Shown here: positions 1-64,000 of the stretch, piece after piece
Numbering within the stretch: position 1 is the stretch's first letter
Layout of the letters: every line of letters begins with the position of its first letter
NCBI GenBank assembly: GCA_965207375.1
Contig: OZ242274.1
Span: 704,001-768,000 of the forward strand
Length of the DNA stretch: 64,000 nucleotides
Origin: Nitrosopumilaceae archaeon
GTDB taxonomy: Archaea; Thermoproteota; Nitrososphaeria; Nitrososphaerales; Nitrosopumilaceae
Direction: 5' to 3'
The notes under the pieces: generated by a model
What the model saw: the letters and a program-made list of their open reading frames with translations, nothing else
What the model was told of the DNA's origin: nothing
The model's database searches: none
Program-made: the position numbers and the translations under genes

Positions 1-84
1 CACAACTCTACCTAAACTAGTGAAAAGTGTGATAAATTTTATGCTTAAATTTGAGTTACGCTACTAGTTATCAAATCATGAGAA

Positions 85-720
85 CTAGTCCGTGGATATA
101 ATTTTTGGATCAGGTGCTTCATACACACTATTTTTGGCAGTGTCGGATTTTACAAATACGTTAGCTCCGACAAATGTTTTTTCTGCAATCTTTACACGCT
201 GTTTGATGGTGCAGTTCAATCCCAATGTAGCACCAGAATTAATTGTTACCCTGCCTGCCACACAAACACTGGTTGTAATAAAGCAGTGATCATCTATATT
301 TGTATGATGACCTACAATATTTGAGGAAAGCATTATGACATTATTTCCCATGCAAACATGGGGTTCAAAGTTGTTGTTTGCAAGAATAATGCAGTTTTCG
401 CCCATTTTTGTTGTTTTGTGCAATATGCTGGTTGCGTGAATGTAATTTACAAGACAGTACCCTTTGGATTTTACGCGCTCAAATACGTTTTTGCGTTTCT
501 GATTACGTTTGGAAAAACCAATCACGATTAGCATTTTGTAGGTATCTGGAGGATATTTGCTCTGAATTTCTGCAAAATCGACAATCGGCAAGCCATTTAA
601 TTGGTTCTGTGTAGGGTTGTCTTGAGTATATGCTATGATTTCAAATTGCTGGTCCTCTTCAATATAGTCGTGTAATATTTGAGCCAATTGACCGGTTCCA
701 AAAATAATAATTTTTTCCAA
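85..720 (-). CDS. NeuD/PglD-family sugar acetyltransferase (left-handed beta-helix)
   Basis: N-terminal IIIFGTG Rossmann-like motif plus hexapeptide repeats (VGHHTNIDDHCFI, INSGATLG). The ORF is open to 777; TTG at 720 is the more likely start. Confidence 0.85.
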   Translation of the reverse strand: MEKIIIFGTGQLAQILHDYIEEDQQFEIIAYTQDNPTQNQLNGLPIVDFAEIQSKYPPDTYKMLIVIGFSKRNQKRKNVFERVKSKGYCLVNYIHATSILHKTTKMGENCIILANNNFEPHVCMGNNVIMLSSNIVGHHTNIDDHCFITTSVCVAGRVTINSGATLGLNCTIKQRVKIAEKTFVGANVFVKSDTAKNSVYEAPDPKIISTD

Positions 721-791
721 CGTAAATTTTGGTCTGTTCAAATTATAAAAAGTAATCCATAATCTAATCATTTGCATCTAGATTTTTACAA

Positions 792-890
792 TAGACTTCA
801 TGCACAATTGATCAACTTAAAATAAAATTTTCAAATTAAGGCTAAAAATTAAGCATTTTTAATTCAAAATTTGATTATGCATAAGGTCTA
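792..890. repeat. 99-bp MITE-like element (family B, halves A+B) with TAGACYTCATGCA...TGCATAAGRTCTA inverted ends
   Basis: 93/99 identical to 55872-55970; imperfect terminal inverted repeats. Confidence 0.8.
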
Positions 891-949
891 GTATAAGGTG
901 ATATGATTTTAGATTAAGATGTCTATATCTGTCACCTCTTTGATCTGAT

Positions 950-1730
950 CAGCTAAGCGAAATGTGGCCTAAATCCTAGTCTGCGGCGGCTTGGACTGAC
1001 GTATCATCTACATTGTATCTACTGAGAAAAACTCACGATCACACAATACCAGACGAACTCTTATTCCCAAATCAGACAGTGTTTTGAGCAGAAAATTCAC
1101 TGATTTAGGCACGGAATCAAGCATTTTGAGATGCATTGCAGCAAGGACTACTCTCCTAGTATCATCCACACAGTGAACCGTTATGTAACGCCAAGTATGT
1201 CGTGCCGTTTTTGTATTTGGAACGGGTCAGCTCCTCCCCATGTGTCCTGTCATAACGGCATATGAGATGTAGGTCAATTGCAACTGTAATCACCTTCTTT
1301 GGAATCTTTCCTATTTTTTTGAGAATTTCAATCTGTCTTGCTATCTGTGATTGGAAAACGTCTTGTACTGATTCCTGTGTAATCCCTTTGATTGCAGATG
1401 CATACCACCTGTCAGATGGCATATTGCTGTTTTTTTGTTTTACTGCATTTGCACATCCTCCTACGGAGGCATCCATGATAGCAGCCCTCAACATTCTGGT
1501 GTTAAGATCATCGACTCCATATATCGTATTGCCCCTGACTGACCAAGTAGTGCATGCAAGCATGTTTTTGGCACCAGATGCAGCATTTTGATATAATCGT
1601 GGGTTGTTTAATAGTTCACGGCTCTGTTTGGTTTTTTGTCTTGACACTGAAAATTATCGAGCCACCCCTATTGATCTGTTTGCATTTTGGGGTAGATTTT
1701 GGCCTATTTTGCCCACATTTCGCTTAGCTG
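950..1730 (-). mobile_element. Internally deleted ISH3-family IS (defective copy of 47907-49153)
   Basis: TIRs CAGCTAAGCGAAATGTGG/CCACATTTCGCTTAGCTG; 781 bp versus 1247 bp for the intact copy; no TSD visible. Confidence 0.9.
976..1647 (-). pseudogene. ISH3 transposase pseudogene
   Basis: N-terminus nearly identical to 47991..49127; frameshift near 1190 and loss of about 460 bp of the C-terminal region. Confidence 0.88.
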
Positions 1731-1802
1731 ATTCAATTTACGAAAATTGGACAAGGACAATTCTAACAAAGAAATTAATGAAAGTAACAAAATCAGCAAT
1801 TC

Positions 1803-2702
1803 ATGCGTTTTGCAGTTACAGGCGGAGCAGGTTTTATTGGAAGTCATCTCACACATCATCTAGTAAAGCAGGGCCATGATGTAGTTGTAATTGACAATAA
1901 ATTCCGTGGAAGGCTAGAAAATCTGTCTGGTGTTTTAGACAGGATTGAATTTCACACTTTGGATATCTTAGATACTAAGGCACTGAATTCTGCTTTAAAA
2001 GATGCAGATGGTATTTTCCATCAAGCCGCATTAACGTCTGTTTCAGAATCATATACTAAAGAAGACAAGTACAAGCTTGTAAACGTCACTGGAACCGAAA
2101 ATATTTTTAAAATTGCCAAGGAGTTTAATCAAAAGGTTGTTTATGCAAGCAGCTCTAGTGTTTATGGAAATACCGAGAAACTTCCCATAAAAGAGGACAC
2201 TACACGAAACCCAATCAATCCCTACGGGTTGACCAAACTAGAGGATGAAATTTTGGCACAAAAATACTCTCAAAGTGGTTCAGAAATTATCGGACTGAGA
2301 TATTTTAACGTATTTGGAAAGGGTCAGACTCTTGATTATGCGGGAGTCATAACAAAATTCCTTGAACGGATTCAAAGTGCTAATCCACCTATAGTTTTTG
2401 GCGATGGTAGTCAATCTAGGGATTTTATTTTTGTAAAAGACGTTGCACGGGCCAATCTAGCAGCCATGCAGGGCAATGTTTCTGATGGATTCTTCAATAT
2501 TGGAACCGGAAATCTAACTACAATCAAGCAGCTTGCAGAAAAGATGATTTTTCTTTCTGGAAAGAATCTTGAACTGTCTTTTGATAAATTACCTGATGGA
2601 GACGTACGTTCTAGCCAGGCCGATGTGAGTTTGTCTCATGATTTGCTGCATTGGAGGTCTGAAACCAGTCTAGAATCTGGCCTGTCCACATTTTTTACGT
2701 AG
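1803..2702 (+). CDS. NAD-dependent epimerase/dehydratase (GalE/WbpP-like UDP-hexose 4-epimerase)
   Basis: GGAGFIG, ASSSSVYG, YGLTK (YxxxK), LRYFNVFG, RDFIFVKDVA. Confidence 0.9.
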   Translation: MRFAVTGGAGFIGSHLTHHLVKQGHDVVVIDNKFRGRLENLSGVLDRIEFHTLDILDTKALNSALKDADGIFHQAALTSVSESYTKEDKYKLVNVTGTENIFKIAKEFNQKVVYASSSSVYGNTEKLPIKEDTTRNPINPYGLTKLEDEILAQKYSQSGSEIIGLRYFNVFGKGQTLDYAGVITKFLERIQSANPPIVFGDGSQSRDFIFVKDVARANLAAMQGNVSDGFFNIGTGNLTTIKQLAEKMIFLSGKNLELSFDKLPDGDVRSSQADVSLSHDLLHWRSETSLESGLSTFFT

Positions 2703-3645
2703 ACTTTACAAGATCTTCATAAAATTTCATATATTCTGGCAATAATGACTCCCATGTGAAATTTTTTGTAACAAATTCATATCCGTTTTGTGCTAATCTT
2801 TGCAGATTTTTGTCATTTAATGCGCCATTTATTGCGTTTAGCAATTCTTCTGAATCATCAGGCTCGACTAAAATCCCATTTTTATTATTTGATATTAATT
2901 CGGGTATGCCTCCAACCGTTGTTGCAACTATTGGCACTTTTAGATAAAATGCTTCTTTAATTACGTGTGGACTGCTTTCGGCTCTTGAAGGAACAACCAT
3001 CAATTGAGATTCCTTTAATTTGATCATTGCATCTCTCCAGGACATATCTGTACAGTATATTACATCAGCATTTATTCTGGATTCAATTTTTTTTAAGATG
3101 TCTATGCCTTTTTCATAACTGTTCCTGCCTACATATACGACCTGTCTGTCTTTTTTTTCAACATCTGGAATATCTTTGAATTTTTCTGGATCTAGGGGCG
3201 TATAAAGACATTCAAATTCAACTCCAAGCTTTTCTTTGTATTGTTTTTGTACAGCTTTTGAATCCGTACTTAGTTTATCTGCATATTTTAGCGCTTTAAT
3301 TTCAACGCTCTTTGATACAGATCCGGCAGTTTTTGAATACATCATACCTATTTGTTCTGAATATACGCCGTAAAGTGACAAAATTTTCTTTTCAGCCTTG
3401 CAGTATTTCATTACAAATGCTGAAGGAACGTTAAATGCATGGACTACATCAAATCTTTCAGTTAGAAATATCGCCTTTATAATACCAAAAAAAACGAAAC
3501 TTAGATTTTTGAGTTTTTTAATTGGTATGTGCGGAACATGCATTAATTTTACATCAAATCCATGCTCTCTTAGCTTGTCTGCCACTCTTTGTGCATGGGC
3601 TCCTGTGCCTCCCTTGTATGTGGAGGCAATAAATAAAATTTTCAT
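2695..3645 (-). CDS. Glycosyltransferase family 4
   Basis: GGTG near the N-terminus, YVGR..EKG, PSRAESSPHVIKEA, VGGIPELI. Confidence 0.9.
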   Translation of the reverse strand: MKILFIASTYKGGTGAHAQRVADKLREHGFDVKLMHVPHIPIKKLKNLSFVFFGIIKAIFLTERFDVVHAFNVPSAFVMKYCKAEKKILSLYGVYSEQIGMMYSKTAGSVSKSVEIKALKYADKLSTDSKAVQKQYKEKLGVEFECLYTPLDPEKFKDIPDVEKKDRQVVYVGRNSYEKGIDILKKIESRINADVIYCTDMSWRDAMIKLKESQLMVVPSRAESSPHVIKEAFYLKVPIVATTVGGIPELISNNKNGILVEPDDSEELLNAINGALNDKNLQRLAQNGYEFVTKNFTWESLLPEYMKFYEDLVKST

Positions 3646-3769
3646 TTTCTAATTTTAATTATATGTATATGATAAATCTTGTCTATGAGAGAATTGTGTT
3701 GTGTAACAATGCTAATCTAAATATGGAATATTCTATATAGTGTGATATTGTCGTAAATTGTGAGAAAAG

Positions 3770-4756
3770 ATGAGGTTTCTGATAATAGGTTTAGGTTCAA
3801 TGGGAAAGCGCAGAATACGAAATTTAATTTCTCTTGGATATCATAATATCGCCGGATATGATATAAAGAGAGAAAGAATGTTAGAGGCTAAAAAAAAATA
3901 CAGCATTGACATTTTAGAGAAAAATAATTTGTACAAAGAAAAAACTGATCTGGTCATAATTTCATCTTCCCCTGACTCACATTTGGAATATGTAAAGCAA
4001 GCATCTAAAAGACAAATTCCATTTTTCGTAGAAGTAAACACAAGCGTTTCAGATATTCAAAGTATAATTAAATTGCAAAAAAAATACCGTGTTTTGGCAA
4101 TTTCTAGCATGACAATGAAGTTTCATCCGGCAATTATCAAAATAAAAAAAATTATAGAATCTAAAAAGATGGGTAAATTTTGTTTTTTAACATATCATTC
4201 TGGAGAGAATCTAGAAGATTGGCATCCTTGGGAGCAAGTCGGCGACTATTATGTTGGAGATATTAAAACAGGCGGGGGAAGAGATCAGGCAGTTTTTGAG
4301 CTTGAATGGATATTTTGGCTTTTTGGCCTACCTAAAGAAATAACTGCAAACACTAAAAAATTATCGAAAATACCTGCAAAAATTTTTGATACATACCAAA
4401 TGAGCTTATCTTTAAGAGATATTCCAATGGCACAAATTATCGTAGACGTAATTCAACGACCTGCAAATAGAATTTTACGTATAGTCTGTGAAAATGGACT
4501 CATCACATGGGATTGGATTGATGGAAGTGTAAGAACATTTAATTCTAAAACAAATTATTGGCAGGAAATTTTTTATGGCGATGGATACAAAGGATTCAGC
4601 GTAGAACAAATGTATCAAGATGAAATTAAAAATGTAATAAAATCTGTTAAAGAAAATAAAAATCATGTCTCAAGTTTTGAATTAGAACTAGCTGCTGCAC
4701 AATCAGTCATTTCTGCTGAGAAAAGCAGTATACAAAAGAGGACTATAAAGATTTAA
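3770..4756 (+). CDS. Gfo/Idh/MocA family oxidoreductase
   Basis: IIGLGSMGKRR, SSPDSH, WHPWE..Y motif shared with the two paralogs in this window. Confidence 0.88.
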   Translation: MRFLIIGLGSMGKRRIRNLISLGYHNIAGYDIKRERMLEAKKKYSIDILEKNNLYKEKTDLVIISSSPDSHLEYVKQASKRQIPFFVEVNTSVSDIQSIIKLQKKYRVLAISSMTMKFHPAIIKIKKIIESKKMGKFCFLTYHSGENLEDWHPWEQVGDYYVGDIKTGGGRDQAVFELEWIFWLFGLPKEITANTKKLSKIPAKIFDTYQMSLSLRDIPMAQIIVDVIQRPANRILRIVCENGLITWDWIDGSVRTFNSKTNYWQEIFYGDGYKGFSVEQMYQDEIKNVIKSVKENKNHVSSFELELAAAQSVISAEKSSIQKRTIKI

Positions 4757-5795
4757 CATCTGTCTTTTTTAATGCATAACGGGATCTTAATGTTTTTTGA
4801 GCTTTTTTATTTATAATTTTTTCAAAATAAGATGCAGACAAACCAATACATGGTCTCAAACAAGCAATGTTTTCAAGGGTGAATCTCTCACCTTTTTTGA
4901 TCTCTTTTGTTGTGAAAATTGAACGTCTTTGGATTATTCGTGTATCTATTTCTGATTTTTCAACTTTTTTAGTGCCTGTTCCCAATGCAGTTTTGATTTG
5001 TTTGATTTGTTCAACCATCTCCTTGAATTCAGAAGGATTTAGGGAATGAGGATGATCGGGTCCGGAATTTTTTTTATCATCGGTAAAATGTTTTTCAATT
5101 ATACATGCTCCCAAGGCCACACTTGTCAATGGAACCACTATTCCTGCAGTATGATCTGAATATCCATAATTGAGTTTAAATTGATCTCCCATTTTTATCA
5201 TGGCTTTTACATTTGAATCCTCTAAAGGGGAGGGATATTGAGTTACAGACTGCATCAGAATTATTTTGTTATTATTTGTAGATTTGATTGCATTAATTGC
5301 CTGCTTGATTTCTTGAATCGAACTTGCACCGGTTGGCAGCAAAATGGGTTTATTTTTCCTTGCAATATATTTTAGAAATTGAAGATATGTGATATCACCA
5401 GAACCTATCTTAAATGCAGGAATTCCTATTGAATCTAGTAAATCAACGGCTTCATAATCATATGGAGTAGACATGAAATCGATTTTTCTTTTTTTAGCAT
5501 ATTTTGCAAGTTTTTCATGCCAATCCCTTGGAAATTCAGCATCACGGTAAACCTGCCACACCGGTTTTTTCCATTTTGATTGAAATGAGCGCGATTTTTC
5601 AAATCCTTTTTCAGATAATAGTTTGTCAGTTAAAAAACTCTGAAATTTGGCACAGTCTGCACCAGAATCTTTGGCAAGATCAACAAGTTTTTTTGCCTTT
5701 TCAAAACTACCATCAAAGTTTGAGCCTATTTCAGCAATTATGTATGTGGGTTTATCTGGTCCAAGAATTTTACTTCCTATTTTAATTTGCTTCAA
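4743..5795 (-). CDS. neuB: N-acetylneuraminate (nonulosonate) synthase family, NeuB/PseI with SAF domain
   Basis: IIAEIGSNFDG, AKFQ, FKIGSGD, GYSDHT, IEKHFT, GPDH, RRSIF...LRPCIG. Confidence 0.93.
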   Translation of the reverse strand: MKQIKIGSKILGPDKPTYIIAEIGSNFDGSFEKAKKLVDLAKDSGADCAKFQSFLTDKLLSEKGFEKSRSFQSKWKKPVWQVYRDAEFPRDWHEKLAKYAKKRKIDFMSTPYDYEAVDLLDSIGIPAFKIGSGDITYLQFLKYIARKNKPILLPTGASSIQEIKQAINAIKSTNNNKIILMQSVTQYPSPLEDSNVKAMIKMGDQFKLNYGYSDHTAGIVVPLTSVALGACIIEKHFTDDKKNSGPDHPHSLNPSEFKEMVEQIKQIKTALGTGTKKVEKSEIDTRIIQRRSIFTTKEIKKGERFTLENIACLRPCIGLSASYFEKIINKKAQKTLRSRYALKKTDVKSL

Positions 5796-5815
5796 CTATG
5801 AAATATAAAATATTG

Positions 5816-6694
5816 TTAATTATTTAGGTATCTATTCAAGGATGATTGATTTTCTTTTACCCATTCCATATATCCAGGAATTTTTGTTTTTATGAAAAAT
5901 TTTGATTTGGCATTATTCAATGAGGTATTTTTAGGCCTCTTAACGCCAGGTTTCTGATCATCTATGCTTCCTTTTCTTAAAGGATTTTTTAATTTGAAAT
6001 AATCCAAGATGTTTTTTATAAAATCATATTTGGATATTGGAAAATTCTGCGACAGATGCAATATACCAGAATATTGTATTTCCAAAGATTCTACAATCAT
6101 TTTACTTAGAGTAGATGCATCTAAAGGAGAAAATATTACATCAGAGAACCCTGTAAAGCCTTTTCCCTGTTTAATATTTTCAAAGATCCAATTTAGAAAA
6201 TATTTTCTTGTTGGATATAATCCATAAAAATTGGTCCGTATAATGATGTAGTCATTACATATTTGTGCAACATTTTTTTCACCATCAAATTTTGATTGTG
6301 CATAAGCGTTTTGTGGATTTGGCTTGTCAGATTCATCATAGTTTCCTCTAATGCCATCAAAAACTGAATCAGTGGAAATGTGAATTAGTCTTGTTTTATT
6401 TTCATTACATATTTGTGCAACATTTTTTGCACCAATTGAATTGACATCAAAGGCTTCTTTAGGATGAGTTTCTAAAAAATCAATATCCCCTCTGGCTGCA
6501 CAATTGATTGCAAAATCAGGATTTATTTTCTTTACTACTTTTTCTACTGAATCAATATCGCAAATATTCAAGCAGGAACTATCAGGTGAGGTATTTTTAT
6601 AATATGTTCCAAATATTTCAAAATCGTTCATGACTGCCTGCTTTTTAATATAATGACCCAAAGAACCCTGTCCAATCAAAAGGATTTTTTTCAT
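5816..6694 (-). CDS. RmlD-like NDP-4-keto-6-deoxyhexose reductase
   Basis: INCAA, HISTDSVFDG, YAQSK, IIRTN, RPKNTSL. Confidence 0.85.
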   Translation of the reverse strand: MKKILLIGQGSLGHYIKKQAVMNDFEIFGTYYKNTSPDSSCLNICDIDSVEKVVKKINPDFAINCAARGDIDFLETHPKEAFDVNSIGAKNVAQICNENKTRLIHISTDSVFDGIRGNYDESDKPNPQNAYAQSKFDGEKNVAQICNDYIIIRTNFYGLYPTRKYFLNWIFENIKQGKGFTGFSDVIFSPLDASTLSKMIVESLEIQYSGILHLSQNFPISKYDFIKNILDYFKLKNPLRKGSIDDQKPGVKRPKNTSLNNAKSKFFIKTKIPGYMEWVKENQSSLNRYLNN

Positions 6695-6712
6695 GAGTTG
6701 TGTTAGACTAAA

Positions 6713-7720
6713 TTATATGTAATTCTTTAGAACAGATTTTAATTCCTCAATGGACATTTTTGGAGCAGTGTCAGAGGAATAATCACCTTCAAAGCAAACA
6801 TCAGGATATTGTTCATAGGACTTTATTGCTTGCGCGTTTGCAGTATTTGATTCGGCAAGTGTTTGTGGATGCAAAATAGCATAACTATCTCCGAGATCTT
6901 TTGTGAGCTTTATCTCATATTTGTTTATCAATAATTCATGCAATTTTTCTCCGGGTCTTGCATTAATTATCTCATGCTGACCTTTACCCAGCAGGTCTTC
7001 TAGTGCATTGACCAAATCCATGATATTATAGGATTTTAATTTCGGAACGAAAACTTCAGAACGAACAGATCTCAGAGTACTCTTTAAAATAAAATCAATT
7101 GCCTGATCCATAGTTATTGTGAATCTAGTCATCTTACGATCAGTAATGGTGATTTTTTCTTGATTTTTAATTTGATTAATGAATAATGGTATTACAGAAC
7201 CACTGCTTGCTACAACATTTCCGTATCGTAATGCAAGAAAACGTGTTTTGTACTTTTCTGTACTGTATTCATTAACTGCATTAATGAACAATTTTTCCAT
7301 AAGGAGTTTTGTAGCGCCATAAGTATTCAGTGGAGATACTGCTTTATCTGTTCCAACTCCTACTACTTTTTCAACATGGTTTTTGGCACATGCGACAATA
7401 AGATTTTCTGAACCCAATATGTTGGTTTTTATGGATTCACTAGGATTATTCTCTATTAGCGGTACATGTTTTAATGCTGCTGCATGAAAAACAACATTTA
7501 CACCTTCAACAGCTCGCATTAATCGCATTTGATCTCTGATATCTCCAATCAAAAATCTCAGCCTTGGATCATCGAATTTGGATTGCATTTCTACCTGTTT
7601 GCTCTCATTTCTACTAAAAATTCTCAGAGTTTTGATATCAAACTCTAGCAATTTTTTTGTCAGAGCTTGCCCTAATGAACCAGTACCGCCAGTTATTAGA
7701 ATATTTTTATCTTCAAACAA
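6713..7720 (-). CDS. UDP-GlcNAc 4,6-dehydratase (PseB/FnlA/CapD-like polysaccharide biosynthesis protein)
   Basis: GGTGSLG, FHAAALKHVP, TDKAVSP, YGATK, RYGNV, MTRF, RPGEKLHE. Confidence 0.92.
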   Translation of the reverse strand: MFEDKNILITGGTGSLGQALTKKLLEFDIKTLRIFSRNESKQVEMQSKFDDPRLRFLIGDIRDQMRLMRAVEGVNVVFHAAALKHVPLIENNPSESIKTNILGSENLIVACAKNHVEKVVGVGTDKAVSPLNTYGATKLLMEKLFINAVNEYSTEKYKTRFLALRYGNVVASSGSVIPLFINQIKNQEKITITDRKMTRFTITMDQAIDFILKSTLRSVRSEVFVPKLKSYNIMDLVNALEDLLGKGQHEIINARPGEKLHELLINKYEIKLTKDLGDSYAILHPQTLAESNTANAQAIKSYEQYPDVCFEGDYSSDTAPKMSIEELKSVLKNYI

Positions 7721-7905
7721 ACCTATGCCGATGTCTTTTCAATAGTAATTATTCGTTTCTTGCAGAACAGTCAATTTACAGGCAGATCAAATGAGGAGAA
7801 ATACGGTAACACTTTGACTTTCTAAAGTTGCGTGCATAAAAATACCAAATCTCTGATTTTCACATTTGATTCAGGCATGGCACTTTGTCAAATAGATCAA
7901 TTACT

Positions 7906-8004
7906 CAGCTAAACAAAATGTGGATAAAACAGGCCAAAATATACCCCAAAATGTAGCGAATAATATTGGCGGGGTAAGAATTTGGTTCACATTTCGCTTA
8001 GCTG
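7906..8004 (+). mobile_element. ISH3-derived MITE (family A), 99 bp
   Basis: Ends CAGCTAAACAAAATGTGG...CACATTTCGCTTAGCTG; body matches the IS left end; no TSD retained. Confidence 0.8.
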
Positions 8005-8259
8005 GCTTTATCCCATTCTCATCCCAGTTATAGTGTCAATGAATTCAGACAGGCAATACTTTGCACATTTTGATACATCCATGGCGCTGTTTAGATGATA
8101 TCATGCTAAAATTAGGCACGAATTACGAACCCCCCCTGTTTTAGCGTATTTTGGCAGAACTACATGCTTGGCCAAAGCCTTTGAAAATAACGAAATCAGC
8201 GCAAGGGCACGATTCAAAATTTTCAGAATCAAAAACAAAAAGCGTTGTTGCTAGTTGTA

Positions 8260-8559
8260 TTATGTAAGTGGACTTTTACATCTTCTATAATTACTGAGTA
8301 TGTGTTGTACTGCTCTCACTGTAACATGTAAGTATTCTTTCTCTTCTTGACTTTTCGCTGCCAGATCTTTTGTGATCTCATCAAGACGTGTATTGGTATA
8401 TTTAAGGTCCTTAATGGTATTTTTAAATATCTCATCATAACTAGCACTATAACTACCATCATAAACTTCTGCTTTTACTGCCTTTAGATACTCTTTGTAT
8501 TTTTTCCTTTTTTCATCACGTTTATCATCAATATCCATGCAGTGACTATCAATATCCAT
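8260..8559 (-). CDS. Hypothetical protein (probable mobile-element gene)
   Basis: 99-aa charged helical ORF with no recognised motif; lies within the primase/ori relic. Confidence 0.45.
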   Translation of the reverse strand: MDIDSHCMDIDDKRDEKRKKYKEYLKAVKAEVYDGSYSASYDEIFKNTIKDLKYTNTRLDEITKDLAAKSQEEKEYLHVTVRAVQHILSNYRRCKSPLT

Positions 8560-8568
8560 GCAGTGACT
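8527..8568. repeat. Perfect 21-bp tandem duplication ATCAATATCCATGCAGTGACT x2
   Basis: Read directly from the sequence. Confidence 0.9.
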
Positions 8569-8692
8569 ACCCGATAACCATTATTTACATGATCGGCTCG
8601 ATCTAATAGGAAATATCAGTGAAAATACAGTGAAATGATCGTGAAATGTTAGTGATTAGCTTACATTGACTATGCCTAAGCTTACATCTTTT

Positions 8693-10187
8693 GTACTTGT
8701 TCACCTATTTTTGAGCACTTTTGGCCCTAAATGTACCGAACCAGCTCTGCTAGATAATCCTGTCCCAGATTCTTCCAGGTAGTAACACACGTATACAGAT
8801 TGCCTCTACGCTCCATACTTTTTTCAGATCTGAGACATCCACGTATTCTCCTGCACACAACATACTCACGCAGGCTCTGCTCTGCAAGATTGCTTGTAGA
8901 TGGTATACGAGGGTCTATGACAAACCGGAACATGTCAGGTATGGCCCGTGACAGTTTTGCTACAAATTTACCCACAATTTCATCATTGGCATACCTTTTG
9001 ACAAGGTTACGTGTTCTTTTTTCCAATTGTACAGCATATGATTCTCTGTAATCAGGTGGTTTGTCTAGGACATGTTTGCCGTCATGGTATATCTTTTGTA
9101 GGCATTGCAGTGTATTTTTTGCAATTTTAGAATCTGGATTCTTTTGTGATATTGTTTTGATTTCACGTATTAGGTGCGCGTTACATCTCTGGATGATATA
9201 TCTGCGGTATGGAGGCCATCCGTCACAGGTTATGATTATATCTTGTGAGTCACCTATTATTTCCTTGAGTACGTTTGCTCCCCTGCTGGGATTAATTATA
9301 TAGAAATTCTCACTTGTAATTGGATTATGAAACGTCCACAACCATATAGTCTTTCCATGCAGTCGCTCTGATGTCTCATCTGCTATCAGAATCTCGGCTT
9401 CCTGTATCTTTTCTTTTATCTCATTTGCAGGCACAAATAACGCATCAGAGACTGTATCTATGATGTTTTGAATACCTCCTTCAGATATTTCGATTCCACG
9501 TCTTTTCATGGCCTCCTTGTTCATACGTACCGGCATGCGATGTATGTGGTTATCCATTATCTCCTTTATCACTTCATTTCCAAACTGACCTTTTTTTGGA
9601 ATGTCAACCTTTGGTGTAATGTCAGTAGCTCCACAGCAGTTGCAATGATACCCATGAATCTTGTGCTTGCAAGTACGTGGAGGAGGAGTTTTTACAATAT
9701 CAGTTATTATCCTGATTTTGGTGTCTGTATGGTGTATGTCTTGAGAACCACACTTGGTACACGTGTCTAATTTGTGCTCTTTTTCTTCATCTACTTTGAC
9801 CTTGCGGGTTACACCTGTGCGACCAGGTTGTCCTCCCTGTTTTTTTCCAGTAGATTTTTTGTTCTCTGCACGTATTTTGCGGTCCTGCTTGCGTGTAATG
9901 GAATCCTTAGATGGAGGAGTATTGGAATTGTCATGATAGTTGTCACGTTTGGTAAGCTCTTGAATTTTTTTATCTTTTTGTAGTAGGAGGTCATCTTTTT
10001 GTAATATGATTTTTTGTAAACTTGATACTAGAGATTCAAGAAGAAGGACTTTTCGGTGTTCCTTTTTGTATGCACTTTTCCAGTTGATGGTACTCATTAT
10101 ACAACTTGTGAGTCAGAATGATTTAGATCTGATGGTGATCAAAATTTGAACAAATGGTGAAATTTTAGGCACAACGTGAACAAGTAC
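8693..10187 (-). mobile_element. IS66-family element (single-ORF, ISBst12-like), 1495 bp
   Basis: TIRs GTACTTGTTCAC/GTGAACAAGTAC; 8-bp TSD CATCTTTT at 8685-8692 and 10188-10195. Confidence 0.95.
8727..10097 (-). CDS. IS66 family transposase
   Basis: NSNTPPSKD, GGQPG, CxxC zinc finger, ADET, CDGW, QRCNAHLIR, TSNLAEQSLR. Confidence 0.95.
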   Translation of the reverse strand: MSTINWKSAYKKEHRKVLLLESLVSSLQKIILQKDDLLLQKDKKIQELTKRDNYHDNSNTPPSKDSITRKQDRKIRAENKKSTGKKQGGQPGRTGVTRKVKVDEEKEHKLDTCTKCGSQDIHHTDTKIRIITDIVKTPPPRTCKHKIHGYHCNCCGATDITPKVDIPKKGQFGNEVIKEIMDNHIHRMPVRMNKEAMKRRGIEISEGGIQNIIDTVSDALFVPANEIKEKIQEAEILIADETSERLHGKTIWLWTFHNPITSENFYIINPSRGANVLKEIIGDSQDIIITCDGWPPYRRYIIQRCNAHLIREIKTISQKNPDSKIAKNTLQCLQKIYHDGKHVLDKPPDYRESYAVQLEKRTRNLVKRYANDEIVGKFVAKLSRAIPDMFRFVIDPRIPSTSNLAEQSLREYVVCRRIRGCLRSEKSMERRGNLYTCVTTWKNLGQDYLAELVRYI

Positions 10188-10294
10188 CATCTTTTCTTTA
10201 TATTATTATACAGTTTTTCTAAAATATATATAATAATCTAGCCAAAAGCTGTAAGCTCAGGTGTGATCCATGTAGCTCAGGTGTGACCATATAA

Positions 10295-10606
10295 TCAAAG
10301 ATTGCATTGTTTCTCATCCTGTACAATTAATGCAGTATCACGCCAGCATCTGGCCTGTTCATAGCCGTGCTTTACCATTAATTCATTAAACAATGTATTA
10401 CTCTTGGTTGGTTTTTGCAGTTTGGTACAGAACTTAATGTATTCTGTATTGACTGCAGCCACCGTAGCATGATTCTCATTTTCCTTTTTTGGTCGTAATC
10501 TAGTCAGTATGAACAAAGTTGCAGTGTCGCTATGGTTCTGCCATAGGTCCTTGACCAGTGGTATATCCTGTGTGTAGGTAAAACCCTTTTCTATCACATT
10601 TTGCAA
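10295..10606 (-). pseudogene. C-terminal fragment of a phage/plasmid primase-helicase (P4/D5-like winged-helix tail)
   Basis: W..HSDT..LF, EYIKFC..LQKP..SN..FN..M..HGY pattern typical of primase C-termini; the N-terminal part is absent. Confidence 0.5.
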
Positions 10607-10633
10607 GTGATATGTGAGTATTCATGTCCTGTC

Positions 10634-10725
10634 TAAATTTTTATTTTATCTTTTGACGGTAAAGTAATTTTATGTCTCAAACTAAAAAATTTTATTTTGA
10701 ATTGAACAATTGTGTATGCAGGCTA
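10634..10725 (-). repeat. Chimeric family-B element (halves A+B')
   Basis: 10632-10677 matches 53318-53363 (41/46); 10678-10725 is the reverse complement of the left half of 792-890. Confidence 0.7.
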
Positions 10726-10759
10726 ATTGATCAATTCAAAATTCGGTTGTGTATAAAAT

Positions 10760-11734
10760 CTAATGAACAGCCTTTTTCATTAATTCAAAATCATTGTCAA
10801 TCATTGTTTCAACAAGCTTGTTAAAAGACATAGAAGGTTCCCAACCTAATTCATTTTTTGCTTTAGTCGCATCCCCTATCAGGGCATCAATATCTTGAGG
10901 TCGAAAATATTTTTTATCAGTTTCAACAAAATCTTCCCAATCCCCTAATCCTGAATATTTGAAAGCATATTCTAGAAAATCTTTTACGGAATAGGATTTT
11001 TTAGTAGCTATTACATAGTCAGATGGTTTGTTCTGTTGTAACATCAACCACATTGCTTTTACATAATCTCCTGCAAAACCCCAATCCCTCACAGCATTAA
11101 TATTTCCTAAAAATATTTTTTTTTCAAATCCATATTTTATTCTTGCAATATTGTATGTGATTTTTCTTGTAACAAATTCCAATCCTCTTAAAGGACTCTC
11201 ATGATTAAATAATATTCCACAGGATATGAACAAATTATATGCTTCTCTATAATGTTGAGCCATTTTATGGGCAAATACTTTAGAAACACCATAAGGACTA
11301 GCTGGATCCATTCGTGAAAGTTCATTTTTTATTTTATTAGAATTTCCAAACATTTCACTTGATGATGCCTGATATACTTTAGTATGAGAGCTGTATGCTT
11401 TAACTGCTTCAAATACATTTAATGCACCAATAGCATTAACATTTGTAGTAAGAATGGGTTGATCAAACGAAACTCCAACAAATGATTGTGCTGCAAGATT
11501 ATACAATTCATCTGGTTGAATGTTACTAATTGTTTTGTTAATAGAGATTGAATCCGTTATATCGGATTTGACGAGTTCAATTTTATCTAAAATAGCAAAA
11601 TGTTCTAATCGTTCAAATAAGCGATGACTGGTTCTACGAAAACCACCATATACTTTATAGCCTTTTTTAAGTAAAAAGTCTGCCAAGTAGGTACCGTCTT
11701 GTCCAGTTATACCTAAAATTAGAGCTGATTTCAT
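10760..11734 (-). CDS. gmd: GDP-mannose 4,6-dehydratase
   Basis: GITGQDG.YL, YNLAAQSFV, QASSSEMFG, SPYGVSK, ILFNHESPLRG.EFVTRK, RDWG. Confidence 0.96.
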   Translation of the reverse strand: MKSALILGITGQDGTYLADFLLKKGYKVYGGFRRTSHRLFERLEHFAILDKIELVKSDITDSISINKTISNIQPDELYNLAAQSFVGVSFDQPILTTNVNAIGALNVFEAVKAYSSHTKVYQASSSEMFGNSNKIKNELSRMDPASPYGVSKVFAHKMAQHYREAYNLFISCGILFNHESPLRGLEFVTRKITYNIARIKYGFEKKIFLGNINAVRDWGFAGDYVKAMWLMLQQNKPSDYVIATKKSYSVKDFLEYAFKYSGLGDWEDFVETDKKYFRPQDIDALIGDATKAKNELGWEPSMSFNKLVETMIDNDFELMKKAVH

Positions 11735-12570
11735 TTTATTATCAATCCGTTTTCAATCAGCTTGTCTAAAAAGTGTTTAAACCCTTTTCCTCCATGTTCA
11801 TGACCTTTCCAAACTTCAATTGCAAAACTTTTATCTTCAAGTTTATTTAACATAGGAATTATTTTTGTAAATGGCAAATCTCCTTCACCAAAAGCTAATC
11901 CTTCTCCTTCCGAACCTTCTGCATCTGAAAGATGATAGTGTGTCACATAATTTTTAATTTTATTTAATTCATCGATAAGAGATACATTAATTTTATTACA
12001 ATATAGTTGAGAATGGCATAAATCAAAACAAACATTCAAATTTGTTTCATTACAGTATTTTATCAAATCTTCAGATTGTAAAAAGACGTTACTATTCCAT
12101 CTGCCACCATAAAACCAAGCATAAGGTGGCATATTCTCAAGCAAAAAATTTACGCCGGAAATATCAAGTTGTTTAACTGAATCAACGATCATATTTTTCA
12201 TTTTTTGGATATTTTCTAATGATAAATCCTCAAGAGAATAACCACCAGGATGAACAATTATACTAGGTATGCCTCTAAAATGGTCTCCTAATTGAATTGT
12301 TTTGTCAATTGCTTTTTGAATCAATTCTATACTAGTTTCTTTTGAATGAATTTGACTGGTTTCTTCCAAAGCGACAAAATCAACAATTTTTCTATCAAAA
12401 TATTCGTAGCAATGTACAATCAATTGTTGTTCAAAATTTGAATCTAATTCAAGATTGAGATCACTGTCAGAAAAGTGAAATTCCAATATTTTTGGATTAA
12501 ATTTCATCATGTCTACTATGTCATGTTTACGAACTTTCATTCCTAAGATCATTTTAACAAAACATTTCAA
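11731..12570 (-). CDS. Xylose-isomerase/AP-endonuclease-2-like TIM barrel protein (NeuB-associated)
   Basis: IVHPGG, LENMPPYAWFYGG, CFDLCHSQL, HLSDA, EG...GEG, EVWKGH. Confidence 0.8.
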   Translation of the reverse strand: MKCFVKMILGMKVRKHDIVDMMKFNPKILEFHFSDSDLNLELDSNFEQQLIVHCYEYFDRKIVDFVALEETSQIHSKETSIELIQKAIDKTIQLGDHFRGIPSIIVHPGGYSLEDLSLENIQKMKNMIVDSVKQLDISGVNFLLENMPPYAWFYGGRWNSNVFLQSEDLIKYCNETNLNVCFDLCHSQLYCNKINVSLIDELNKIKNYVTHYHLSDAEGSEGEGLAFGEGDLPFTKIIPMLNKLEDKSFAIEVWKGHEHGGKGFKHFLDKLIENGLIIK

Positions 12571-12879
12571 ATTACGTTTTATTTATATTGTCAAAATAAC
12601 AGTTAACCCACCAACAATGCAAAATCCTTTGCAATATGGGCAGAGGTGCAGGTTTGATCTAAAATTCTAACATAAGGACAAAATTGAACTAAACGTAGCA
12701 AATTAGATTCCATATCATTATGAGCAAACCAATACAACCGCACTATGAATTACAACTCACTGATTGGATGCGTACTGTGAGTTTTGGCCCAAGATTCTCA
12801 ATCATGTAGTATTATCTAGTTTTGATTCCCCTCTTTTCATATGAGCCTTGTTTGGACTGCTTTTTGATGAATGTCGTTA

Positions 12880-13959
12880 CTAGTGATCTACTGGTGGATT
12901 AACTGTAGTTGAATTCATATCTTCCTCTAGCAGATAATCTCCTTTTCTAATTTTTCGTGAAGATTTTCTTCCAATCATATCGTAAAAATATTGTGCCGAT
13001 AATCCTTTATCTGGACCTTTAACATCCATGTTTTCTTCTGAAAAAAGTTCACCTTCATCAATATCAGACAAACAAACTATACTCTTTGAGATCACTTCTC
13101 TTTGTAAAACTTCTGCACGTGTCATTTTTTTGATTGGTTTACCTTTTGCTTTTTCAGATAGTCTAATCATGGTAACTAATTTTTCGAATTCGTTTGGTTC
13201 CAAAGATGATGAATGATCCAAGCCTTTCATTTTTTTATCAAGAGTGATATGACGTTCTATGATTGTAGCACCAATATTTGCAGCAGTTAAACTTCCTATA
13301 ATACCTGTTTCATGATCACTAAATCCTACCTGTACATCAAATTTTTGTCTAAGTACAGGAATTAAATTAACATTTAGTGATTCAATAGGTGATGGGTAGG
13401 TACTATTTGCATGAAGTAAAATAAATTTTGCATCTAATTTTTTTACAAAATTAACCATTTTTTCTACTTCTTCAATTCTTGACATTCCTGTTGATATTAT
13501 CATAGGCTTTCCTGTTTTTGAGACGTATTTTATTAATGGAAAATTTGTCATATCTCCTGATGAAATTTTATATGCTACTATTCCAAGATTCTCTAAAAAA
13601 TCAACGCTTGGAATATCCCATGGAGTGCACAGAAACGTAATTTTTCTTTTTTTACAATAATTAAAAATATCAAGATAATTTTCATTACTTAATTCTACTT
13701 CTTTTAATTCTGCAAGTAATATTTCAAAACCTTGACTTTCAGAATTTGGATTTTCTAATGCATGTTTTCTGTACAAGCTTTCAAGGTTTCTTTTTTGGAA
13801 TTTTACAGCATCAGCACCTGATTTAACGGATTCGTCAATTAATTTTTTTGCAACAGACACATTACCGTTATGATTTATTCCAATTTCTGCAATAATATAA
13901 CAGGGATGATCCAAACCGATCATTTTATTTTCAATACTTATAGTGTTATCAAATTCCAA
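12880..13959 (-). CDS. neuB: N-acetylneuraminate (nonulosonate) synthase family with SAF domain
   Basis: IIAEIGINHNG, AVKFQKR, KISSGD, LHANSTYP, GFSDHE, IERHITLD, GLDH. Confidence 0.93.
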   Translation of the reverse strand: MEFDNTISIENKMIGLDHPCYIIAEIGINHNGNVSVAKKLIDESVKSGADAVKFQKRNLESLYRKHALENPNSESQGFEILLAELKEVELSNENYLDIFNYCKKRKITFLCTPWDIPSVDFLENLGIVAYKISSGDMTNFPLIKYVSKTGKPMIISTGMSRIEEVEKMVNFVKKLDAKFILLHANSTYPSPIESLNVNLIPVLRQKFDVQVGFSDHETGIIGSLTAANIGATIIERHITLDKKMKGLDHSSSLEPNEFEKLVTMIRLSEKAKGKPIKKMTRAEVLQREVISKSIVCLSDIDEGELFSEENMDVKGPDKGLSAQYFYDMIGRKSSRKIRKGDYLLEEDMNSTTVNPPVDH

Positions 13960-13986
13960 TTTTATTATCTTTTGTATAGTTTGAGT

Positions 13987-15324
13987 TTAATTATATTTTT
14001 TGATTGATGGTAACTTCATAGACCAAATTGTTTTTGGAGGATTTCCATCTAAATTGGCTTCAAAATTATCATTTTTGATTTTATCATTTATTATCTTACA
14101 AACATTTTCAAAAGAATGAAGGGTTTTTTTTATGTCATCTTCTGAATGAGAATAGCAGATATATGATGCGCCTAGAATGGACATAAAAATATTTTGTTTA
14201 ACCATTTCTTGTAAAACAAAAGATTTCATGTGTAGTGATTCAGTACCTGAAGAATCAAGACAACGTAGATTCATACGAACCGGATAGCCAGTCATTTTTG
14301 CATTAATGTTATTTTCATCTGCAATCCTATTCCAACCATTAAATAGGATTTTACCCATTTTCCAACAATGATGAATTGTATTTTTTTCTTTCATTTCGGT
14401 GATTACCGCCTTGGTTCCAGCTAAAGACAATGTTTCACTATTGTTTGTAGATGAAACCCATAAATCATCAAATGTTTTCATGAATTCCGTAGGCCCTGTT
14501 ATTGCTGAAAGAGGCAATCCGTTTGCCATTCCTTTTCCAAAACATACTAAATCACCTTTAATTCCAAGATATTTTTGTGCTCCTTCTAAATCGAATCTAA
14601 ACCCAGTTACTATTTCATCTAAAATTAATAATGAATTATTTTCACTAGCGATTTTTCTTACCTTTTGTAAAAAGTCATTATCAGGTTCTTCAAATTGGAT
14701 GGGTTCTAAAACAATTGCTGCAATTTTATTTTGATTATCTTCAAAAATTTGTTCGAGTCCCTCAGAATCGTTATAGTCAAAAATTTTGATTAGATTCTCA
14801 TTAAATTTTGGAACACCACCATCTCTACTAACCATGGCTGCTTGCCAATCGTGCCAGACTCCACCTGTTCCACAATATGCTATAATGTCTTTTTTTGTAA
14901 ATGCTCTTGCAGCTCTAACTGCAGCTGTAACAGCGTTTGAACCAGATTTTTCAAATTTAACCATATCAGCAAATGGAATTACTTGACTTATCAACTCAGA
15001 TAATTCAACTTCAATTTTGTGAGGTATCGAAAATAAAATCCCTTGATCTAATTGATCCTTTATTGCTTGATTCACTGAATTATAATTATAACCTAAAGTT
15101 ATAGGTCCTAAACCCATTAAATAATCCAGATATTCATTTCCATCGACATCTGTGAAATGAGCACCATTGCCAGATTGAACGTACAACGGATATACATTTT
15201 CTATAAAAGCAGTTGCGGCCCTACTAAACGTACCAGTTAGATGAGGTATAATTTTTTCTGCACGAAGCTTATATTGAGATGAAATATTCAAAGATTTTTT
15301 TTTTGATACATAATTAATATCCAA
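13987..15324 (-). CDS. Class III PLP aminotransferase (GSA-aminomutase-like, polysaccharide-cluster type)
   Basis: DVDGNEYLD, KSGS.A...AVR.AR, LDEIVTGFR, FGKGMANG. Confidence 0.9.
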   Translation of the reverse strand: MDINYVSKKKSLNISSQYKLRAEKIIPHLTGTFSRAATAFIENVYPLYVQSGNGAHFTDVDGNEYLDYLMGLGPITLGYNYNSVNQAIKDQLDQGILFSIPHKIEVELSELISQVIPFADMVKFEKSGSNAVTAAVRAARAFTKKDIIAYCGTGGVWHDWQAAMVSRDGGVPKFNENLIKIFDYNDSEGLEQIFEDNQNKIAAIVLEPIQFEEPDNDFLQKVRKIASENNSLLILDEIVTGFRFDLEGAQKYLGIKGDLVCFGKGMANGLPLSAITGPTEFMKTFDDLWVSSTNNSETLSLAGTKAVITEMKEKNTIHHCWKMGKILFNGWNRIADENNINAKMTGYPVRMNLRCLDSSGTESLHMKSFVLQEMVKQNIFMSILGASYICYSHSEDDIKKTLHSFENVCKIINDKIKNDNFEANLDGNPPKTIWSMKLPSIKKYN

Positions 15325-15555
15325 GTTAATTTAAAATAATTTTCAATGATATTTGTTCTTTTCCAATGAATGTTCTGTTGGGTTAAAGAGTTCTAAACCA
15401 AATTTTCTTTGTAAAGTGAGACATTTTGAAAAGTGTGATCATTTGTTTTTACCATCAACTTTGATTAATGTCTGTTCTACAGGTGTTTTTCCAAGTGAGC
15501 CATGCTTTTTTTGTGAAATTATAGTATGTCTTCATTTCATCAATTATTGGAGGAT

Positions 15556-15654
15556 CAAATTTCTTGTATCTGTTAACGTTGTTTTGAATTTATGATAATT
15601 TCAGGCTGGAAATTAAGCATTTTTGATTAAAAATTTGATTATACATAAGATCTA
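15556..15654 (+). repeat. Chimeric family-B element (halves A'+B)
   Basis: 15556-15602 matches the reverse complement of 53364-53410 (41/47); 15603-15654 matches 55919-55970 (46/52). Confidence 0.72.
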
Positions 15655-15663
15655 TTGTACATG

Positions 15664-15766
15664 CAGCTAAACAAAATGTGGGTAAAATAGGCAAAAATCT
15701 GCCCAGAAATGCAAGCAGAGCGACAGAGGTGGGGGACAAGAATTTGCGTCACATTTCGCTTAGCTG
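15664..15766 (+). mobile_element. ISH3-derived MITE (family A), 103 bp
   Basis: ISH3-type TIRs; 5-bp TSD ACATG on both sides. Confidence 0.9.
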
Positions 15767-15785
15767 ACATGAGTTTACTGATTGG

Positions 15786-16793
15786 TTAACTTTCGATGAT
15801 GACTTTTTCCCCTTTTTTGCTACTTAATTCAATTGCATCCAGAATCTTGAGAATTTGTAGATCTTGCTCTAAACTGAACGGATAACTTTGTTTGTGTTTT
15901 ACTGACAGTAAAAATTCTTTCATTTCTCTCTCATATGTTGTTTCAGAAGGAGTATTTACAGCATAACCAGCTGCAACTTTACCCATGTTGATTTTTTTTG
16001 TTTTCCAATTTTTACCCGTGTTAATTTGAATTACCCCTTTATTGAAATCACATAGAATTACCCCTTTATCGCCTATCAATTTTGTTTCGCGAAAACTAGG
16101 ATTTGCAATTACGTCAAATATGAAAGTTCCAACAATCCCATTTTTAAAATGTGAATGAATTTGATAAACATCATCAATATCGGCATCTAGATTAGAAATT
16201 TTTTCCACATTGGATGATACTGATTCTATGTTAGAGAAAAGATAAATCATCCAGTTTAATTCAAAAGCAACAATTTCTTTTGCACCTCCGGTTTCTTTTT
16301 TAGAAACAAAAAAATTTTTATAATTTTCCCAAGGATGCCATAATTTTAAATGTTGACCATTATAGTGATGAATTTGTAATATTTTTCCAATTTTCTTTTT
16401 ATCCAATAATTTTTCTAATTCTAAAACTATCTGATGATAACGCATTGTACATGATGGAGCTGCCAGAATCTTTTTACCTTTAGTTTTTTTAATTATTTGT
16501 TTGACATGATTAGATGAGTGGTTTAGTTCCATAAAAAAATCAATGTTATTTTTTATTGCCAATATTGCATATTTTAAATGTAAATCCGGAGGTGTTGAAA
16601 TTACTATGGCACTTATATTTTGCTTTAATGCATCATTAATATTTTTAAAAGTTTTAATGTTGTATTTTTTTGAAGATTCTTCTCTTCTAGTTTTTTGTAT
16701 GTCATAACCTAGTATGTCAGAATATCCTAATTTTTGAAGGTTCCTTATTCTTCGTTTTCCCATTGAGCCTAGTCCTATAACTAATAGTTTCAA
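15786..16793 (-). CDS. Gfo/Idh/MocA family oxidoreductase
   Basis: VIGLGSMGKRR, STPPDLH, WHPWENY, TGGAKE. Confidence 0.88.
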   Translation of the reverse strand: MKLLVIGLGSMGKRRIRNLQKLGYSDILGYDIQKTRREESSKKYNIKTFKNINDALKQNISAIVISTPPDLHLKYAILAIKNNIDFFMELNHSSNHVKQIIKKTKGKKILAAPSCTMRYHQIVLELEKLLDKKKIGKILQIHHYNGQHLKLWHPWENYKNFFVSKKETGGAKEIVAFELNWMIYLFSNIESVSSNVEKISNLDADIDDVYQIHSHFKNGIVGTFIFDVIANPSFRETKLIGDKGVILCDFNKGVIQINTGKNWKTKKINMGKVAAGYAVNTPSETTYEREMKEFLLSVKHKQSYPFSLEQDLQILKILDAIELSSKKGEKVIIES

Positions 16794-16795
16794 AG

Positions 16796-17566
16796 TTAAT
16801 TTCTTTCCTTGGGATCCTTTAATGTCAAATCAGTCATTTTATTCTTAAAATTTTTTTGCCATCTTTCATCAATACCGTCAATAATTTTTATTAAATGTGG
16901 TTGATGTTCAAACAATGTAATTATATCTTTTAAATGAAAATCATTTCCTATAGAATGGAATATTTTTTTGGCTAATTCATAATCTTCCTCATAATCTAAA
17001 GTTAGACGTAATTTTTTAAAGAGTTTCATATCTTTTTTAGGTTTAATGTACGTGCAATTAAAAATATTAGTTTGTGTAAAAAATTCTCTATAACCAGTTT
17101 CAGTATTATTAGACATTTTAATTTTACAAATTTTTTCCAATGCTGTTCGCGTAACACCAACAGGAACAAATCCATGAGGAAATCCATCACTTGTTATAAA
17201 ATCAGCATTTGTTTTTTCATATTCTTCAATTACTCTATCTATGAAGTAAGGATCAGTGTAAATATCATCTCCATCAACAACAACAGCAAAATCAATTTTG
17301 AAAAAAGTTGCTGCATCTCGTAATCGAATTAATATATCATGTTCATTTCCTCGAAAATATTTAATATTTTGTCTTTCTAAAAAAGATATCAATAGGTCAT
17401 CACTTTTTTTCTCAGTAGTACAAACAATTAGATTTTGAACTCTATTAGATTTTTGAAGACGACTTAACAGATATTGGATTATAGGCTTATCATTAACTAC
17501 TTTCATAGCTTTTCTTGGCAATCTAGAGCTATCTAACCTAACTAGCAGAAAAATACCGTAATTCAT
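16796..17566 (-). CDS. SpsF-like cytidylyltransferase (CTP_transf_3)
   Basis: RLDSSRLPRKAM, FRGNEHDIL.R, DGDD, LRLTLDYEED. Confidence 0.88.
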   Translation of the reverse strand: MNYGIFLLVRLDSSRLPRKAMKVVNDKPIIQYLLSRLQKSNRVQNLIVCTTEKKSDDLLISFLERQNIKYFRGNEHDILIRLRDAATFFKIDFAVVVDGDDIYTDPYFIDRVIEEYEKTNADFITSDGFPHGFVPVGVTRTALEKICKIKMSNNTETGYREFFTQTNIFNCTYIKPKKDMKLFKKLRLTLDYEEDYELAKKIFHSIGNDFHLKDIITLFEHQPHLIKIIDGIDERWQKNFKNKMTDLTLKDPKERN

Positions 17567-17734
17567 GATTTATTCAATATTGTATTTAATAAAAAATTTG
17601 TTTTTTAAAAATCCTATGTAGCCATGAAAGTAGTTTATCTCTGTAATACTGCCATAATTTACAAGTGTATGTTGCATCATGTTACCTCCTTATTTTATGA
17701 GGTTTTGTACATTTCTACTCCACGTATGTATTGT

Positions 17735-17835
17735 CAGCTAAGCGAAATGTGACCTAAATTCTTACCTCGCCTCTGTTGTTCTGTTTGCATTTCGGAATAG
17801 ATTTTGGCCTATTTTGCACACATTTCGTTTAGCTG
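17735..17835 (-). mobile_element. ISH3-derived MITE (family A), 101 bp
   Basis: ISH3-type TIRs; 5-bp TSD ATTGT on both sides. Confidence 0.9.
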
Positions 17836-18048
17836 ATTGTGCTAGACAGTTATTTATCCGATACAAAGTTTTCACCTAGATTTGAAAATTAGACCTTTGC
17901 ATAGCAATCATAAAAAAGAATGGAACTATAATCTTGGAAATATGTACGTGTATCGGCCAGGACAACAATCTAGTCACTTGTGACATCAATATGCCTATCT
18001 CTTTTTATGTGGAAATGAACCCATTCATTCAAGTTAGGATTGAAGTAA

Positions 18049-19464
18049 ATGAATAAAATAGATCTAAAACAATTAGAGACATACTTATCAGATTTATTTC
18101 CGATTTGTAGAAGCATAACCGGAAACGGGGTTAGAGATACATTAGAAAGACTAAACGAAATTGCAGAATTTCAAATAAAAGAAATTCCTTCTGGAAAAGA
18201 ATGTTATGATTGGACCATACCTAATGAATGGAATATTTTTGATGCATATGTTGAGAATTCAAAAGGAGAGAAAATCGTAGATTTTAAAAAAAATAATCTG
18301 CACCTAGTAAATTACAGTATTCCTATTGATGAAATAGTTTCTTATGAAGAATTACATGAGCATATATACACACTGCCTGATTTGCCTGATGCTATACCAT
18401 ATAGAACATCATATTATAAAGAGGATTGGGGATTTTGTTTGTCACACAACCAATTATCCAAATTAAACAAAGATGAAAAATTTCATATCAAGATAGATGC
18501 TACACTCAAACCTGGAAAATTAACCTATGGAGAATTTTTAATAAATGGAAAGTCTGATAAGGAATTTTTGTTTTCCACGTATTGTTGCCATCCTTCTTTA
18601 GCTAATGATAATTTATCCGGACCGCTATTATGGACTTATTTATTGAAAAAATTACAAAACCAAGAACCCCATCATAATTATCGATTCATCATTGTTCCAG
18701 AAACAATCGGAGCAATAGCCTACCTGCATCAAAATGAAAAGATCATGAAGGAGATCAATGGCGGATTTATTCTCACTTGTGTTGGAAGTCCAAATAATTT
18801 TAGCTATAAAAATACAATTGACGGAAATGATCCAATTGACAAAATTGTTTATAACGTTTTTGACAATAAAGGAATCAATCCCATTTCCTATCCTTTTGAT
18901 GTCAATGGAAGTGATGAAACACACTATTCTGCTCCATTTTTTAGAATTCCAATCGGTACTATTTGCAAAGATAAATACTATGAATTTCCATATTATCATA
19001 CATCCTTTGATGATCTTGACTTTGTGAAACCAATACACATTGAAGAAACTTATAGAATTTATGAAAATGTTCTTGAAAATATAGAATTAAAATTTGAATC
19101 ACTTCAAGCACTAGGGAAAAATCATGTTAAAATAAATGCAAACGAAGAGATATACACTTCGTTGCATCCTTACTGTGAACCCATGCTAAGCAAAAGAGGA
19201 CTGTATCCTACAATTGGCGGTAAAATAAAACAACAGGTAGAAAATATTGAAACAGAGCATCTACAAAGAAATTACAAAATTGATAAAAATACAGTCACAT
19301 CAGGAACAGAATTAGATTCTATCGGATGGTTGATGCTATTAAGTGATGGAATGACTAGCATTTCTGATATTTCTAAAAGAATAAAAATCTCAGAAGATAT
19401 TCTAAAAAAAGTTGCACAAAAATTGGTCAGTCATAATTTATTAAAAGTAAGGAGCAAATCATGA
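18049..19464 (+). CDS. DUF4910/DUF2172 aminopeptidase-like polysaccharide biosynthesis protein with C-terminal HTH
   Basis: LFPICRSITGNGVR, DWTIPNEW, AIPYRTSYY, CHPSLANDNLSG, GSDE, YHTS.D, CEPMLSKRGLY. Confidence 0.88.
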   Translation: MNKIDLKQLETYLSDLFPICRSITGNGVRDTLERLNEIAEFQIKEIPSGKECYDWTIPNEWNIFDAYVENSKGEKIVDFKKNNLHLVNYSIPIDEIVSYEELHEHIYTLPDLPDAIPYRTSYYKEDWGFCLSHNQLSKLNKDEKFHIKIDATLKPGKLTYGEFLINGKSDKEFLFSTYCCHPSLANDNLSGPLLWTYLLKKLQNQEPHHNYRFIIVPETIGAIAYLHQNEKIMKEINGGFILTCVGSPNNFSYKNTIDGNDPIDKIVYNVFDNKGINPISYPFDVNGSDETHYSAPFFRIPIGTICKDKYYEFPYYHTSFDDLDFVKPIHIEETYRIYENVLENIELKFESLQALGKNHVKINANEEIYTSLHPYCEPMLSKRGLYPTIGGKIKQQVENIETEHLQRNYKIDKNTVTSGTELDSIGWLMLLSDGMTSISDISKRIKISEDILKKVAQKLVSHNLLKVRSKS

Positions 19465-20252
19465 GGATCATAATTATCACAGGAAACCATCCTAGACATC
19501 TATTTTTCTTAAATTCAATCCACAAAAAGTATTCACTATCAGGAATGATTCTTCAAAGAAGAGAGAATATCATTCCTGAGCCAGATAAAGAACTAGAGCA
19601 AATTGATAAAGAAAATTTCATAAAGCATTTTCAAAATCGCCAAAAGACAGAAGCAAGTTATTTCGACACTACCACAATTCCCTCAATAAACAGACTAGAT
19701 GTAACAGATGAATCTTTAAACAGTGAGAAAAGTGCCAGATTTGTCAAAAAAATTAATCCAAATGTAGCTTTGATTTTTGGAACTAATTTGATCAAAGAGC
19801 CATTGTTTTCAGCATTGCCAAGACATGCAATCAATCTTCATTTAGGATTGTCACCTAGATACAGAGGTTCTGCCACATTATTTTGGCCATTTTATTTTAT
19901 GGAACCGTCATATGTAGGAAGTACATTTCATTACATCATAGAAGAACCAGATGCAGGAAATATCATTCATCAATCTATACCCCAATTAGAAATAAAAGAT
20001 GGAATTCATGATGTAGCTTGTAAAACAGTAATTCAATCCTCTAAAGATATTATAAAATTATTGGAAATTTTTGAAAGACATGGAGGGTGGAAAATTTTTA
20101 AACAAAAAGGTACAGGAAAAAATTTTCTTGATAGTGATTTTAAACCACAACATCTCAGAGTAGTGTATAATATTTTTAATGATCAACTAGTAAAAGAATA
20201 TCTTACAGGTAATGTATCATGTAAAATACCACGACTATTTAGGCAATTCTAA
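19461..20252 (+). CDS. Formyltransferase family protein (sugar N-formyltransferase)
   Basis: INLHLGLSPRYRG, GSTFH...DAGNII. Confidence 0.85.
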   Translation: MRIIIITGNHPRHLFFLNSIHKKYSLSGMILQRRENIIPEPDKELEQIDKENFIKHFQNRQKTEASYFDTTTIPSINRLDVTDESLNSEKSARFVKKINPNVALIFGTNLIKEPLFSALPRHAINLHLGLSPRYRGSATLFWPFYFMEPSYVGSTFHYIIEEPDAGNIIHQSIPQLEIKDGIHDVACKTVIQSSKDIIKLLEIFERHGGWKIFKQKGTGKNFLDSDFKPQHLRVVYNIFNDQLVKEYLTGNVSCKIPRLFRQF

Positions 20253-20493
20253 TTTTACAACAGAAATTTTTTGGAGATGAAATGTATTAAATGCGAGTTT
20301 GACATTTATGATTGACTCGAGTTGATATCACCAATGGTCTCTAACCTTACTGTACGGTACCAATACCAAAAAATTATGAATTAAGTCAATTTAGATGTAG
20401 GCCAGTACCAGGCACGTAGTAAGAGTACTTTTCAATAGGGGAATTAATGTTGAAAATCTCTTTCAAAATCTGTAAATATTGATCTAGTGTCTA

Positions 20494-21810
20494 GTGATTA
20501 AATTGAAGATTCTTACTCCTACATTTCTACACCCTTCTAGAAATAACCTTAGAGTTTATTTGATGAATTCTATACAAAAAAACCTATCACATATTACTGA
20601 TACGACTGTAGTTTGGGTTGTATTTCAACCAGACAGGTTTTCCTCTACAAAAAATGAACATGAGTGGATAATTGATATTCACGATTTTGATGATGCAGTA
20701 TCTTTGTTAAAGGAGATAAAACCAGATTGTGTTCTTGTAACTTACACATATGATACTATTCAGCATTCATTATCTATGGCTGCCAAATTTTTACAAATTC
20801 CATTGATTTCAATTTATTGGAAACCACCTATTCATGTAGGAATCAAGCAGATCAAAGCAATATCTTTGAAAAATAACATTTCTGCAATTATACGAAATTT
20901 TGTTTCTTCAAAAGTACCAACTGACTCTAAGCAACAAAAACATTTCTTTAGAAGAGGAAGATTTGCATTATACAAATATAACTATTTGGTCAAAACACAA
21001 AATCAAATAGGAAAATCATTTTTATATATTCTAAAATTTTCTGCAGAAGACATTTTCAAATATATGCAATCCCGTATGGAAAGATATAATCTTCTATCAG
21101 ATTTGCATTTACTGTGTGATGATTCCTGGATAGATGTCTTAAAATATCGTAAGATTGCTAAAGAAAAGCTTTTGATAACTGGAAATCCCATGAATGATAG
21201 AGTCTTTGGAAAAATTAAAAATCCTACAAAGAAAATTCCCGACATATCTAGTCTCAATATCTTGGTTGTTACCGACTCATTATACGAACATGGTTTATGG
21301 TCGCAATCAGAACGTGATGCTTTCGTTGAATATCTTTTATCGGAGATTAAGGGAATTTCAGGAGTATCAATTACCGTAAAGATTCATCCTAGTTCTGAAG
21401 ATTTTAATGAATATCAAGAAATTTTAGCGAAAAACCATTCTGATATAGTTCTGTTACAACATGAGGATTTGTTAGATATTGTTGTTAATTATGATCTTGT
21501 TGTATCATACGGAGAGAGTAATTCTCATGAGGAAGTAATTCTTGGTGAGAAAAAACTAATCCTAGTGGATGTCAAAGTACTTACAAATCATAAACGAATA
21601 ATCCAACATGGGGTTTCTTCAGGTCTGGTTCAACACGTGTCAGATATTAAATCACTTGGCAAAATCATTCCTAATTTCTTAAAGCAACCTATTGACATTA
21701 CCGAAGAATTTGCAAGTGAGCGTACTGTAATGTGTGATGCCGGTGATACTTCAGGAGAGACTGTGGCAAAAGCCATAATTGCTTTGATTTCTAAATCTAA
21801 AGCTAACTGA
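20494..21810 (+). CDS. Hypothetical GT-B-like protein (candidate capsule/nonulosonate transferase)
   Basis: ITGNP..D, VKIHPSSE and DLVVS..S pattern of a GT-B C-terminal domain; directly upstream of neuA. Confidence 0.55.
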   Translation: MIKLKILTPTFLHPSRNNLRVYLMNSIQKNLSHITDTTVVWVVFQPDRFSSTKNEHEWIIDIHDFDDAVSLLKEIKPDCVLVTYTYDTIQHSLSMAAKFLQIPLISIYWKPPIHVGIKQIKAISLKNNISAIIRNFVSSKVPTDSKQQKHFFRRGRFALYKYNYLVKTQNQIGKSFLYILKFSAEDIFKYMQSRMERYNLLSDLHLLCDDSWIDVLKYRKIAKEKLLITGNPMNDRVFGKIKNPTKKIPDISSLNILVVTDSLYEHGLWSQSERDAFVEYLLSEIKGISGVSITVKIHPSSEDFNEYQEILAKNHSDIVLLQHEDLLDIVVNYDLVVSYGESNSHEEVILGEKKLILVDVKVLTNHKRIIQHGVSSGLVQHVSDIKSLGKIIPNFLKQPIDITEEFASERTVMCDAGDTSGETVAKAIIALISKSKAN

Positions 21811-21876
21811 TGAGTAGGCCCTCATATATCAATGAAATTTTATGTGGGAACATGTTCAGTCAAGCAGGTGTGAATT

Positions 21877-22563
21877 ATGTATAATAATAAACAGGTATTA
21901 TGCTTGATTTTGGCTAGAGGAGGATCAAAGGGAGTTCCAAGAAAAAATATAAAAATTTTACACGGCAAGCCACTCATTAAACATAGCATAGACGTAGCAA
22001 AACAAACAGCATACATTGACAAAATTTTTGTATCTACAGATGATAAAAAAATTAAAGAAATTTCCATGAATGCAGGAGCATCCGTAATTGATCGTCCATC
22101 AGAATTAGCATCGGATTCAGCAGAATATCTTCAGGCTGTTAAACATATGTTAGGATCGATTAAAGCCAAACCTGATTCTATGATTGTTTTGCTTGAAGTT
22201 ACCTTACCAATTAGAAAAATGACAGATGTCAAAAATTGTATCGAGTGTTTTAACAGCAACGTTGACTGTGTAGTTTCGGTCATGGAGGCAAAAGTTCATC
22301 CAGGATTCATGTTCAGATCAAAAGGAGATTTATTAGTACGATATGATGAAACTATAAATCTAAAAAACAGACAAGAAATGGAAAAACTTTATGCGTATAC
22401 TGGTTCCATTCTTGTAACAAATGTAAATTTTTTACAAAATCAAGATTCCGTTGTTTTTGGAGGAAGAATGAAGGGTTATTTACTTGATGAAAAAAGTTCT
22501 CTAGACATTGATAGCCCTTTTGATTTTGACATGTGTGAATTTGTTTTGAATAGTTACAAATAA
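21877..22563 (+). CDS. neuA: Acylneuraminate cytidylyltransferase
   Basis: ILARGGSKGVPRKN, GKPLI, VSTDD, RPSELASD, RQ, SLDID...DF. Confidence 0.93.
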   Translation: MYNNKQVLCLILARGGSKGVPRKNIKILHGKPLIKHSIDVAKQTAYIDKIFVSTDDKKIKEISMNAGASVIDRPSELASDSAEYLQAVKHMLGSIKAKPDSMIVLLEVTLPIRKMTDVKNCIECFNSNVDCVVSVMEAKVHPGFMFRSKGDLLVRYDETINLKNRQEMEKLYAYTGSILVTNVNFLQNQDSVVFGGRMKGYLLDEKSSLDIDSPFDFDMCEFVLNSYK

Positions 22564-22823
22564 TGATTGAATAGATGTAGTCTACATATTATTGATTCAG
22601 TAGATTCAGAATCAACTGATCAAAATTTTTGTAAATCTTGTCTAGTTTTTTGGTTTCTGCATTTACAAAATATCAGAATATTTGATTGAGATGTCATGAA
22701 CTTCAGGTCGTGGGTTTTATAGATAAGATTTCCATGTAGGCTCAAATTAAAGTGTTGTAAACGACTAGTGGGATATACAATTTTCGACCATATCTTCTTA
22801 AAGGTGAAAATAATAATCTTTTT

Positions 22824-23705
22824 ATGAATATCCTTGTGGGCATTCCTGCATTTAATGAGGAAAAAAATATTGCAAAAATAATAATCAAATTGCAGAAAAT
22901 TACCGATAACATCATAGTTTGTAATGACGGTTCCAAAGACCTTACAGCAGAAATTGTTGAAAAGCTTGGCGCCAAAGTAATTAATCATGAAAAAAATTTG
23001 GGATATGGTGCAAGTATAAGAAGTATTTTTCTCAAAGCCAAGGAGATGGATTTTGATGTATTAGTTACCTTTGATGCAGACGGTCAGCATAGAATTTCAG
23101 ATATAAAACCGATAATTCAACAAATAGAGAATAATCAAGCAGATATCGTGATTGGTTCAAGGTTTCTAAAGGAGAAAAACGATGTTCCAAAATTCAGAAA
23201 ATTGGGAATCAAGACGATTACTTCACTAACAAATGCATCTTTGGATAAAACCATCACGGATTCACAAAGTGGTCTTCGAGCTTATAGCAAAAAGGTCGTA
23301 AGAGAAATTACCCCAGCAGAGAGTGGAATGGGCGTATCAACTGAGATTCTGATAAAAGCAAACAAAAAAGACTTCAAGATAGGCGAAGTGCCCATAGTTG
23401 TATCATATGAGGGAAAGACATCAACGCACCATCCGGTATCTCATGGAATTTCAGTGGTTGCAAGTACTTTAAAATTCACATCAATTGAGCATCCATTGAA
23501 ATTTTATGGAATTCCAGGGGTAATTTTTCTAACGGTGGGGTTGTTTTTTACCATCTGGACAATTCAGGGTTTCACTGAAACAAGACAGATCATAACAAAT
23601 GTTGCAATAATTGGAATAGGTACTACGATTCTAGGATCTCTGTTAATTGTGACTTCCATCATGCTTTATTCCATAGTTACGGTGGTGAGGGAAAAACACA
23701 GTTAA
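22824..23705 (+). CDS. GT2 glycosyltransferase (dolichol-phosphate sugar synthase-like) with C-terminal TM helices
   Basis: IPAFNEE, NDGSKD, NLGYG, FDADGQH, IGSRF, TDSQSG.RAY. Confidence 0.92.
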   Translation: MNILVGIPAFNEEKNIAKIIIKLQKITDNIIVCNDGSKDLTAEIVEKLGAKVINHEKNLGYGASIRSIFLKAKEMDFDVLVTFDADGQHRISDIKPIIQQIENNQADIVIGSRFLKEKNDVPKFRKLGIKTITSLTNASLDKTITDSQSGLRAYSKKVVREITPAESGMGVSTEILIKANKKDFKIGEVPIVVSYEGKTSTHHPVSHGISVVASTLKFTSIEHPLKFYGIPGVIFLTVGLFFTIWTIQGFTETRQIITNVAIIGIGTTILGSLLIVTSIMLYSIVTVVREKHS

Positions 23706-23840
23706 CTTGGAATTTATTCAAACGTTGTAAGTGTTAACCTGATCACTTGTAAATTCTTCGGGGTCATATGGACAGTATGGACCGACCACTTGAAACTCAT
23801 GATGCTCAGAACTCACGTTCTTCCTTGTCAGATTATCAAA

Positions 23841-25010
23841 TTATTTTGGATCCGATACGTCATCACCTAACTGATCAATTGCTGCAAGAGTATTTGTTTT
23901 TTCCATCCATGAAATAAGTTGTTTTTTCAAACTTTTTTCGATTTGAGGGTTTGAGCCTATTATATTATTATTTTCTCCTGGATCTATTTTCAAATTATAT
24001 AATTGCCATTCATTATTATGTTTGTTAAAAATCATCTTATAATCCAAATTTTTAATACAAAAAATGTTTGGTTCTTTTGGAGAAGGATATGGTCCTTGTA
24101 GTGCTCCCGTCTCAGAAAATACCATTTCTTTATCATCTAATTTTTCTTGTTCATTAAATAAAAACTTGGAAAAACTCTTTCCAGGTAACTCTATTTTTTC
24201 TAGATTTATTAAATCCAGAATGGTTGGGAAGATATCAATTGTTTCTCGTAAACTAGAACATATTCTGTTTTTAACAATCTTATTTCCAATAAATAGATAA
24301 AATGTTCTTATCGTTTCTTCAAAAGTAAATGATCCATAATTTCTTTCACCAAATCTTTCACCAACTCCTGTTCCATGATCTGAAAAAAATATTATTATGC
24401 TTTCATTATCTAAAGCCATATTGTTAATTGTATTATAGATTAATTCCGAATACTCCCCAGCTTCTCGAAAAACTTGATCATAATTGAGCAAATTTTTATC
24501 TTTCTTATCATAAAATCGTTTATCGTTCCATTCATATTTTTTTAATACTTCAGATACGGTAACAGTATGAATTCTAGTAAAATGAAGAAAAACAAACAAA
24601 GGTTTTCCCTTTGAATTTTCTTTACATGTTTTCAAAAAATCTGAATGTCGTTTTCTTAAATCATCATTAAACTCATCGTGAAATTGATGAATATTAAATC
24701 CTCTTTTTGAAATAATTTTATCTGAAAGTAAGTCACATGCTGTAAAATATCCTGCACGGTTTAAAATTTCAGGCAGTATCTTTATCGAATCTTTGAGCCT
24801 AAACATCTTGTAATATGCATCAATTCCATTATCCTTTCCATATAATCCTGAAAAAGTCACATTTACAGAACCAATTGTATATGGTATAGCTGTATTTACA
24901 TTATTCATCAAGGTGCCGTTTTTCATTAGTTTGACAAAATTAGATGATTGTTCAATTCTATCAGCTCTAGCTCCATCAAGTAAAATTAATATAATATTTG
25001 GTCGTTTCAT
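23841..25010 (-). CDS. Sulfatase-like hydrolase/transferase (alkaline phosphatase superfamily, Thr nucleophile)
   Basis: RPNIILILLDGARAD, PYTIGS, FSDHG, DIFPTILD, LYNL..DPGE; no CxPxR motif. Confidence 0.82.
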   Translation of the reverse strand: MKRPNIILILLDGARADRIEQSSNFVKLMKNGTLMNNVNTAIPYTIGSVNVTFSGLYGKDNGIDAYYKMFRLKDSIKILPEILNRAGYFTACDLLSDKIISKRGFNIHQFHDEFNDDLRKRHSDFLKTCKENSKGKPLFVFLHFTRIHTVTVSEVLKKYEWNDKRFYDKKDKNLLNYDQVFREAGEYSELIYNTINNMALDNESIIIFFSDHGTGVGERFGERNYGSFTFEETIRTFYLFIGNKIVKNRICSSLRETIDIFPTILDLINLEKIELPGKSFSKFLFNEQEKLDDKEMVFSETGALQGPYPSPKEPNIFCIKNLDYKMIFNKHNNEWQLYNLKIDPGENNNIIGSNPQIEKSLKKQLISWMEKTNTLAAIDQLGDDVSDPK

Positions 25011-25807
25011 TTCAAATCCTCCAAATTTATAAATTCTGAAATTTTATTTGAATTAAATAATTCATTATAAATTCTATAATCTTTTTTTGAATCCAATTCC
25101 AACCATCCATTATTTACAAATACGGGTGTTATTTTTTGATTGTCTTTAATTAGTCCTTGTAAAAAGTCGGTCATGTAAGATTTCTCAAATGGCATTTTAT
25201 CAGTTAAAGGGTTTATTCCTTCAGTGCGTGACTTTTCCTTACATTTTTTGTAAAATGTTTGAAAATTTTTTATTCCTTTTCCCTGTATTTTAATTAGTCC
25301 AATAAATTGTCCTTTAATTTCTTTAATATTGTCAGTTTTTTGACCTATATCTGAAATTTTGCCATCGTTGTCAATTTGAAGAGTTTCAGCGTCATCTAAA
25401 GGATTCTCAAATCTGATTTCCCACAATTTTCTCCAATCTTGATCTATGACTACTGAAATATCTTCATTAGTTTCCATTAATTTTTTTATTATTTTTTTTT
25501 CATAAATTATATCTCCATAAGAAATTATTATTGATTCATCAAATTCCTCTTCTGCATAAAAAAGTGTCTCCACCATGTTTGTTGAGTTATATTTTTCATT
25601 AAAATAATATTTAACATCTTGAAAATTTATTTTTTCTTTTTGGTAACCTCGAACTATACAAATTTCATTTATTCCTAATTTTTTAAAAACATTAATCTGC
25701 ATTTTTAAAATTGTTTCTCCAAATAATTTTATCATACCTTTTGGATTTTCATTTGTTAATGGCCACAATCTTTTACCCTCACCAGCTGCTAAAATTATGA
25801 CTTTCAA
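25007..25807 (-). CDS. Nucleotidyltransferase (LicC/Cj1416-like cytidylyltransferase)
   Basis: ILAAGEGKRL.PLT...PK, VRGY, TNMVETL, SYGDI, FIGLIK, YMTDFLQ, WLELD. Confidence 0.88.
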   Translation of the reverse strand: MKVIILAAGEGKRLWPLTNENPKGMIKLFGETILKMQINVFKKLGINEICIVRGYQKEKINFQDVKYYFNEKYNSTNMVETLFYAEEEFDESIIISYGDIIYEKKIIKKLMETNEDISVVIDQDWRKLWEIRFENPLDDAETLQIDNDGKISDIGQKTDNIKEIKGQFIGLIKIQGKGIKNFQTFYKKCKEKSRTEGINPLTDKMPFEKSYMTDFLQGLIKDNQKITPVFVNNGWLELDSKKDYRIYNELFNSNKISEFINLEDLK

Positions 25808-25808
25808 T

Positions 25809-26468
25809 TTATTTTACTTGCAATTTATTTTCTAAAAACTTTTTTAATAATGATGTGTTTCTTTCTCTTTCTGGATGCCACATTACTCCCATTATTGGTA
25901 AACTCTTGTGAATAAATCCTTCTATTGTATTGTCTTTTTTATGAATGGCAAATGAAATCAATGATTCTCCAACATCTTCAATATTAATTATATTGCGATG
26001 ATAAGAATTCACAATTATTTTGTTTTGTTTTAACAATTCACTAATTGGTTTATTTAAAATTAATACTTGATGTTTTTTCCTTATGTGTTCATCATTGTTA
26101 CCGCGTCTTATTTTTCCACCAAAAAATTTATTCAATACCTGCATGCCTCTACAAACACCAAATATCGGTAATTTATGTCCTATCCCAAACTCGATGATTT
26201 CTCTTTCAGTACAATCTCTATCAATATTATCTCCAATATCATCGCCTCCTGATAATATTATTCCATCTATGTTTAAACTCTCTAGAAATAGTGATACATT
26301 TGAGAGATTATTAGGAATCATGACGGGAATCATTTTTATCGTGTCCAAAAATCTAGTCCAATCCTGAGACAGAGCATCTCTTTTTTCTTCATATCCTTTA
26401 GCATCAACAATTCTTGTTGAAATTCCAATTTTTCCAAATGATTTCTTTACATCATTATTTTGTGTCAA
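25809..26468 (-). CDS. Class I glutamine amidotransferase/peptidase C26 (Cj1417-like gamma-glutamyl-CDP-amidate hydrolase)
   Basis: YEEKRDALSQDW, ILSGGDD, GVCRGMQ, VNSYH, GVMWHPER. Confidence 0.88.
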   Translation of the reverse strand: MTQNNDVKKSFGKIGISTRIVDAKGYEEKRDALSQDWTRFLDTIKMIPVMIPNNLSNVSLFLESLNIDGIILSGGDDIGDNIDRDCTEREIIEFGIGHKLPIFGVCRGMQVLNKFFGGKIRRGNNDEHIRKKHQVLILNKPISELLKQNKIIVNSYHRNIINIEDVGESLISFAIHKKDNTIEGFIHKSLPIMGVMWHPERERNTSLLKKFLENKLQVK

Positions 26469-26490
26469 GATCTTGTTCCTTTTTAGAATT

Positions 26491-28896
26491 TTATTTAATA
26501 TATCCTAATGTTTTTAATGTTATTTTTTCTTCGATAAATTCATCTAAAAATTTTTGTGTCAAAATTATGATTTGTTGATTTTTACAATCAAGCATTATTT
26601 TAGATGTATTAATAATTTTTTCATATAATATTTCTCCACAACCTATTGCAGCTGGCATGTCTACTTCAGAACATCTAATGGACATGTGTGATGCAACTCC
26701 ACCGTATTTTGTTATTAACCCTTTGAAATTTTTTGTAAATAACCAATCATAACCCGGATCAGCATTTTCTAACAACACAATTTTATTTTGAACGTCAATA
26801 TTTCTTAAGTTCTTTTTAATATGGATAACATTACCTATAATTTTTTTACTTGATATAAAATTAGGTTTTGAATAATAATGTTGAATTATATCAAAATCTT
26901 CTTCTGATTTAATGATTGGGGGTAAAACTAAACTTTCTTGCTTTCTTTTTACATTAATCTGTTTTTTTATAGATATTTTCCATTTTTTAATTAGCTCGTT
27001 TTTTGATAATTTTTTATAATTATCTAAAATTGATGTGATACTTAAATTTGACATTTCATCTCTTTTAAAACCTAGCATCTTTCCAGCCTTTGCAATTAAT
27101 TCCAGAGAATCACTTAGGTTTTTTGTAAATTCAAATTTTAATTCTTCTCTCTGTACAAGTGATATTTTTAAAAGTTCTTGAAAATCTTTCCAGTTTGTTT
27201 CTAAACCATGTTTTTTAAAATCTATTTCTATTCTTTTAATATTTGGTTTTTTCTTTTTTCTTGCTTCAAGTAGATTTATGTTTTCAAAATAATTATTTTT
27301 ATCATATCTTGATGAAGTAATATCATATGTTCCAGGTCTTAAATGACCATATTTTTCTAAAAATTCTTTTTTGCTGATTAGTCTTTTTGTGTATAATTCG
27401 TAGTCGTTTTTAAATTTAGTTAGTGGGCTTTGTATTGTTAGCATTAAATTTTCATAGTAATGCATATCAATAAATCCTGTTTTTATCAAACTTTTTAATA
27501 TTATTGTTCCTATGAATGCAATTCTAGCCATCGTTGAAAATGGAAGTGTTCCATTTTTTTTACAGTCTTTGAGAATTTTTTCCGCAGCCTGAAGATAATC
27601 CACATATCTCTTTTTTGATATGTTAAGATTTTTTTCTATTTTTTTTCTATTTTTAGATAAATTCTTAATAGAATTAGTAGCTTTATTTGAAATATTTTCA
27701 AAATTTACAAATAAATTATTTGTTAGTTGTAAAATGGCCTGTTCTATTTCATCAACCTCTTTAACAGAAAAATTATGATTTTTTAATTCTTGTAATCGTT
27801 CCTTGATTAAAAAATCATAACAGGACAATAGAATTTCAAATTCAACTTTATCATGAAATTCTGGATTTCTTTCTAATTTCATTAGATAAAATTTTAATAG
27901 TTTTTTTCTTAGTTCTGCATTTATTGATTTTGGAATCATTGAATTGAAACTTGTAACAAGATCTATGTATGGTTTGTTTCCAAATCTATACATTAATGAT
28001 TTTGGAAAAGTATCTTGATATCCTAAAATTTTTCTACCAGTAATCCATTCCGATTTTAATAATAAATAATTATACAACGAATAATCTAAAAGATTTGGAT
28101 TATTTCCTATAATTTCTGATGGATTCCAATCTGCCATGTCCGAAAATATATTTTTAAAATTATATTTTGATGATTTTACAATTTTATTATATTTTTTCTT
28201 GTTTTTATTTATTATATTTACAATGTCTTTTTCTAAAATTTGATTTTTATTTTTTATAAAAGTTATGGGTCTAATTTGAAAAATTATTATTTGGTTTGAT
28301 TTTGTGATTGCAAATTCAATATCTAATGAATGTTTTGGGAAAATTTTCTCTATTTCTTTTACTGATTCAATTAATTTTTTAAATTTTAGATCAATTTTTG
28401 AAGTATACTTATGAAAAATATTTACATTTTTACTAATTCCACCTTTTGTAACGGTATCTGTAGAATTTCCGTCGTCATAATTTATTACATAGTATGGTTT
28501 TCCATCATTTTCTGTTTTTGTAAATATTACTCCACTTCTAACAACATTTGATGTCTGATTTTGAACTAAAATCTGGTTATTTTTATTAAAATTTCCTTTT
28601 TTATTGTATGATATAATAATTTTGTTTATTGCAGCTTTTATGTCATTTTTTGATTTAGATGATACATTCAAGATGCTTTGGTAGCTACCTGCTTGGGAAT
28701 TATTTATTGAATCCTCTCCCATCGCTGAACTTCTTATAATTATTTTTGAATGAAAATTTGTTGTAATTTCTTTAATAACTTTTATTGAATTATTCTCCCA
28801 CTCTAAAACTGTAAAATAAAAAATTTTTTCAATTTTAGATTTTTTTAATATTTTTTGTAAATAAATTAATACATTTGCTTTAGATGAAAATTCCAT
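26491..28896 (-). CDS. PEP-utilizing/PPDK-like kinase (Cj1418-like L-glutamine kinase)
   Basis: IRSSA..ED...SQAG, DIEFA..QIRPI, M.DWNPSEIIG, HDKVEF, YGHLRPGTYDI, ADPGYDW, phospho-His motif YGGVASHMSIR. The ORF is open to 29004; MEFSSK at 28896 is the likely start. Confidence 0.88.
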   Translation of the reverse strand: MEFSSKANVLIYLQKILKKSKIEKIFYFTVLEWENNSIKVIKEITTNFHSKIIIRSSAMGEDSINNSQAGSYQSILNVSSKSKNDIKAAINKIIISYNKKGNFNKNNQILVQNQTSNVVRSGVIFTKTENDGKPYYVINYDDGNSTDTVTKGGISKNVNIFHKYTSKIDLKFKKLIESVKEIEKIFPKHSLDIEFAITKSNQIIIFQIRPITFIKNKNQILEKDIVNIINKNKKKYNKIVKSSKYNFKNIFSDMADWNPSEIIGNNPNLLDYSLYNYLLLKSEWITGRKILGYQDTFPKSLMYRFGNKPYIDLVTSFNSMIPKSINAELRKKLLKFYLMKLERNPEFHDKVEFEILLSCYDFLIKERLQELKNHNFSVKEVDEIEQAILQLTNNLFVNFENISNKATNSIKNLSKNRKKIEKNLNISKKRYVDYLQAAEKILKDCKKNGTLPFSTMARIAFIGTIILKSLIKTGFIDMHYYENLMLTIQSPLTKFKNDYELYTKRLISKKEFLEKYGHLRPGTYDITSSRYDKNNYFENINLLEARKKKKPNIKRIEIDFKKHGLETNWKDFQELLKISLVQREELKFEFTKNLSDSLELIAKAGKMLGFKRDEMSNLSITSILDNYKKLSKNELIKKWKISIKKQINVKRKQESLVLPPIIKSEEDFDIIQHYYSKPNFISSKKIIGNVIHIKKNLRNIDVQNKIVLLENADPGYDWLFTKNFKGLITKYGGVASHMSIRCSEVDMPAAIGCGEILYEKIINTSKIMLDCKNQQIIILTQKFLDEFIEEKITLKTLGYIK

Positions 28897-29099
28897 ACAA
28901 TGTGATATTTTTCTTGATATATCATTGTTTTTTGATTTGAAGACTCGCCAGCAAATACAGAATCCTATACAATATAGCGATGTAGGTAAATTCTTGTACA
29001 GCAACAGTATATTCTATTACACCGAAATCATTTCGCCTCGATCCACCACTAGAACTACGCCATGGTGGTTATCATGTGTTCACAATGTTAACCCTTACG

Positions 29100-30473
29100 T
29101 TATAGGTATCCAAGTTTTTTTAATTCATCTTCTACTTTTTTACGTTCGTCATCGTCTAGTATCGAATGAGAATTAGTTTTTTCATCAAGGTATTTTTGCA
29201 AGATTCCTTCCATTTCAGAAACGAGTTCCTTGTTTGAAGACGAAATATCATATTCTTCTAGGGGATCATTGATCAAGTCAAATAGTTGACAGTTTCTTAT
29301 ATCATCATTATCTCTAAAATATTTGAAACGCTCTGTCCTTATTCCGGCTGACTGTTTTTCTGCCTTGGAAATATGAGGCATACTTTGAATATACAGAGGT
29401 TTTTTGTCTATCCCATGTCCTGAAAACAGAGGAATCAAACTAGTTCCATCAATTTTGGAGTTTAAAGGTTCTAGGCCCAAAATCTCTGTAATTGTGGGCA
29501 TAATGTCAATTAATCCTATTTGCCGAGATATTATTTTGTGTTCAGAGATTCCAGAACCGCTCATAATCAGAGGTACTTTGAGAACATCATCAAAGACATG
29601 GCTTCCTGCACTCATTCTAGAACCGGTCAAAACGCGTTTCTGATATCTTGATAACTGTAAATTCTTGATCTTTTTTTCTCTGTTTAATTCTCTAATTTTG
29701 TGTAAAATGGATGAAATCCTTCTTTTTGGGCCATACAAAGATGGTGGAATTTTATTGCCCATCTTCCAGAGCAGCTGCTCTTCGGCATCTGATTCCAAAT
29801 TGACATACTTGCCGTTGATCTTCATTGAACGGACGTATTCTCCATGATCTGCAGAAAGTACTATGATAGTTTTCTTTTTGTCAATTTGAGTTAAAAATTT
29901 TCCAATCCAGATGTCAATTGCAGAAACCATTCTTTCATAGTCTGTTTGGCCAAATTTTTCTTTATCAAAATCTTTTGGGACTATTATGGGCTGATGTAAA
30001 TCGTTAATATGAATATAAAAAAACCAAGGTTCTTTGATTGATGATTGTAGTTTTTTTAGAATTTTTTCTCCCAAACCATCAAACAGGCTATAATAATTAT
30101 TATGACCTGATGATTCGAGTTTTAATTCAAAGTCATCATCTAGTCCTAGAATTGATCCGACACCTGATGTTGCAGCAAAAGTAAGATATCCATGATTTTT
30201 AAAATGTTCAATATAGGTAGGAATAGACGAATCTAACTTTTCATATCTTGCATCACTCATACCTATTCTGAATGGAAATTTTCCGGTAAACATACTGCTT
30301 ATCGAGGGAGTGGTGGATGCTACACAGCTAATTGTTTGGGGAAAAAAGATTCCGGTTTCTATCAAAGAGTCAATATTTGGCGTCAATGATGTTTTTGTGT
30401 CCCCAAAACACATGTCAGAACGAAAAGAGTCAATCAATAAAAAAAAGACATTTTGTTTCATTACCATTCCCAT
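29100..30473 (-). CDS. Sulfatase-like hydrolase/transferase (Thr nucleophile)
   Basis: LLIDSFRSD, TPNID, STTPSISSMFTG, ADHGE, VPLI, DIMPTI, LFDL.NDP.E, LKKLGYL. Confidence 0.85.
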   Translation of the reverse strand: MGMVMKQNVFFLLIDSFRSDMCFGDTKTSLTPNIDSLIETGIFFPQTISCVASTTPSISSMFTGKFPFRIGMSDARYEKLDSSIPTYIEHFKNHGYLTFAATSGVGSILGLDDDFELKLESSGHNNYYSLFDGLGEKILKKLQSSIKEPWFFYIHINDLHQPIIVPKDFDKEKFGQTDYERMVSAIDIWIGKFLTQIDKKKTIIVLSADHGEYVRSMKINGKYVNLESDAEEQLLWKMGNKIPPSLYGPKRRISSILHKIRELNREKKIKNLQLSRYQKRVLTGSRMSAGSHVFDDVLKVPLIMSGSGISEHKIISRQIGLIDIMPTITEILGLEPLNSKIDGTSLIPLFSGHGIDKKPLYIQSMPHISKAEKQSAGIRTERFKYFRDNDDIRNCQLFDLINDPLEEYDISSSNKELVSEMEGILQKYLDEKTNSHSILDDDERKKVEDELKKLGYL

Positions 30474-30716
30474 TTGAGAGAGGATTAAAAATCATTTCAA
30501 ACTGCTGATTTGTAATCTTTGTTCCAATAAGGAAATCAGATTATAAGAATAGCTCTACAGATTTCTGGGAAGAGGCCAGATTTACTGTTCTTATATTTCA
30601 AATTCTAGGCACGGTTCACGTAAACTCGTCATGCAGGACCTTGCCTCTTACGATCTCTGAGTAGGGATAAAGCCTAAGAAACATATCATGTTTTTGGTAA
30701 TTATACACGTCACACC

Positions 30717-30831
30717 TAGATTTGTCCTATTCTTTGGCGACATTACAAATTTGTGTACAAAATCACTATTGATTTCAAAACAACGCCAACTGTTGAACAA
30801 TTCAACTAAAGATCACGCTACAAAAAATCTA
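30717..30831. repeat. Degenerate family-B-like intergenic element
   Basis: TAGATTT...AAATCTA ends and internal ATTTCAAAACAAC motif shared with 46673-46766 and 53320-53410. Confidence 0.45.
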
Positions 30832-30846
30832 TATCAAATTTTTTAT

Positions 30847-32409
30847 TTAATTGTACAATTCAATTAGTCCTCTGTCAATTTTATAGATTTTGACATTTAA
30901 TTTGACAAAGCCGTTTTCTGTAGAATCAAACACCTTTTCTAAATATGTAAAGTTGGACTCATTTTGAAAAATTTCCTCAAAAACTAGATACCTATTGTCT
31001 TTGATGTCATCAACTATTAAGAAATCAATGTTTCTGTTTGTGATATATTGTATTAATTTTTCCTCAGAATCCAATGGAAATTCTGAAACTACCAATCCAA
31101 TTTTTTCATTTGAGACATTATCAGCCTCATCTTCAATGCCAATTACCGGTGGCACAACATGAAATGATAAAATTCCGTATTGATCTCCCATAAACCTTCC
31201 TTCAAAATTATTTATGACAAATTGTGCAAATTTAGATTTCTCATCTAGTTCCTCTGCATCTTCTATCTGATATATGAGAAATCCCATAGATAAAATCATA
31301 AATGAAATTAATGTGATAGTTATAATGATTTTTTTGTGATTTTTGTTTTGAAAAATCATCTTCATTCCTATTGTTGACGTAATGGCAAATAATGGTACAA
31401 GTAAAATGAGATTTCGAAAATCTGCAGAGACAGTATAAGCTAGCAGGTTAACTATCCAGGTAATTGATATTGAAATAAAAATTATCTTGTTTGAAATTCC
31501 AAAATTTTTAAACAAAGCAAAAAATCCTACAATTCCAAAAATGGCCAAAATCGGCAGCAAAATCCTACCGGTGTGAAGAATCTCCCTAAATAATGCAGTC
31601 TCTATTTTGCTACTATCTCCTGTACCGTCAAAGGTTGCAGTAGTTTCATTTTCAGAATTTAAAAGATTAATAACGCTTAGAACATGCCTAATGAAAGGTG
31701 CTTCTTCATCTTCAAAGGATAGAATTAGTTCAGGAAATGAAACAGCAAGAAAAATTAAGGTTCCAATTATCAAAATTAAAATCATGTTTGTTTTTCTTTG
31801 GATTTTTATTGAATATGCAACAAACACTATGAGAAAAATGATAGAGCCTCGCCAATCAGTAAGAAACGAAAGTCCTGCAAAAACAAATGTTAACCAAAAC
31901 AGCTTGTCGTTTTTTTGAACCAAAAAGAATATCGAGCTCAATCCTATCATTAAAAACAATGGCTCCCTTATTCCATATGATGAATTTGCAATAATGTTGG
32001 ACTCCATCATAAAGATTGCAGCAGCAACCAAACTCCAACCTCTACTGTTGACAAGTTTAAGAGTCACCAGATATACTATTGGTATTGTCAAAGATGAAAT
32101 TATGATCGAGTTGATTCGAATCAGGTTGACATATCCCAAATTATCCTCAAAGCTTACAGGCAAGAATGCTATCGAGTTGATAAACGGCCACAGCATTCTG
32201 TTCTGAATCGCAGCATCTCCATGCGAGTATGAGAGGGCCTCTGAAAGATACACTAGCGTGTCTGGTGTTATGGGAAAATGATTCCAATCAGTAAAAACAA
32301 TTCGAAGAATGATTCCTGTTGCAATCAGTGATAAAAGAATTGATTTTTTATGATTGATGACTGTTCCTGCACGTTTTTCTATTTCATCTAGTGATAATAT
32401 CTTGTTCAT
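30847..32409 (-). CDS. GT-C (PMT/GT39-like) integral membrane glycosyltransferase
   Basis: About 11-13 hydrophobic segments, D..Y in the first loop, IREPLF, R..ILL.P before a C-terminal extracellular domain. Confidence 0.7.
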   Translation of the reverse strand: MNKILSLDEIEKRAGTVINHKKSILLSLIATGIILRIVFTDWNHFPITPDTLVYLSEALSYSHGDAAIQNRMLWPFINSIAFLPVSFEDNLGYVNLIRINSIIISSLTIPIVYLVTLKLVNSRGWSLVAAAIFMMESNIIANSSYGIREPLFLMIGLSSIFFLVQKNDKLFWLTFVFAGLSFLTDWRGSIIFLIVFVAYSIKIQRKTNMILILIIGTLIFLAVSFPELILSFEDEEAPFIRHVLSVINLLNSENETTATFDGTGDSSKIETALFREILHTGRILLPILAIFGIVGFFALFKNFGISNKIIFISISITWIVNLLAYTVSADFRNLILLVPLFAITSTIGMKMIFQNKNHKKIIITITLISFMILSMGFLIYQIEDAEELDEKSKFAQFVINNFEGRFMGDQYGILSFHVVPPVIGIEDEADNVSNEKIGLVVSEFPLDSEEKLIQYITNRNIDFLIVDDIKDNRYLVFEEIFQNESNFTYLEKVFDSTENGFVKLNVKIYKIDRGLIELYN

Positions 32410-33557
32410 TTTTTATACCGTTTGTTTACAATCACATAAAAAATTGCTTGACTTATATCAGCTATCAACAGGGCAAATACAACACCCATTATACTAAACA
32501 GCTCACCTAACAAGTAAATCATTGGAATTTGAATGCCAAGAAACATCGCCGAGCCTATAATGACTAGTTTGCTTTTCTCCATTCCTAAAAATCTCGACAT
32601 GTACATAATTGAGATGGTTCTTGGGATGATTACAATACTCATGATTTGCACAACAATTACGGCTTCTGTAAATTCTGGAAAAATTAGTGGTATGATAATT
32701 GGTGCACTAGTTACACCTGCAAATGCGAGTCCCACTGAGATTAACACGGCCATTTTTTTTAATCTTGGCCGCTCCTGGCCTGATGCATCCTGTGGAAGCG
32801 TATATTGCATTATGATGCTTGGTAAAATGGTCAACAATGAGAGCACTTGAATTCCCAAATGATAGTTGCCAAGCAATGTAAAGCCCAACAATGGGGCAAT
32901 GATTATCTTATCTATTTGACCGCTAAATGTTCTAGCCAAACTTTCAATGTACGTATTTATTGTAAATCCGATCCTATTTTTAAAATCGCTAAAATCTATT
33001 TTTGATTTTCTTAATGACGAGATTATCTGAAAAATAAATATCATCATCGATAAGCCAAATCCAAAAATTACTCCAGAAGGACCCATGACATGATATAATG
33101 CAATAGTGAAGATAACCAAGCACACTTTTTGAGCTAGAAAAATCATCGAATATCTTTTGTACATTTTTCTTCCCAGCAAATCTGCAATTGCCAGGTTGAA
33201 AATCACATATCCTATTGCATATATTCCAAGGGATGGTTCCTCAAATAGCAGGTATAGTGTTATTGATACAACGATACTTGAACCAATTGAGATCAATGAT
33301 GCAGGCCATAGTAGATTTTGGTTTTTTGCAGTGTAAACTATTAGAGTATACCCGGATCCAAAAAGACAAAATACCGATGCTATTCCTGCAATGGCTATAA
33401 GATAGTTTATCTCTCCGTATTTTTCTGGACCCATTATTGATGCCAGATAAAACCAAAAGACTGCTGAAATTGCACTGCCTCCGGCATTTGCAATGCCAAG
33501 AGATGACAAATCCATTAATCCTTTAATATTCTTGATTCGACTCCATCCCAAATCCAT
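32406..33557 (-). CDS. Oligosaccharide flippase (Wzx/MOP family)
   Basis: About 12 TM segments; LASIMGPEKYG, QIDKIII..LLG...LGNY. Confidence 0.88.
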   Translation of the reverse strand: MDLGWSRIKNIKGLMDLSSLGIANAGGSAISAVFWFYLASIMGPEKYGEINYLIAIAGIASVFCLFGSGYTLIVYTAKNQNLLWPASLISIGSSIVVSITLYLLFEEPSLGIYAIGYVIFNLAIADLLGRKMYKRYSMIFLAQKVCLVIFTIALYHVMGPSGVIFGFGLSMMIFIFQIISSLRKSKIDFSDFKNRIGFTINTYIESLARTFSGQIDKIIIAPLLGFTLLGNYHLGIQVLSLLTILPSIIMQYTLPQDASGQERPRLKKMAVLISVGLAFAGVTSAPIIIPLIFPEFTEAVIVVQIMSIVIIPRTISIMYMSRFLGMEKSKLVIIGSAMFLGIQIPMIYLLGELFSIMGVVFALLIADISQAIFYVIVNKRYKK

Positions 33558-33574
33558 TATTCATATTTTTATAA

Positions 33575-34768
33575 TCATGCTCTATAATTACGAGTCGCAA
33601 TAATTTCCTCATAAAGTTTGGTGATTTCTTTGCCCATTTTGTCTTTGGTGTTTTCAGAAACAACTTTGTAATATCCATTCATGCCAAATTCCTTGCATTT
33701 TTCCTGATTTTCAAGTAAAAAAGCTATTTTTTCTGCCAAGTCCAGATGGTTTTCCTCCTCAAAAAGCAATCCGTTCTCATTGTTTTTTATAACATGAGGT
33801 ATTCCATGGGCATTTGTACTAATTGCAGGTTTTTTGCATGCAAATCCTTCCAATGGTGTTAATGGGGACATTTCCCATCTAGAAGGCAACACCAAAAACT
33901 GACATCCATGATAGGCAGAAATAACAATATCTCTTGGCGGATTTTCTATTACCAACACGTCTTGTTTTATATCCAATTCATTTATCATATCAAAAAATCT
34001 TTTTTTATATCCAAAATCTGATCCCATCATGACAACTGTGTAGCCTGCAAGCCTGTTTGTCTTTTTTAGCTCCCTTATTGCCTGCAATAAAATGTCTGGT
34101 CCCTTAACATGTGCAAATCTTCCCAGAAACAGCAGATATTTTGAAAGATTGTATTTATTTTTAAAATCGATCTGATTCTCTTGAATCTTTGCAACATCTA
34201 TTCCATTTTCAATCATTACTAACTTTGATGTACCACAGTACTTGGAAAAAATTTCCCGCTCATACTCGTTTGCAACAATTATCTTTGTAGCTTGTTTTAT
34301 GATCATTTTGATAAGTGGTTTTTGAAGTCGGTATAGAATTTTCTTCAAACCCGTATTGCGGGCATCAGGATGTGTATGTAATCCTCCTTGATCACTTACA
34401 ACTAATGGAATATTGCATCTTTTTGAAATTAATGCAGCTATGAAACTTTGAAATCCCCTGATTCCTATGGCATGCAGAATTTCTGGTCTGTCATTTTTTA
34501 TGATTCCGTAGAGCCCAGGATTGATAAAAAATAATTTTATCTTTGCATATACATGTGATCTTTTGATTATAATTCCTTTGTATTCTTCTACTCTGGACAG
34601 ATTTTTGTTAAAAGAATTTTTTGAATCTGCAAAATCCAAATCTGTAGTATAAAGTGTAACTTTGTGACCGATTTTTTTTAGCTCACTTGCAACATCTAAT
34701 GCCAAAAACATAATTCCTCCAAATTGTGTGGCCGGAATAGAGGCAGGACATGTGATTCCAATATTCAT
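33575..34768 (-). CDS. Glycosyltransferase family 4
   Basis: FGG, IENGID, FLGR..VKG, LPSRWE...LEGFACKKP. Confidence 0.92.
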   Translation of the reverse strand: MNIGITCPASIPATQFGGIMFLALDVASELKKIGHKVTLYTTDLDFADSKNSFNKNLSRVEEYKGIIIKRSHVYAKIKLFFINPGLYGIIKNDRPEILHAIGIRGFQSFIAALISKRCNIPLVVSDQGGLHTHPDARNTGLKKILYRLQKPLIKMIIKQATKIIVANEYEREIFSKYCGTSKLVMIENGIDVAKIQENQIDFKNKYNLSKYLLFLGRFAHVKGPDILLQAIRELKKTNRLAGYTVVMMGSDFGYKKRFFDMINELDIKQDVLVIENPPRDIVISAYHGCQFLVLPSRWEMSPLTPLEGFACKKPAISTNAHGIPHVIKNNENGLLFEEENHLDLAEKIAFLLENQEKCKEFGMNGYYKVVSENTKDKMGKEITKLYEEIIATRNYRA

Positions 34769-34809
34769 GTTAATTTGTGACAGTTGTTTCTGATATTAAT
34801 AATACCGGT

Positions 34810-35724
34810 TTATTTTATGTGTGTACCAGACCATTTGGCAATCATCTTTTCTAAAATACTTTCAATATCTTCTTTGGGATAAAATCCCAGATTCTTTTTT
34901 GCCTTTTGAATATGTAGTCTGCAATAGGTTGATTCAAATTTTCTTGCAGGTTTTTTTGAAATTTCCATCTTTTTGCCAACTTTACTTTCAATTCTTTTAA
35001 TGAGATCTGTCATTTTGATTGATTTTCCACTAGCTATATTAAAAATGCCTGAATTGCCATAGTTTACTGCACTAATTATTGAATTTATTGCATCATTATA
35101 ATGCAGCAGATCAATTTCCTGATTGCCTCCAAATAATGTAATTTGATTTTTCTGTATTGCATTTTTTATCATTACTGAAACTCCCCGTCTATCATTTTGT
35201 TCTCCAACAAAATTACTAAATCTTAAAATTATGTATTGAAGGCCAAAATGCTTGCCAAAATTTTGTATTATATTTTCTGAAAATAATTTAGTCATTCCAT
35301 TGATATTTTTTGGGTTCTGAACTGAGGACTCGGTGAATCTTTTGTTTGACTCCTCATAAACCTCCCTAGTTGAGGCAAAGATAATTTTGGGTTTTTTTCC
35401 AATACTTGCATTTAAGATATTTTGAGTTCCCAACACATTTGTCATCAGTGCATTTTTCACATTACTTTCACATTCTGCATTTCCGGTAATACCAGCTAGA
35501 TGAATAATAATATCTGGATTATGTTTTGAAACAATTCTTGAAATTTTTTGGCCATCTCGAATATCGCATTTGGTTGATTTTTTGAGTGCTTTATTGTTTG
35601 TTAAAATTATCAGGTCGTGTCCAATCTCCTTCAACTTTGGAGCAAGAATCATTCCCAATATTCCTCCACCACCAGTTATCAGTATCTTCCTTTTTTTCAA
35701 ACTCAAATCAAAAATATCATCCAA
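34810..35724 (-). CDS. NAD-dependent epimerase/dehydratase family protein
   Basis: ITGGGGILG, IHLAG, FASTREVY, ILRFSN; the catalytic Tyr appears replaced (NGMTK). Confidence 0.85.
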   Translation of the reverse strand: MDDIFDLSLKKRKILITGGGGILGMILAPKLKEIGHDLIILTNNKALKKSTKCDIRDGQKISRIVSKHNPDIIIHLAGITGNAECESNVKNALMTNVLGTQNILNASIGKKPKIIFASTREVYEESNKRFTESSVQNPKNINGMTKLFSENIIQNFGKHFGLQYIILRFSNFVGEQNDRRGVSVMIKNAIQKNQITLFGGNQEIDLLHYNDAINSIISAVNYGNSGIFNIASGKSIKMTDLIKRIESKVGKKMEISKKPARKFESTYCRLHIQKAKKNLGFYPKEDIESILEKMIAKWSGTHIK

Positions 35725-35744
35725 CTATTAAAATTGTAATTGTT

Positions 35745-36557
35745 TCATTTTTTAGCAAAGATCATGCCTAATTTTTCATCAGTTGGCAGAATTTCCAATT
35801 GAAACTTGTGTTCTATCAATTTGTTTTTTAACGATTCAAATCTTGCATCCTTACTATTCTTTAAATGATACTCCAGACACATGTTTTCAATTTTTTTTAG
35901 GATTTCATCAGAAAGGCTCTCTATTATATCATATTCGGAGCCTTCGCAATCTAATTTTAGAATCGAAATTCTCTCAATGTGGTTTTCATCAATTATGTTT
36001 TCTAAGGTAGTCGTGTCAATTTTTTCCTTTCTGCCTGATTTTTGCACAAGACTGTGTGCTGATTGATCTTCGGATAGGAAAATTTCTCCCTTTTCAACCC
36101 TATTGCTTACTGCAGAATTGCAAATTCGTACGTTTTCTAATAAATTATTTGAGATGTTTTCTTTTAACAAATTAAAGTTGTCTTTGACAGGTTCAAAACA
36201 AAAAATTTTTGTTTTCGGGCTTTTTTGAGAAATGTACATGGCATACAATCCTATGTGTGAACCAATATCTAGAACCGGTCCCTTGTCTTGTGGAATAAAC
36301 CCCCTTTGATTATATTCTTCCAACAGCCACACATTTGCAAATGCCTGGATATCCGTAGAGTTGTTTCGTATTTTTATTTTTATTCCTCTTCTAGTTTCCA
36401 AAACTGAATACATGTCATTTTTTTGGTTGCAATAAATAGAGATTAATTCTCGCCAGTTCTTGAGAATCTTTATTGATTTTAGCATTAATGAAAATTTTGA
36501 AATTTTTCTTTTTTTCACAATATTGCTTCCTGTGTTCATTATATATTGATAAATCAC
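35745..36557 (-). CDS. FkbM family methyltransferase
   Basis: VLDIGSHIG, CFEP, ILKLDCEGSE, LEYH. Confidence 0.9.
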   Translation of the reverse strand: MIYQYIMNTGSNIVKKRKISKFSLMLKSIKILKNWRELISIYCNQKNDMYSVLETRRGIKIKIRNNSTDIQAFANVWLLEEYNQRGFIPQDKGPVLDIGSHIGLYAMYISQKSPKTKIFCFEPVKDNFNLLKENISNNLLENVRICNSAVSNRVEKGEIFLSEDQSAHSLVQKSGRKEKIDTTTLENIIDENHIERISILKLDCEGSEYDIIESLSDEILKKIENMCLEYHLKNSKDARFESLKNKLIEHKFQLEILPTDEKLGMIFAKK

Positions 36558-36597
36558 AAAGCTAAACTAAATTATTGGTTACCATTCTAAATAATTT

Positions 36598-37533
36598 GTG
36601 AAAATTCTCATTACCGGTGGCTCTGGCTTTGTAGGCAGTCATTTGTCAGAATTTTTATGTACCAGTAATCAAATAATTGTTGTTTCACGTTCAAAAAATG
36701 TCAAAAATATCGGCAATTTTGAGACAAACATTACATTTGAAGAATGCAACATTGTTAATCATGATGCATTAGGAAAAATAATTGAAAAATACATGCCTGA
36801 TGTAATAGTTCATTTGGCAGGTGAAACATCTCATTCCAAGTCATTTGAGAATCCATTATATGATCTAGATGTAAACACAAAATCTACATTATTTATTCTA
36901 GAGAAAATTAAGACATTGAATTTAAAATGCAGATTTGTACTGGGAAGTACGTTTATTGTAATTGGCAGACCTGAATATCTCCCCGTAGATGAAAAATCCC
37001 CCTGTCATCCTACTACAATTTATGGTTCCCATAGATTGACAAGCGAGCATTACTGTCAAATTTATAGCAACGTGTATGGATTAGACACAGTTATTTTCAG
37101 AATAACAAATTCTTTTGGACCAAGGGAAAAAACTGATCCTAAAAAAAATGCAGTCAATTATCTGATTCATGAATCTTTTCTGGGAAACGAAATCTCAATT
37201 TTTAATCACGGAGAATATTTTCGTGATCTTATTTTTATTGAAGATGTAATTTCTGCAATACAGACATTGATTCAAAAAGGTAAATCTGGAGAGATCTATT
37301 GGATCTCATCTTTTGAAAAGACTTGGTTTAAAGATTTTGGAAAAATACTTGAATCTCTTTCTGGAACACATGTAAAATATGTAGAATCTCCTACATATAC
37401 AAAAAAAGTTGATGTTGGAAATTTTGTTGTAGACAACTCCAAATTACAATCACTTGGGTGGAAAAGAAGATTCTCCTTGGAGGAGGGAATTAAAAAGACT
37501 CTAGATTATTTTCGATTAAATGATGCGCCTTGA
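36598..37533 (+). CDS. NAD-dependent epimerase/dehydratase family protein
   Basis: ITGGSGFVG, VHLAG, YGSHR (YxxxR in place of YxxxK), RITNSFGP, RDLIFIED. Confidence 0.85.
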   Translation: MKILITGGSGFVGSHLSEFLCTSNQIIVVSRSKNVKNIGNFETNITFEECNIVNHDALGKIIEKYMPDVIVHLAGETSHSKSFENPLYDLDVNTKSTLFILEKIKTLNLKCRFVLGSTFIVIGRPEYLPVDEKSPCHPTTIYGSHRLTSEHYCQIYSNVYGLDTVIFRITNSFGPREKTDPKKNAVNYLIHESFLGNEISIFNHGEYFRDLIFIEDVISAIQTLIQKGKSGEIYWISSFEKTWFKDFGKILESLSGTHVKYVESPTYTKKVDVGNFVVDNSKLQSLGWKRRFSLEEGIKKTLDYFRLNDAP

Positions 37534-38562
37534 TGCCCTACTTAATACAGATAGTATCTTGTTAAAAGCTCCACTGATATCATCTGATGAGACCTGTCTT
37601 GGAACTTCTATTATATTCACAAACTTTTTCAAAACATCCTTGTCTGATAGTTTTCTAGTCATTTGAATTTGTTCATATCTTTGATTGATTCTTTTTCTAT
37701 TTTTTATGATTGATGTATAGCAGCTAGCCTTTTCTCTAGCCATTCCCTTGGACAAGTAAAACAAAAAGATCAAAATTTCAATTAAGATTAATGATGGCAT
37801 CATCTTGTAGAGTGTTTTTCGTGAAAAATGAATCAATAAACAATACCATCTATTTCTTTCAAGAAGAAAGAATTTTCTTTTGCCCCATCCAAAACTCAAG
37901 CTTTCTGCGTGATAAACGATTGACGAGGGAACATAAAATGATTTTATTCCCATGTTTAATGCCCTCCATCCCAGTTCTAGATCATCATGATAGGCAAACA
38001 AAAATTCATCAAAATGTCCAATTTTCTCTAACACCTTCCTACTAGTAAACAGACAGGCTCCTGATGCATATCCTATCTCTTGTTCCAAATTGAATTTGGT
38101 AGCATCCAAATGTCCTTTGCCTGATGAGAATCCAAATCCAAAAGTTTGAATCCAATTCCCACCGCTGTTGATCTTGTTTTTATCTTTGTAAGAAAGGAGC
38201 TTGGGCTGATATAGGCCTTCTCCGTGTCTTTTGTAAGATTCCATCATATTTTCTATCCATTCTTGTGTGACTACCGTATCCGGATTCAAAATTATTATGA
38301 TCTCTCCCCTGCATTGCTTTATTCCAACATTATTGCCTCCGCAATATCCCAAATTTTCTTTATTCTCTACTAGTTTGATTTGGGGGAACTTTTCTTTTAC
38401 AATTTTATGGCTGTTGTCTTTTGATACATTATCTACTAGTATTATCTCCACGTTCTCATAACTTGATTTAGTTATTGATTCGATACAGTCAGATAAAATT
38501 TGTCCTGCATTATAGTTTAGGATTATTATGCTAACTAGTGGATCGGACGAATTTTCAACCAA
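37516..38562 (-). CDS. GT2 glycosyltransferase (rhamnosyltransferase-like)
   Basis: VSIIILNYN, VDN.S.D, NLGYCGGNN.G, LNPDT, SGACL, FDE..F.Y.DD. Confidence 0.92.
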   Translation of the reverse strand: MVENSSDPLVSIIILNYNAGQILSDCIESITKSSYENVEIILVDNVSKDNSHKIVKEKFPQIKLVENKENLGYCGGNNVGIKQCRGEIIIILNPDTVVTQEWIENMMESYKRHGEGLYQPKLLSYKDKNKINSGGNWIQTFGFGFSSGKGHLDATKFNLEQEIGYASGACLFTSRKVLEKIGHFDEFLFAYHDDLELGWRALNMGIKSFYVPSSIVYHAESLSFGWGKRKFFLLERNRWYCLLIHFSRKTLYKMMPSLILIEILIFLFYLSKGMAREKASCYTSIIKNRKRINQRYEQIQMTRKLSDKDVLKKFVNIIEVPRQVSSDDISGAFNKILSVLSRASRRII

Positions 38563-38581
38563 TAGAATTCATAAAGTGCAT

Positions 38582-39649
38582 CTATACAAAAAGTTTAGAA
38601 CCTTCTCCCAAAAGAAATATCTTTTCTTGTAGGGTTTTGTCCTGAATTATCTTGGAATTGTATGCTATTATGCTGTCTTTGATACTAATGTCTGAATTTA
38701 TTTCACAGTCAGACATGATTATAGAGTTTTCAATCTTGCTTTTTTTGATGTGCACATTATCCCCTATGCTTAAACTAGGTCCAATCACTGCATTGTCTTC
38801 TATGATGCAATTGTCACCTATTATTACAGGGCCGATAAGTTTTGCATTGGCTTTTATCTGAGAGTTTTTGCCTACCATTACTTTTCCCTCAACAGTTACT
38901 CCTGACTCTTTTGTACCAAGGAAATATTCCTCTAAATCTTTTAAAATTATACGGTTTGCATGAAGGATGTCATTTGGAGTTCCCGTATCTTTCCAGTAAT
39001 TTTTTACAGAGTGATATCTGATTAAATTTCCTTCCTGGAGCAGATTCTGTAACGTATCTGTAATCTCTAATTCATTTCTCCATGATGGCTTTGTTTTATC
39101 AATGATTTCAAAAATTTTTGGTGTCAAAAAGTATATTCCGGTAACTGCTAGATTAGTTGGAGGATTTTTTGGTTTTTCCATGATTTTTTTGATACTACCG
39201 TCTGTATTCAAATCTGCAATTCCGAATTGGGTTGGGTTATCGACCTCGCATAATAACAAAACCGCATCAGCTGTAGATTCTTTGAAATCTTTTACATAGT
39301 CTCCGATGTCTTTTTTTAAAATATTGTCTCCTAAAAACACGACAAATTTTTCATTGCCAACAAAGTTTTTGCATAATCTTACTGCATGTGCAATTCCCTT
39401 TGGTTCTGTTTGTAGAATATATGTGATCTTGACTCCAAAATCGACACCATTCTTGTAATAGTCTTTTACTTTTTGGAATCCATTTCCTCCAATTATGATT
39501 GCAATTTCAGTAATTCCTCCATCACGTAATGCCTCCACACAATACTGCGACATTGGCTTGTTTGCAATTGGAAGCAGTTGTTTTGGTCCGGTATGTGTCA
39601 ATGGTCGTAATCGCGTACCATGGCCACCGTGCAGGATAATTCCTTTCAT
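38582..39649 (-). CDS. rfbA: Glucose-1-phosphate thymidylyltransferase (long form)
   Basis: GGHGTRLRPLT...PKQL, LGDN, EKP, ELEITD, WKDTG, C-terminal hexapeptide repeats. Confidence 0.93.
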   Translation of the reverse strand: MKGIILHGGHGTRLRPLTHTGPKQLLPIANKPMSQYCVEALRDGGITEIAIIIGGNGFQKVKDYYKNGVDFGVKITYILQTEPKGIAHAVRLCKNFVGNEKFVVFLGDNILKKDIGDYVKDFKESTADAVLLLCEVDNPTQFGIADLNTDGSIKKIMEKPKNPPTNLAVTGIYFLTPKIFEIIDKTKPSWRNELEITDTLQNLLQEGNLIRYHSVKNYWKDTGTPNDILHANRIILKDLEEYFLGTKESGVTVEGKVMVGKNSQIKANAKLIGPVIIGDNCIIEDNAVIGPSLSIGDNVHIKKSKIENSIIMSDCEINSDISIKDSIIAYNSKIIQDKTLQEKIFLLGEGSKLFV

Positions 39650-39679
39650 GACAGTCCTGTTTCCACAAAATTGTTGATA

Positions 39680-40651
39680 TTAATGCTCCCATGGATTTTT
39701 TTGAATATGGACACTTTCATACCATTCTTTGTTTTCCTGATACCATTTTATGGTATTTTGTAGTCCTGACTCAAAATCTATTTTAGTTCTCCAACCGAGC
39801 CTTTTAATTTTTGATGAATCCAAACTGTATCTGAAATCATGTCCTGGCCTGTCCTCTACAAACTCCATCAGATCTTTGGATTTTCCTAGATATTCTAAAA
39901 TTTTCTCTATAATAACAAGATTATCAATTTCATTATCTGCTGAAATGTTGTAAGACTCTCCATCTTTGCCATCAGATATTACTTTTTGAATTCCCAAACA
40001 ATGATCATCAACATGTATCCAATCACGAATGTTTTTGCCTGTACCATAAACTGGTATCTTTTCATCATTGATTGCCCTAATTATGACCTTGGGAATCAAT
40101 TTTTCGGGAAACTGTCTGGGTCCATAATTGTTTGTACATCTTGTAATTTTTGCATTGATTTCATAGGTAGTCACATATGAATTGATCAATAATTCTGCAG
40201 ATGCTTTTGATGATGAATAAGGGCTGGAAGGGTTTAATTTGAAATTTTCATCTGCAGATTCAGTTTTCAAACTTCCAAATACTTCATCTGTAGAAATATG
40301 CACCAGTTTTTTACTGTGTTTTCGTATTGCCTCTAGTATAGTAAATACACCAATTATGTTTGAATCTACAAAGGGTCTTGCATTTGAAATACTTCTGTCC
40401 ACATGTGACTCGGCTGCAAAATTTACCACCATATCTGATTTTGAAATTAGCGATGACACTAAATTCGAATCTGTAATGTCGCCTTTCACATACAAATAGT
40501 TTTTTAAATTCTCTACTGTTTTTAGATTTTCAATGTTTGATCCTTCTTTTTGTGCATCTAGATTTGTTATTTGTAATTCTGGATTATTTATCATCTTTAA
40601 AATGAAATTACTTCCAATAAACCCTAAACCTCCGGTAACAAGAATTCTCAT
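39680..40651 (-). CDS. rfbB: dTDP-glucose 4,6-dehydratase
   Basis: FAAESHVDRSI, HISTDEVFG, PYSSSK, NNYGPRQFPEKLIP, DRPGHD.RY. Confidence 0.96.
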   Translation of the reverse strand: MRILVTGGLGFIGSNFILKMINNPELQITNLDAQKEGSNIENLKTVENLKNYLYVKGDITDSNLVSSLISKSDMVVNFAAESHVDRSISNARPFVDSNIIGVFTILEAIRKHSKKLVHISTDEVFGSLKTESADENFKLNPSSPYSSSKASAELLINSYVTTYEINAKITRCTNNYGPRQFPEKLIPKVIIRAINDEKIPVYGTGKNIRDWIHVDDHCLGIQKVISDGKDGESYNISADNEIDNLVIIEKILEYLGKSKDLMEFVEDRPGHDFRYSLDSSKIKRLGWRTKIDFESGLQNTIKWYQENKEWYESVHIQKNPWEH

Positions 40652-40733
40652 GTCTTATCTCATAGAAAAATTCTTTGCCTAGTAATATTACTTCTCTTTA
40701 CACTTATTTGTAACCTAGAAAAAAAATAGCCTG

Positions 40734-41198
40734 ATGGGAGATTTTCCGAAAAAAATTCAACTAGAAACACATGATACCTGCGATATTAAAGATGGTCATG
40801 CCAATGGTTCCCTTTCTGTAGTTTATCGTGATTGGGATAACATTATTGATTTTACTCCAAAAATGCTCTATGTGACATCAATCAACAAAGGAGAAATCAA
40901 GGGCCCACACATTCATTTAAGGCGTAACAGCTATTTTGTATGTATTAAGGGAGAGGTTGTTTTTATAATCAAAGACAATTACAGGTATTTGGAATTTAGA
41001 TCCAAAGAAACAAGCCCTGCAATGATATATGTTCCAAAAAATTTTGCTTCAGCACACATTAATCTAGACAATCATACCTCATCGGTATTGGCTATTGGAG
41101 ATATTGCATGGAGGCCAAATGATAACGAAATGGAGAATGTGTCTTTTGATGATTATGATTGGAATAAATGGGATACTGATGTTCAAAGAATAAAATGA
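40734..41198 (+). CDS. RmlC-like cupin (dTDP-4-dehydrorhamnose 3,5-epimerase/isomerase family)
   Basis: IKGPHIH, YF.C.KG, IYVP..FA.AH.N; divergent from rfbB. Confidence 0.75.
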   Translation: MGDFPKKIQLETHDTCDIKDGHANGSLSVVYRDWDNIIDFTPKMLYVTSINKGEIKGPHIHLRRNSYFVCIKGEVVFIIKDNYRYLEFRSKETSPAMIYVPKNFASAHINLDNHTSSVLAIGDIAWRPNDNEMENVSFDDYDWNKWDTDVQRIK

Positions 41199-43054
41199 AT
41201 AGTACACTGTTTCTAATTGAACACAACACAAATCTAGATCTTTTAAAGAACCGTGATTCATCAAAGGATAAGATAATCTCCCTAGATTTTATCGCACATA
41301 AGAAATTACTAGAATTGGGAATAAAACACGAGTTATTTGAGAATTATTTTCAATATGATGATAAAGAAGCTATTGATGCTTTAATTGTAGAAAAATATAC
41401 AAATTGGTACAAAAGCGGCGAGGTCTCCAAATATCTTACTTTTGAGAATGTCAATCTGGGCTGGCTCTTGGAAATAGAAATTTCTACTTATCTTGCCCAA
41501 GTTATTAGAAAGTTTGTTGGATTGATAAGACTATTTGAAACCAATTATTATTCCAATGTATATTGCTCTAACTTGCTTTCACTTATGCTCAAAAACATAT
41601 GTGATCATGTGAATATATCAGAACTAGAGACGAACTCTGAGACAAGCCTACATTTTGAAAATGTTGAGATTCCACTACATATTGGAAATAAAACAATGCC
41701 AATTAGATTATCTCGAAATACTGCCTTGAAGATAAAAAAATTGGTTGAATTTTCTACAGCAAAATTATTGAATATCAAAGTCGATTTTAATCAAAATAAA
41801 ACAAAGCCTAGACTCTTGCTATTGGATTTTAACATTATTCTTTACAAAAATTTAATTTCAGAACTATCAAATCATTTTGAAGTTGTTCTTTTAAATGAAC
41901 GCAGGCCTGCAATATGGAATCTGGAAAGTTTAAAACTTTTTAGAAAATTAAATGTAAAGATTGTTCAACTAAAGGATTTGGCAGATTCAACAACGAATTC
42001 TGAGATAAATACTCTGTATGAAGATATTGAGAAAAAGCTAAATGAATTATTTTATTCTACTGACTATCTCAGAAAATATTTTTCAATTGAACAAAAGTCA
42101 TTTTGGCCAGCAATTGAGAAAAATTTCATCATCGTTTGTAAAACTAGATTTAGAGAGGCAGTTAGACGATATTTTCTAGCTCAAAAATTATTTGAGCTTT
42201 TAGAAATTGACAGGATCCTAGCTATTTACAGTACGGGAGTTGAAGAAAAAATGATATTACGTGCATCCCAAAAATACTCTATTCCGGGATTAATCCTGCA
42301 ACATGGTCGTCTGCCCAAGATGACATATCTCAAAAAATATTTTTCAATTATCCCAATTGAGGCAGGTCCGAAATTCAAAAATGCTTTATGGGGAACATAT
42401 ACTGCTGAATTATTTTCAAAATTGGACATACCTAATGATGATCCTGTAATTGTTGGTAGTCCAAAACATGATCAATATTTTCAACTTGCAAAATCTCCAA
42501 GAGATTCTATAGTTTTCTTTGATTCCTTTGCAACAGAAATCACCTTCAACGCATTTGACACAAATCGTTTAATAAAAAATGAGAATGTAATACAAAAAAT
42601 TTGTGAAAAATTAAACGGACTAGATTCCCATAAATTCTTGGTCAAATTACATCCAGGGCAGCATACGCTTCCCTATTCTCTAAGATCTCTTATTAGCAAA
42701 ATCGATCCTAAAATCCCCCTTTATCAATCCGAAGACATATTTCGATTTTTACCTACGTGTGATATTGCTGTTTTATCTGAATTATCTACTGTTGTTTTAG
42801 AAGCAATGATTCTTGAGATTCCTACAATTGTATACCTAGTTGATGATTACTTTGATAATGAAGAAATTTTTACATCTAAATCGAGTCTTCTTGTACATTC
42901 GTATGAAGAATTTGAGATTCAATTTGACAAACTAATTACTGATTCGCAGTTTAGAAATGATCTAATTTCTCGCGGAAATGAGTTTATAAAAAAATATTTT
43001 TCAAATCAGGGCAATTCATCAGAAAATTTTCACAAATTTTTACTTGACAATTGA
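41195..43054 (+). CDS. Hypothetical GT-B-like protein (candidate nonulosonate/CDP-polyol transferase)
   Basis: LQHG, LWG, VGSPKHD, VKLHP, STVVLEAMIL..P; typical of TagF/capsule-synthesis-like folds. Confidence 0.6.
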   Translation: MNSTLFLIEHNTNLDLLKNRDSSKDKIISLDFIAHKKLLELGIKHELFENYFQYDDKEAIDALIVEKYTNWYKSGEVSKYLTFENVNLGWLLEIEISTYLAQVIRKFVGLIRLFETNYYSNVYCSNLLSLMLKNICDHVNISELETNSETSLHFENVEIPLHIGNKTMPIRLSRNTALKIKKLVEFSTAKLLNIKVDFNQNKTKPRLLLLDFNIILYKNLISELSNHFEVVLLNERRPAIWNLESLKLFRKLNVKIVQLKDLADSTTNSEINTLYEDIEKKLNELFYSTDYLRKYFSIEQKSFWPAIEKNFIIVCKTRFREAVRRYFLAQKLFELLEIDRILAIYSTGVEEKMILRASQKYSIPGLILQHGRLPKMTYLKKYFSIIPIEAGPKFKNALWGTYTAELFSKLDIPNDDPVIVGSPKHDQYFQLAKSPRDSIVFFDSFATEITFNAFDTNRLIKNENVIQKICEKLNGLDSHKFLVKLHPGQHTLPYSLRSLISKIDPKIPLYQSEDIFRFLPTCDIAVLSELSTVVLEAMILEIPTIVYLVDDYFDNEEIFTSKSSLLVHSYEEFEIQFDKLITDSQFRNDLISRGNEFIKKYFSNQGNSSENFHKFLLDN

Positions 43055-43133
43055 ATCGTATCTTCCAGTAACTATGCCTGTAAATTAAAATAACTATATG
43101 GATTTATTTTGAAAAATTTTAAACATTTATTTT

Positions 43134-44414
43134 TTAAAATGTCATCACTGTTTTGATTTCGTTTCCTTCCAATATTTTGTTTAAATTCTGATCTTGTAAT
43201 CCGGATTTTATTTTTTCAAATGCATTTTGGCATACCTTTAATGTCATTTCAATATCTTGTTTAGAGTGAGAATAACACAATAAAGTCTCTCCGGGCCCAA
43301 ACATTACTCTGTTTCTGATACATTCTTGAAGAAAAATACTATGTAGTAATTTTGGCGTGTACTGGTCAATTTGGGAAAAAGTAATTGCTCCTCGTACAGG
43401 CAATCCCCTCCATTCTATAGGCAGCCCCATTTCATGTGCAAGATTGTTAATGCCATCCTTGAGTGATTTACCAAGATCCCAGCAATGTTTGGTTACATTT
43501 TTAGTGAGGAATTCATTTAAAACGGCGTTTCCCGCTGCTAAAGAAAGAGTTTCTCCACCATATGTAGTTGAGTAAAATATCTCATTGAATTTTTTCATAT
43601 ATTCTGCCTTTCCTGTAATTGCTCCTAGGGGCATTCCGTTACCAATAGCTTTCCCAAATGCAACAAGATCTGCATTAACTTTTAGCAGTTCTTGTCCTCC
43701 TCCATTTGCTAATCTGAATCCGGTCAATACTTCATCAAATATCAAAAGTGCGTTATTTTTATGAGTCAATTCCTGAACCTCCTCAAGAAAACCATCCAAG
43801 GGATACTCTAACCACATAGGTTCCATAACTACTGCAGCTACATTTCCATCAAGCCTATTAAAAGCCGATTTCAAACTTTCAATATCATTATATTTGAATA
43901 ATGAAATTAAATCGTTATTAAAATTAGGAACACCATCATTTCTATTTGTGATTGCTGTAAACCAATCATGCCAAACTCCTCCATGTCCGGTATACAAAAT
44001 GTGATCTTTTTTTGTAAAAGCTCTGGCTGCTCTAATACAGGCAGTAACTGCATCCGAACCTGTCTTTGAAAATCTTGTCATTTCTGCATCTGGGACAATC
44101 TTTTGTAATTTTTCAGAGACCTCGATTTCTAGTGTATGTGGTAATGAAAAGGAGATGCCATTTTCTAATTGACTTTTAATTGCATTATCTATTGTTTCAT
44201 AACAATATCCTAAAGAAACAGGTCCTAATCCAAGTACATAATCAATAAATTCATTATTGTCCACATCAATTAAATGTGAGCCTTTTCCCCGCAGGGCGTA
44301 AATAGGATAAACTCCTTCTACAAAGCTATAGTGTGCCTTGCTAAATGTCTGTGATAATGCAGGAATTAATTTTTCACCCTTTTTCAAAAATTCTTTTGAT
44401 TTTTCAATTTTCAT
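43134..44414 (-). CDS. Class III PLP aminotransferase (paralog of 13987..15324)
   Basis: DVDNNEFID, KTGSDA, FDEVLTGFR, FGKAIGNG, STTYGGE. Confidence 0.9.
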   Translation of the reverse strand: MKIEKSKEFLKKGEKLIPALSQTFSKAHYSFVEGVYPIYALRGKGSHLIDVDNNEFIDYVLGLGPVSLGYCYETIDNAIKSQLENGISFSLPHTLEIEVSEKLQKIVPDAEMTRFSKTGSDAVTACIRAARAFTKKDHILYTGHGGVWHDWFTAITNRNDGVPNFNNDLISLFKYNDIESLKSAFNRLDGNVAAVVMEPMWLEYPLDGFLEEVQELTHKNNALLIFDEVLTGFRLANGGGQELLKVNADLVAFGKAIGNGMPLGAITGKAEYMKKFNEIFYSTTYGGETLSLAAGNAVLNEFLTKNVTKHCWDLGKSLKDGINNLAHEMGLPIEWRGLPVRGAITFSQIDQYTPKLLHSIFLQECIRNRVMFGPGETLLCYSHSKQDIEMTLKVCQNAFEKIKSGLQDQNLNKILEGNEIKTVMTF

Positions 44415-44448
44415 AATTTCTATTTCTAGACCATATTGTATAATAAAT

Positions 44449-45456
44449 TTATTTTTTCATAAATAAAAGGATCTTCTCTACGATTTTTTTGTTCTCATTT
44501 GGCATTTTTTTGAAATCTGAATTCAAAATCAGTTCTTCATCCAACCTCAAATTAGACAGATTTATTGGAATTTTGTTTTTTAATCCCATCTTTAATAGTT
44601 CCTTGTGGATATATGATGCCTCTTTATGACTGGAATCAAGGATATATCTGAATCGAGTACCCGTTGACATTATTTCAGAGATGAAACCATAACCGCATTT
44701 ACAGATAACTAAATCCGCTGCATTGATAAGATCCTGACCCTCAACTAGGTTAACTTTATTCTTTATTTGGGAAATTTTGGCATAATCAGAAATATCTAAA
44801 ACATGGACATTTGGTGCTATTTTGGATTGTTTTATGCCTGGAATAGCTAGTAACACAAATTTATTTTTTAAAGAAATGCCTAATTTTTCTCTTATGTGTT
44901 TCTTAGAATGAATAATTTTTCTAGAAACCAAGCCCATCTTTATTGAATTGGCTAATTTCATTGGCGAACCAAAGGGTAGTTTGATCTTCAAATCTGCATC
45001 CTCAAAGATCTGTTTGAAAGACTTTCTTGTTTTTGCATCCAAGGATAATGTCTCATTCCAAATAAAACTGGAAATTACAACAGATCTTATTTTTGATTTT
45101 TTAGCAGCAAGTAGCGGCATTATTGCAACATCGCTTATAATAAAAGTCGGTTTTTCCTTTTCAAGAAATTTCTGTTCCTTATCTAATAAATCAAAAAGTC
45201 GCTTTTGCCACTTGAAAATTTGCGATCTTGTCTTTTGATCATTTATCCTCATCCCGGTAGTAGCATCCATTACCGGAACAAAGTCAATTTCGCCCGGTAC
45301 AATTTTCATTTTAGGTAGAGATTTTTTTAAAAAACCGTATTTGTCATTGTTTCTCACAACCACCACTATATTTTGTTCAAGTAGTTCCCTAATGATGGCT
45401 ACAGATCTACTAGAGTGGCCTAACCCATGCTCTGTTATATAATAAATGACTTTCAA
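44449..45456 (-). CDS. GT28/PseG-like GT-B protein (glycosyltransferase or nucleotide-sugar hydrolase)
   Basis: YYITEHGLGHSSRS, IISD, DLVICKCGYG..SE. Confidence 0.7.
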   Translation of the reverse strand: MKVIYYITEHGLGHSSRSVAIIRELLEQNIVVVVRNNDKYGFLKKSLPKMKIVPGEIDFVPVMDATTGMRINDQKTRSQIFKWQKRLFDLLDKEQKFLEKEKPTFIISDVAIMPLLAAKKSKIRSVVISSFIWNETLSLDAKTRKSFKQIFEDADLKIKLPFGSPMKLANSIKMGLVSRKIIHSKKHIREKLGISLKNKFVLLAIPGIKQSKIAPNVHVLDISDYAKISQIKNKVNLVEGQDLINAADLVICKCGYGFISEIMSTGTRFRYILDSSHKEASYIHKELLKMGLKNKIPINLSNLRLDEELILNSDFKKMPNENKKIVEKILLFMKK

Positions 45457-46430
45457 ATCTTTTTGGGCCTATTCTTCCGTCCAGATTCTTTTGCTGCTAA
45501 AGATGCCTTGAGTGTATTAATTGCATCTGAAAGTTTTAGTAGGTGATTATCTTGTCCATTTATGCATCCTGTTACATACTTTATTTCCTCTAAATACATG
45601 CAGTTGGTATTTTTTTCATATTTAATTTTTGAAATTCTTTTGCTTTTGTATTTTCTAACCTCTATTGTTTTTTTAGCAAAATCCCACTTGATGGAACCTT
45701 TTTCGCCTATGATTTCACAATGTCGGTTGTATTCAGGATTGATAAAATCTAAATGTATCCTTCCAATGGCATTTGATTTGAATTTAAGCAATATTTCTGC
45801 CAAGCCCTCTGATTTAACATCAAGATGTGGAACACTACGGTAATAAGAAAAAACTTCTTTGATATCTCCACCAAGCCATTGAAGATAGTTAATTTCGTGT
45901 GAACCGTCAAGGATTATTCCTCCAGATTTTTTTGAACCAGTATAACTTTTTGTATGATCTTGCCAGGGTCTCCAATTTGGCAAATACCATCCTTCGTACG
46001 CATCAAACGATACTATTTTTCCGATAAAATCTTTATCTAACATTTTTTTAATTCTGTGCAGACCCTTATCCATCCTAAAAACATAACCTACAAAAATTTG
46101 TAAGGCATATTTTTTTGCAAGTTTCTCAATCTCAGATATATCCTTAAGAGAATTGCTTAGTGGTTTTTCAATAAATACGTGTGATCCTGCTCTTAAAGCT
46201 TTTTTTGCCAAAGAGATATGGGAATTTGGCGGAGTGCAAATTAAGGTGCATTGGATTTCTTTGAAACTTAGAGAAGTTTGAATGCAAACTTTTAGATCTT
46301 TTCTTGTTTTTTCTAGTAATGATTTATTTGAATCAAAAACGCAAACATCTGTAAATCCTAGTTTTAATAGATTCGAAATGTGTCTCTTACCAATTGAACC
46401 GCAACCAATAACTAGGAACTTCATCTCCAA
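45453..46430 (-). CDS. Gfo/Idh/MocA family oxidoreductase
   Basis: VIGCGSIGKRH, CTPPNSH, VFIEKPL, LPNWRP, GGIILDGSHEI. Confidence 0.9.
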   Translation of the reverse strand: MEMKFLVIGCGSIGKRHISNLLKLGFTDVCVFDSNKSLLEKTRKDLKVCIQTSLSFKEIQCTLICTPPNSHISLAKKALRAGSHVFIEKPLSNSLKDISEIEKLAKKYALQIFVGYVFRMDKGLHRIKKMLDKDFIGKIVSFDAYEGWYLPNWRPWQDHTKSYTGSKKSGGIILDGSHEINYLQWLGGDIKEVFSYYRSVPHLDVKSEGLAEILLKFKSNAIGRIHLDFINPEYNRHCEIIGEKGSIKWDFAKKTIEVRKYKSKRISKIKYEKNTNCMYLEEIKYVTGCINGQDNHLLKLSDAINTLKASLAAKESGRKNRPKKI

Positions 46431-46672
46431 CAGTTATCTGTGAGTAGTTATTATTCTAGCTAACTAATGGAGGCAGGTCCGTCCAAAATTCATGTATTCT
46501 GAGCCATCAGATCTAGATTCTACCGATTTCTCTCATATTCTAGAATTACAAACTGATGATGATTGGAAATTATACAAGTAATAAAATCATACCTGAATAG
46601 TCAGCAACATCTTTCTAATGATCACAATAACGACACAAAGTAGCTAAAAGTTGTAATTGTCAATATCATATC

Positions 46673-46766
46673 TAGACTTTTTTTATTCTTTGATTATATC
46701 TCGAATTTGTGCTCAAAATCAATATAATTTCAAAACAACATCCATTATAAAAAATTGACAAGTTTA
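46673..46766. repeat. Degenerate family-B-like intergenic element
   Basis: TAGACTT...AAGTTTA ends, AATTTGTGCTCAAAAT core and ATTTCAAAACAAC motif; right end overlaps the stop codon of 46764..47813. Confidence 0.45.
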
Positions 46767-47813
46767 AGATTTAGTTTTTGGTTTTCCCAAATAGAAATAA
46801 TTTTTACGTGTCTCATTAAACAAGTAGGCATCTCTTAGTTTCTGAAATTCTACATCTAAAAAATATTCTGGTATCGAGTCTGGATGAAATGTCGTATTTA
46901 GATCAAATTTAGCGTATGAAATAAAATTATAGACAGATTTGTCGGTTCTTATTCTTGCAAAATTTTTTGCATAGTTTGATACAATATGTGGTGGCATTTC
47001 AACAAATGAATTAGCGTTCCAAAAACAGTCAATCAAAGACGATATTTTCTCTATTTCCCATGTGGGAATTACAAATATTTCAAGACTTTCATCTTCTTTG
47101 AATTTGATTTCTGTCATGTCTTTAGTTGTAAGATAATCCTTAACACAATCACCATAAAGATTTCTTAGGTAGTTAGTTACTACCCAAACATTTGGTACTA
47201 TATCAACTGCGATAAATTTTCGAATTTTAGGATAATTTTGTTCTATTAGATGAATATTCGCTCCAAATCCAGGGCCAATTTCAAGAAAAGAACTGCAATC
47301 TTTAAGCGTGGAATTTTTTTCTATAAAATCTAATTGATTAAGAAGTGTCAAATAATGTATAGAATAGTTTTTCCCTTTAAAAAATAGCGTTCTATCACAA
47401 CCAAAGTTTATAGAATCTTTAATTTTATATTTTTGTGTAAGTTCTGTTAATTTGTCTGCCTTGGAAAATACTAAACACGTTTTTTCTAAATTAAATAATT
47501 CGTTCAAATATCCTCTTGTAGTATTTACTTGCAAATCAAATAATTTCTTTAATGGAGTATAATTTAAAATCGTCAAACCTAACTTGATTTGTAATGATGA
47601 TTGGTCTAGCATCCGGCGAACATCTACTATTGTATTATCCCCAAATGAAGTTGCAGATGTGTTTTTGTCAGTTGAAGATCTAAAATCTCTTAATCCATTT
47701 TTTTCTAACTCTTTTGTTGCTACGATACTTTTTTTTAACCAATATGAACCAGGCTTGTAAATTTTAGATGTGTTTTTTTGGTCTGAAATAAGCATTTTCA
47801 GTAATTCGTCCAT
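46764..47813 (-). CDS. Putative sugar O-methyltransferase (NanM-like)
   Basis: YKPGSYW, LEIGPGFG SAM motif, VDI, N.NSFVEMP. Confidence 0.75.
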   Translation of the reverse strand: MDELLKMLISDQKNTSKIYKPGSYWLKKSIVATKELEKNGLRDFRSSTDKNTSATSFGDNTIVDVRRMLDQSSLQIKLGLTILNYTPLKKLFDLQVNTTRGYLNELFNLEKTCLVFSKADKLTELTQKYKIKDSINFGCDRTLFFKGKNYSIHYLTLLNQLDFIEKNSTLKDCSSFLEIGPGFGANIHLIEQNYPKIRKFIAVDIVPNVWVVTNYLRNLYGDCVKDYLTTKDMTEIKFKEDESLEIFVIPTWEIEKISSLIDCFWNANSFVEMPPHIVSNYAKNFARIRTDKSVYNFISYAKFDLNTTFHPDSIPEYFLDVEFQKLRDAYLFNETRKNYFYLGKPKTKS

Positions 47814-47906
47814 TATCTAGTCCCACAAGTAATTTGCCCCTATATAGAGCAACCATTAGCATATCTGTAAGAATTGTATCCAGAATTATATCTCTAGGCC
47901 TATGAT

Positions 47907-49153
47907 CAGCTAAGCGAAATGTGGGCAAAATAGGCCAAAATCCACCAAAAATGCAAACAGATCAATAGGGGCGGCTCCAGATGATTTTCAGTGTCCAAAC
48001 AAAAAACCAAACAGAGCCGTGAACTATTAAACAATCCACGATTATATCAAGATGCCGCATCTGGTGCCAAAAACATGCTTGCATGTACTACTTTGTCAGT
48101 CAAGGGCAATACGATATATGGAGTTGATGATCTTAGCACCGGAATGTTGAGGGCTGCCATTATGGATTCCTCCGTAGGAGGATGTGCAAATGCGGTAAAA
48201 CAAAAAAACAGCAACACGCCATCAGACAGATGGTATGCATCTGCAATCAAGGGGATATCAGAGGAAACAGTACAGGACGTTTTCCAATTACAGATAGCAA
48301 GACAGGTTAAGATTCTCAAAAAAATGGGAAAGATTCCAAAGAAGGGGCTTACAGTTGCAATGGACCTACACCTCATATGCCGTTATGACAGGACATATGG
48401 GGAGGAGTTGACCCGTTCTAAATACAAAAACGGCACGACATACTTTGAGCGTTACATGACGGTTCACTGTGTGGATGATACAATGAGAGTCGTTCTAGCT
48501 GCAATACATCTCAAAATGCTTGATTCCGTGCCTAAATCGGTGAATTTTCTGCTCAAAACACTGTCGGATTTGGGGGTAAAAGTTCGTCTGGCATTATGTG
48601 ATCGTGAGTTTTTCTCAGTGGATACAATGCAAATGCTGATTCAAAACGACGTATCCTTTTTGATACCTTGCAGAAATACACCAAATGTAAAATCTGCACT
48701 AGACGAGTATAGTAGTAAAAAACGTGATGTAACATCAGAGTGCACCCTACAAAACGACTATCATTCTGTACCGTATACAATGATGATAGAAAGAAGAAAG
48801 GGATCAAAGGATACTGATGTTGCCGAGGAAAAATACATCGGCTTTGCAACCAACTGTAATACTGTAGACGTTACAGAATATGCAAGTAGGTGGGGGATAG
48901 AATCAGGATACGGCAAGATAGAGGAATGCAGGGCCAAGACACGAATCAAAGATAATGTATCAAGAATGCTGTGTTTTTATTATTCGCTGATACTGTACAA
49001 CGAGTGGATAATTATCAGGGCTATTCTTTGTGATGATACAGCAAGTCAGAGTATTATGACAATGTTAGTTTTCAAAGTACAAATGGATTTTGAAGCGATA
49101 CGTCAGTCCAAGCCGCCGCCATGGTAGGATTGGGGCCACATTTCGCTTAGCTG
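47907..49153 (+). mobile_element. Intact ISH3-family IS, 1247 bp
   Basis: 18-bp perfect TIRs CAGCTAAGCGAAATGTGG; 5-bp TSD ATGAT. Confidence 0.93.
47991..49127 (+). CDS. ISH3-family DDE transposase
   Basis: AMDLH, CDREFFS, FATN, YASRWGIESGY (YREK-like motif). Confidence 0.92.
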   Translation: MSKQKTKQSRELLNNPRLYQDAASGAKNMLACTTLSVKGNTIYGVDDLSTGMLRAAIMDSSVGGCANAVKQKNSNTPSDRWYASAIKGISEETVQDVFQLQIARQVKILKKMGKIPKKGLTVAMDLHLICRYDRTYGEELTRSKYKNGTTYFERYMTVHCVDDTMRVVLAAIHLKMLDSVPKSVNFLLKTLSDLGVKVRLALCDREFFSVDTMQMLIQNDVSFLIPCRNTPNVKSALDEYSSKKRDVTSECTLQNDYHSVPYTMMIERRKGSKDTDVAEEKYIGFATNCNTVDVTEYASRWGIESGYGKIEECRAKTRIKDNVSRMLCFYYSLILYNEWIIIRAILCDDTASQSIMTMLVFKVQMDFEAIRQSKPPPW

Positions 49154-49258
49154 ATGATGAACCTAGTCATTTGCGCCAAATTTTCATAAATGATTAATAC
49201 TTGTGTCATACAAAACATTGTATGCAGTCACATTTGAAATTATATTTATTTTCTGGCA

Positions 49259-50731
49259 ATGATATTAAACATGGTAATTGATACCGTGCCAAAAAAGTTA
49301 GTAGGAAAATATACGGTGCTAATACTTGCCTCGATACTTTTGATATCATCAATCCAATATGTTGCAGCCGAAACAAAACTATACACGGAGCTTACTGAGA
49401 CTTTTGATGCGACAAGTGACAAGTATGATTTATTCTTTAAAGTGCTATATGAAGAAACCAATGTCAAGAAATCAGGCAAGATAGTAACTGAGGACGACAA
49501 TTCCTATTATAAAATAGAAATGTCTGGAGTGCGCGAATTGCGTACTAAAAACGCAAATTTGTTTGGAGGAATCATGTTTTATGACCTGCATCCGTCTGCA
49601 CAAAACTTTTCAGTTGATATTTTGGGCAAAAATCTAAGAGGTGATGGGGGAGAAGCTGGTGCAGGAGCTGCAATATACTATGCAATTGTATACGATACTG
49701 GTGATGCACAAAAGCAAATCATGGTTCGCACTCACGCACTTGCAAACAAAAATGTCGCTCTAATAAATACGGCATTACTAAAGCCTGGTGAGACGTATCC
49801 AGAGACTATTGTGATCAAAAACCAGTTTACACCTATTGATACTTGGGCTACCTTTACCGGTAATGTAAAACAGATGTATGAGGACAATGATCTTGGCAAC
49901 TATGATGAGGATGTCACAGAATGGATTTTCATGCTAGGCGGCTCTACGTACACATCACAGGTAAACGGCAGGCCAAATTCCTTTGAGGCACGCTTTGACA
50001 ATGTAACTATAGGTGGCACGATATCTGATACAAAGACACCTGCTCAAATAATTGAGGAACTAAAAGCAAAAATTACGTCCCTTGAAGGCAAAATCGCAAA
50101 GCTTACAATGGCAATTACAGGTCTTAACAACACCATATCTGAAAAGGACAAAACAATTGAAAAGCTCAACATGCAGATAAAAACACTAAACTCCACATCT
50201 GGACCAACAGTTATCTCATTTGATAACTTTGAGACAGGATTAGGAGGATGGACGTTTTACTCTTACCAGTATGCATCAGATACGCCCGGACACCCAGGCT
50301 TTGATAACTATTCGGCCCAGCTTATACCTGATGATTCTAAGGTGGTAAAAATTTCAGGTGATGGTTTTCCTGTGTATGCGGGAATCAAAAAAGAGTTAAC
50401 AATACCTGTTGATGCAAAACAGGTTATACTATCTTTTGACGGCAAAGCATCAGGTACGGCCCTGCATAACTATATTCCTAGTATGTTGTTTATGTCCCTT
50501 GATGATCCGGGGTCAGGTACCTATCCTGTTTATGACAAGTATTATTTTGTAGGAGAAATTAATCCGCCATCATCTAAACTTGTAGACTGGAAAAAATACG
50601 AGTTAGACATTACACAGTATACCAAGGGCAAGACCAAGAGTAATATATTTTTAGGATTGATTGATTCATGGGCTGCAAACTGGAATCATCAAGTATGGTT
50701 TGATAACATCAAAGTCACTGTAAAAAACTAG
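49259..50731 (+). CDS. Secreted/surface protein with two beta-rich domains joined by a coiled coil
   Basis: Hydrophobic signal segment (VLILASILLISSIQYVAA), heptad coil IEELKAKITSLEGKI..., both domains end in FDN(V/I). Confidence 0.6.
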   Translation: MILNMVIDTVPKKLVGKYTVLILASILLISSIQYVAAETKLYTELTETFDATSDKYDLFFKVLYEETNVKKSGKIVTEDDNSYYKIEMSGVRELRTKNANLFGGIMFYDLHPSAQNFSVDILGKNLRGDGGEAGAGAAIYYAIVYDTGDAQKQIMVRTHALANKNVALINTALLKPGETYPETIVIKNQFTPIDTWATFTGNVKQMYEDNDLGNYDEDVTEWIFMLGGSTYTSQVNGRPNSFEARFDNVTIGGTISDTKTPAQIIEELKAKITSLEGKIAKLTMAITGLNNTISEKDKTIEKLNMQIKTLNSTSGPTVISFDNFETGLGGWTFYSYQYASDTPGHPGFDNYSAQLIPDDSKVVKISGDGFPVYAGIKKELTIPVDAKQVILSFDGKASGTALHNYIPSMLFMSLDDPGSGTYPVYDKYYFVGEINPPSSKLVDWKKYELDITQYTKGKTKSNIFLGLIDSWAANWNHQVWFDNIKVTVKN

Positions 50732-51321
50732 ATGTGGAGTATATGTCTCAAAATTGAGACTGGACAAATACAGACAAATTTTCTATGGGTGGTTCCATAC
50801 ATCTAAAGCCAAAAGATTACAGGTAAAAAACAGATTCTCATCGTGAGTTTCTATCTGAGATCAAGATGCTGTAATCTAGGCAGAGGGCAATTCGGAGAAA
50901 ATCTGCATATTGACTTTTACCAACAGATAAAGCAGAAGAATCGTATCGGTACTGTTATTGTATTTTTAACGTAAGAGGCCTGCCCGCCTCAATGCCTGGA
51001 TTTTGTACGATTTTAGGCAAAATTTTTAACAGAGATAATCTAATATTGTGTATTGAACCTCAATAATGCCCAAACCTATACCTATTACGGTATTAAAAAT
51101 CCATTATACAATGGTAAGACAGTACAATTTCATACAGAGAGAATACTATCTAATCATAAAACTGTACAATTTACCATCAAAGGATCATAGAACCCTTTAA
51201 TCTTTTTTATCAAAATCTAGTGAAGGCTTTACACATTACCCTTTACTTTCAGGCACCTTATTGTCTAGTGATACAGTCTATACAGACCCTGAAATTATCG
51301 CTCAATTAGAGCCAATACGGT

Positions 51322-51801
51322 TCAAGTAGGGATGACACATATAGAATCAAATCCCTCATCTAATTCTGACATTTCCAATTCATTCCACCTATTTTGAATG
51401 ACAAAATCTGGAATAGTGCCGCCTCGGCGTCTGTTCTGCTGCAATGCACGGTCCAAATTACGAAATAATACCGCCTGTATCTCATAGTCATATTGTTTAC
51501 CGTGTTCTATGTGATGAGCCCGTATGTCTCGTGTAAGGTTGGTGTCATCTATTAAGATGTTCCTGCCTGCCTTCAAGGATGCAGAGATTTTCACATGTTC
51601 TGCCTTGCGTTCCTGACTTGTGGGTTCTGCAAGGCCGTCTGGGGACCACGTGGCCGAGAGCCTGTTTAGTTCTGCTCTGTCTTGTCTTATATCATCAAGG
51701 GATATTCTGTCAAATGAAGAATATTTTGTTTTTGCAAGGGTGGTTTTTCCTGCACCTGCGATTCCTACCATGATGATCATTTTTGATTTAGAGACAGCCA
51801 A
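51322..51801 (-). CDS. P-loop kinase (AAA_33/polynucleotide kinase-like)
   Basis: MVGIAGAGKTT, ISLDDIR, ILIDDTN, NRRR. Confidence 0.82.
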   Translation of the reverse strand: MAVSKSKMIIMVGIAGAGKTTLAKTKYSSFDRISLDDIRQDRAELNRLSATWSPDGLAEPTSQERKAEHVKISASLKAGRNILIDDTNLTRDIRAHHIEHGKQYDYEIQAVLFRNLDRALQQNRRRGGTIPDFVIQNRWNELEMSELDEGFDSICVIPT

Positions 51802-51947
51802 ATTCTAATCTTACGTAACCCGATCTTTTATTAGTGCTTACTCTCCTCGTACCTAATTTTTCAATCATTGTATTATCTGGACACAATCAACTCCATTACG
51901 TCAACAAGTACGTCTACACCATTTCTTAGCACATAAACATGCATATG

Positions 51948-52931
51948 CTATTTCATATACATAAAACCCAATTGATCATTTGTTCTTACTATATCCTCAT
52001 TTGTTGTTTCTAAAAGTTGCTTCTTTACCTGTATCGTATGTTTGATTTGTGCATCACAATCATCAATCTTGTGTAGTGCAACAGCTTCTGGAAAATGTGG
52101 GATTACAGGAGATCCTAACTCTTGTGATCCATGATGACTCAATATCAGATGTAGTATTTTGTTCTTCAAATCCAGAGGAAATCTTTCTAATTTGTCAATT
52201 TTGCCTTCAACCATTTTTGTGCCAATTGAGATGTGTCCCAAAAGACTTCCTTCAACAGTATAATCAATGACAGTCTTTGTTTCATATTCAAAAATTTTTC
52301 CTACATCATGAAGCATGCAACCAGCAATCATCAAATCCAAATTCAGATCAGGCTCGTATTGTTTTGCAATCGTTTTGGACATTGCTATCATACTTAGAAC
52401 GTGTTCTAACAGTCCTCCTACATAGTTATGATGATATATTTTTGCAGCAGGAGATTCTGAGTATTTTTTCATAAAATCGTCATCATCAAAAATTGATTTT
52501 AAAAGTTGTTTCATGTTATCATCTGTAATGGATTCTACGTCCTCTTTGAATTTGGAAATCATTTCAGGGATGTTTTTAGTAGTACTGATAACAAATTCTG
52601 CATAATCAAAATTTTCTTCTTTTTTTATCTCACAAGAATTTTCATTTAGGTATATTGTCAGTTTTCTGGAATAGCCATCTATTGTTGCATTGCCGCCTTT
52701 AATTGAAACAACGTCATTTACCTTAAATGATGAAAATAATTTCTTGACCGTTTCTTCATTGGGTCCTCCCCAAAATTTCACAGAAATTGTTCCCGTTTTG
52801 TCAGCAATATCGAAAGAAAACCAGAATCCGTCCTTGTTTCTATACTTGGCAGGGGCCTTTTTTGAACTAACAGCGAAATAATCATCAATAGTTTGATCTT
52901 CTTGAAGATCTTTGATATATTGAGTTTTCAT
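51948..52931 (-). CDS. yhaM: YhaM/Cbf1-family OB-fold + HD 3'-5' exonuclease
   Basis: DKTG OB motif, PAA...HH...GGLLEH, LHDVGK..EY, GHI, LSHHG..E.GSP, EA..LH..D. Confidence 0.88.
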   Translation of the reverse strand: MKTQYIKDLQEDQTIDDYFAVSSKKAPAKYRNKDGFWFSFDIADKTGTISVKFWGGPNEETVKKLFSSFKVNDVVSIKGGNATIDGYSRKLTIYLNENSCEIKKEENFDYAEFVISTTKNIPEMISKFKEDVESITDDNMKQLLKSIFDDDDFMKKYSESPAAKIYHHNYVGGLLEHVLSMIAMSKTIAKQYEPDLNLDLMIAGCMLHDVGKIFEYETKTVIDYTVEGSLLGHISIGTKMVEGKIDKLERFPLDLKNKILHLILSHHGSQELGSPVIPHFPEAVALHKIDDCDAQIKHTIQVKKQLLETTNEDIVRTNDQLGFMYMK

Positions 52932-53074
52932 ACAAGTACTAATTATTCATAGTATTTATTTTGAATTTATCTTCTTTTCAAAAAAGAATCTTATCATGTG
53001 TCGTTAATACATTAACAATCAAGGGTATTACATTATTACCAACACCTTAAGATTCACGATCCTAATCATTTAGC

Positions 53075-53299
53075 ATGAGATTAGAAACATTGATACAAAA
53101 AGAGGCAAAACAAACAACAAAAACCAAACTTGATGAGGAACAATTTAAAATTCTAGATGAGCAATACCATCAAAATCTAGCCAATAAAGAATTAAGAGAT
53201 CAAGAGCATGAAGAATTAATTTTAGAGTATCAAACAAAACACCATCTAAGTAGAAATGATGTATTTACCAGGATTGCTAGAGATCGTTTAGAATACTAG
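53075..53299 (+). CDS. Hypothetical small charged protein
   Basis: 74-aa ATG ORF preceded by AT-rich DNA; no motif recognised. Confidence 0.45.
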   Translation: MRLETLIQKEAKQTTKTKLDEEQFKILDEQYHQNLANKELRDQEHEELILEYQTKHHLSRNDVFTRIARDRLEY

Positions 53300-53319
53300 G
53301 TAAGTGTTAACGTCATCTC

Positions 53320-53410
53320 TAAATTTTTATTCTATCTTTTGACAGCAAAGTAATTTCATGCCTACAATTACCACAAATTCAAAACAACGTTAACAGATAC
53401 AGGAAATTTA
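53320..53410 (-). repeat. Family-B element (halves A'+B')
   Basis: One half matches 10632-10677, the other matches 15556-15602 in inverted orientation. Confidence 0.72.
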
Positions 53411-53869
53411 AAGTGTGATCTTTTATCATTTTTCCATCCCCTCATTGAATGATTTTAGGATTTTTGTTGCGATCATAATGCCAATTCCTATGGCACTAAT
53501 GATCAAAAGAATTTTGTTCTTACTCATTATTGTATTGCCTCCTGGTTTCTTTTGTAACTTGGGTGTAGCCAACATGCACGTTTGTATCCTTGTGAATTGT
53601 CTTATAATTTCTGATTTCATTACGAGGTTTAGTTGTCCCTGCAGGTTGCATATAATCAAATAGTTTATTCTGTAAAGTATATCGATGCCTTGAGAAAACA
53701 TAACCGATGCCACTTTGGAAAGAAAACGATTGATAATATGACACACATCTTTGTATTCCGTGTATCTCATGTATCACATTATTTTGTATTTTTATATTCC
53801 ATTTCAATCTGACCAGATTTTCACATGCTGTCTTTACCCCAATTGTATGTGAATTGAATCCTCTCATTT

Positions 53870-54286
53870 TCAAATCCCTGCTGCCAATTTTGGATGAAAT
53901 GCTGCAACTCCAATAAATGAACTAGTCCTTAGAAGCATTTTATCAAATGTTACTAGAACAAAGTTTCTTGCCTGACACAAACTCAGAATTTTATTATCCC
54001 CGTTATGACAACTTTGAAACTGTTCTGTCAGATTGTGTGCATTTAAAACATCTTGATTATTGCTTTTAGAAAATTCCACCTTTCTTCCCAAACACAAGGT
54101 TATCTTTGAAATTATTTTTTCAGCAGAATATCCCCTTACTCTGTTTACCTCACCTAATACTATATCAGATAGGACTATTTTGATTGATTTTCCACGGAGT
54201 TTTGATTTGAGACTTTTTGCAACTTTTGGTTTTTCCATGATATCGATAACGACACAGGAATCAAGTGCGACCTTTTGTTGATTCAT
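53870..54286 (-). CDS. PIN domain protein (putative ribonuclease/toxin)
   Basis: VALDSCVVI, VLGE, GDNKIL, LVTFDKML acidic tetrad. Confidence 0.85.
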   Translation of the reverse strand: MNQQKVALDSCVVIDIMEKPKVAKSLKSKLRGKSIKIVLSDIVLGEVNRVRGYSAEKIISKITLCLGRKVEFSKSNNQDVLNAHNLTEQFQSCHNGDNKILSLCQARNFVLVTFDKMLLRTSSFIGVAAFHPKLAAGI

Positions 54287-54316
54287 GATACGAATTAGAC
54301 TAGGAGGTTATTATAT

Positions 54317-54339
54317 TATATAACAATACTATGCATACT
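54317..54339. promoter_or_regulatory. 23-bp site TATATAACAATACTATGCATACT upstream of the PIN gene (identical copy at 55052-55074)
   Basis: Exact repeat read from the sequence; regulatory role inferred. Confidence 0.55.
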
Positions 54340-54709
54340 TTACATACTAATTAACATGCTAGACAAGTATAACAGTATAGTTTCACTGCTGTTTGCATAT
54401 GAAATTGTATAACCTGTCACAGATTCGAGTCCAAAAATTCATGGGTAGATGCCATACCCTTATCAAGCAAAGGATTTGAAAACAATATAAAAAATGCAAC
54501 ATCAGTTTGGTAGAGCCAGTCCCTACACAGGACGATATCAATGTACAGTTACCAAACTGTACCAGACCACAATCTATTCTGTACAGATACAGTCTTGTTA
54601 GATGTAAATTATACAAGTATCTCTTTTGTACATTCAACCCAGATACACAGGCATATGCCCAATTAGTTAATCTATATTCTAACAATCTACATCGCCAGAA
54701 TCCTGCTGT

Positions 54710-54964
54710 TCATCTACGCCTGTATCTAAAACCCCATTTGTGACGCCTCAGATATCTCTCCACATCTCTTTCGGATTTTTTCTTGTTTCTGTAGAATTTT
54801 TTCGGATCACCTTTGCCATATTTTACATATTTTGGATCACAGTCCTCATGAATCTTTTTGTGACATTTGTCGCATACGGGAATTATTTTTTGTGGAAAGT
54901 AGGTGATGTGATGAAATATCGTGGCCACATCTTTGCACAGTTTGCATTTTCCCTTGTTTTCCAT
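54710..54964 (-). CDS. Small HNH-like zinc-binding endonuclease
   Basis: CKLC.....HHITY......VCDKCHKKIH. Confidence 0.65.
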   Translation of the reverse strand: MENKGKCKLCKDVATIFHHITYFPQKIIPVCDKCHKKIHEDCDPKYVKYGKGDPKKFYRNKKKSERDVERYLRRHKWGFRYRRR

Positions 54965-55051
54965 TTGATACTTACCAAGTTTTTTGTATCTGTGAAATGA
55001 GTTTTGGTTCTATTTGTTGTTTATTCTATTCAGTTGTCTGAAAAATTATTA

Positions 55052-55074
55052 TATATAACAATACTATGCATACT
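55052..55074. promoter_or_regulatory. 23-bp site at the start of the CARF-wHTH gene
   Basis: Identical to 54317-54339; lies directly before GTG at 55075. Confidence 0.55.
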
Positions 55075-55809
55075 GTGTCTGGTGAAAATCTGCGTATACA
55101 CATTGCCCCTGTAGGTTATGAAGTTGACAGGATTGTACTTTCTGCAAAAGAGAAAAAGGCAGACAGAGTCTATCTGTTGGTTCATGAGAATCCTAGTGCA
55201 GACAAGGCAGTCTCATTTTATGATCAAATTTCAAAAGAACTAGAAAAGCTAAACATCGAGGTAATAAGGCAATACCATGACAGATTGGACCTGTTTAAGA
55301 TAATAAAATCAATCAAAGAAATCATCGATAAAGAAAAGGGAAACATCATCTATGTGAACCTAGCAGCAGGAAGCAAGATTCAGGCAATAGCAGGCATGAT
55401 GGCATGCATGATGTTCAATGACAATCAAAATGTTCATCCATTTTATGTAGAGGCGCAAAATTATACAAGATTTTCAGGAAAGCCGATATCTACTGGAATC
55501 AAAGAAATACAGACTATGCCAACCTATGAAATCAAAAAGCCTCAACCAAAACACATTGCCGCATTGAAAATAATCAAAGAAAATGGGGGCAGAATTTCCA
55601 AAAAAGAGATGGCAGAGCTTGCAAAAAAAGAAAAGCTGATTATAGTAAACGCTGAAAATCCAAACCAGGCCACCTTTGCAAGCCTGGACAAAAACATCAT
55701 TGATGTACTAGAAAATCAATGGCATTTTGTAAGGGTAGAAAAAATCGGCAGAACCAGATGGATAAACATTACAAAAGATGGCAAAAATGCCACAGAATTT
55801 TTAATCTGA
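55066..55809 (+). CDS. DUF6293/HFX_2341-like CARF + winged-helix transcriptional regulator
   Basis: RIHIAPVGYE.DRI, ADRVYL, YVNLAAGSK, FYV.A..Y, C-terminal wHTH with GR...I.IT..G. Confidence 0.82.
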   Translation: MHTVSGENLRIHIAPVGYEVDRIVLSAKEKKADRVYLLVHENPSADKAVSFYDQISKELEKLNIEVIRQYHDRLDLFKIIKSIKEIIDKEKGNIIYVNLAAGSKIQAIAGMMACMMFNDNQNVHPFYVEAQNYTRFSGKPISTGIKEIQTMPTYEIKKPQPKHIAALKIIKENGGRISKKEMAELAKKEKLIIVNAENPNQATFASLDKNIIDVLENQWHFVRVEKIGRTRWINITKDGKNATEFLI

Positions 55810-55871
55810 TTTTTTAGGTGTCATGGGTTACATCTATTGAAAATATTTCATATCCTCCTAACTTGTTATAG

Positions 55872-55970
55872 TAGACCTCATGCACAATTGATCAATTCAA
55901 AATAAAATTTTCAAATAAAGGCTAAAAATTAAGCATTTTTAATTCAAGATTTGATTATGCATAAGATCTA
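55872..55970. repeat. 99-bp MITE-like element (family B, halves A+B)
   Basis: 93/99 identical to 792-890. Confidence 0.8.
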
Positions 55971-56247
55971 GTAATCAAATTTTATACGTGATAGACTCTT
56001 GTTAAACTCGACCATTGCGTTCAAAACAATATCTTCCACGCGTAATCCTTTTTTCTTACTATAATTCTCTGCTAGATTTTATTCCTGTGCCTAATCATGC
56101 CGATTTTATGTTGTGTGAGAATTTTTGTGCGTCGCTACATGCACGTATATCAAATCAACTTAGAGCCTCCACCAGATATTGCAGCGGATTCTGTGTTGCC
56201 TGTGGGTTAATTGACATTTTTATACACGATTAACATTACTAGTAGAA

Positions 56248-57108
56248 ATGGCTGAAAATATGATTTTTAGAAAAAAGGGGATTAAGATAGATGCCAGAAA
56301 AGAATACGCAATTCCAACAGATAGTGAAAAGGGATTTCCACTATTAGAGTTAACTGAAGAATATTTTAGTTTTAATGATTTAGTAATTTCTACAGATATT
56401 AAAGAAAGATTAGAATATGTAATTGCAGAAAACCAAAATCTAAAAAGATTAAGAGCGTTTGGATTAAATCCGAAACAAAAAATTCTCTTTTGTGGTCTTC
56501 CGGGAACCGGAAAAACACTTGGAGCAAGAATTATGAGTAGTGTAATCGGATATCCCTTTGTTTATGTGTTATTTGACTCAATTTTATCCTCTTTTTTAGG
56601 ACAAACAGCAACTAACCTTAGAAAGATCTTTGATTTTATTGAACAGGGGAAATTCGTAGTATTATTTGATGAATTCGATATTGTTGGGAAAAAACGTGAT
56701 GACCCACAAGAACATGGTGAAGTAAAACGAATAGTAAATAATTTTATGCAGATGATAGACAGATATGATGGAAACAGCATACTGATTGCTGCCACAAACC
56801 ACCCGCAATTATTAGACACTGCAATATGGAGGCGCTTTGACGAAGTGATAGAATTCAAACATCCTACAAAGCAACAACGAATAGAATTATTTGAAAAATA
56901 CTTGGGAGTGTTAAAGAAGAAAGAAGATCTAGATATAGGATTATTAGCAAAATTAACAGTAAAATATTCGGCTGCCGATATTGCCACTATATGTGAAGAC
57001 GCACTACGACGTAATGTCATTTGTGGCAAATCTGCGATAAAAAATGAAGATGTCATTTGGGCTATAAAAGAACAGAGACGTAGAAAAGGCATTATGTTAA
57101 GAGTGTGA
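56248..57108 (+). CDS. AAA+ ATPase (IetA-like)
   Basis: GLPGTGKT, SSFLGQTATNL, FDEFD..GK.R, GEVKRIVN, AATNHP.LLD.AIWRRFD; followed by an S8 peptidase. Confidence 0.9.
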   Translation: MAENMIFRKKGIKIDARKEYAIPTDSEKGFPLLELTEEYFSFNDLVISTDIKERLEYVIAENQNLKRLRAFGLNPKQKILFCGLPGTGKTLGARIMSSVIGYPFVYVLFDSILSSFLGQTATNLRKIFDFIEQGKFVVLFDEFDIVGKKRDDPQEHGEVKRIVNNFMQMIDRYDGNSILIAATNHPQLLDTAIWRRFDEVIEFKHPTKQQRIELFEKYLGVLKKKEDLDIGLLAKLTVKYSAADIATICEDALRRNVICGKSAIKNEDVIWAIKEQRRRKGIMLRV

Positions 57109-58808
57109 ACCCTTGTCTGACACCCATGAGCATTTAGATCTTCCAACCAACGATAAATCATTCAAAAGAGAAATTCACGGTTTCGGCAGATATGACCCAC
57201 AAAAAAATATTAAAGATTTTGCTAAAAAACAAATTAAAAATTTAGATAATATAGGAAAAGAATTCACAAAGATCGATCAATTTCCAGATTATAATCAAGA
57301 ATTGGTGTTTAAAGTAAAGACATCACAAAAGGTAAACGAAAATGAGTTTAGAAAGAGATTGAATGGAGTAGATTGTGAAACCATAACCTCATCTGTAGGA
57401 AAAAATGCTGAATGGATAGTATCTACATCTGATTCTGAATTTGCTGCATTAAAAGATAAAATCAATGTACGTGTAAAAAATGATAAAGTAAATTTCATAG
57501 ATGGAATTTCAGATTTTAAAAAAATAACCTTTCAAGATAAACTCGGTGAAAGGCTCTTAGAAGAACCGTTAGGTTCTATAGAAAAGGCAAGGATTGTAAT
57601 TAGTTTAAGTAAAAAAGAATCTGATCATAATGATGAAAAATTAAAAAGTTCTGTAAGGCTGATCGAAAATTTGGCAAAAGAAAATGATTTGGGAATCTAT
57701 GACAAACTAATTACCAAAAATATCTGTCTTATTTTATTGGACTGCACATTGCATTTTGCAAAAATAATTTCAAGAATAGATATAGTTGAAAAAATAGATC
57801 GTCCGCCTACGTTTACTCTTGAGAAAATGGTAAATGAACCCATCGAGATTCCAGGTAACATGGTGCCTCCAAATCAAAATGATCATGGAATTTTAGTTAT
57901 GGATTCGGGGATAATCCTTCATCCATTACTAGAAAGTGCAGTTGATCAAAATGATGGAATTGTTGGATTACCTGATAGAAATAGAGAGGATGAACGAAGA
58001 CATGGGACCATGGTGGGTGGAATTGCACTATATGGGGACATCGAAGAAAGATTATCCAACAAAGATTTTAGTGCAGATGTGTGGATTTATTCGTCCAAGG
58101 TATTCTATGAATCAAATAACAAAATAATTCCAGATGAGAGATTAATTGAAGCAAAAATAAAGGATGGGTTGAGGGATATTAAAGAGAAATTTCCAAGATG
58201 CAGAGTGGTCAACATATCTTTTGGCAGTGATAATAAAATCATGCAGGAAGGAAAAAAGCAGTTTGAATTAGCAGTATTGATTGATGATTTGGCAAAAGAA
58301 TACGAAGATACGGTATTTGTAATATCTGCAGGAAACATCAAACTAGAACATCATAAACAATATCCCAATTACCTACTAGCAGATAATCCAGAATACAAAA
58401 TAGGTGATCCTGCCACGTCGATTCATGCAATTTCAGTAGGAGCTGTTCAAAAATTTGGAGATTGGACAAATCAACCGTCAAATCTGACAAAAACCGGCCC
58501 TGGGCTTAACGGAATGATCAAGCCTGATTTTGTAGAAAATGGTGGAGGGTTTAACGAAAACATTATCGTATTGAATCCGAATTATGGGCAGCGCTTGTTT
58601 ACATTGAATAGTGGTACAAGTTTTAGTGCCCCAAAAATAGCCAATTATTTTGCAAGGTTATTTAATAAATTTCCAAAATATGATAGAAATCTTGTCACGG
58701 CACTGTTGATCTCATCTGCTAAAATTCCAGAACAGAGACCGGCTTTATTTCCAAAAATTAAATCAAATACAACAGCTGATGAATGGTCAAAAATTACAAG
58801 TGTTTATG

Positions 58809-59890
58809 AGATGTGATTCGTAATTAGCAAATTTCCCTAAATTTCACGCCTAGCAATACCAAAAAGATCCAAATATCACCCGAATCTACCACAACTCATG
58901 ATGTCCTATGAAAAACTGGTAAAAAATACCAGAAGATTTCGTGCCATAACAGGCATGTCTACCAAAGAATTTGATTTGTTGGTATCTAAGGTGGAAAAAA
59001 AGTATCCAAGAGCAGAAAAAAAGAGACTCTCTAGAGAAAACAGAGTGCGCGCAATAGGTGCAGGCCGCAGATTCGCATTAAATGTACGAGACCAGGTGAT
59101 GCTACTTTTGTTTTACTATCGTACATACTGCACACAAGATGTAGCAGCAGTCATGTTTGAAATAGGACAAGCATCAGTATCGCGCTCTATTACCCATATA
59201 GAGCCCATCCTCAAACTATGCATTCCTATACCTTCCAAAATACATGACAAGATGCAAAGAATTTCCTCCATAGAGGAATTAGAAGAGATTCTTCCAGGTC
59301 TTAGATGTCTTGTTGATGCCTCAGAACAGAAAATACAAAGACCAGGACGCAAGGACATGGAAAAGTCTCACTATTCGGGCAAAGCAGGAGCGCACACCTC
59401 TAAGATACAATATACGACTAACACGCATGGACTAATCGTGCACAAGACACGTCATTCACCCGGAAAAGTACATGACGTTACAGTATACAAGAAAAAACCT
59501 CCAACATTTCCAGAGAAAATACCTGATGAAGCACAGGTCACCATATATGCAGACAGAGGATACCAAGGGGCACCTGAGGTTCCCGGAGGGACACTGTGCA
59601 CCCCAATCAAAAAGAAAAAGGGTGCAAAGCTCACAGAAGGGCAAAAAGAATACAACAAAATCCACTCAAAGATTCGTGTATATGTAGAACATGCAATACG
59701 CAGGGTCAAAACATGGCGTATTATGGGAAACGTATACAGGAATCCACTCATAAAATACGACCGGATCAATGATATTGTGTGCGGTTTGGTAAACCGCAGC
59801 ATATTGTGGCGGTTAGATCAGATGGCCTGACTGAAACAGGGCATCTGGATGGCAGTAGGCACGCATAAAAAATAATTACGGATCACCTCT
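58809..59890 (+). mobile_element. IS5-family (ISL2-like) element, 1082 bp
   Basis: TIRs AGATGTGATTCGTAATTA / TAATTACGGATCACCTCT; 3-bp TSD ATG at 58806-58808 and 59891-59893. Confidence 0.9.
58898..59830 (+). CDS. IS5-family transposase (HTH + DDE_Tnp_4)
   Basis: FRAITG...EF, VDASE, YSGK...H, G.VHD, ADRGYQG, R..VEHAI...K. Confidence 0.93.
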   Translation: MMSYEKLVKNTRRFRAITGMSTKEFDLLVSKVEKKYPRAEKKRLSRENRVRAIGAGRRFALNVRDQVMLLLFYYRTYCTQDVAAVMFEIGQASVSRSITHIEPILKLCIPIPSKIHDKMQRISSIEELEEILPGLRCLVDASEQKIQRPGRKDMEKSHYSGKAGAHTSKIQYTTNTHGLIVHKTRHSPGKVHDVTVYKKKPPTFPEKIPDEAQVTIYADRGYQGAPEVPGGTLCTPIKKKKGAKLTEGQKEYNKIHSKIRVYVEHAIRRVKTWRIMGNVYRNPLIKYDRINDIVCGLVNRSILWRLDQMA

Positions 59891-60717
59891 ATGGTTTTGG
59901 AGTACCAAACTTGGAAAATTCGCTATATTCTGATGATGACAGAGTAGTAATGAAATATACGGGAAGAATCAAGATGAAACAAGTAAAATATTTTACAATT
60001 AACCTTCCTGATGAATTTGTTCAGAAACTAGGTAAACGGGAAATCTCGGTTTCATTGGTATATGATCCGCCTGTACGAAAAACTAGAGCGGATTATTTTG
60101 GTGTACAAATGGAATTCCATTTGTTTAAAAATCATACATTAAAAAATGTGATGAAAAAATACAATTTACTTGATTTGGACAGTACTGAAGAAGAGAAGGT
60201 ACCAAAAGAATTAGATACATCTGAAATTATTTTAAAACCAAAAATAAAATTGCGAAAAAAGAGTAATCATCAAAAAGGAACACGGGTTTTATCTATTCGT
60301 TCAAAGATAGACAATCAATATCCACTAGTGTTAGCAGTGATATCTCAACAAAGATGGGAATTAGGAGATGATTTCGAACAGAATTTTGCAGTTGTTGTAA
60401 CATTGAAACATGAAGCATCTATTGATCTATATAATAAGATAATGTTACATAATCAAACGCGAGTTAGAGTATAGCAATTATCATAATTGTTAATCTGATT
60501 TTTATTCAAGTATTTGTAATGGTTTTTTTGCATTAATTGTTGGCAAGAGATGATTCTGCTATAGCAAATTGTGCATAGATATACTGAGAATTTGTGCCCA
60601 AATTTTTACAAATCATCTCTTAGGTATACTGAATCTGGTCAATTCGGAAAAGTCTGTATATTGACTCTATCAACAATTACTCCAAAACAATACAAATCAG
60701 TATCATCATCAAAAACC

Positions 60718-60903
60718 ATGGATTACAGCATGGTGCAATCTGCGCACATATACAACGGCACCATCGAGGACACCTTCACCAGAACCTCCAGATACACGGT
60801 GACAGTTACCGATAATTCTGACAACATGTAGTGCAGATGTGTTAGCCAGTACAGCCATGGCAGATACTGCAAGCATAGTTTCTGTGCTCTTGTATGTTTG
60901 TAA
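60718..60903 (+). pseudogene. Degraded SWIM zinc-finger N-terminus of the downstream gene
   Basis: YTVTV....M*CRC.........CKH: a CxC..CKH motif immediately after an in-frame TAG at 60829. Confidence 0.6.
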
Positions 60904-62330
60904 CACCGCACACAAAATGTACGGATAGAGTTAAACAACATTGCAGCAAACACACTTTATGTTTGCAACATCGCACACAGAATGTACAGAGGCAAGATCA
61001 AATGCGTGACAGTATCAGAAACGCCTTAAACGCTGTCACAGAGGATCAAATAAGAGAATTTCTTGCCGAAGAGATGGAAAACAACAAAGAGCTACTAGAA
61101 AGGTTTACAGTCGTATTTGGTGCAAGGCGGGGCCCTAGAACTGATTATCGCACCATGGCAGAATCCATATACGGCGAATATACAACAGGACGCTATGACC
61201 TAATTCCATATGGGACAGATATTGATTTTGACAGGATAACAAGGCTTGCAAGCGCACACGAGAAAAAAAAAGACTATGAAGAGGCGATAAGAGCTTACAG
61301 GGAGCTTTCAGAAGTGATTGCAAAAAATATGGACATGGTAGATGACTCTGACGGATACTATGGTATGTATTTTTCTGATTCTATAGACGGCATGGTAAAG
61401 TGCATAAACAAACCGGGTGTCATAAAGCAACGACACATAAAATACATGTTTGAAAAGTTCATGCTAAAGGAACCAGACTATTTTGCAGACGATTACGAAG
61501 ATGCACTAGGCAAAATATGCACCACTGCAAACGATCTTGCCTACTGGGAGAAATTACTAGATCTCCACATTCCAGACACACTACCAGATAATGATGATAC
61601 GTACTGGAGTGGCAAGTATGATGCAGCAAGGCTAATCATGATGAAGATCACCATACTTGAGAGGACAGGGAGCCCGGCGCTGACAGACATACTTGCAAAG
61701 CATTACCGCAATGACCATAATATATGCACTGCATACATTGCACACCTAAAGAAGAAAGACAAGCAGGCAGCAATGCGCATTGCCGAAGAGGGCGCAAAAC
61801 TGTTTCCACAGATAAAGGAAATCAGGGACATTTTGCACGGCATGTACAAAAAGACAGATCCTAGATACGCAAAGTCTCTGCGTCGTATCTTTTTACAAGA
61901 CGGCAGTTGGAATCATTACGACAAGCTTAAGAAGATATCTGGTGACTGGGACGGTGAACTAAAGTCAATAATAAAAGAACTTAGACGTGAGGGCAACCAC
62001 TATATGCTGATCGAAATATTTCTACGGGAGCACATGATAGATATGGCAAAAAAGCTGATCCTGCAATGTGATGACCTGTATATCTTAGAAGAGTATCACG
62101 ACAACGTATGTAAACTGTACCCTGAGAAATACCACGCAGCATACAGGAAACACATAGACAGTATTGCCAAAGGTGTACACGGCAGGAGTAGCTACAGGGA
62201 TGTGAAAGAACACCTCAAGATGATGAAAACAGTACCTGGTCACAAAAAGGAGTTTAAGGAGTTTGTAGAGTACCTCAGAGAGCGGCATGCAAGACAGCCT
62301 GCATTTTTGGATGAGCTGAAACGACTCTGA
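60894..62330 (+). CDS. Alpha-helical remainder of a SWIM-domain-associated protein (likely start 61002)
   Basis: Helical repeat-like sequence ending LRERHARQPAFLDEL, typical of SWIM-protein C-termini. Confidence 0.65.
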   Translation: MFVTPHTKCTDRVKQHCSKHTLCLQHRTQNVQRQDQMRDSIRNALNAVTEDQIREFLAEEMENNKELLERFTVVFGARRGPRTDYRTMAESIYGEYTTGRYDLIPYGTDIDFDRITRLASAHEKKKDYEEAIRAYRELSEVIAKNMDMVDDSDGYYGMYFSDSIDGMVKCINKPGVIKQRHIKYMFEKFMLKEPDYFADDYEDALGKICTTANDLAYWEKLLDLHIPDTLPDNDDTYWSGKYDAARLIMMKITILERTGSPALTDILAKHYRNDHNICTAYIAHLKKKDKQAAMRIAEEGAKLFPQIKEIRDILHGMYKKTDPRYAKSLRRIFLQDGSWNHYDKLKKISGDWDGELKSIIKELRREGNHYMLIEIFLREHMIDMAKKLILQCDDLYILEEYHDNVCKLYPEKYHAAYRKHIDSIAKGVHGRSSYRDVKEHLKMMKTVPGHKKEFKEFVEYLRERHARQPAFLDELKRL

Positions 62331-62652
62331 TCTGTGAGTAAAGATGTGGTGCAAAACTCCGCTAGAAGGGGAGCCTGCACTGTCGTGATACATTTGGATC
62401 ATTTAGACAAACGATTCTTTAAAAAACGGTTAAATTTTTTTCATCCATGACTTATACCAATTCAGAGAAAATCCGTATTATGGCTTTTTACCAAACTAAT
62501 GCAAAAGAATCTTGTGCAGCATATCTTGAAAAGATCATCAATATCTCGAGAGGAATTTGCAGATAATCCCAAGGCGAACTTTTGTGATACCGCAGTATCT
62601 AATAGGTTTTCAAAAGTTTTAAAAAGATTTGATCTTGTAAGAAATTACCGAA

Positions 62653-63345
62653 ATGGTTGAGAAAATACATTATGATTCCGTTGATTTGAAAAGTCTACTT
62701 GGTAGACCACTTAATGATGTTGAAAAAAAACATGAACCAGATATGGTATACTATACAGGTTCAATACCAATACCATTACCATGCCCTAGAGTTTCAGTTA
62801 TAGGTACAAGGCAACCAACAAAACAAGGTATTATTGATGCAAAACAGCTCACATCGATTTTAGTAGAAAATAATGTTGTTATTGTGAGTGGTTTGGCAAA
62901 AGGCATTGACACTGTAGGTCACAAAACAGCAATAAAATACGGAGGAAAAACCATCGCCGTCATCGGAACTCCGCTAAACATTACATATCCTAAAGAAAAT
63001 GTACAATTGCAAAAAGAAATGATGGAACAACAATTAGTTGTGTCTCAATATCCTGTGGGATGGAATACTACAAAGAAAGATTTTGTACAACGAAACCGTA
63101 CAATGGCCTTAATCTCTGATGCCTCCGTCATTGTAGAAGCAGGTGATGGTAGTGGAACATTGTATCAAGGATGGGAAACAATACGATTGGGAAGACCATT
63201 GTTTGTTTGCAAATCCGTATTGTATAATTCAAAATACAAATGGCCAAAAGAAATGATAAAGTATGGTGCAATCGAACTAGATGATCCAGTTGATATTTTG
63301 GAGGTTCTACCCTCAAATATTAAAATGCCACAACTGTTTCAATAA
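62653..63345 (+). CDS. dprA: DprA/Smf-family protein (Rossmann domain only)
   Basis: VSVIGTR, VSGLAKGID..GH, TIAVIG, FVQRNR.MA..S..VIVEA...SGT. Confidence 0.92.
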   Translation: MVEKIHYDSVDLKSLLGRPLNDVEKKHEPDMVYYTGSIPIPLPCPRVSVIGTRQPTKQGIIDAKQLTSILVENNVVIVSGLAKGIDTVGHKTAIKYGGKTIAVIGTPLNITYPKENVQLQKEMMEQQLVVSQYPVGWNTTKKDFVQRNRTMALISDASVIVEAGDGSGTLYQGWETIRLGRPLFVCKSVLYNSKYKWPKEMIKYGAIELDDPVDILEVLPSNIKMPQLFQ

Positions 63346-63353
63346 TACCCATC

Positions 63354-63998
63354 ATGAGTGCTACAGAGGTTGAATTTGGCTCTCTATTGACATATACACC
63401 ACGTGGAACATCTGAAAAGGCACGTGAGGCAATAACTACTATGACATACTTGAAGGGAGATAAAGTGACAGATTCAAACATTTTGATGTCAGAATATCTA
63501 GCAAGAATGATCAAAAAAGATATACACAAATTCCCCTTTGCTGATTATTTTAACTCAAAAACAATTCTGATTCCTGCCCCGAAGGGCTCACTATGTAAAT
63601 CGGGAACTCTGTGGGTGCCAAAACAACTTACCACAGCTCTAGTAAAAAATGGATTGGGGAGATCATCAGAACCCTGTTTAGAGAGAATAAAACCAGTATC
63701 AAAATCATCTGGTCAACAGGATGGTTCAAAACGACCAACAGCATTACAACACTACAAATCAATGAATATACAAAAATTATTATTTGAACCAGAGGATATT
63801 ATTTTGCTTGATGATGTTATTACAAGAGGTGCCACGATTATGGGAGGAGTAAATAGATTAAGAGAAGCATTTCCAAATTCTAAGATCAGAGCATTTACCA
63901 TGAGAGTAATAAGCAATGTTAAAGATTTTGTAGATGTTAAAGAACCGTGTATTGGCAAAATTACCATGGATGGCAAGTATACAAGAAGAATTCCCTGA
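63354..63998 (+). CDS. Type I phosphoribosyltransferase-like protein
   Basis: LIPAP, R...V.KS, PRPP loop IILLDDVITRGAT. Confidence 0.85.
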   Translation: MSATEVEFGSLLTYTPRGTSEKAREAITTMTYLKGDKVTDSNILMSEYLARMIKKDIHKFPFADYFNSKTILIPAPKGSLCKSGTLWVPKQLTTALVKNGLGRSSEPCLERIKPVSKSSGQQDGSKRPTALQHYKSMNIQKLLFEPEDIILLDDVITRGATIMGGVNRLREAFPNSKIRAFTMRVISNVKDFVDVKEPCIGKITMDGKYTRRIP

Positions 63999-64000
63999 AT

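Follow-up and report, generated by a model that had tools for sequence, protein, structure and literature searches.

The repeats of about 100 bp that recur in this stretch of DNA (64 kb, referred to here as the window) from a sponge-associated ammonia-oxidising archaeon are copies of two unrelated MITE families, AB and A'B', and the two elements that join a half of one family to a half of the other are probably scars of local rearrangements between two MITEs and not the work of a dedicated recombination system. The repeat pattern that gave rise to the original prediction is real: profiles of the halves and a genome-wide scan, which had been proposed as a check, bear it out, and profiles together with alignments confirm the positions and half make-up of the five main copies. 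The reading of these copies as sites resembling attP, attB, attL and attR does not hold, as the two families differ in their ends and in the length of their target duplications (3 bp versus 8 bp). The alternative given in brackets, MITEs that recombine, comes close to the truth: both elements are MITEs with target duplications and candidate partner ISs.

Two full AB copies lie on the forward strand at 792-890, with the ends AGAC..GTCT (nhmmer, AB profile, E = 7e-26), and at 55872-55970, flanked by the 3-nt repeat AGT (E = 8e-27); they are identical at 93/99 positions, and the former makes a long hairpin when folded (z = -3.2 for the forward and -4.8 for the reverse strand). A full A'B' copy with IS66-like ends occupies 53300-53400 on the reverse strand (A'B' profile E = 1e-24; fold z = -2.9), and no matching 8-bp flank repeat was found at this copy. 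The A+B' chimera (10614-10725, reverse strand; half-profiles hA, E = 7e-7, and hBp, E = 1e-10) consists of an A half at 10686-10725 and of a central hairpin of the A'B' type plus a B' half at 10614-10685. The A'+B chimera (15566-15654, forward strand; hAp, E = 3e-12, and hB, E = 1e-10) consists of an A' half that extends from its outer end at 15566 to about 15600 and a B half from about 15601 to 15654, after which the flank ATT follows. The two chimeras are mutually inverted and 4.9 kb apart, and the segment between them (10763-15565, reverse strand) encodes, as judged by Pfam hits, a dehydratase, a protein with an AP_endonuc_2 fold, NeuB and a class-III aminotransferase, i.e. a sugar or nonulosonic-acid pathway.

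The more degenerate members that had been placed near 30717-30831 and 46673-46766 are diverged A'B' copies on the reverse strand at 30695-30797 (A'B' profile E = 1e-12) and, more weakly, at 46649-46740 (E = 2.5e-7; hBp, E = 6e-5), and 7823-7905 gave no profile hit even at E <= 10. Position 10726-10762 (forward strand, repeat family D5) is an AB-end fragment that abuts the A half of the A+B' chimera and is 80% identical to the B end, although the match is weak (hB, E = 6e-4). This fragment provides the TAG stop codon of the gene at 10760-11734, one of two stop codons said to be overlapped; the second overlap is not confirmed because 46649-46740 ends 24 nt short of the stop codon at 46764. A MITE of a third family (15660-15769, unstranded; repeat families D3/D4/D8 and I16) with ends CAGCTAAGCG.. 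lies outside the A'+B chimera, as part of its context, with an insertion site 5 nt beyond the chimera's end.

With the two chimeras left out of their construction, the half-profiles found 93 groups of hits genome-wide: 15 A+B, 41 A'+B' (39 pairs and two elements in tandem), 1 A+B', 1 A'+B and 36 groups of single halves. Mixed forms account for 2/58 two-half elements genome-wide, both in the window. Profile searches of the genome placed AB at 20 loci and A'B' at 62, each family having many copies with nhmmer E-values down to 1e-25, far beyond chance. All but one of these loci (81/82) lie outside ORFs of at least 100 aa, whereas such ORFs take up 81% of the chromosome contig C1, and no bias for strand or for the type of intergenic region (3' versus 5') was found among them. 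Nothing in this distribution points to a further function.

AB and A'B' are imperfect palindromes in intergenic DNA, and often adjoin or lie inside one another. Prokaryotic MITEs include the Correia elements of Neisseria and SM1-SM4 of Sulfolobus. Similarly to these, AB and A'B' are about 100 bp long (99 and about 101 bp), lack an ORF, have terminal inverted repeats and target duplications and form hairpins; they are dispersed in tens of intergenic copies, some of them near-identical at unrelated sites, and each family shares its ends and its duplication length with a candidate autonomous IS in the genome. They are unlike known prokaryotic MITEs in that their sequences are new and their host is a Nitrosopumilaceae archaeon. 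Such elements were not found described in the titles and abstracts of literature on MITEs in Thaumarchaeota or Nitrosopumilus, and prokaryotic MITEs are the subject of a review (PMC10969869).

The AB element is about 99 bp in length, has terminal inverted repeats starting AGACCTYATGCA and generates a 3-bp target duplication, visible in 9/11 full copies as directly repeated 3-nt flanks (A-N-T) whose offsets are fixed; because these nine keep matching flanks, AB copies appear to swap flanks rarely. The copies at 55872-55970 and C1:111684-111782 are identical at 99/99 positions and have different flanks, and another copy interrupts a decayed IS66-like element, where TAT is duplicated. A search elsewhere in the genome for an IS with AB-like ends, as had been recommended, identified a candidate partner on the same chromosome, an IS5/Harbinger-like DDE_Tnp_4 IS of 1,514 bp (C1:390387-391900) with an intact 401-aa DDE_Tnp_4-type transposase, an HTH_Tnp_4 domain and a 3-bp ACC duplication. 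The AB ends match the first 16-17 nt at both ends of this IS, agreeing at 15-16 of the first 16 positions. AB-like MITEs, and an IS of 1.4 kb whose ends are the same, also occur in other Nitrosopumilaceae genome records. In total, the sequence comparisons indicate that AB is a transposed MITE and the non-autonomous partner of the 1,514-bp IS, which would mobilise it. IS5-superfamily/PIF-Harbinger transposons and their Tourist-like MITEs have a 3-bp duplication and a T-W-A target. AB and its partner resemble them in the DDE_Tnp_4-type transposase with HTH_Tnp_4, the 3-bp duplication and the shared terminal repeat, but differ in the A-N-T target and in that the IS and AB have only their first 16-17 nt in common.

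The A'B' element is about 101 bp long with ends starting GTATCTGTTAACG (GTAT/GTAA) and an 8-bp target duplication. In 13/36 copies the flanks repeat 8 bp, one mismatch being allowed, at a single fixed offset, other offsets giving at most 3, and among the best-preserved copies 11/23 have the duplication at canonical offsets and 12/23 do not. A candidate source of its mobility is an IS66-family element of 1,495 bp, one copy of which lies in the window (8693-10187, reverse strand; transposase at 8727-10097, PF03050, E = 2e-33); its 10 copies are at least 98.8% identical, and 9/10 have a perfect 8-bp flank repeat. According to ISfinder, IS66-family elements of the single-ORF type have GTA.. ends and an 8-bp duplication, as do the IS in the window, with its PF03050 transposase and ends starting GTAC, and A'B'. 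The ends of A'B' match those of the IS66-like element at 14/17 positions and, as for AB and its candidate partner, sharing is limited to about 17 nt of the ends, unlike what a simple internal deletion of the IS66-family IS would leave. We therefore regard A'B' as a MITE distinct from AB, with the IS66-like element as its candidate mobiliser. Nesting of elements also occurs elsewhere, as in the case of an approximately 105-nt element inside an A'B' copy whose AAAATTTT duplication persists.

In the A+B' chimera, 47/60 positions match AB copies over the first 61 nt and 58/71 match the A'B' copy over the last 71 nt. The A'+B chimera matches AB at 46/52 positions, precisely the count given in the original prediction, and at 50/58, and its first half matches A'B'. 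The terminal pairing of both parent forms is gone in the chimeras (fold z = +0.4 for A+B', without terminal pairing, and +1.0 for A'+B). The junction of A+B' is 5' of the central hairpin because the hairpin there is of the A'B' type, the junction of A'+B falls within the loop or 3' of it, and the two junction intervals do not overlap. The claim of one recurrent switch point at the core is based on these two junctions, which are differently placed, and is not confirmed. Similarity in the supposed shared core is at chance level: the AB and A'B' consensus sequences align locally with a score of 24, compared to 22.1 +/- 4.1 for shuffles, 648/2000 of which reach it, and their best ungapped match (14/19) is reached in 153/500 shuffles.

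A strain approximately 97% identical is represented by short Logan contigs, and contigs of other MITE copies also match these repeats. The contigs of this strain cease to match the window where the A half ends on its inner side (10686), and depth is zero over 10200-10450. One contig (record 17; 1,040 nt) covers 11667-10686 and continues in a 58-nt tail, 31 nt of which map to an A' half at its outer end (15564-15594), the other 27 nt being unplaced; in sequence, this A half running within at most 27 letters into an A' outer end looks like nested MITEs. The A'+B chimera was already present in this strain because a further contig (record 29) spans 15226-15664. That this strain has A'+B but lacks A+B' is moderately firm, given that the contigs are short. 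The elements mark strain-level differences in the glycan island.

Like att sites and integron attC sites, the repeats are imperfect palindromes of about 100 bp that border gene blocks in a genome with a tyrosine recombinase gene. They are unlike such sites in that AB and A'B' are multi-copy elements, the parental forms being dispersed in 15 and 41 copies, with transposase-type duplications, in that the partners have no identical core and no adjoining recombinase, and in that the products do not share one junction position and do not seem to have arisen together, the related strain having one without its reciprocal. Given that the att reading fails, we suggest that the chimeras arose as by-products when MITEs piled up in a variable glycan island and illegitimate events deleted or inverted DNA there. 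In this scheme, copies of both MITEs would end up nested or abutting on either side of the 4.9-kb sugar-gene block, and illegitimate events at the level of microhomology near the hairpin centres would fuse unlike halves; with the order and kind of rearrangements as we infer them, the events would be short deletions, possibly accompanied by an exchange between oppositely oriented A'B' copies that inverted the block. What argues against local scars is that a reciprocal, inverted pair 4.9 kb apart is what one reciprocal exchange gives; two separate scars at one gene block are a coincidence for which this model has only local MITE crowding to offer. Likewise unfavourable to it are the unlike 8-bp flanks of the A' and B' halves, the 12/23 well-preserved A'B' copies with no matching duplication at canonical offsets, the restriction of IS-MITE similarity to about 17 nt of the ends, and the lone tyrosine recombinase gene with AB copies on both sides. 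The ATT flank common to the A and B halves fits it.

Alternatively, the two chimeras could have arisen at once in a single illegitimate reciprocal inversion, in which an AB and an opposed A'B' were broken at or near their hairpin tips and rejoined crosswise, flipping the 4.9-kb block, either through microhomology or through cleavage of the hairpin tips followed by end joining, with the related strain later changed at the left site. We consider this unlikely, although several observations are what it would lead one to expect: the chimeras are reciprocal, inverted, adjacent and the sole two in the genome, both junctions lie at most about 25 nt from the element centres, the A and B halves have the 3-nt flank ATT in common, and both parent forms fold as hairpins. 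In the related strain, however, the A half leads to an A' outer end, a junction of the kind made by transposon insertion rather than by a crossover, and A'+B occurs there without A+B'. Moreover, the junction intervals are apart, and the 8-bp flanks of A' (AATTTCTT) and B' (ATATCACT) do not match and may stem from separate A'B' insertions. An un-inverted relative was not found, none of 30 relatives (0/30) being syntenic and none of 80 metagenome loci showing the un-inverted order of the block; one relative (G009) has three genes of the block in the same order, with flanks that are not syntenic.

Much less probable than such an inversion is site-specific recombination, in which the central stem-loop would be a crossover site, perhaps of a lone tyrosine recombinase, for shuffling glycan and defence cassettes. 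The search for a recombinase elsewhere in the genome was successful in part: one tyrosine recombinase is present, a serine recombinase or resolvase was not found in the genome search, and nothing ties the former to the chimeras. The sole Phage_integrase-family gene of the chromosome (C1:307040-308143, motifs intact by eye), 397 kb away, has an AB copy on either side, the two in direct orientation, its locus is a synteny break between RFC and ACS genes, and the element centres have short inverted arms around a 7-8-nt spacer, all of which would fit this scenario. Homologues were present in 63/201 genomes of the family, but at the 19 homologue loci from these that were tested there were no flanking repeats of the AB kind, and no homologue was found in the two genomes (0/2) of the genus of G058, a genome that has AB-like MITEs. 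The transposase-type target duplications and DDE-transposase partners of both elements, the matching flanks at 9/11 AB copies, the core at chance level and the differently positioned junctions also argue against site-specific recombination. The Y1 (HUH) transposase (PF01797) likewise had no match in the genome, in a search positive in 6/14 named control genomes, which also speaks against a REP/RAYT or IS200-IS605-type reading. It is similarly very doubtful that the lone recombinase uses the MITE-borne central stem-loop as a portable recombination site; if it did, MITE spread would seed the glycan island with sites for inverting, deleting and exchanging sugar-gene cassettes between strains, i.e. 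an archaeal cassette-shuffling system with sites distributed by transposition. Least credible is a role of the repeats as genes for structured RNAs or as cis-regulatory hairpins (terminators, promoters or sRNAs) with the halves as functional modules, since, despite parent forms more stably folded than their shuffles (z = -2.3 to -4.8) and nearly all copies being intergenic, no Rfam covariance model matched the 64-kb window at gathering score, there is neither orientation bias to genes nor a 3'/5' intergenic preference, both strands fold as inverted-repeat DNA should, and target duplications with IS-like ends account for copies and fold.

Mosaic intergenic repeats are known as the BIMEs of E. 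coli, the NIMEs of Neisseria and the BOX elements of pneumococcus. The repeats described here also have short modules between genes in more than one combination, but here the modules are transposon halves and the mixed combinations are confined to one locus. Local scars in piled-up MITEs, which we favor, are ordinary biology in which the element families are new. The att-like reading is replaced by two new MITE families with candidate partner ISs in an IS-rich symbiotic ammonia-oxidising archaeon, and MITE pile-ups can mimic the products of site-specific recombination. The position of the elements at strain-level breakpoints of a surface-glycan island makes them relevant to diversification of the symbiont cell surface.

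As for the assembly itself, contigs C2-C4, which make up half of this 'genome', are not archaeal, a point that matters to any user of the assembly.

The genome-wide data support the existence of all four combinations of the halves A, B, A' and B'. When profiles of the four halves were built without the two mixed copies and run on the whole assembly, 93 match groups were recovered: 15 A+B, 41 A'+B' (39 pairs and one tandem pair), one A+B', one A'+B and 36 groups of single halves. This census therefore establishes the four combinations as real, and it bears out the original prediction for the five main copies in the window, i.e. A+B at 792-890 and 55872-55970 (both forward), A'+B' at 53300-53400 (reverse), A+B' at 10614-10725 (reverse) and A'+B at 15566-15654 (forward). 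The two mixed copies, here called chimeras, are unique in the genome, lie 4.9 kb apart on either side of a block of sugar genes and are mutually inverted. Of the more degenerate members proposed earlier, two are A'B' copies in diverged form (30695-30797 and 46649-46740); 10726-10762 matches weakly as an additional piece of an AB end, abuts the A half and supplies the TAG stop of the gene at 10760-11734; 7823-7905 gave no profile match even at E<=10 and drops out.

Every AB and A'B' match in the assembly lies on the chromosome contig C1, and the window, which makes up 3% of the chromosome, contains four of the 20 AB loci and five of the 62 A'B' loci. The confinement to C1 is explained by the make-up of the assembly. 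C1 has 2.16 Mb, 46 tRNA genes and 81% of its length in ORFs of at least 100 aa; contigs C2-C4 total 2.14 Mb with 14 tRNAs and 16-23% in such ORFs. Tetranucleotide correlation is 0.79-0.81 between C2-C4 and C1, 0.98 within C1 and 0.98-0.99 among C2-C4, and megablast of C2-C4 against C1 gave no common match; nor do these contigs have repeats in common with C1. By composition, C2-C4, half of the 4.3-Mb "genome", appear eukaryote-like and are probably host contigs binned with a symbiont, so that C1 is the archaeon; genomes of relatives span 0.8-3.2 Mb.

AB is a MITE. Its ends start with AGAC and finish with GTCT, and a 3-nt direct repeat (A-N-T) lies immediately outside them in 9 of the 11 full copies; exchange among AB copies is therefore unlikely to be frequent. 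The copy at C1:117546-117642 sits inside a decayed IS66-like copy, with TAT to either side, and the copy at 55872-55970 is identical at 99/99 positions to C1:111684-111782 with unrelated flanks. A scan of the 17-nt AB end against one genome per species gave many matches in Nitrosopumilaceae records, among them a 1.4-kb element with inverted ends around a 398-aa protein with DDE_Tnp_4, DDE_Tnp_1 and HTH_Tnp_4 domains. The assembly that holds the window has 21 matches to this transposase-type protein; one is an intact 401-aa gene (C1:390596-391708) enclosed in a 1,514-bp IS (C1:390387-391900) with the AB terminal repeat at both ends and an ACC flank on each side. AB-like elements of 80-102 nt were present at 8 of 80 fetched loci, all in three Nitrosopumilaceae/Nitrosopumilus records, and a relative from another genus (G058) has four AB-like copies in which the ends and the B half are the same and the A half is different.

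A'B' is a MITE distinct from AB. An 8-bp flank repeat (at most one mismatch) occurs in 13 of 36 copies at one fixed offset pair, compared with at most three at other offsets. In the 23 best-preserved copies, the duplication is at the canonical offsets in 11 (in 14 when neighbouring offsets are included), and the 12 without it there are more than their own divergence predicts. Comparison of 2,915 left/right flank pairs for exchange among A'B' copies found no reciprocal pair, the matches being of low complexity or isolated ones with one mismatch. Across copies, the left and right halves are correlated (Mantel r 0.53, reached by 0 of 2000 permutations). Two copies (C1:69497 and 2048189) that combine a young-type A' with a right half diverged by 43% were not counted as half exchange, the right inner part being variable family-wide. 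A candidate partner is a 1,495-bp IS66-family element (window 8693-10187; PF03050 transposase) with 10 copies at >=98.8% identity, all on C1, and a perfect 8-bp duplication in 9 of the 10. Its ends match those of A'B' at 14 of 17 positions, and these ends are all that the two have in common, so A'B' is no simple deletion derivative. The sole IS66-like copy of the ten with mismatched 8-bp flanks (C1:354156-355650) bears the mark expected of rearrangement between two IS copies. A sample of 100 family genomes yielded no A'B' copies, only matches of 21-38 nt.

The original prediction also held that the switch between halves falls at the same core each time. This is contradicted by the junctions, whose positions differ in the two chimeras, and by the similarity of the core, which shuffled sequences reach. 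The AB and A'B' consensus sequences align centrally over AATTT-N-AGRC-NNN-AAATTA with 14/19 ungapped matches, a value reached by 153 of 500 shuffles, and their best local score of 24 is reached by 648 of 2000. Because this central match is at shuffle level, the "core" is microhomology between two AT-rich sequences and no conserved site. In A+B', the entire central hairpin is A'B'-type (16/20 versus 12/20 for the AB type, by our own count on the alignments), which places the junction just past the A-type run ending in TTTT. The A'+B chimera has an A'-type 5' stem and does not turn B-type until past the 3' stem.

Further evidence comes from related strains. Six public runs contain the stretch, and the contigs of four (X1, X4, X5 and X6) were compared with the window. 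X1 and X4 have the same sequence, in X1 as one uninterrupted piece, and X1 may be where the window comes from; X5 and X6, from a single other study, represent a strain with ~3% differences. An X6 contig (record 29) is continuous over 15226-15664, so the A'+B chimera is present in the related strain; X5 record 23 spans 15100-15595. At the other site, X5 record 17 (1,040 nt, 30 differences) covers 11667-10686 and its match breaks off where the A half has its inner end; of its 58-letter tail, 31 letters match 15564-15594 on the opposite strand, i.e. the outer end of an A' half, and 27 are unplaced. Although these are short k-mer-built contigs and other MITE copies map to the same places, they suggest with moderate firmness that in the related strain an A'B' element, from its terminus, lies within 27 nt of the A half, as would be expected of a transposon insertion junction and not of a crossover. 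The A+B' chimera of the window can be derived from this arrangement by a deletion of ~30-60 nt. The region left of this site also varies between strains, with zero depth from X5 and X6 at 10200-10450. Loose ends at 10686 in X5 and X6 (AB centre plus B) were considered as an intact AB at this site and set aside, as ordinary AB copies, which are ~90% like this A half, would map there.

Combining the junction and strain data, we suggest that the chimeras most likely arose in three steps, which is the simplest account that fits the strains: (i) an A'B' copy would have inserted in or beside an AB copy bordering the sugar-gene block, (ii) short deletions near the hairpin centres would have joined unlike halves, and (iii) an inversion of the block (10763-15565) between two inverted A'B' copies may have parted the two AB halves. 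Inversion would account for why the chimeras are reciprocal in type and inverted, and for the identical 3-nt flank (ATT) next to A and B. Because A' and B' have mismatched 8-bp flanks, the inversion step can only be inferred; within the three-step account we regard it as about evenly balanced. A synteny comparison matched 11 of 31 genomes (30 relatives and the present assembly) at gene level only (<=74%), with no conserved flanks; in one relative (G009) three block genes are in the same order and the neighbours differ. A metagenome scan with the AP_endonuc_2-fold protein kept 80 loci (791,200 nt; best amino-acid identity 87%), none of them from a close strain or with an AB or A'B' match. That a single clean reciprocal exchange made both chimeras, as their complementary composition might suggest, is unlikely, since both the related-strain data and the junction positions disfavour it.

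Insertion of one element into or beside another, as the three-step account supposes, is common here: MITEs in this genome are often nested in or abut each other, as in the AB copy inside the IS66-like copy, and 5 nt separate the end of the A'+B chimera from a MITE of a third family. This third IS/MITE family, with ends CAGCTAAGCGAAATGTGG, is found in the window at 946-1733, 7905-8004, 15660-15769, 17732-17838 and ~47903-49155. Its members are an IS carrying a 378-aa DDE_Tnp_1-like gene, an inverted remnant and three MITEs of ~100 nt, and several of them lie directly beside AB or A'B' ends. At C1:1580258-1580470, a ~105-nt element belonging to a fourth small MITE family interrupts an A'B' copy ~15 nt beyond the centre; the A'B' copy has kept its duplication AAAATTTT, and the inserted element carries inverted ends of its own and a 4-nt repeat.

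The original prediction suggested looking for a recombinase encoded outside the window. The search found one tyrosine recombinase on the chromosome, the genome's only PF00589 match (368-aa ORF, C1:307040-308143), and no resolvase or Y1 transposase in the genome. Its translation contains what we take, by eye, to be the Arg, His-x-x-Arg and Tyr motifs, and the closest solved structure is that of an archaeal XerC-like recombinase (E 5e-4). Two directly oriented AB copies enclose the gene (C1:306828-308312, or 3829-5313 of the fetched stretch L035; 112 nt, 91% identity), and all four of their 3-nt flanks are ATT. RFC and ACS genes lie on either side of this locus and are 23-46 kb apart in the four relatives compared. 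Of 201 family genomes, 63 carry a homologue, and none of the 19 loci tested from relatives has such flanking repeats. The chance that some pair among 15 AB copies lies within 1.5 kb is, by a rough estimate, ~0.15; that this very gene is bracketed is unexplained. The arrangement could be a MITE-flanked composite or chance, and nothing ties the gene to the chimeras. The same stretch contains a further ~90-nt repeat family (L035 3417-3525; at least six copies).

There is no sign of another function for AB or A'B'. Of their 82 loci, 81 lie outside long ORFs; the split among tandem, divergent and convergent intergenic regions (11/7/2 for AB, 33/17/11 for A'B') tracks the available DNA (225/110/77 kb), element strand has no relation to gene strand, and Rfam gave no match within the window. 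The AB and A'B' parent forms fold into long hairpins whichever strand is taken (z -2.3 to -4.8), and neither chimera does so (z -0.3 to +1.0). Both families thus resemble ordinary MITEs in being small and intergenic, with inverted ends, fixed-length duplications and candidate partner ISs. BIMEs, NIMEs and BOX elements are mixed-module repeats and offer a loose parallel to the chimeras. We could not find a description of either family in the literature, and among titles and abstracts nothing relevant was found on MITEs in Thaumarchaeota or Nitrosopumilus or on their chimeras. According to a 2026 survey, IS content reaches up to 14.95% in a Nitrosopumilus genome (PMC13343696); the consulted passages of a review from 2024 speak of Correia elements being inverted and not of chimeras (PMC10969869).

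Window positions 1-47800 form a large surface-glycan island with duplicated pathway genes: two NeuB, two class-III aminotransferases, three GFO_IDH_MocA oxidoreductases, two CTP_transf_3 cytidylyltransferases, two sulfatases and several glycosyltransferases. A defence-like trio of genes at 55066-58816 (HFX_2341/Csa3-like regulator, AAA ATPase and subtilase) adjoins the AB copy at 55872-55970 as well as an IS5-type transposase (58898-59830).

Follow-up and report, generated by a model that had tools for sequence, protein, structure and literature searches.

The window analysed here, a stretch of 64,000 nucleotides, comes from an ammonia-oxidising archaeon (Nitrosopumilaceae) whose genome is 99.95% complete. 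Five co-directional ORFs were found on the minus strand between positions 23841 and 30473 which, in order of transcription, are designated sulf2, kinase, GATase, NT and sulf1. An earlier note on this DNA had described a run of co-directional, tightly spaced genes, and this arrangement was confirmed; the motifs quoted there (YGHLRPGTYDI, GGVASHMSIR, PYTIGS and STTPS) were all recovered from the translations. The features considered below are the following:

22824-23705, plus strand: GT2, Glycos_transf_2, conserved gene on the downstream side of the variable head-group slot
23841-25010, minus strand: sulf1, PF00884, Thr-type soluble protein of the S1-sulfatase fold, last gene of the acquired cassette
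25007-25807, minus strand: NT, LicC-like nucleotidyltransferase, candidate CTP:phosphoglutamine cytidylyltransferase (Cj1416-like)
25809-26468, minus strand: GATase, class-I GATase / Peptidase_C26, candidate gamma-glutamyl-CDP-amidate hydrolase (Cj1417-like)
26491-28896, minus strand: kinase, L-glutamine kinase family, Cj1418-like; the mechanical ORF extends to 29004
28897-29099, no strand: intergenic stretch within which the AT-rich cassette has its upstream limit, placed from the sequence and per-gene GC
29100-30473, minus strand: sulf2, PF00884, second Thr-type protein of the sulfatase fold, resident island gene
35745-36557, minus strand: FkbM methyltransferase, PF05050, candidate phosphoramidate O-methylase with a weak link to the cassette

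The NT and sulf1 genes overlap in the sequence ATGA, a single nucleotide separates GATase from NT, 22 nt lie between kinase and GATase, and the gap between sulf2 and kinase amounts to about 95-200 nt. The kinase probably starts at M37 (position 28896), since both the family model and homologues of about 802 aa begin there.

An acquired cassette between resident flanks

The AT-rich core remarked upon in the earlier note is a property of four of the five genes. The region 23841-29004 has a GC content of 25.4%, whereas the contig averages 38.2% (SD 2.2), and it is the lowest-GC 5-kb interval on the whole contig. Low values were observed for the kinase (23.3%), NT (25.3%), sulf1 (27.9%) and GATase (28.8%), and sulf2 stands at 34.2%, matching the surrounding surface-glycan island. 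Moreover, a metagenome contig of 24% GC (L119) carries all four cassette genes at 69-77% amino acid identity with the identical NT/sulf1 overlap, sulf1 being the best conserved of them (77%). The suggested horizontal acquisition is supported: the unit gained comprises kinase, GATase, NT and sulf1, and sulf2 and GT2 are resident flanks outside it. Both sulfatase-like genes had been taken as members of one system; sulf1 keeps this place and sulf2, as a resident island gene, does not.

The same flanks were found around other cassettes. The closest relatives of the sulf2 protein, 61-62% identical to it, are the products of sulf2-like genes flanking phosphonate cassettes in two loci of other genomes (L102 and L108), and trio-linked and phosphonate-linked members are interleaved in the sulf2 family tree. 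Likewise, the GT2 of the window is 59-68% identical to GT2s located beside trio or phosphonate cassettes (L094, L099, L101, L108 and L109). In L108, sulf2 (62%) and GT2 (68%) flanks surround a PEP-mutase phosphonate cassette, equipped with an NT and a sulf1-like gene of its own, at the place where the window has its P-N cassette, and tblastn detected no Ppd or MpnS-like gene in the window's genome. The P-N cassette fills a slot in which related archaea carry genes for phosphonate (P-C) decoration.

Putative donor-making genes and the Campylobacter partners

The kinase matched the NCBIfam model NF004508 with 819 bits (cut-off 501) over model positions 9-788 of 789, and it is composed of the Pfam domains PPDK_N and PEP-utilizers, with the His of GGVASHM invariant across 14 aligned homologues. 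Searches returned over 1000 homologues, some of which carry the JGI name 'glutamine kinase'. The top NCBIfam match of the GATase was NF045546 (gamma-glutamyl-CDP-amidate hydrolase), at 122 bits and under its cut-off of 250; its translation shows GVCRGMQ and WHPE, and the catalytic Cys/His/Glu motifs are kept. The NT comprises NTP_transferase and NTP_transf_3 domains (Pfam), has LicC (1jyk) as its best PDB match and shares 30-35% identity with the phosphonate-cassette NT, and no Cj1416-specific model matched it among NCBIfam. In a survey of 164 bacterial and archaeal loci, the order kinase-GATase-NT was conserved in most, a GATase homologue following the kinase in 144 and an NT homologue being present in 140. 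The kinase family occurs in 9 of 401 genomes of the host's class, and the trio in 8 of 223 genomes of its family. The kinase score, the best match of the GATase and the conserved order support the previous assignment of the trio to the Cj1418, Cj1417 and Cj1416 families.

By homology with the C. jejuni enzymes, the kinase would phosphorylate the amide nitrogen of glutamine, the NT would produce CDP-L-glutamine, and the GATase-like hydrolase would free glutamate, yielding cytidine diphosphoramidate. That the cassette instead yields some other CDP-linked head group, with the kinase of this clade acting on another amide or substrate, is improbable. Such a divergence could be read from the kinase identity of only about 29-41% to the surveyed bacterial loci, Helicobacteraceae included, together with the GATase score and the missing Cj1416-specific match, but the end-to-end fit of the kinase to its family model, far over the cut-off, the three-gene order shared from Helicobacteraceae to archaea, and the preserved catalytic residues argue for the glutamine route.

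In the passages of PMC11800397 that deal with MeOPN, Cj1415-Cj1418 produce CDP-phosphoramidate 3'-phosphate, and deletion of Cj1421 or Cj1422 removes MeOPN from particular sugars. The earlier note had seen no Cj1415-like or Cj1421-like gene nearby, and this was upheld: no APS kinase gene of the Cj1415 type lies inside the window, and profile searches with NF058596, DUF2972 and Sulfotransfer_1/_3 gave no match in the whole 99.95%-complete genome. As positive controls, DUF2972 was found in the genome of the Helicobacteraceae locus L063, and hmmscan matched an L063 protein to NF058596. For genes located elsewhere, which the note had left as a possible objection, the outcome is divided: no Cj1421-like gene was found in the genome, and a single APS kinase match is located some 135 kb away from the cassette, beside a CysQ-like gene.

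This distant pair could act in trans, so that the canonical Campylobacter route would operate with a housekeeping APS kinase that 3'-phosphorylates CDP-amidate and an unrecognised transferase, the sulfatase-like genes serving another purpose. The CysQ-like gene that adjoins the kinase in one trio locus (L098) and a single protein in which a sulf1-like domain is fused to an APS-kinase domain (P0164) point in this direction; together with L133, the sole locus among the 164 with both a CysC-like and a sulf1-like gene, they suggest a possible part for 3'-phospho nucleotides in certain variants. However, APS kinase matches of at least 150 bits occur in 72 of 101 genomes of the family (counted from the listing) against 8 of 223 for the trio, families for the transfer step gave no match in the genome, and of the 36 sulfatase-linked loci a single one has a CysC-like gene, which makes this route very unlikely. 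CysC-like genes were present in 54 of the 164 trio loci and sulfatase-like genes in 36, with both in 1 (Fisher p = 1.9e-6, a value that overstates independence because many of the surveyed loci are mutually related), and 11 of the 13 loci with sulfotransferase-like or DUF2972 genes also have CysC.

Methylation by FkbM or NanM-like enzymes had also been proposed. An FkbM gene is present in the window, with a weak link to the cassette, and FkbM genes adjoin the kinase in other loci (L099/L003, L098, L078 and L073) or lie about 4.6 kb from it (L016 and L035), so that an FkbM-type enzyme might O-methylate the phosphoramidate. The NanM-like partner was not recovered, no such domain being found in Pfam scans of 59 window ORFs.

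Sulf1 as a candidate transferase

The AlphaFold model of sulf1 (pLDDT 88.3) had only S1 sulfatases as its top Foldseek matches, with TM values of 0.70-0.79. Residues D12, T45, D211 and H212 are invariant across 26 homologues, and in the sulf1-family profile T45 falls on the Cys of 6hr5 and on the equivalent position of 7stt. At the aligned motif site, T-I-G-S-V in sulf1 and T-T-P-S-I in sulf2 stand against C/S-x-P-x-R, the sulf2 motif aligning to C-S-P-S-R of 6pt6/6ptk. Among 115 informative relatives of sulf1, the formylglycine position is occupied by Thr in 109, Ser in 5, Ala in 1 and Cys in none, with DHG kept. These alignments bear out the claim that both proteins lack CxPxR and have Thr at the nucleophile position. 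No 19-residue window above a Kyte-Doolittle value of 1.6 was found in sulf1 or sulf2 (51 in a PMT-like control), and sulf1 has neither a transmembrane segment nor a signal sequence; both are soluble, cytoplasmic proteins of the S1-sulfatase fold. The likeness to LtaS/EptA, read as kinship, does not hold: the nearest solved relatives, in sequence as in fold, are S1 sulfatases, the proteins are soluble, and the shared Thr is an analogy. Neither LtaS nor EptA appeared among the matches listed in the structure and profile comparisons.

The survey of trio neighbourhoods proposed in the earlier note revealed a strong linkage of sulfatase-like genes in homologous clusters, the opposite of the unlinked state that the note had named as refuting. 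A sulf1-like gene was present in all 9 kinase-bearing genomes among the 401 of the class; in the 8 besides that of the window, it directly follows NT in 6 and lies 2 kb off in 1, and the contig ends at NT in the other. Of the 21 closest loci in metagenomes, 18 carry it too and the remaining 3 contigs stop at NT, and the linkage recurs in MAGs of Nitrospina, Woesearchaeota, Pacearchaeota and Methanosarcinales. The class holds 25 sulf1-like copies, a count that leaves out one weak match (G089): 8 are trio-linked, 14 are phosphonate-linked, 2 are found without either module, and one (in G393) lies on a separate contig. Of the 16 further class copies, 14 adjoin Ppm, split Ppd, NT and Fe-ADH genes. 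In the tree of sulf1-like proteins, 12 phosphonate-linked and 12 trio-linked members are parted by one branch with support of 100/98, and these proteins divide by the neighbouring head-group pathway. Fusion proteins occur as well: 2 combine a sulf1-like domain with an NT, and 3 combine one with a SAM methyltransferase.

We infer from this context that sulfatase-like enzymes transfer phosphoramidate, and we favour, at about even odds (roughly 0.5), a variant without the Campylobacter 3'-kinase in which the acquired four-gene cassette makes CDP-amidate and sulf1 transfers the phosphoramidyl group directly to the glycan built by the island. In this scheme, the cytoplasmic, soluble sulf1 would take the CDP-linked donor without 3'-phosphorylation, Thr45 at the metal site would attack the terminal phosphorus with departure of CMP, and the phosphoramidyl group would then move to a sugar hydroxyl of the glycan. 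The sulf2 protein would be a second enzyme, indifferent to the head group, which may act on a different acceptor site or in a processing step.

A Thr nucleophile does not by itself point to transfer, because the Thr-type enzymes of the AP superfamily include hydrolases, such as the NPP-type phosphodiesterases, and we know of no AP-superfamily transferase with a nucleotide-linked donor. The trio might make CDP-amidate and another protein attach the group, with a hydrolytic role, as phosphodiesterases or monoesterases, falling to sulf1 and sulf2; the P-X head group or a nucleotide by-product would then be trimmed, removed, proofread or recycled by them. Such a role agrees with the fold and with all PDB relatives, namely hydrolases of the S1 sulfatase and phosphonate monoester hydrolase kinds. 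TagF-like genes, which directly follow NT in 12 of 78 genome loci, also occur in 4 of the 36 sulfatase-linked loci, and in L093 one immediately follows the sulf1-like gene and could be the true transferase. However, the window contains no TagF-like, CDP-alcohol phosphotransferase or sulfotransferase-like gene, destruction of the pathway's own product would be wasteful given the translational coupling to NT and the NT fusions elsewhere, and within the cassette no gene is better conserved than sulf1. Hydrolysis is accordingly regarded as unlikely, though it is the most serious competitor of direct transfer by sulf1.

More tentatively, and with somewhat less confidence than in the cassette itself, direct transfer may be extended to a whole group: soluble Thr-type enzymes of the S1-sulfatase fold would form a new class of cytoplasmic transferases that move CMP-activated phosphoramidate or (methyl/hydroxyethyl)phosphonate to surface glycans, the Campylobacter 3'-kinase and sulfotransferase-like steps being unneeded, and ammonia-oxidising archaea would swap P-C and P-N cassettes at one slot. 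The donor trio in these archaea is paired with a different, simpler-looking transfer module, one that also occurs in the phosphonate clusters believed to lie behind marine methylphosphonate and, through it, aerobic methane. If true, the 'arylsulfatase' genes whose presence next to archaeal phosphonate genes has long been remarked would gain a function, and there would be a testable candidate for the missing step of P-N and P-C head-group transfer to glycans. P-N surface decoration would then be predicted in abundant marine archaea, some displaying phosphoramidate where their relatives display methylphosphonate, with an unrecognised P-N pool within marine organic phosphorus. Glycan-linked phosphoramidate is described as demonstrated biochemically in Campylobacter only, in the relevant part of PMC6429109, and a Borg preprint mentions Cj1416-18-like genes of an archaeal element in passing. 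Among the papers searched, none joined 'diphosphoramidate' with 'sulfatase' or 'phosphoramidate' with 'Nitrosopumilus'.

Comparison with known systems

Sulf1 and sulf2 share with S1 formylglycine sulfatases and phosphonate monoester hydrolases the fold and the SGSH_C C-terminal subdomain, and sulf1 also has the Asp and Asp-His of the N-terminal metal site; unlike the sulfatases, they lack C/S-x-P-x-R, with Thr in place of Cys and the Arg lost, and have no signal peptide. With LtaS, EptA/MCR-1 and OpgB they share PF00884, the Thr nucleophile and the Asp and Asp-His metal ligands, and the chemistry proposed for sulf1, a covalent phospho-Thr followed by transfer to a hydroxyl, would be alike. Those transferases are anchored in the membrane, work extracytoplasmically and draw on lipid donors, whereas sulf1 and sulf2 have no hydrophobic segment or multi-pass membrane domain. 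Other trio variants without a CysC-like gene, with TagF-like or CDP-alcohol-phosphotransferase partners, resemble the window in that the partner uses CDP-linked donors; they differ in that the window's partner has the sulfatase fold, for which no use of nucleotide donors is known.

The C. jejuni MeOPN pathway (Cj1415-Cj1422), to which the earlier note had turned, matches the window in its three enzyme families and in their gene order, and the Helicobacteraceae locus L063 carries its canonical set, with a GATase scoring 238 bits on NF045546. In contrast, the window's cluster has no Cj1415-type kinase, its genome lacks NF058596/DUF2972 and sulfotransferase-like genes, a gene for a Thr-type protein of the sulfatase fold shows translational coupling with NT, and the host is an archaeon that would probably decorate an S-layer or envelope glycan instead of a capsule.

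The strongest comparison, which the earlier note did not mention, is the archaeal methylphosphonate-type cluster. The phosphonate clusters of Nitrosopumilus and its relatives comprise Ppm, split Ppd, Fe-ADH, a 455-aa HTH_3 protein, NT and an 'arylsulfatase', the HTH_3 protein being a putative MpnS (after Metcalf et al. 2012). They share with the window a module of LicC-like NT, sulf1-like and sulf2-like genes, with matching position and flanks in the glycan island. They differ in their head-group module, which consists of Ppm, Ppd, ADH and the putative MpnS and is replaced in the window by the glutamine kinase and GATase, and the window's sulf1 belongs to a separate clade. Arylsulfatase genes in MPn neighbourhoods are taken, in the pertinent passages of PMC9381506, as a hint of polymer phosphonate esters. 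The two donors, CMP-P(O)(O-)-CH3 and CMP-P(O)(O-)-NH2, would be near-isosteric.

Gene block, distribution and sulfatase-like partners

Five co-directional genes occupy positions 23841-30473 of the minus strand, and every motif quoted from them in the earlier note is present in the translations.

Genes of the block, in order of transcription
29100-30473, minus strand: sulf2, sulfatase-like gene (PF00884, Sulfatase)
26491-29004 (ORF), minus strand: PPDK-like kinase (NF004508), probable start M37 at 28896
25809-26468, minus strand: class I GATase (best family NF045546)
25007-25807, minus strand: NT, LicC-like nucleotidyltransferase
23841-25010, minus strand: sulf1, sulfatase-like gene (PF00884, Sulfatase)

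The kinase, which with the GATase and NT forms the trio, matched the NCBIfam family NF004508 from end to end (819 bits, cut-off 501), and the top NCBIfam family of the GATase was NF045546 (gamma-glutamyl-CDP-amidate hydrolase), with 122 bits, short of its 250-bit cut-off. Within the kinase-to-sulf1 block, NT shares an ATGA overlap with sulf1, and the other two junctions are gaps of 22 nt and 1 nt. More than 1000 kinase homologues were found, some of them labelled 'glutamine kinase' by JGI, and the family is spread over many phyla of bacteria and archaea, in at least 619 species genomes. The kinase is rare among the kin of the host, being found in 9/401 sampled genomes of its class: 8 of the 223 from its family, none of the three others from its genus and none of the 177 from other families. 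The closest relative is L119, a metagenome contig of 4.8 kb and 24.2% GC carrying kinase, GATase, NT and sulf1 in the order found in the window, with the same NT/sulf1 overlap and amino-acid identities of 70, 69, 70 and 77%, respectively. This four-gene content indicates that the acquired unit comprised kinase, GATase, NT and sulf1, to the exclusion of sulf2.

The linkage of sulfatase-like genes to the trio, whose absence would have refuted the proposal of the earlier note, was recovered in homologous clusters. All nine kinase-bearing genomes of the class harbored a sulf1-like gene. Among the eight besides that of the window, this gene directly followed NT in six; in a seventh it lay at a distance of 2 kb, and in the eighth it is on a contig other than that of the trio, which breaks off within NT. 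Metagenome loci with a kinase at least 48% identical to that of the window numbered 21, and a sulfatase-like gene was found in 18 of them, the other three contigs ending at NT. The same linkage was observed in MAGs labelled Nitrospina, Woesearchaeota, Pacearchaeota and Methanosarcinales.

The AlphaFold model of sulf1, built from a 26-sequence alignment, was confident, reaching a pLDDT of 88.3 and a pTM of 0.90, and all the Foldseek matches listed for it were S1 sulfatases (TM 0.67-0.79). In profile alignments, T45 of sulf1 corresponded to the formylglycine Cys of 6hr5 and to the same position of 7stt, and the Arg of CxPxR was lost in the sulf1 family. Eight residues (D12, R15, D17, T45, H148, D211, H212 and K325) were invariant in 26/26 sulf1-like sequences. 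The family is small: a search of 1.84 billion proteins yielded 67 cluster representatives at E <= 1e-30. In the 115 sequences covering the nucleophile column, out of the best 150 matches, this position was occupied by Thr in 109, Ser in five, Ala in one and Cys in none. Six multi-domain members were examined, in which the domain was fused to a cytidylyltransferase (two), a SAM methyltransferase (three) or an APS kinase (one, P0164). Both sulf1 and sulf2 are devoid of hydrophobic segments and signal-like N-termini, and are thus predicted to be cytoplasmic, sharing the compartment of nucleotide-linked donors. Sulf1 differs from sulfatases, whose defining motif it lacks, and from LtaS/EptA, whose membrane architecture it lacks.

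Host genome and glycan island

The host genome (4.3 Mb, 38% GC) contains an archaeal SSU rRNA and an archaeal AmoA, and McrA was not found in it, which together identify the host as an ammonia-oxidising archaeon. Its size is two to three times that of most genomes of the family (mostly 1-2 Mb). A large glycan island makes up the window. It encodes two NeuB, a flippase-like protein, a PMT-like membrane protein, glycosyltransferases and several cytidylyltransferases, and transposase genes are scattered among them.

Other features of the window
4743-5795, 12880-13959, 16796-17566, 21877-22563: two NeuB and two CTP_transf_3 cytidylyltransferases
8727-10097, 47991-49127, 58898-59830: three transposases (one IS66-family, two DDE), within the low-GC island or at its margin
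19461-20252: Formyl_trans_N-like gene (also L094, 7462-8151, and L097, 5394-6083)
53870-54286, 55066-55809, 56248-58816, 62653-63345: PIN-domain gene, HFX_2341/CARF-like gene, AAA ATPase followed by S8 subtilase, DprA-like region

When the 5-kb windows of the contig were ranked by GC, the lowest 20 all fell within this island, and the AT-rich core remarked upon in the earlier note proved to be the lowest of all, with 25.4% GC at 23841-29004. The GC content of the island background is matched by sulf2 (34.2%) and by the GT2 gene at 22824-23705 (35.7%). A scan of 23300-29600 for repeats flanking the cassette revealed AT-rich low-complexity pairs only, and no insertion scar.

The NeuB and CTP_transf_3 pairs point to two pathways for nonulosonic acids, sugars that might accept the phosphoramidate; homologues of these genes, with 52-67% identity, adjoin a phosphonate cassette in locus L102. 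Formyl_trans_N-like genes are a repeated neighbour of the trio, identified by clustering in 20/78 genome loci, and in two loci of the family such a gene adjoins sulf1-like, together with a protein of ~195 aa. Downstream of the island, the PIN-domain, HFX_2341/CARF-like, AAA ATPase-S8 subtilase and DprA-like genes, the last adjoining a weak PRTase-like gene, look like defence or mobile-element genes.

Phosphonate cassettes and the island slot

Sulf1-like genes (E <= 1e-10) were found in 24/401 genomes of the class, 15 of which did not carry the kinase. Outside trio loci, 16 copies were considered, including two second copies in kinase-bearing genomes and leaving out a weak match in G089. Fourteen of them adjoin a PEP mutase (Ppm), a split TPP decarboxylase (Ppd), a LicC-like NT and an Fe-alcohol dehydrogenase (Fe-ADH), as called by Pfam and NCBIfam on locus L105 and by BLAST to L105 in the other loci; the other two have neither the trio nor the phosphonate module nearby. 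Phosphonate clusters of this type are known from Nitrosopumilus. A 455-aa HTH_3 protein, for which NCBIfam has no model, is encoded in 9/14 cassettes, and is a putative methylphosphonate synthase (MpnS), the enzyme reportedly described by Metcalf et al. 2012. Five cassettes (L108, L109, L111, L112, L116) are devoid of this protein and keep Ppm, Ppd and Fe-ADH, so that they may install hydroxyethylphosphonate rather than methylphosphonate. In L116, the phosphonate-linked sulf1-like gene (8364-9487) is interrupted by an in-frame TAG. MPn-type neighbourhoods have been noted to include an 'arylsulfatase A', and phosphonate esters on polymers have been suggested (PMC9381506). A literature search returned no relevant paper joining MpnS or methylphosphonate synthase of Nitrosopumilus maritimus with a sulfatase.

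When 26 sulf1-like proteins were placed in a maximum-likelihood tree, a single branch (support 100/98) parted 12 phosphonate-linked from 12 trio-linked members, a split that represents clustering and not independent events, as kin share context labels. Sulf2-like proteins were not sorted by context in a FastTree phylogeny, in which members of the two contexts were interleaved. Moreover, the phosphonate cassette of L108 lies between a GT2 gene and a sulf2-like gene (68% and 62% identical to those of the window, respectively), and the same flanks enclose the phosphoramidate cassette of the window, in whose genome whole-genome tblastn found no homologue of Ppd or of the 455-aa protein. Considering altogether the sulf1 split, the sulf2 interleaving, the L108 flanks and the genome content, we read this as a swap of phosphoramidate and phosphonate head-group cassettes at one island slot. 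The possibility that a PEP_mutase-family match at C1:282565 marks a hidden phosphonate cluster was rejected, since the match is 29% identical to the cluster Ppm and tblastn of the whole genome revealed no Ppd or 455-aa partner.

Proposed transfer step and relation to the MeOPN pathway

The partners of the trio were surveyed in 164 pooled loci (78 genome, 80 metagenome and 6 family-genome loci) after removal of two duplicates.

Genes near the trio in 164 loci
CysC-like: 54
sulfatase-like (at least 100 bits): 36
TagF-like: 35
CDP-alcohol-phosphotransferase-like: 17
sulfotransferase-like or DUF2972: 13
none of the five: 47

CysC-like and sulfatase-like genes occurred together in a single locus, L133 (Fisher p = 1.9e-6, overstated because the relatedness of loci is ignored), and CysC-like genes were also present in 11/13 sulfotransferase-like/DUF2972 loci. 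L063, from Helicobacteraceae, displays the canonical set of two methyltransferases, trio, CysQ-like, CysC-like and a DUF2972 protein matching NF058596, 'O-methyl phosphoramidate transferase'. In the genome of the window, no match was found to DUF2972 (a positive-controlled search), NF058596, Sulfotransfer_1 or Sulfotransfer_3, and the only APS kinase lies ~135 kb from the cassette, adjoining a CysQ-like gene among housekeeping genes. This kinase is common in the family, with some match in 98/101 genomes and at least 150 bits in 72, as counted from the listed matches (95/98 and 71/98 without G432, G433 and G173, flagged as unpublished). The AAA_33 P-loop protein at 51322-51801 was rejected as a stand-in for Cj1415, since it has no APS_kinase match, has two weak CysC-like matches only, and is separated from the cassette by 22 kb and a transposase.

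The kinase-free rule is not without exceptions, as shown by the fusion of sulf1-like and APS-kinase domains in P0164, by the CysC-like gene of L133 (920-1441), 4.6 kb upstream of a kinase-GATase-NT-sulf1 operon, and by L098, from one genome of the family, in which a CysQ-like Inositol_P gene (11043-11864) and an FkbM methyltransferase (11934-12812) stand immediately upstream of the kinase and no CysC-like gene was detected in the surrounding 20 kb. In many bacterial loci (L038, L040, L041, L043, L046-L051, L078 and others), the kinase has ~1000 aa, with an N-terminal extension giving weak NT-like matches; in many of these, a TagF-like gene directly follows NT and no CysC-like gene is nearby.

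In C. jejuni, glutamine is N-phosphorylated, cytidylylated and then deglutamylated, yielding CDP-amidate (PMC11800397, PMC6429109). By homology, the archaeal donor would also be CDP-amidate, produced through glutamine N-phosphorylation, cytidylylation and deglutamylation. The genomic context suggests that sulf1 would take this donor directly, Thr45 attacking the terminal phosphorus with departure of CMP, after which the phosphoramidyl group would move to a sugar hydroxyl; for the sister, phosphonate-linked clade, the donor would be the near-isosteric CMP-methylphosphonate. However, the solved relatives of sulf1 are all hydrolases, which counts against a transferase. Sulf2 may process the product or modify a second site. 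The FkbM methyltransferase 5 kb away, or a similar enzyme, may O-methylate the phosphoramidyl group, and in several other loci the kinase has an FkbM gene as its immediate neighbour; the NanM-like methylase also suggested in the earlier note was not found in domain scans of the ORFs of the window.

Cj1416-18-like genes in an archaeal element were already noted in a Borg preprint. The present analysis contributes the apparent swap of cassettes within a pair of conserved flanks, the sorting of sulf1 by head group where sulf2 is interleaved, the fusions of the sulf1-like domain to other domains and the locus counts. Compared with the MeOPN pathway of C. jejuni, the system lacks two defining features, the 3'-kinase of the cluster and the DUF2972-type transferase, but possesses a trio of the same families, and it would be best filed as a variant of the MeOPN-type trio pathway, with sulf1 as its putative transferase.
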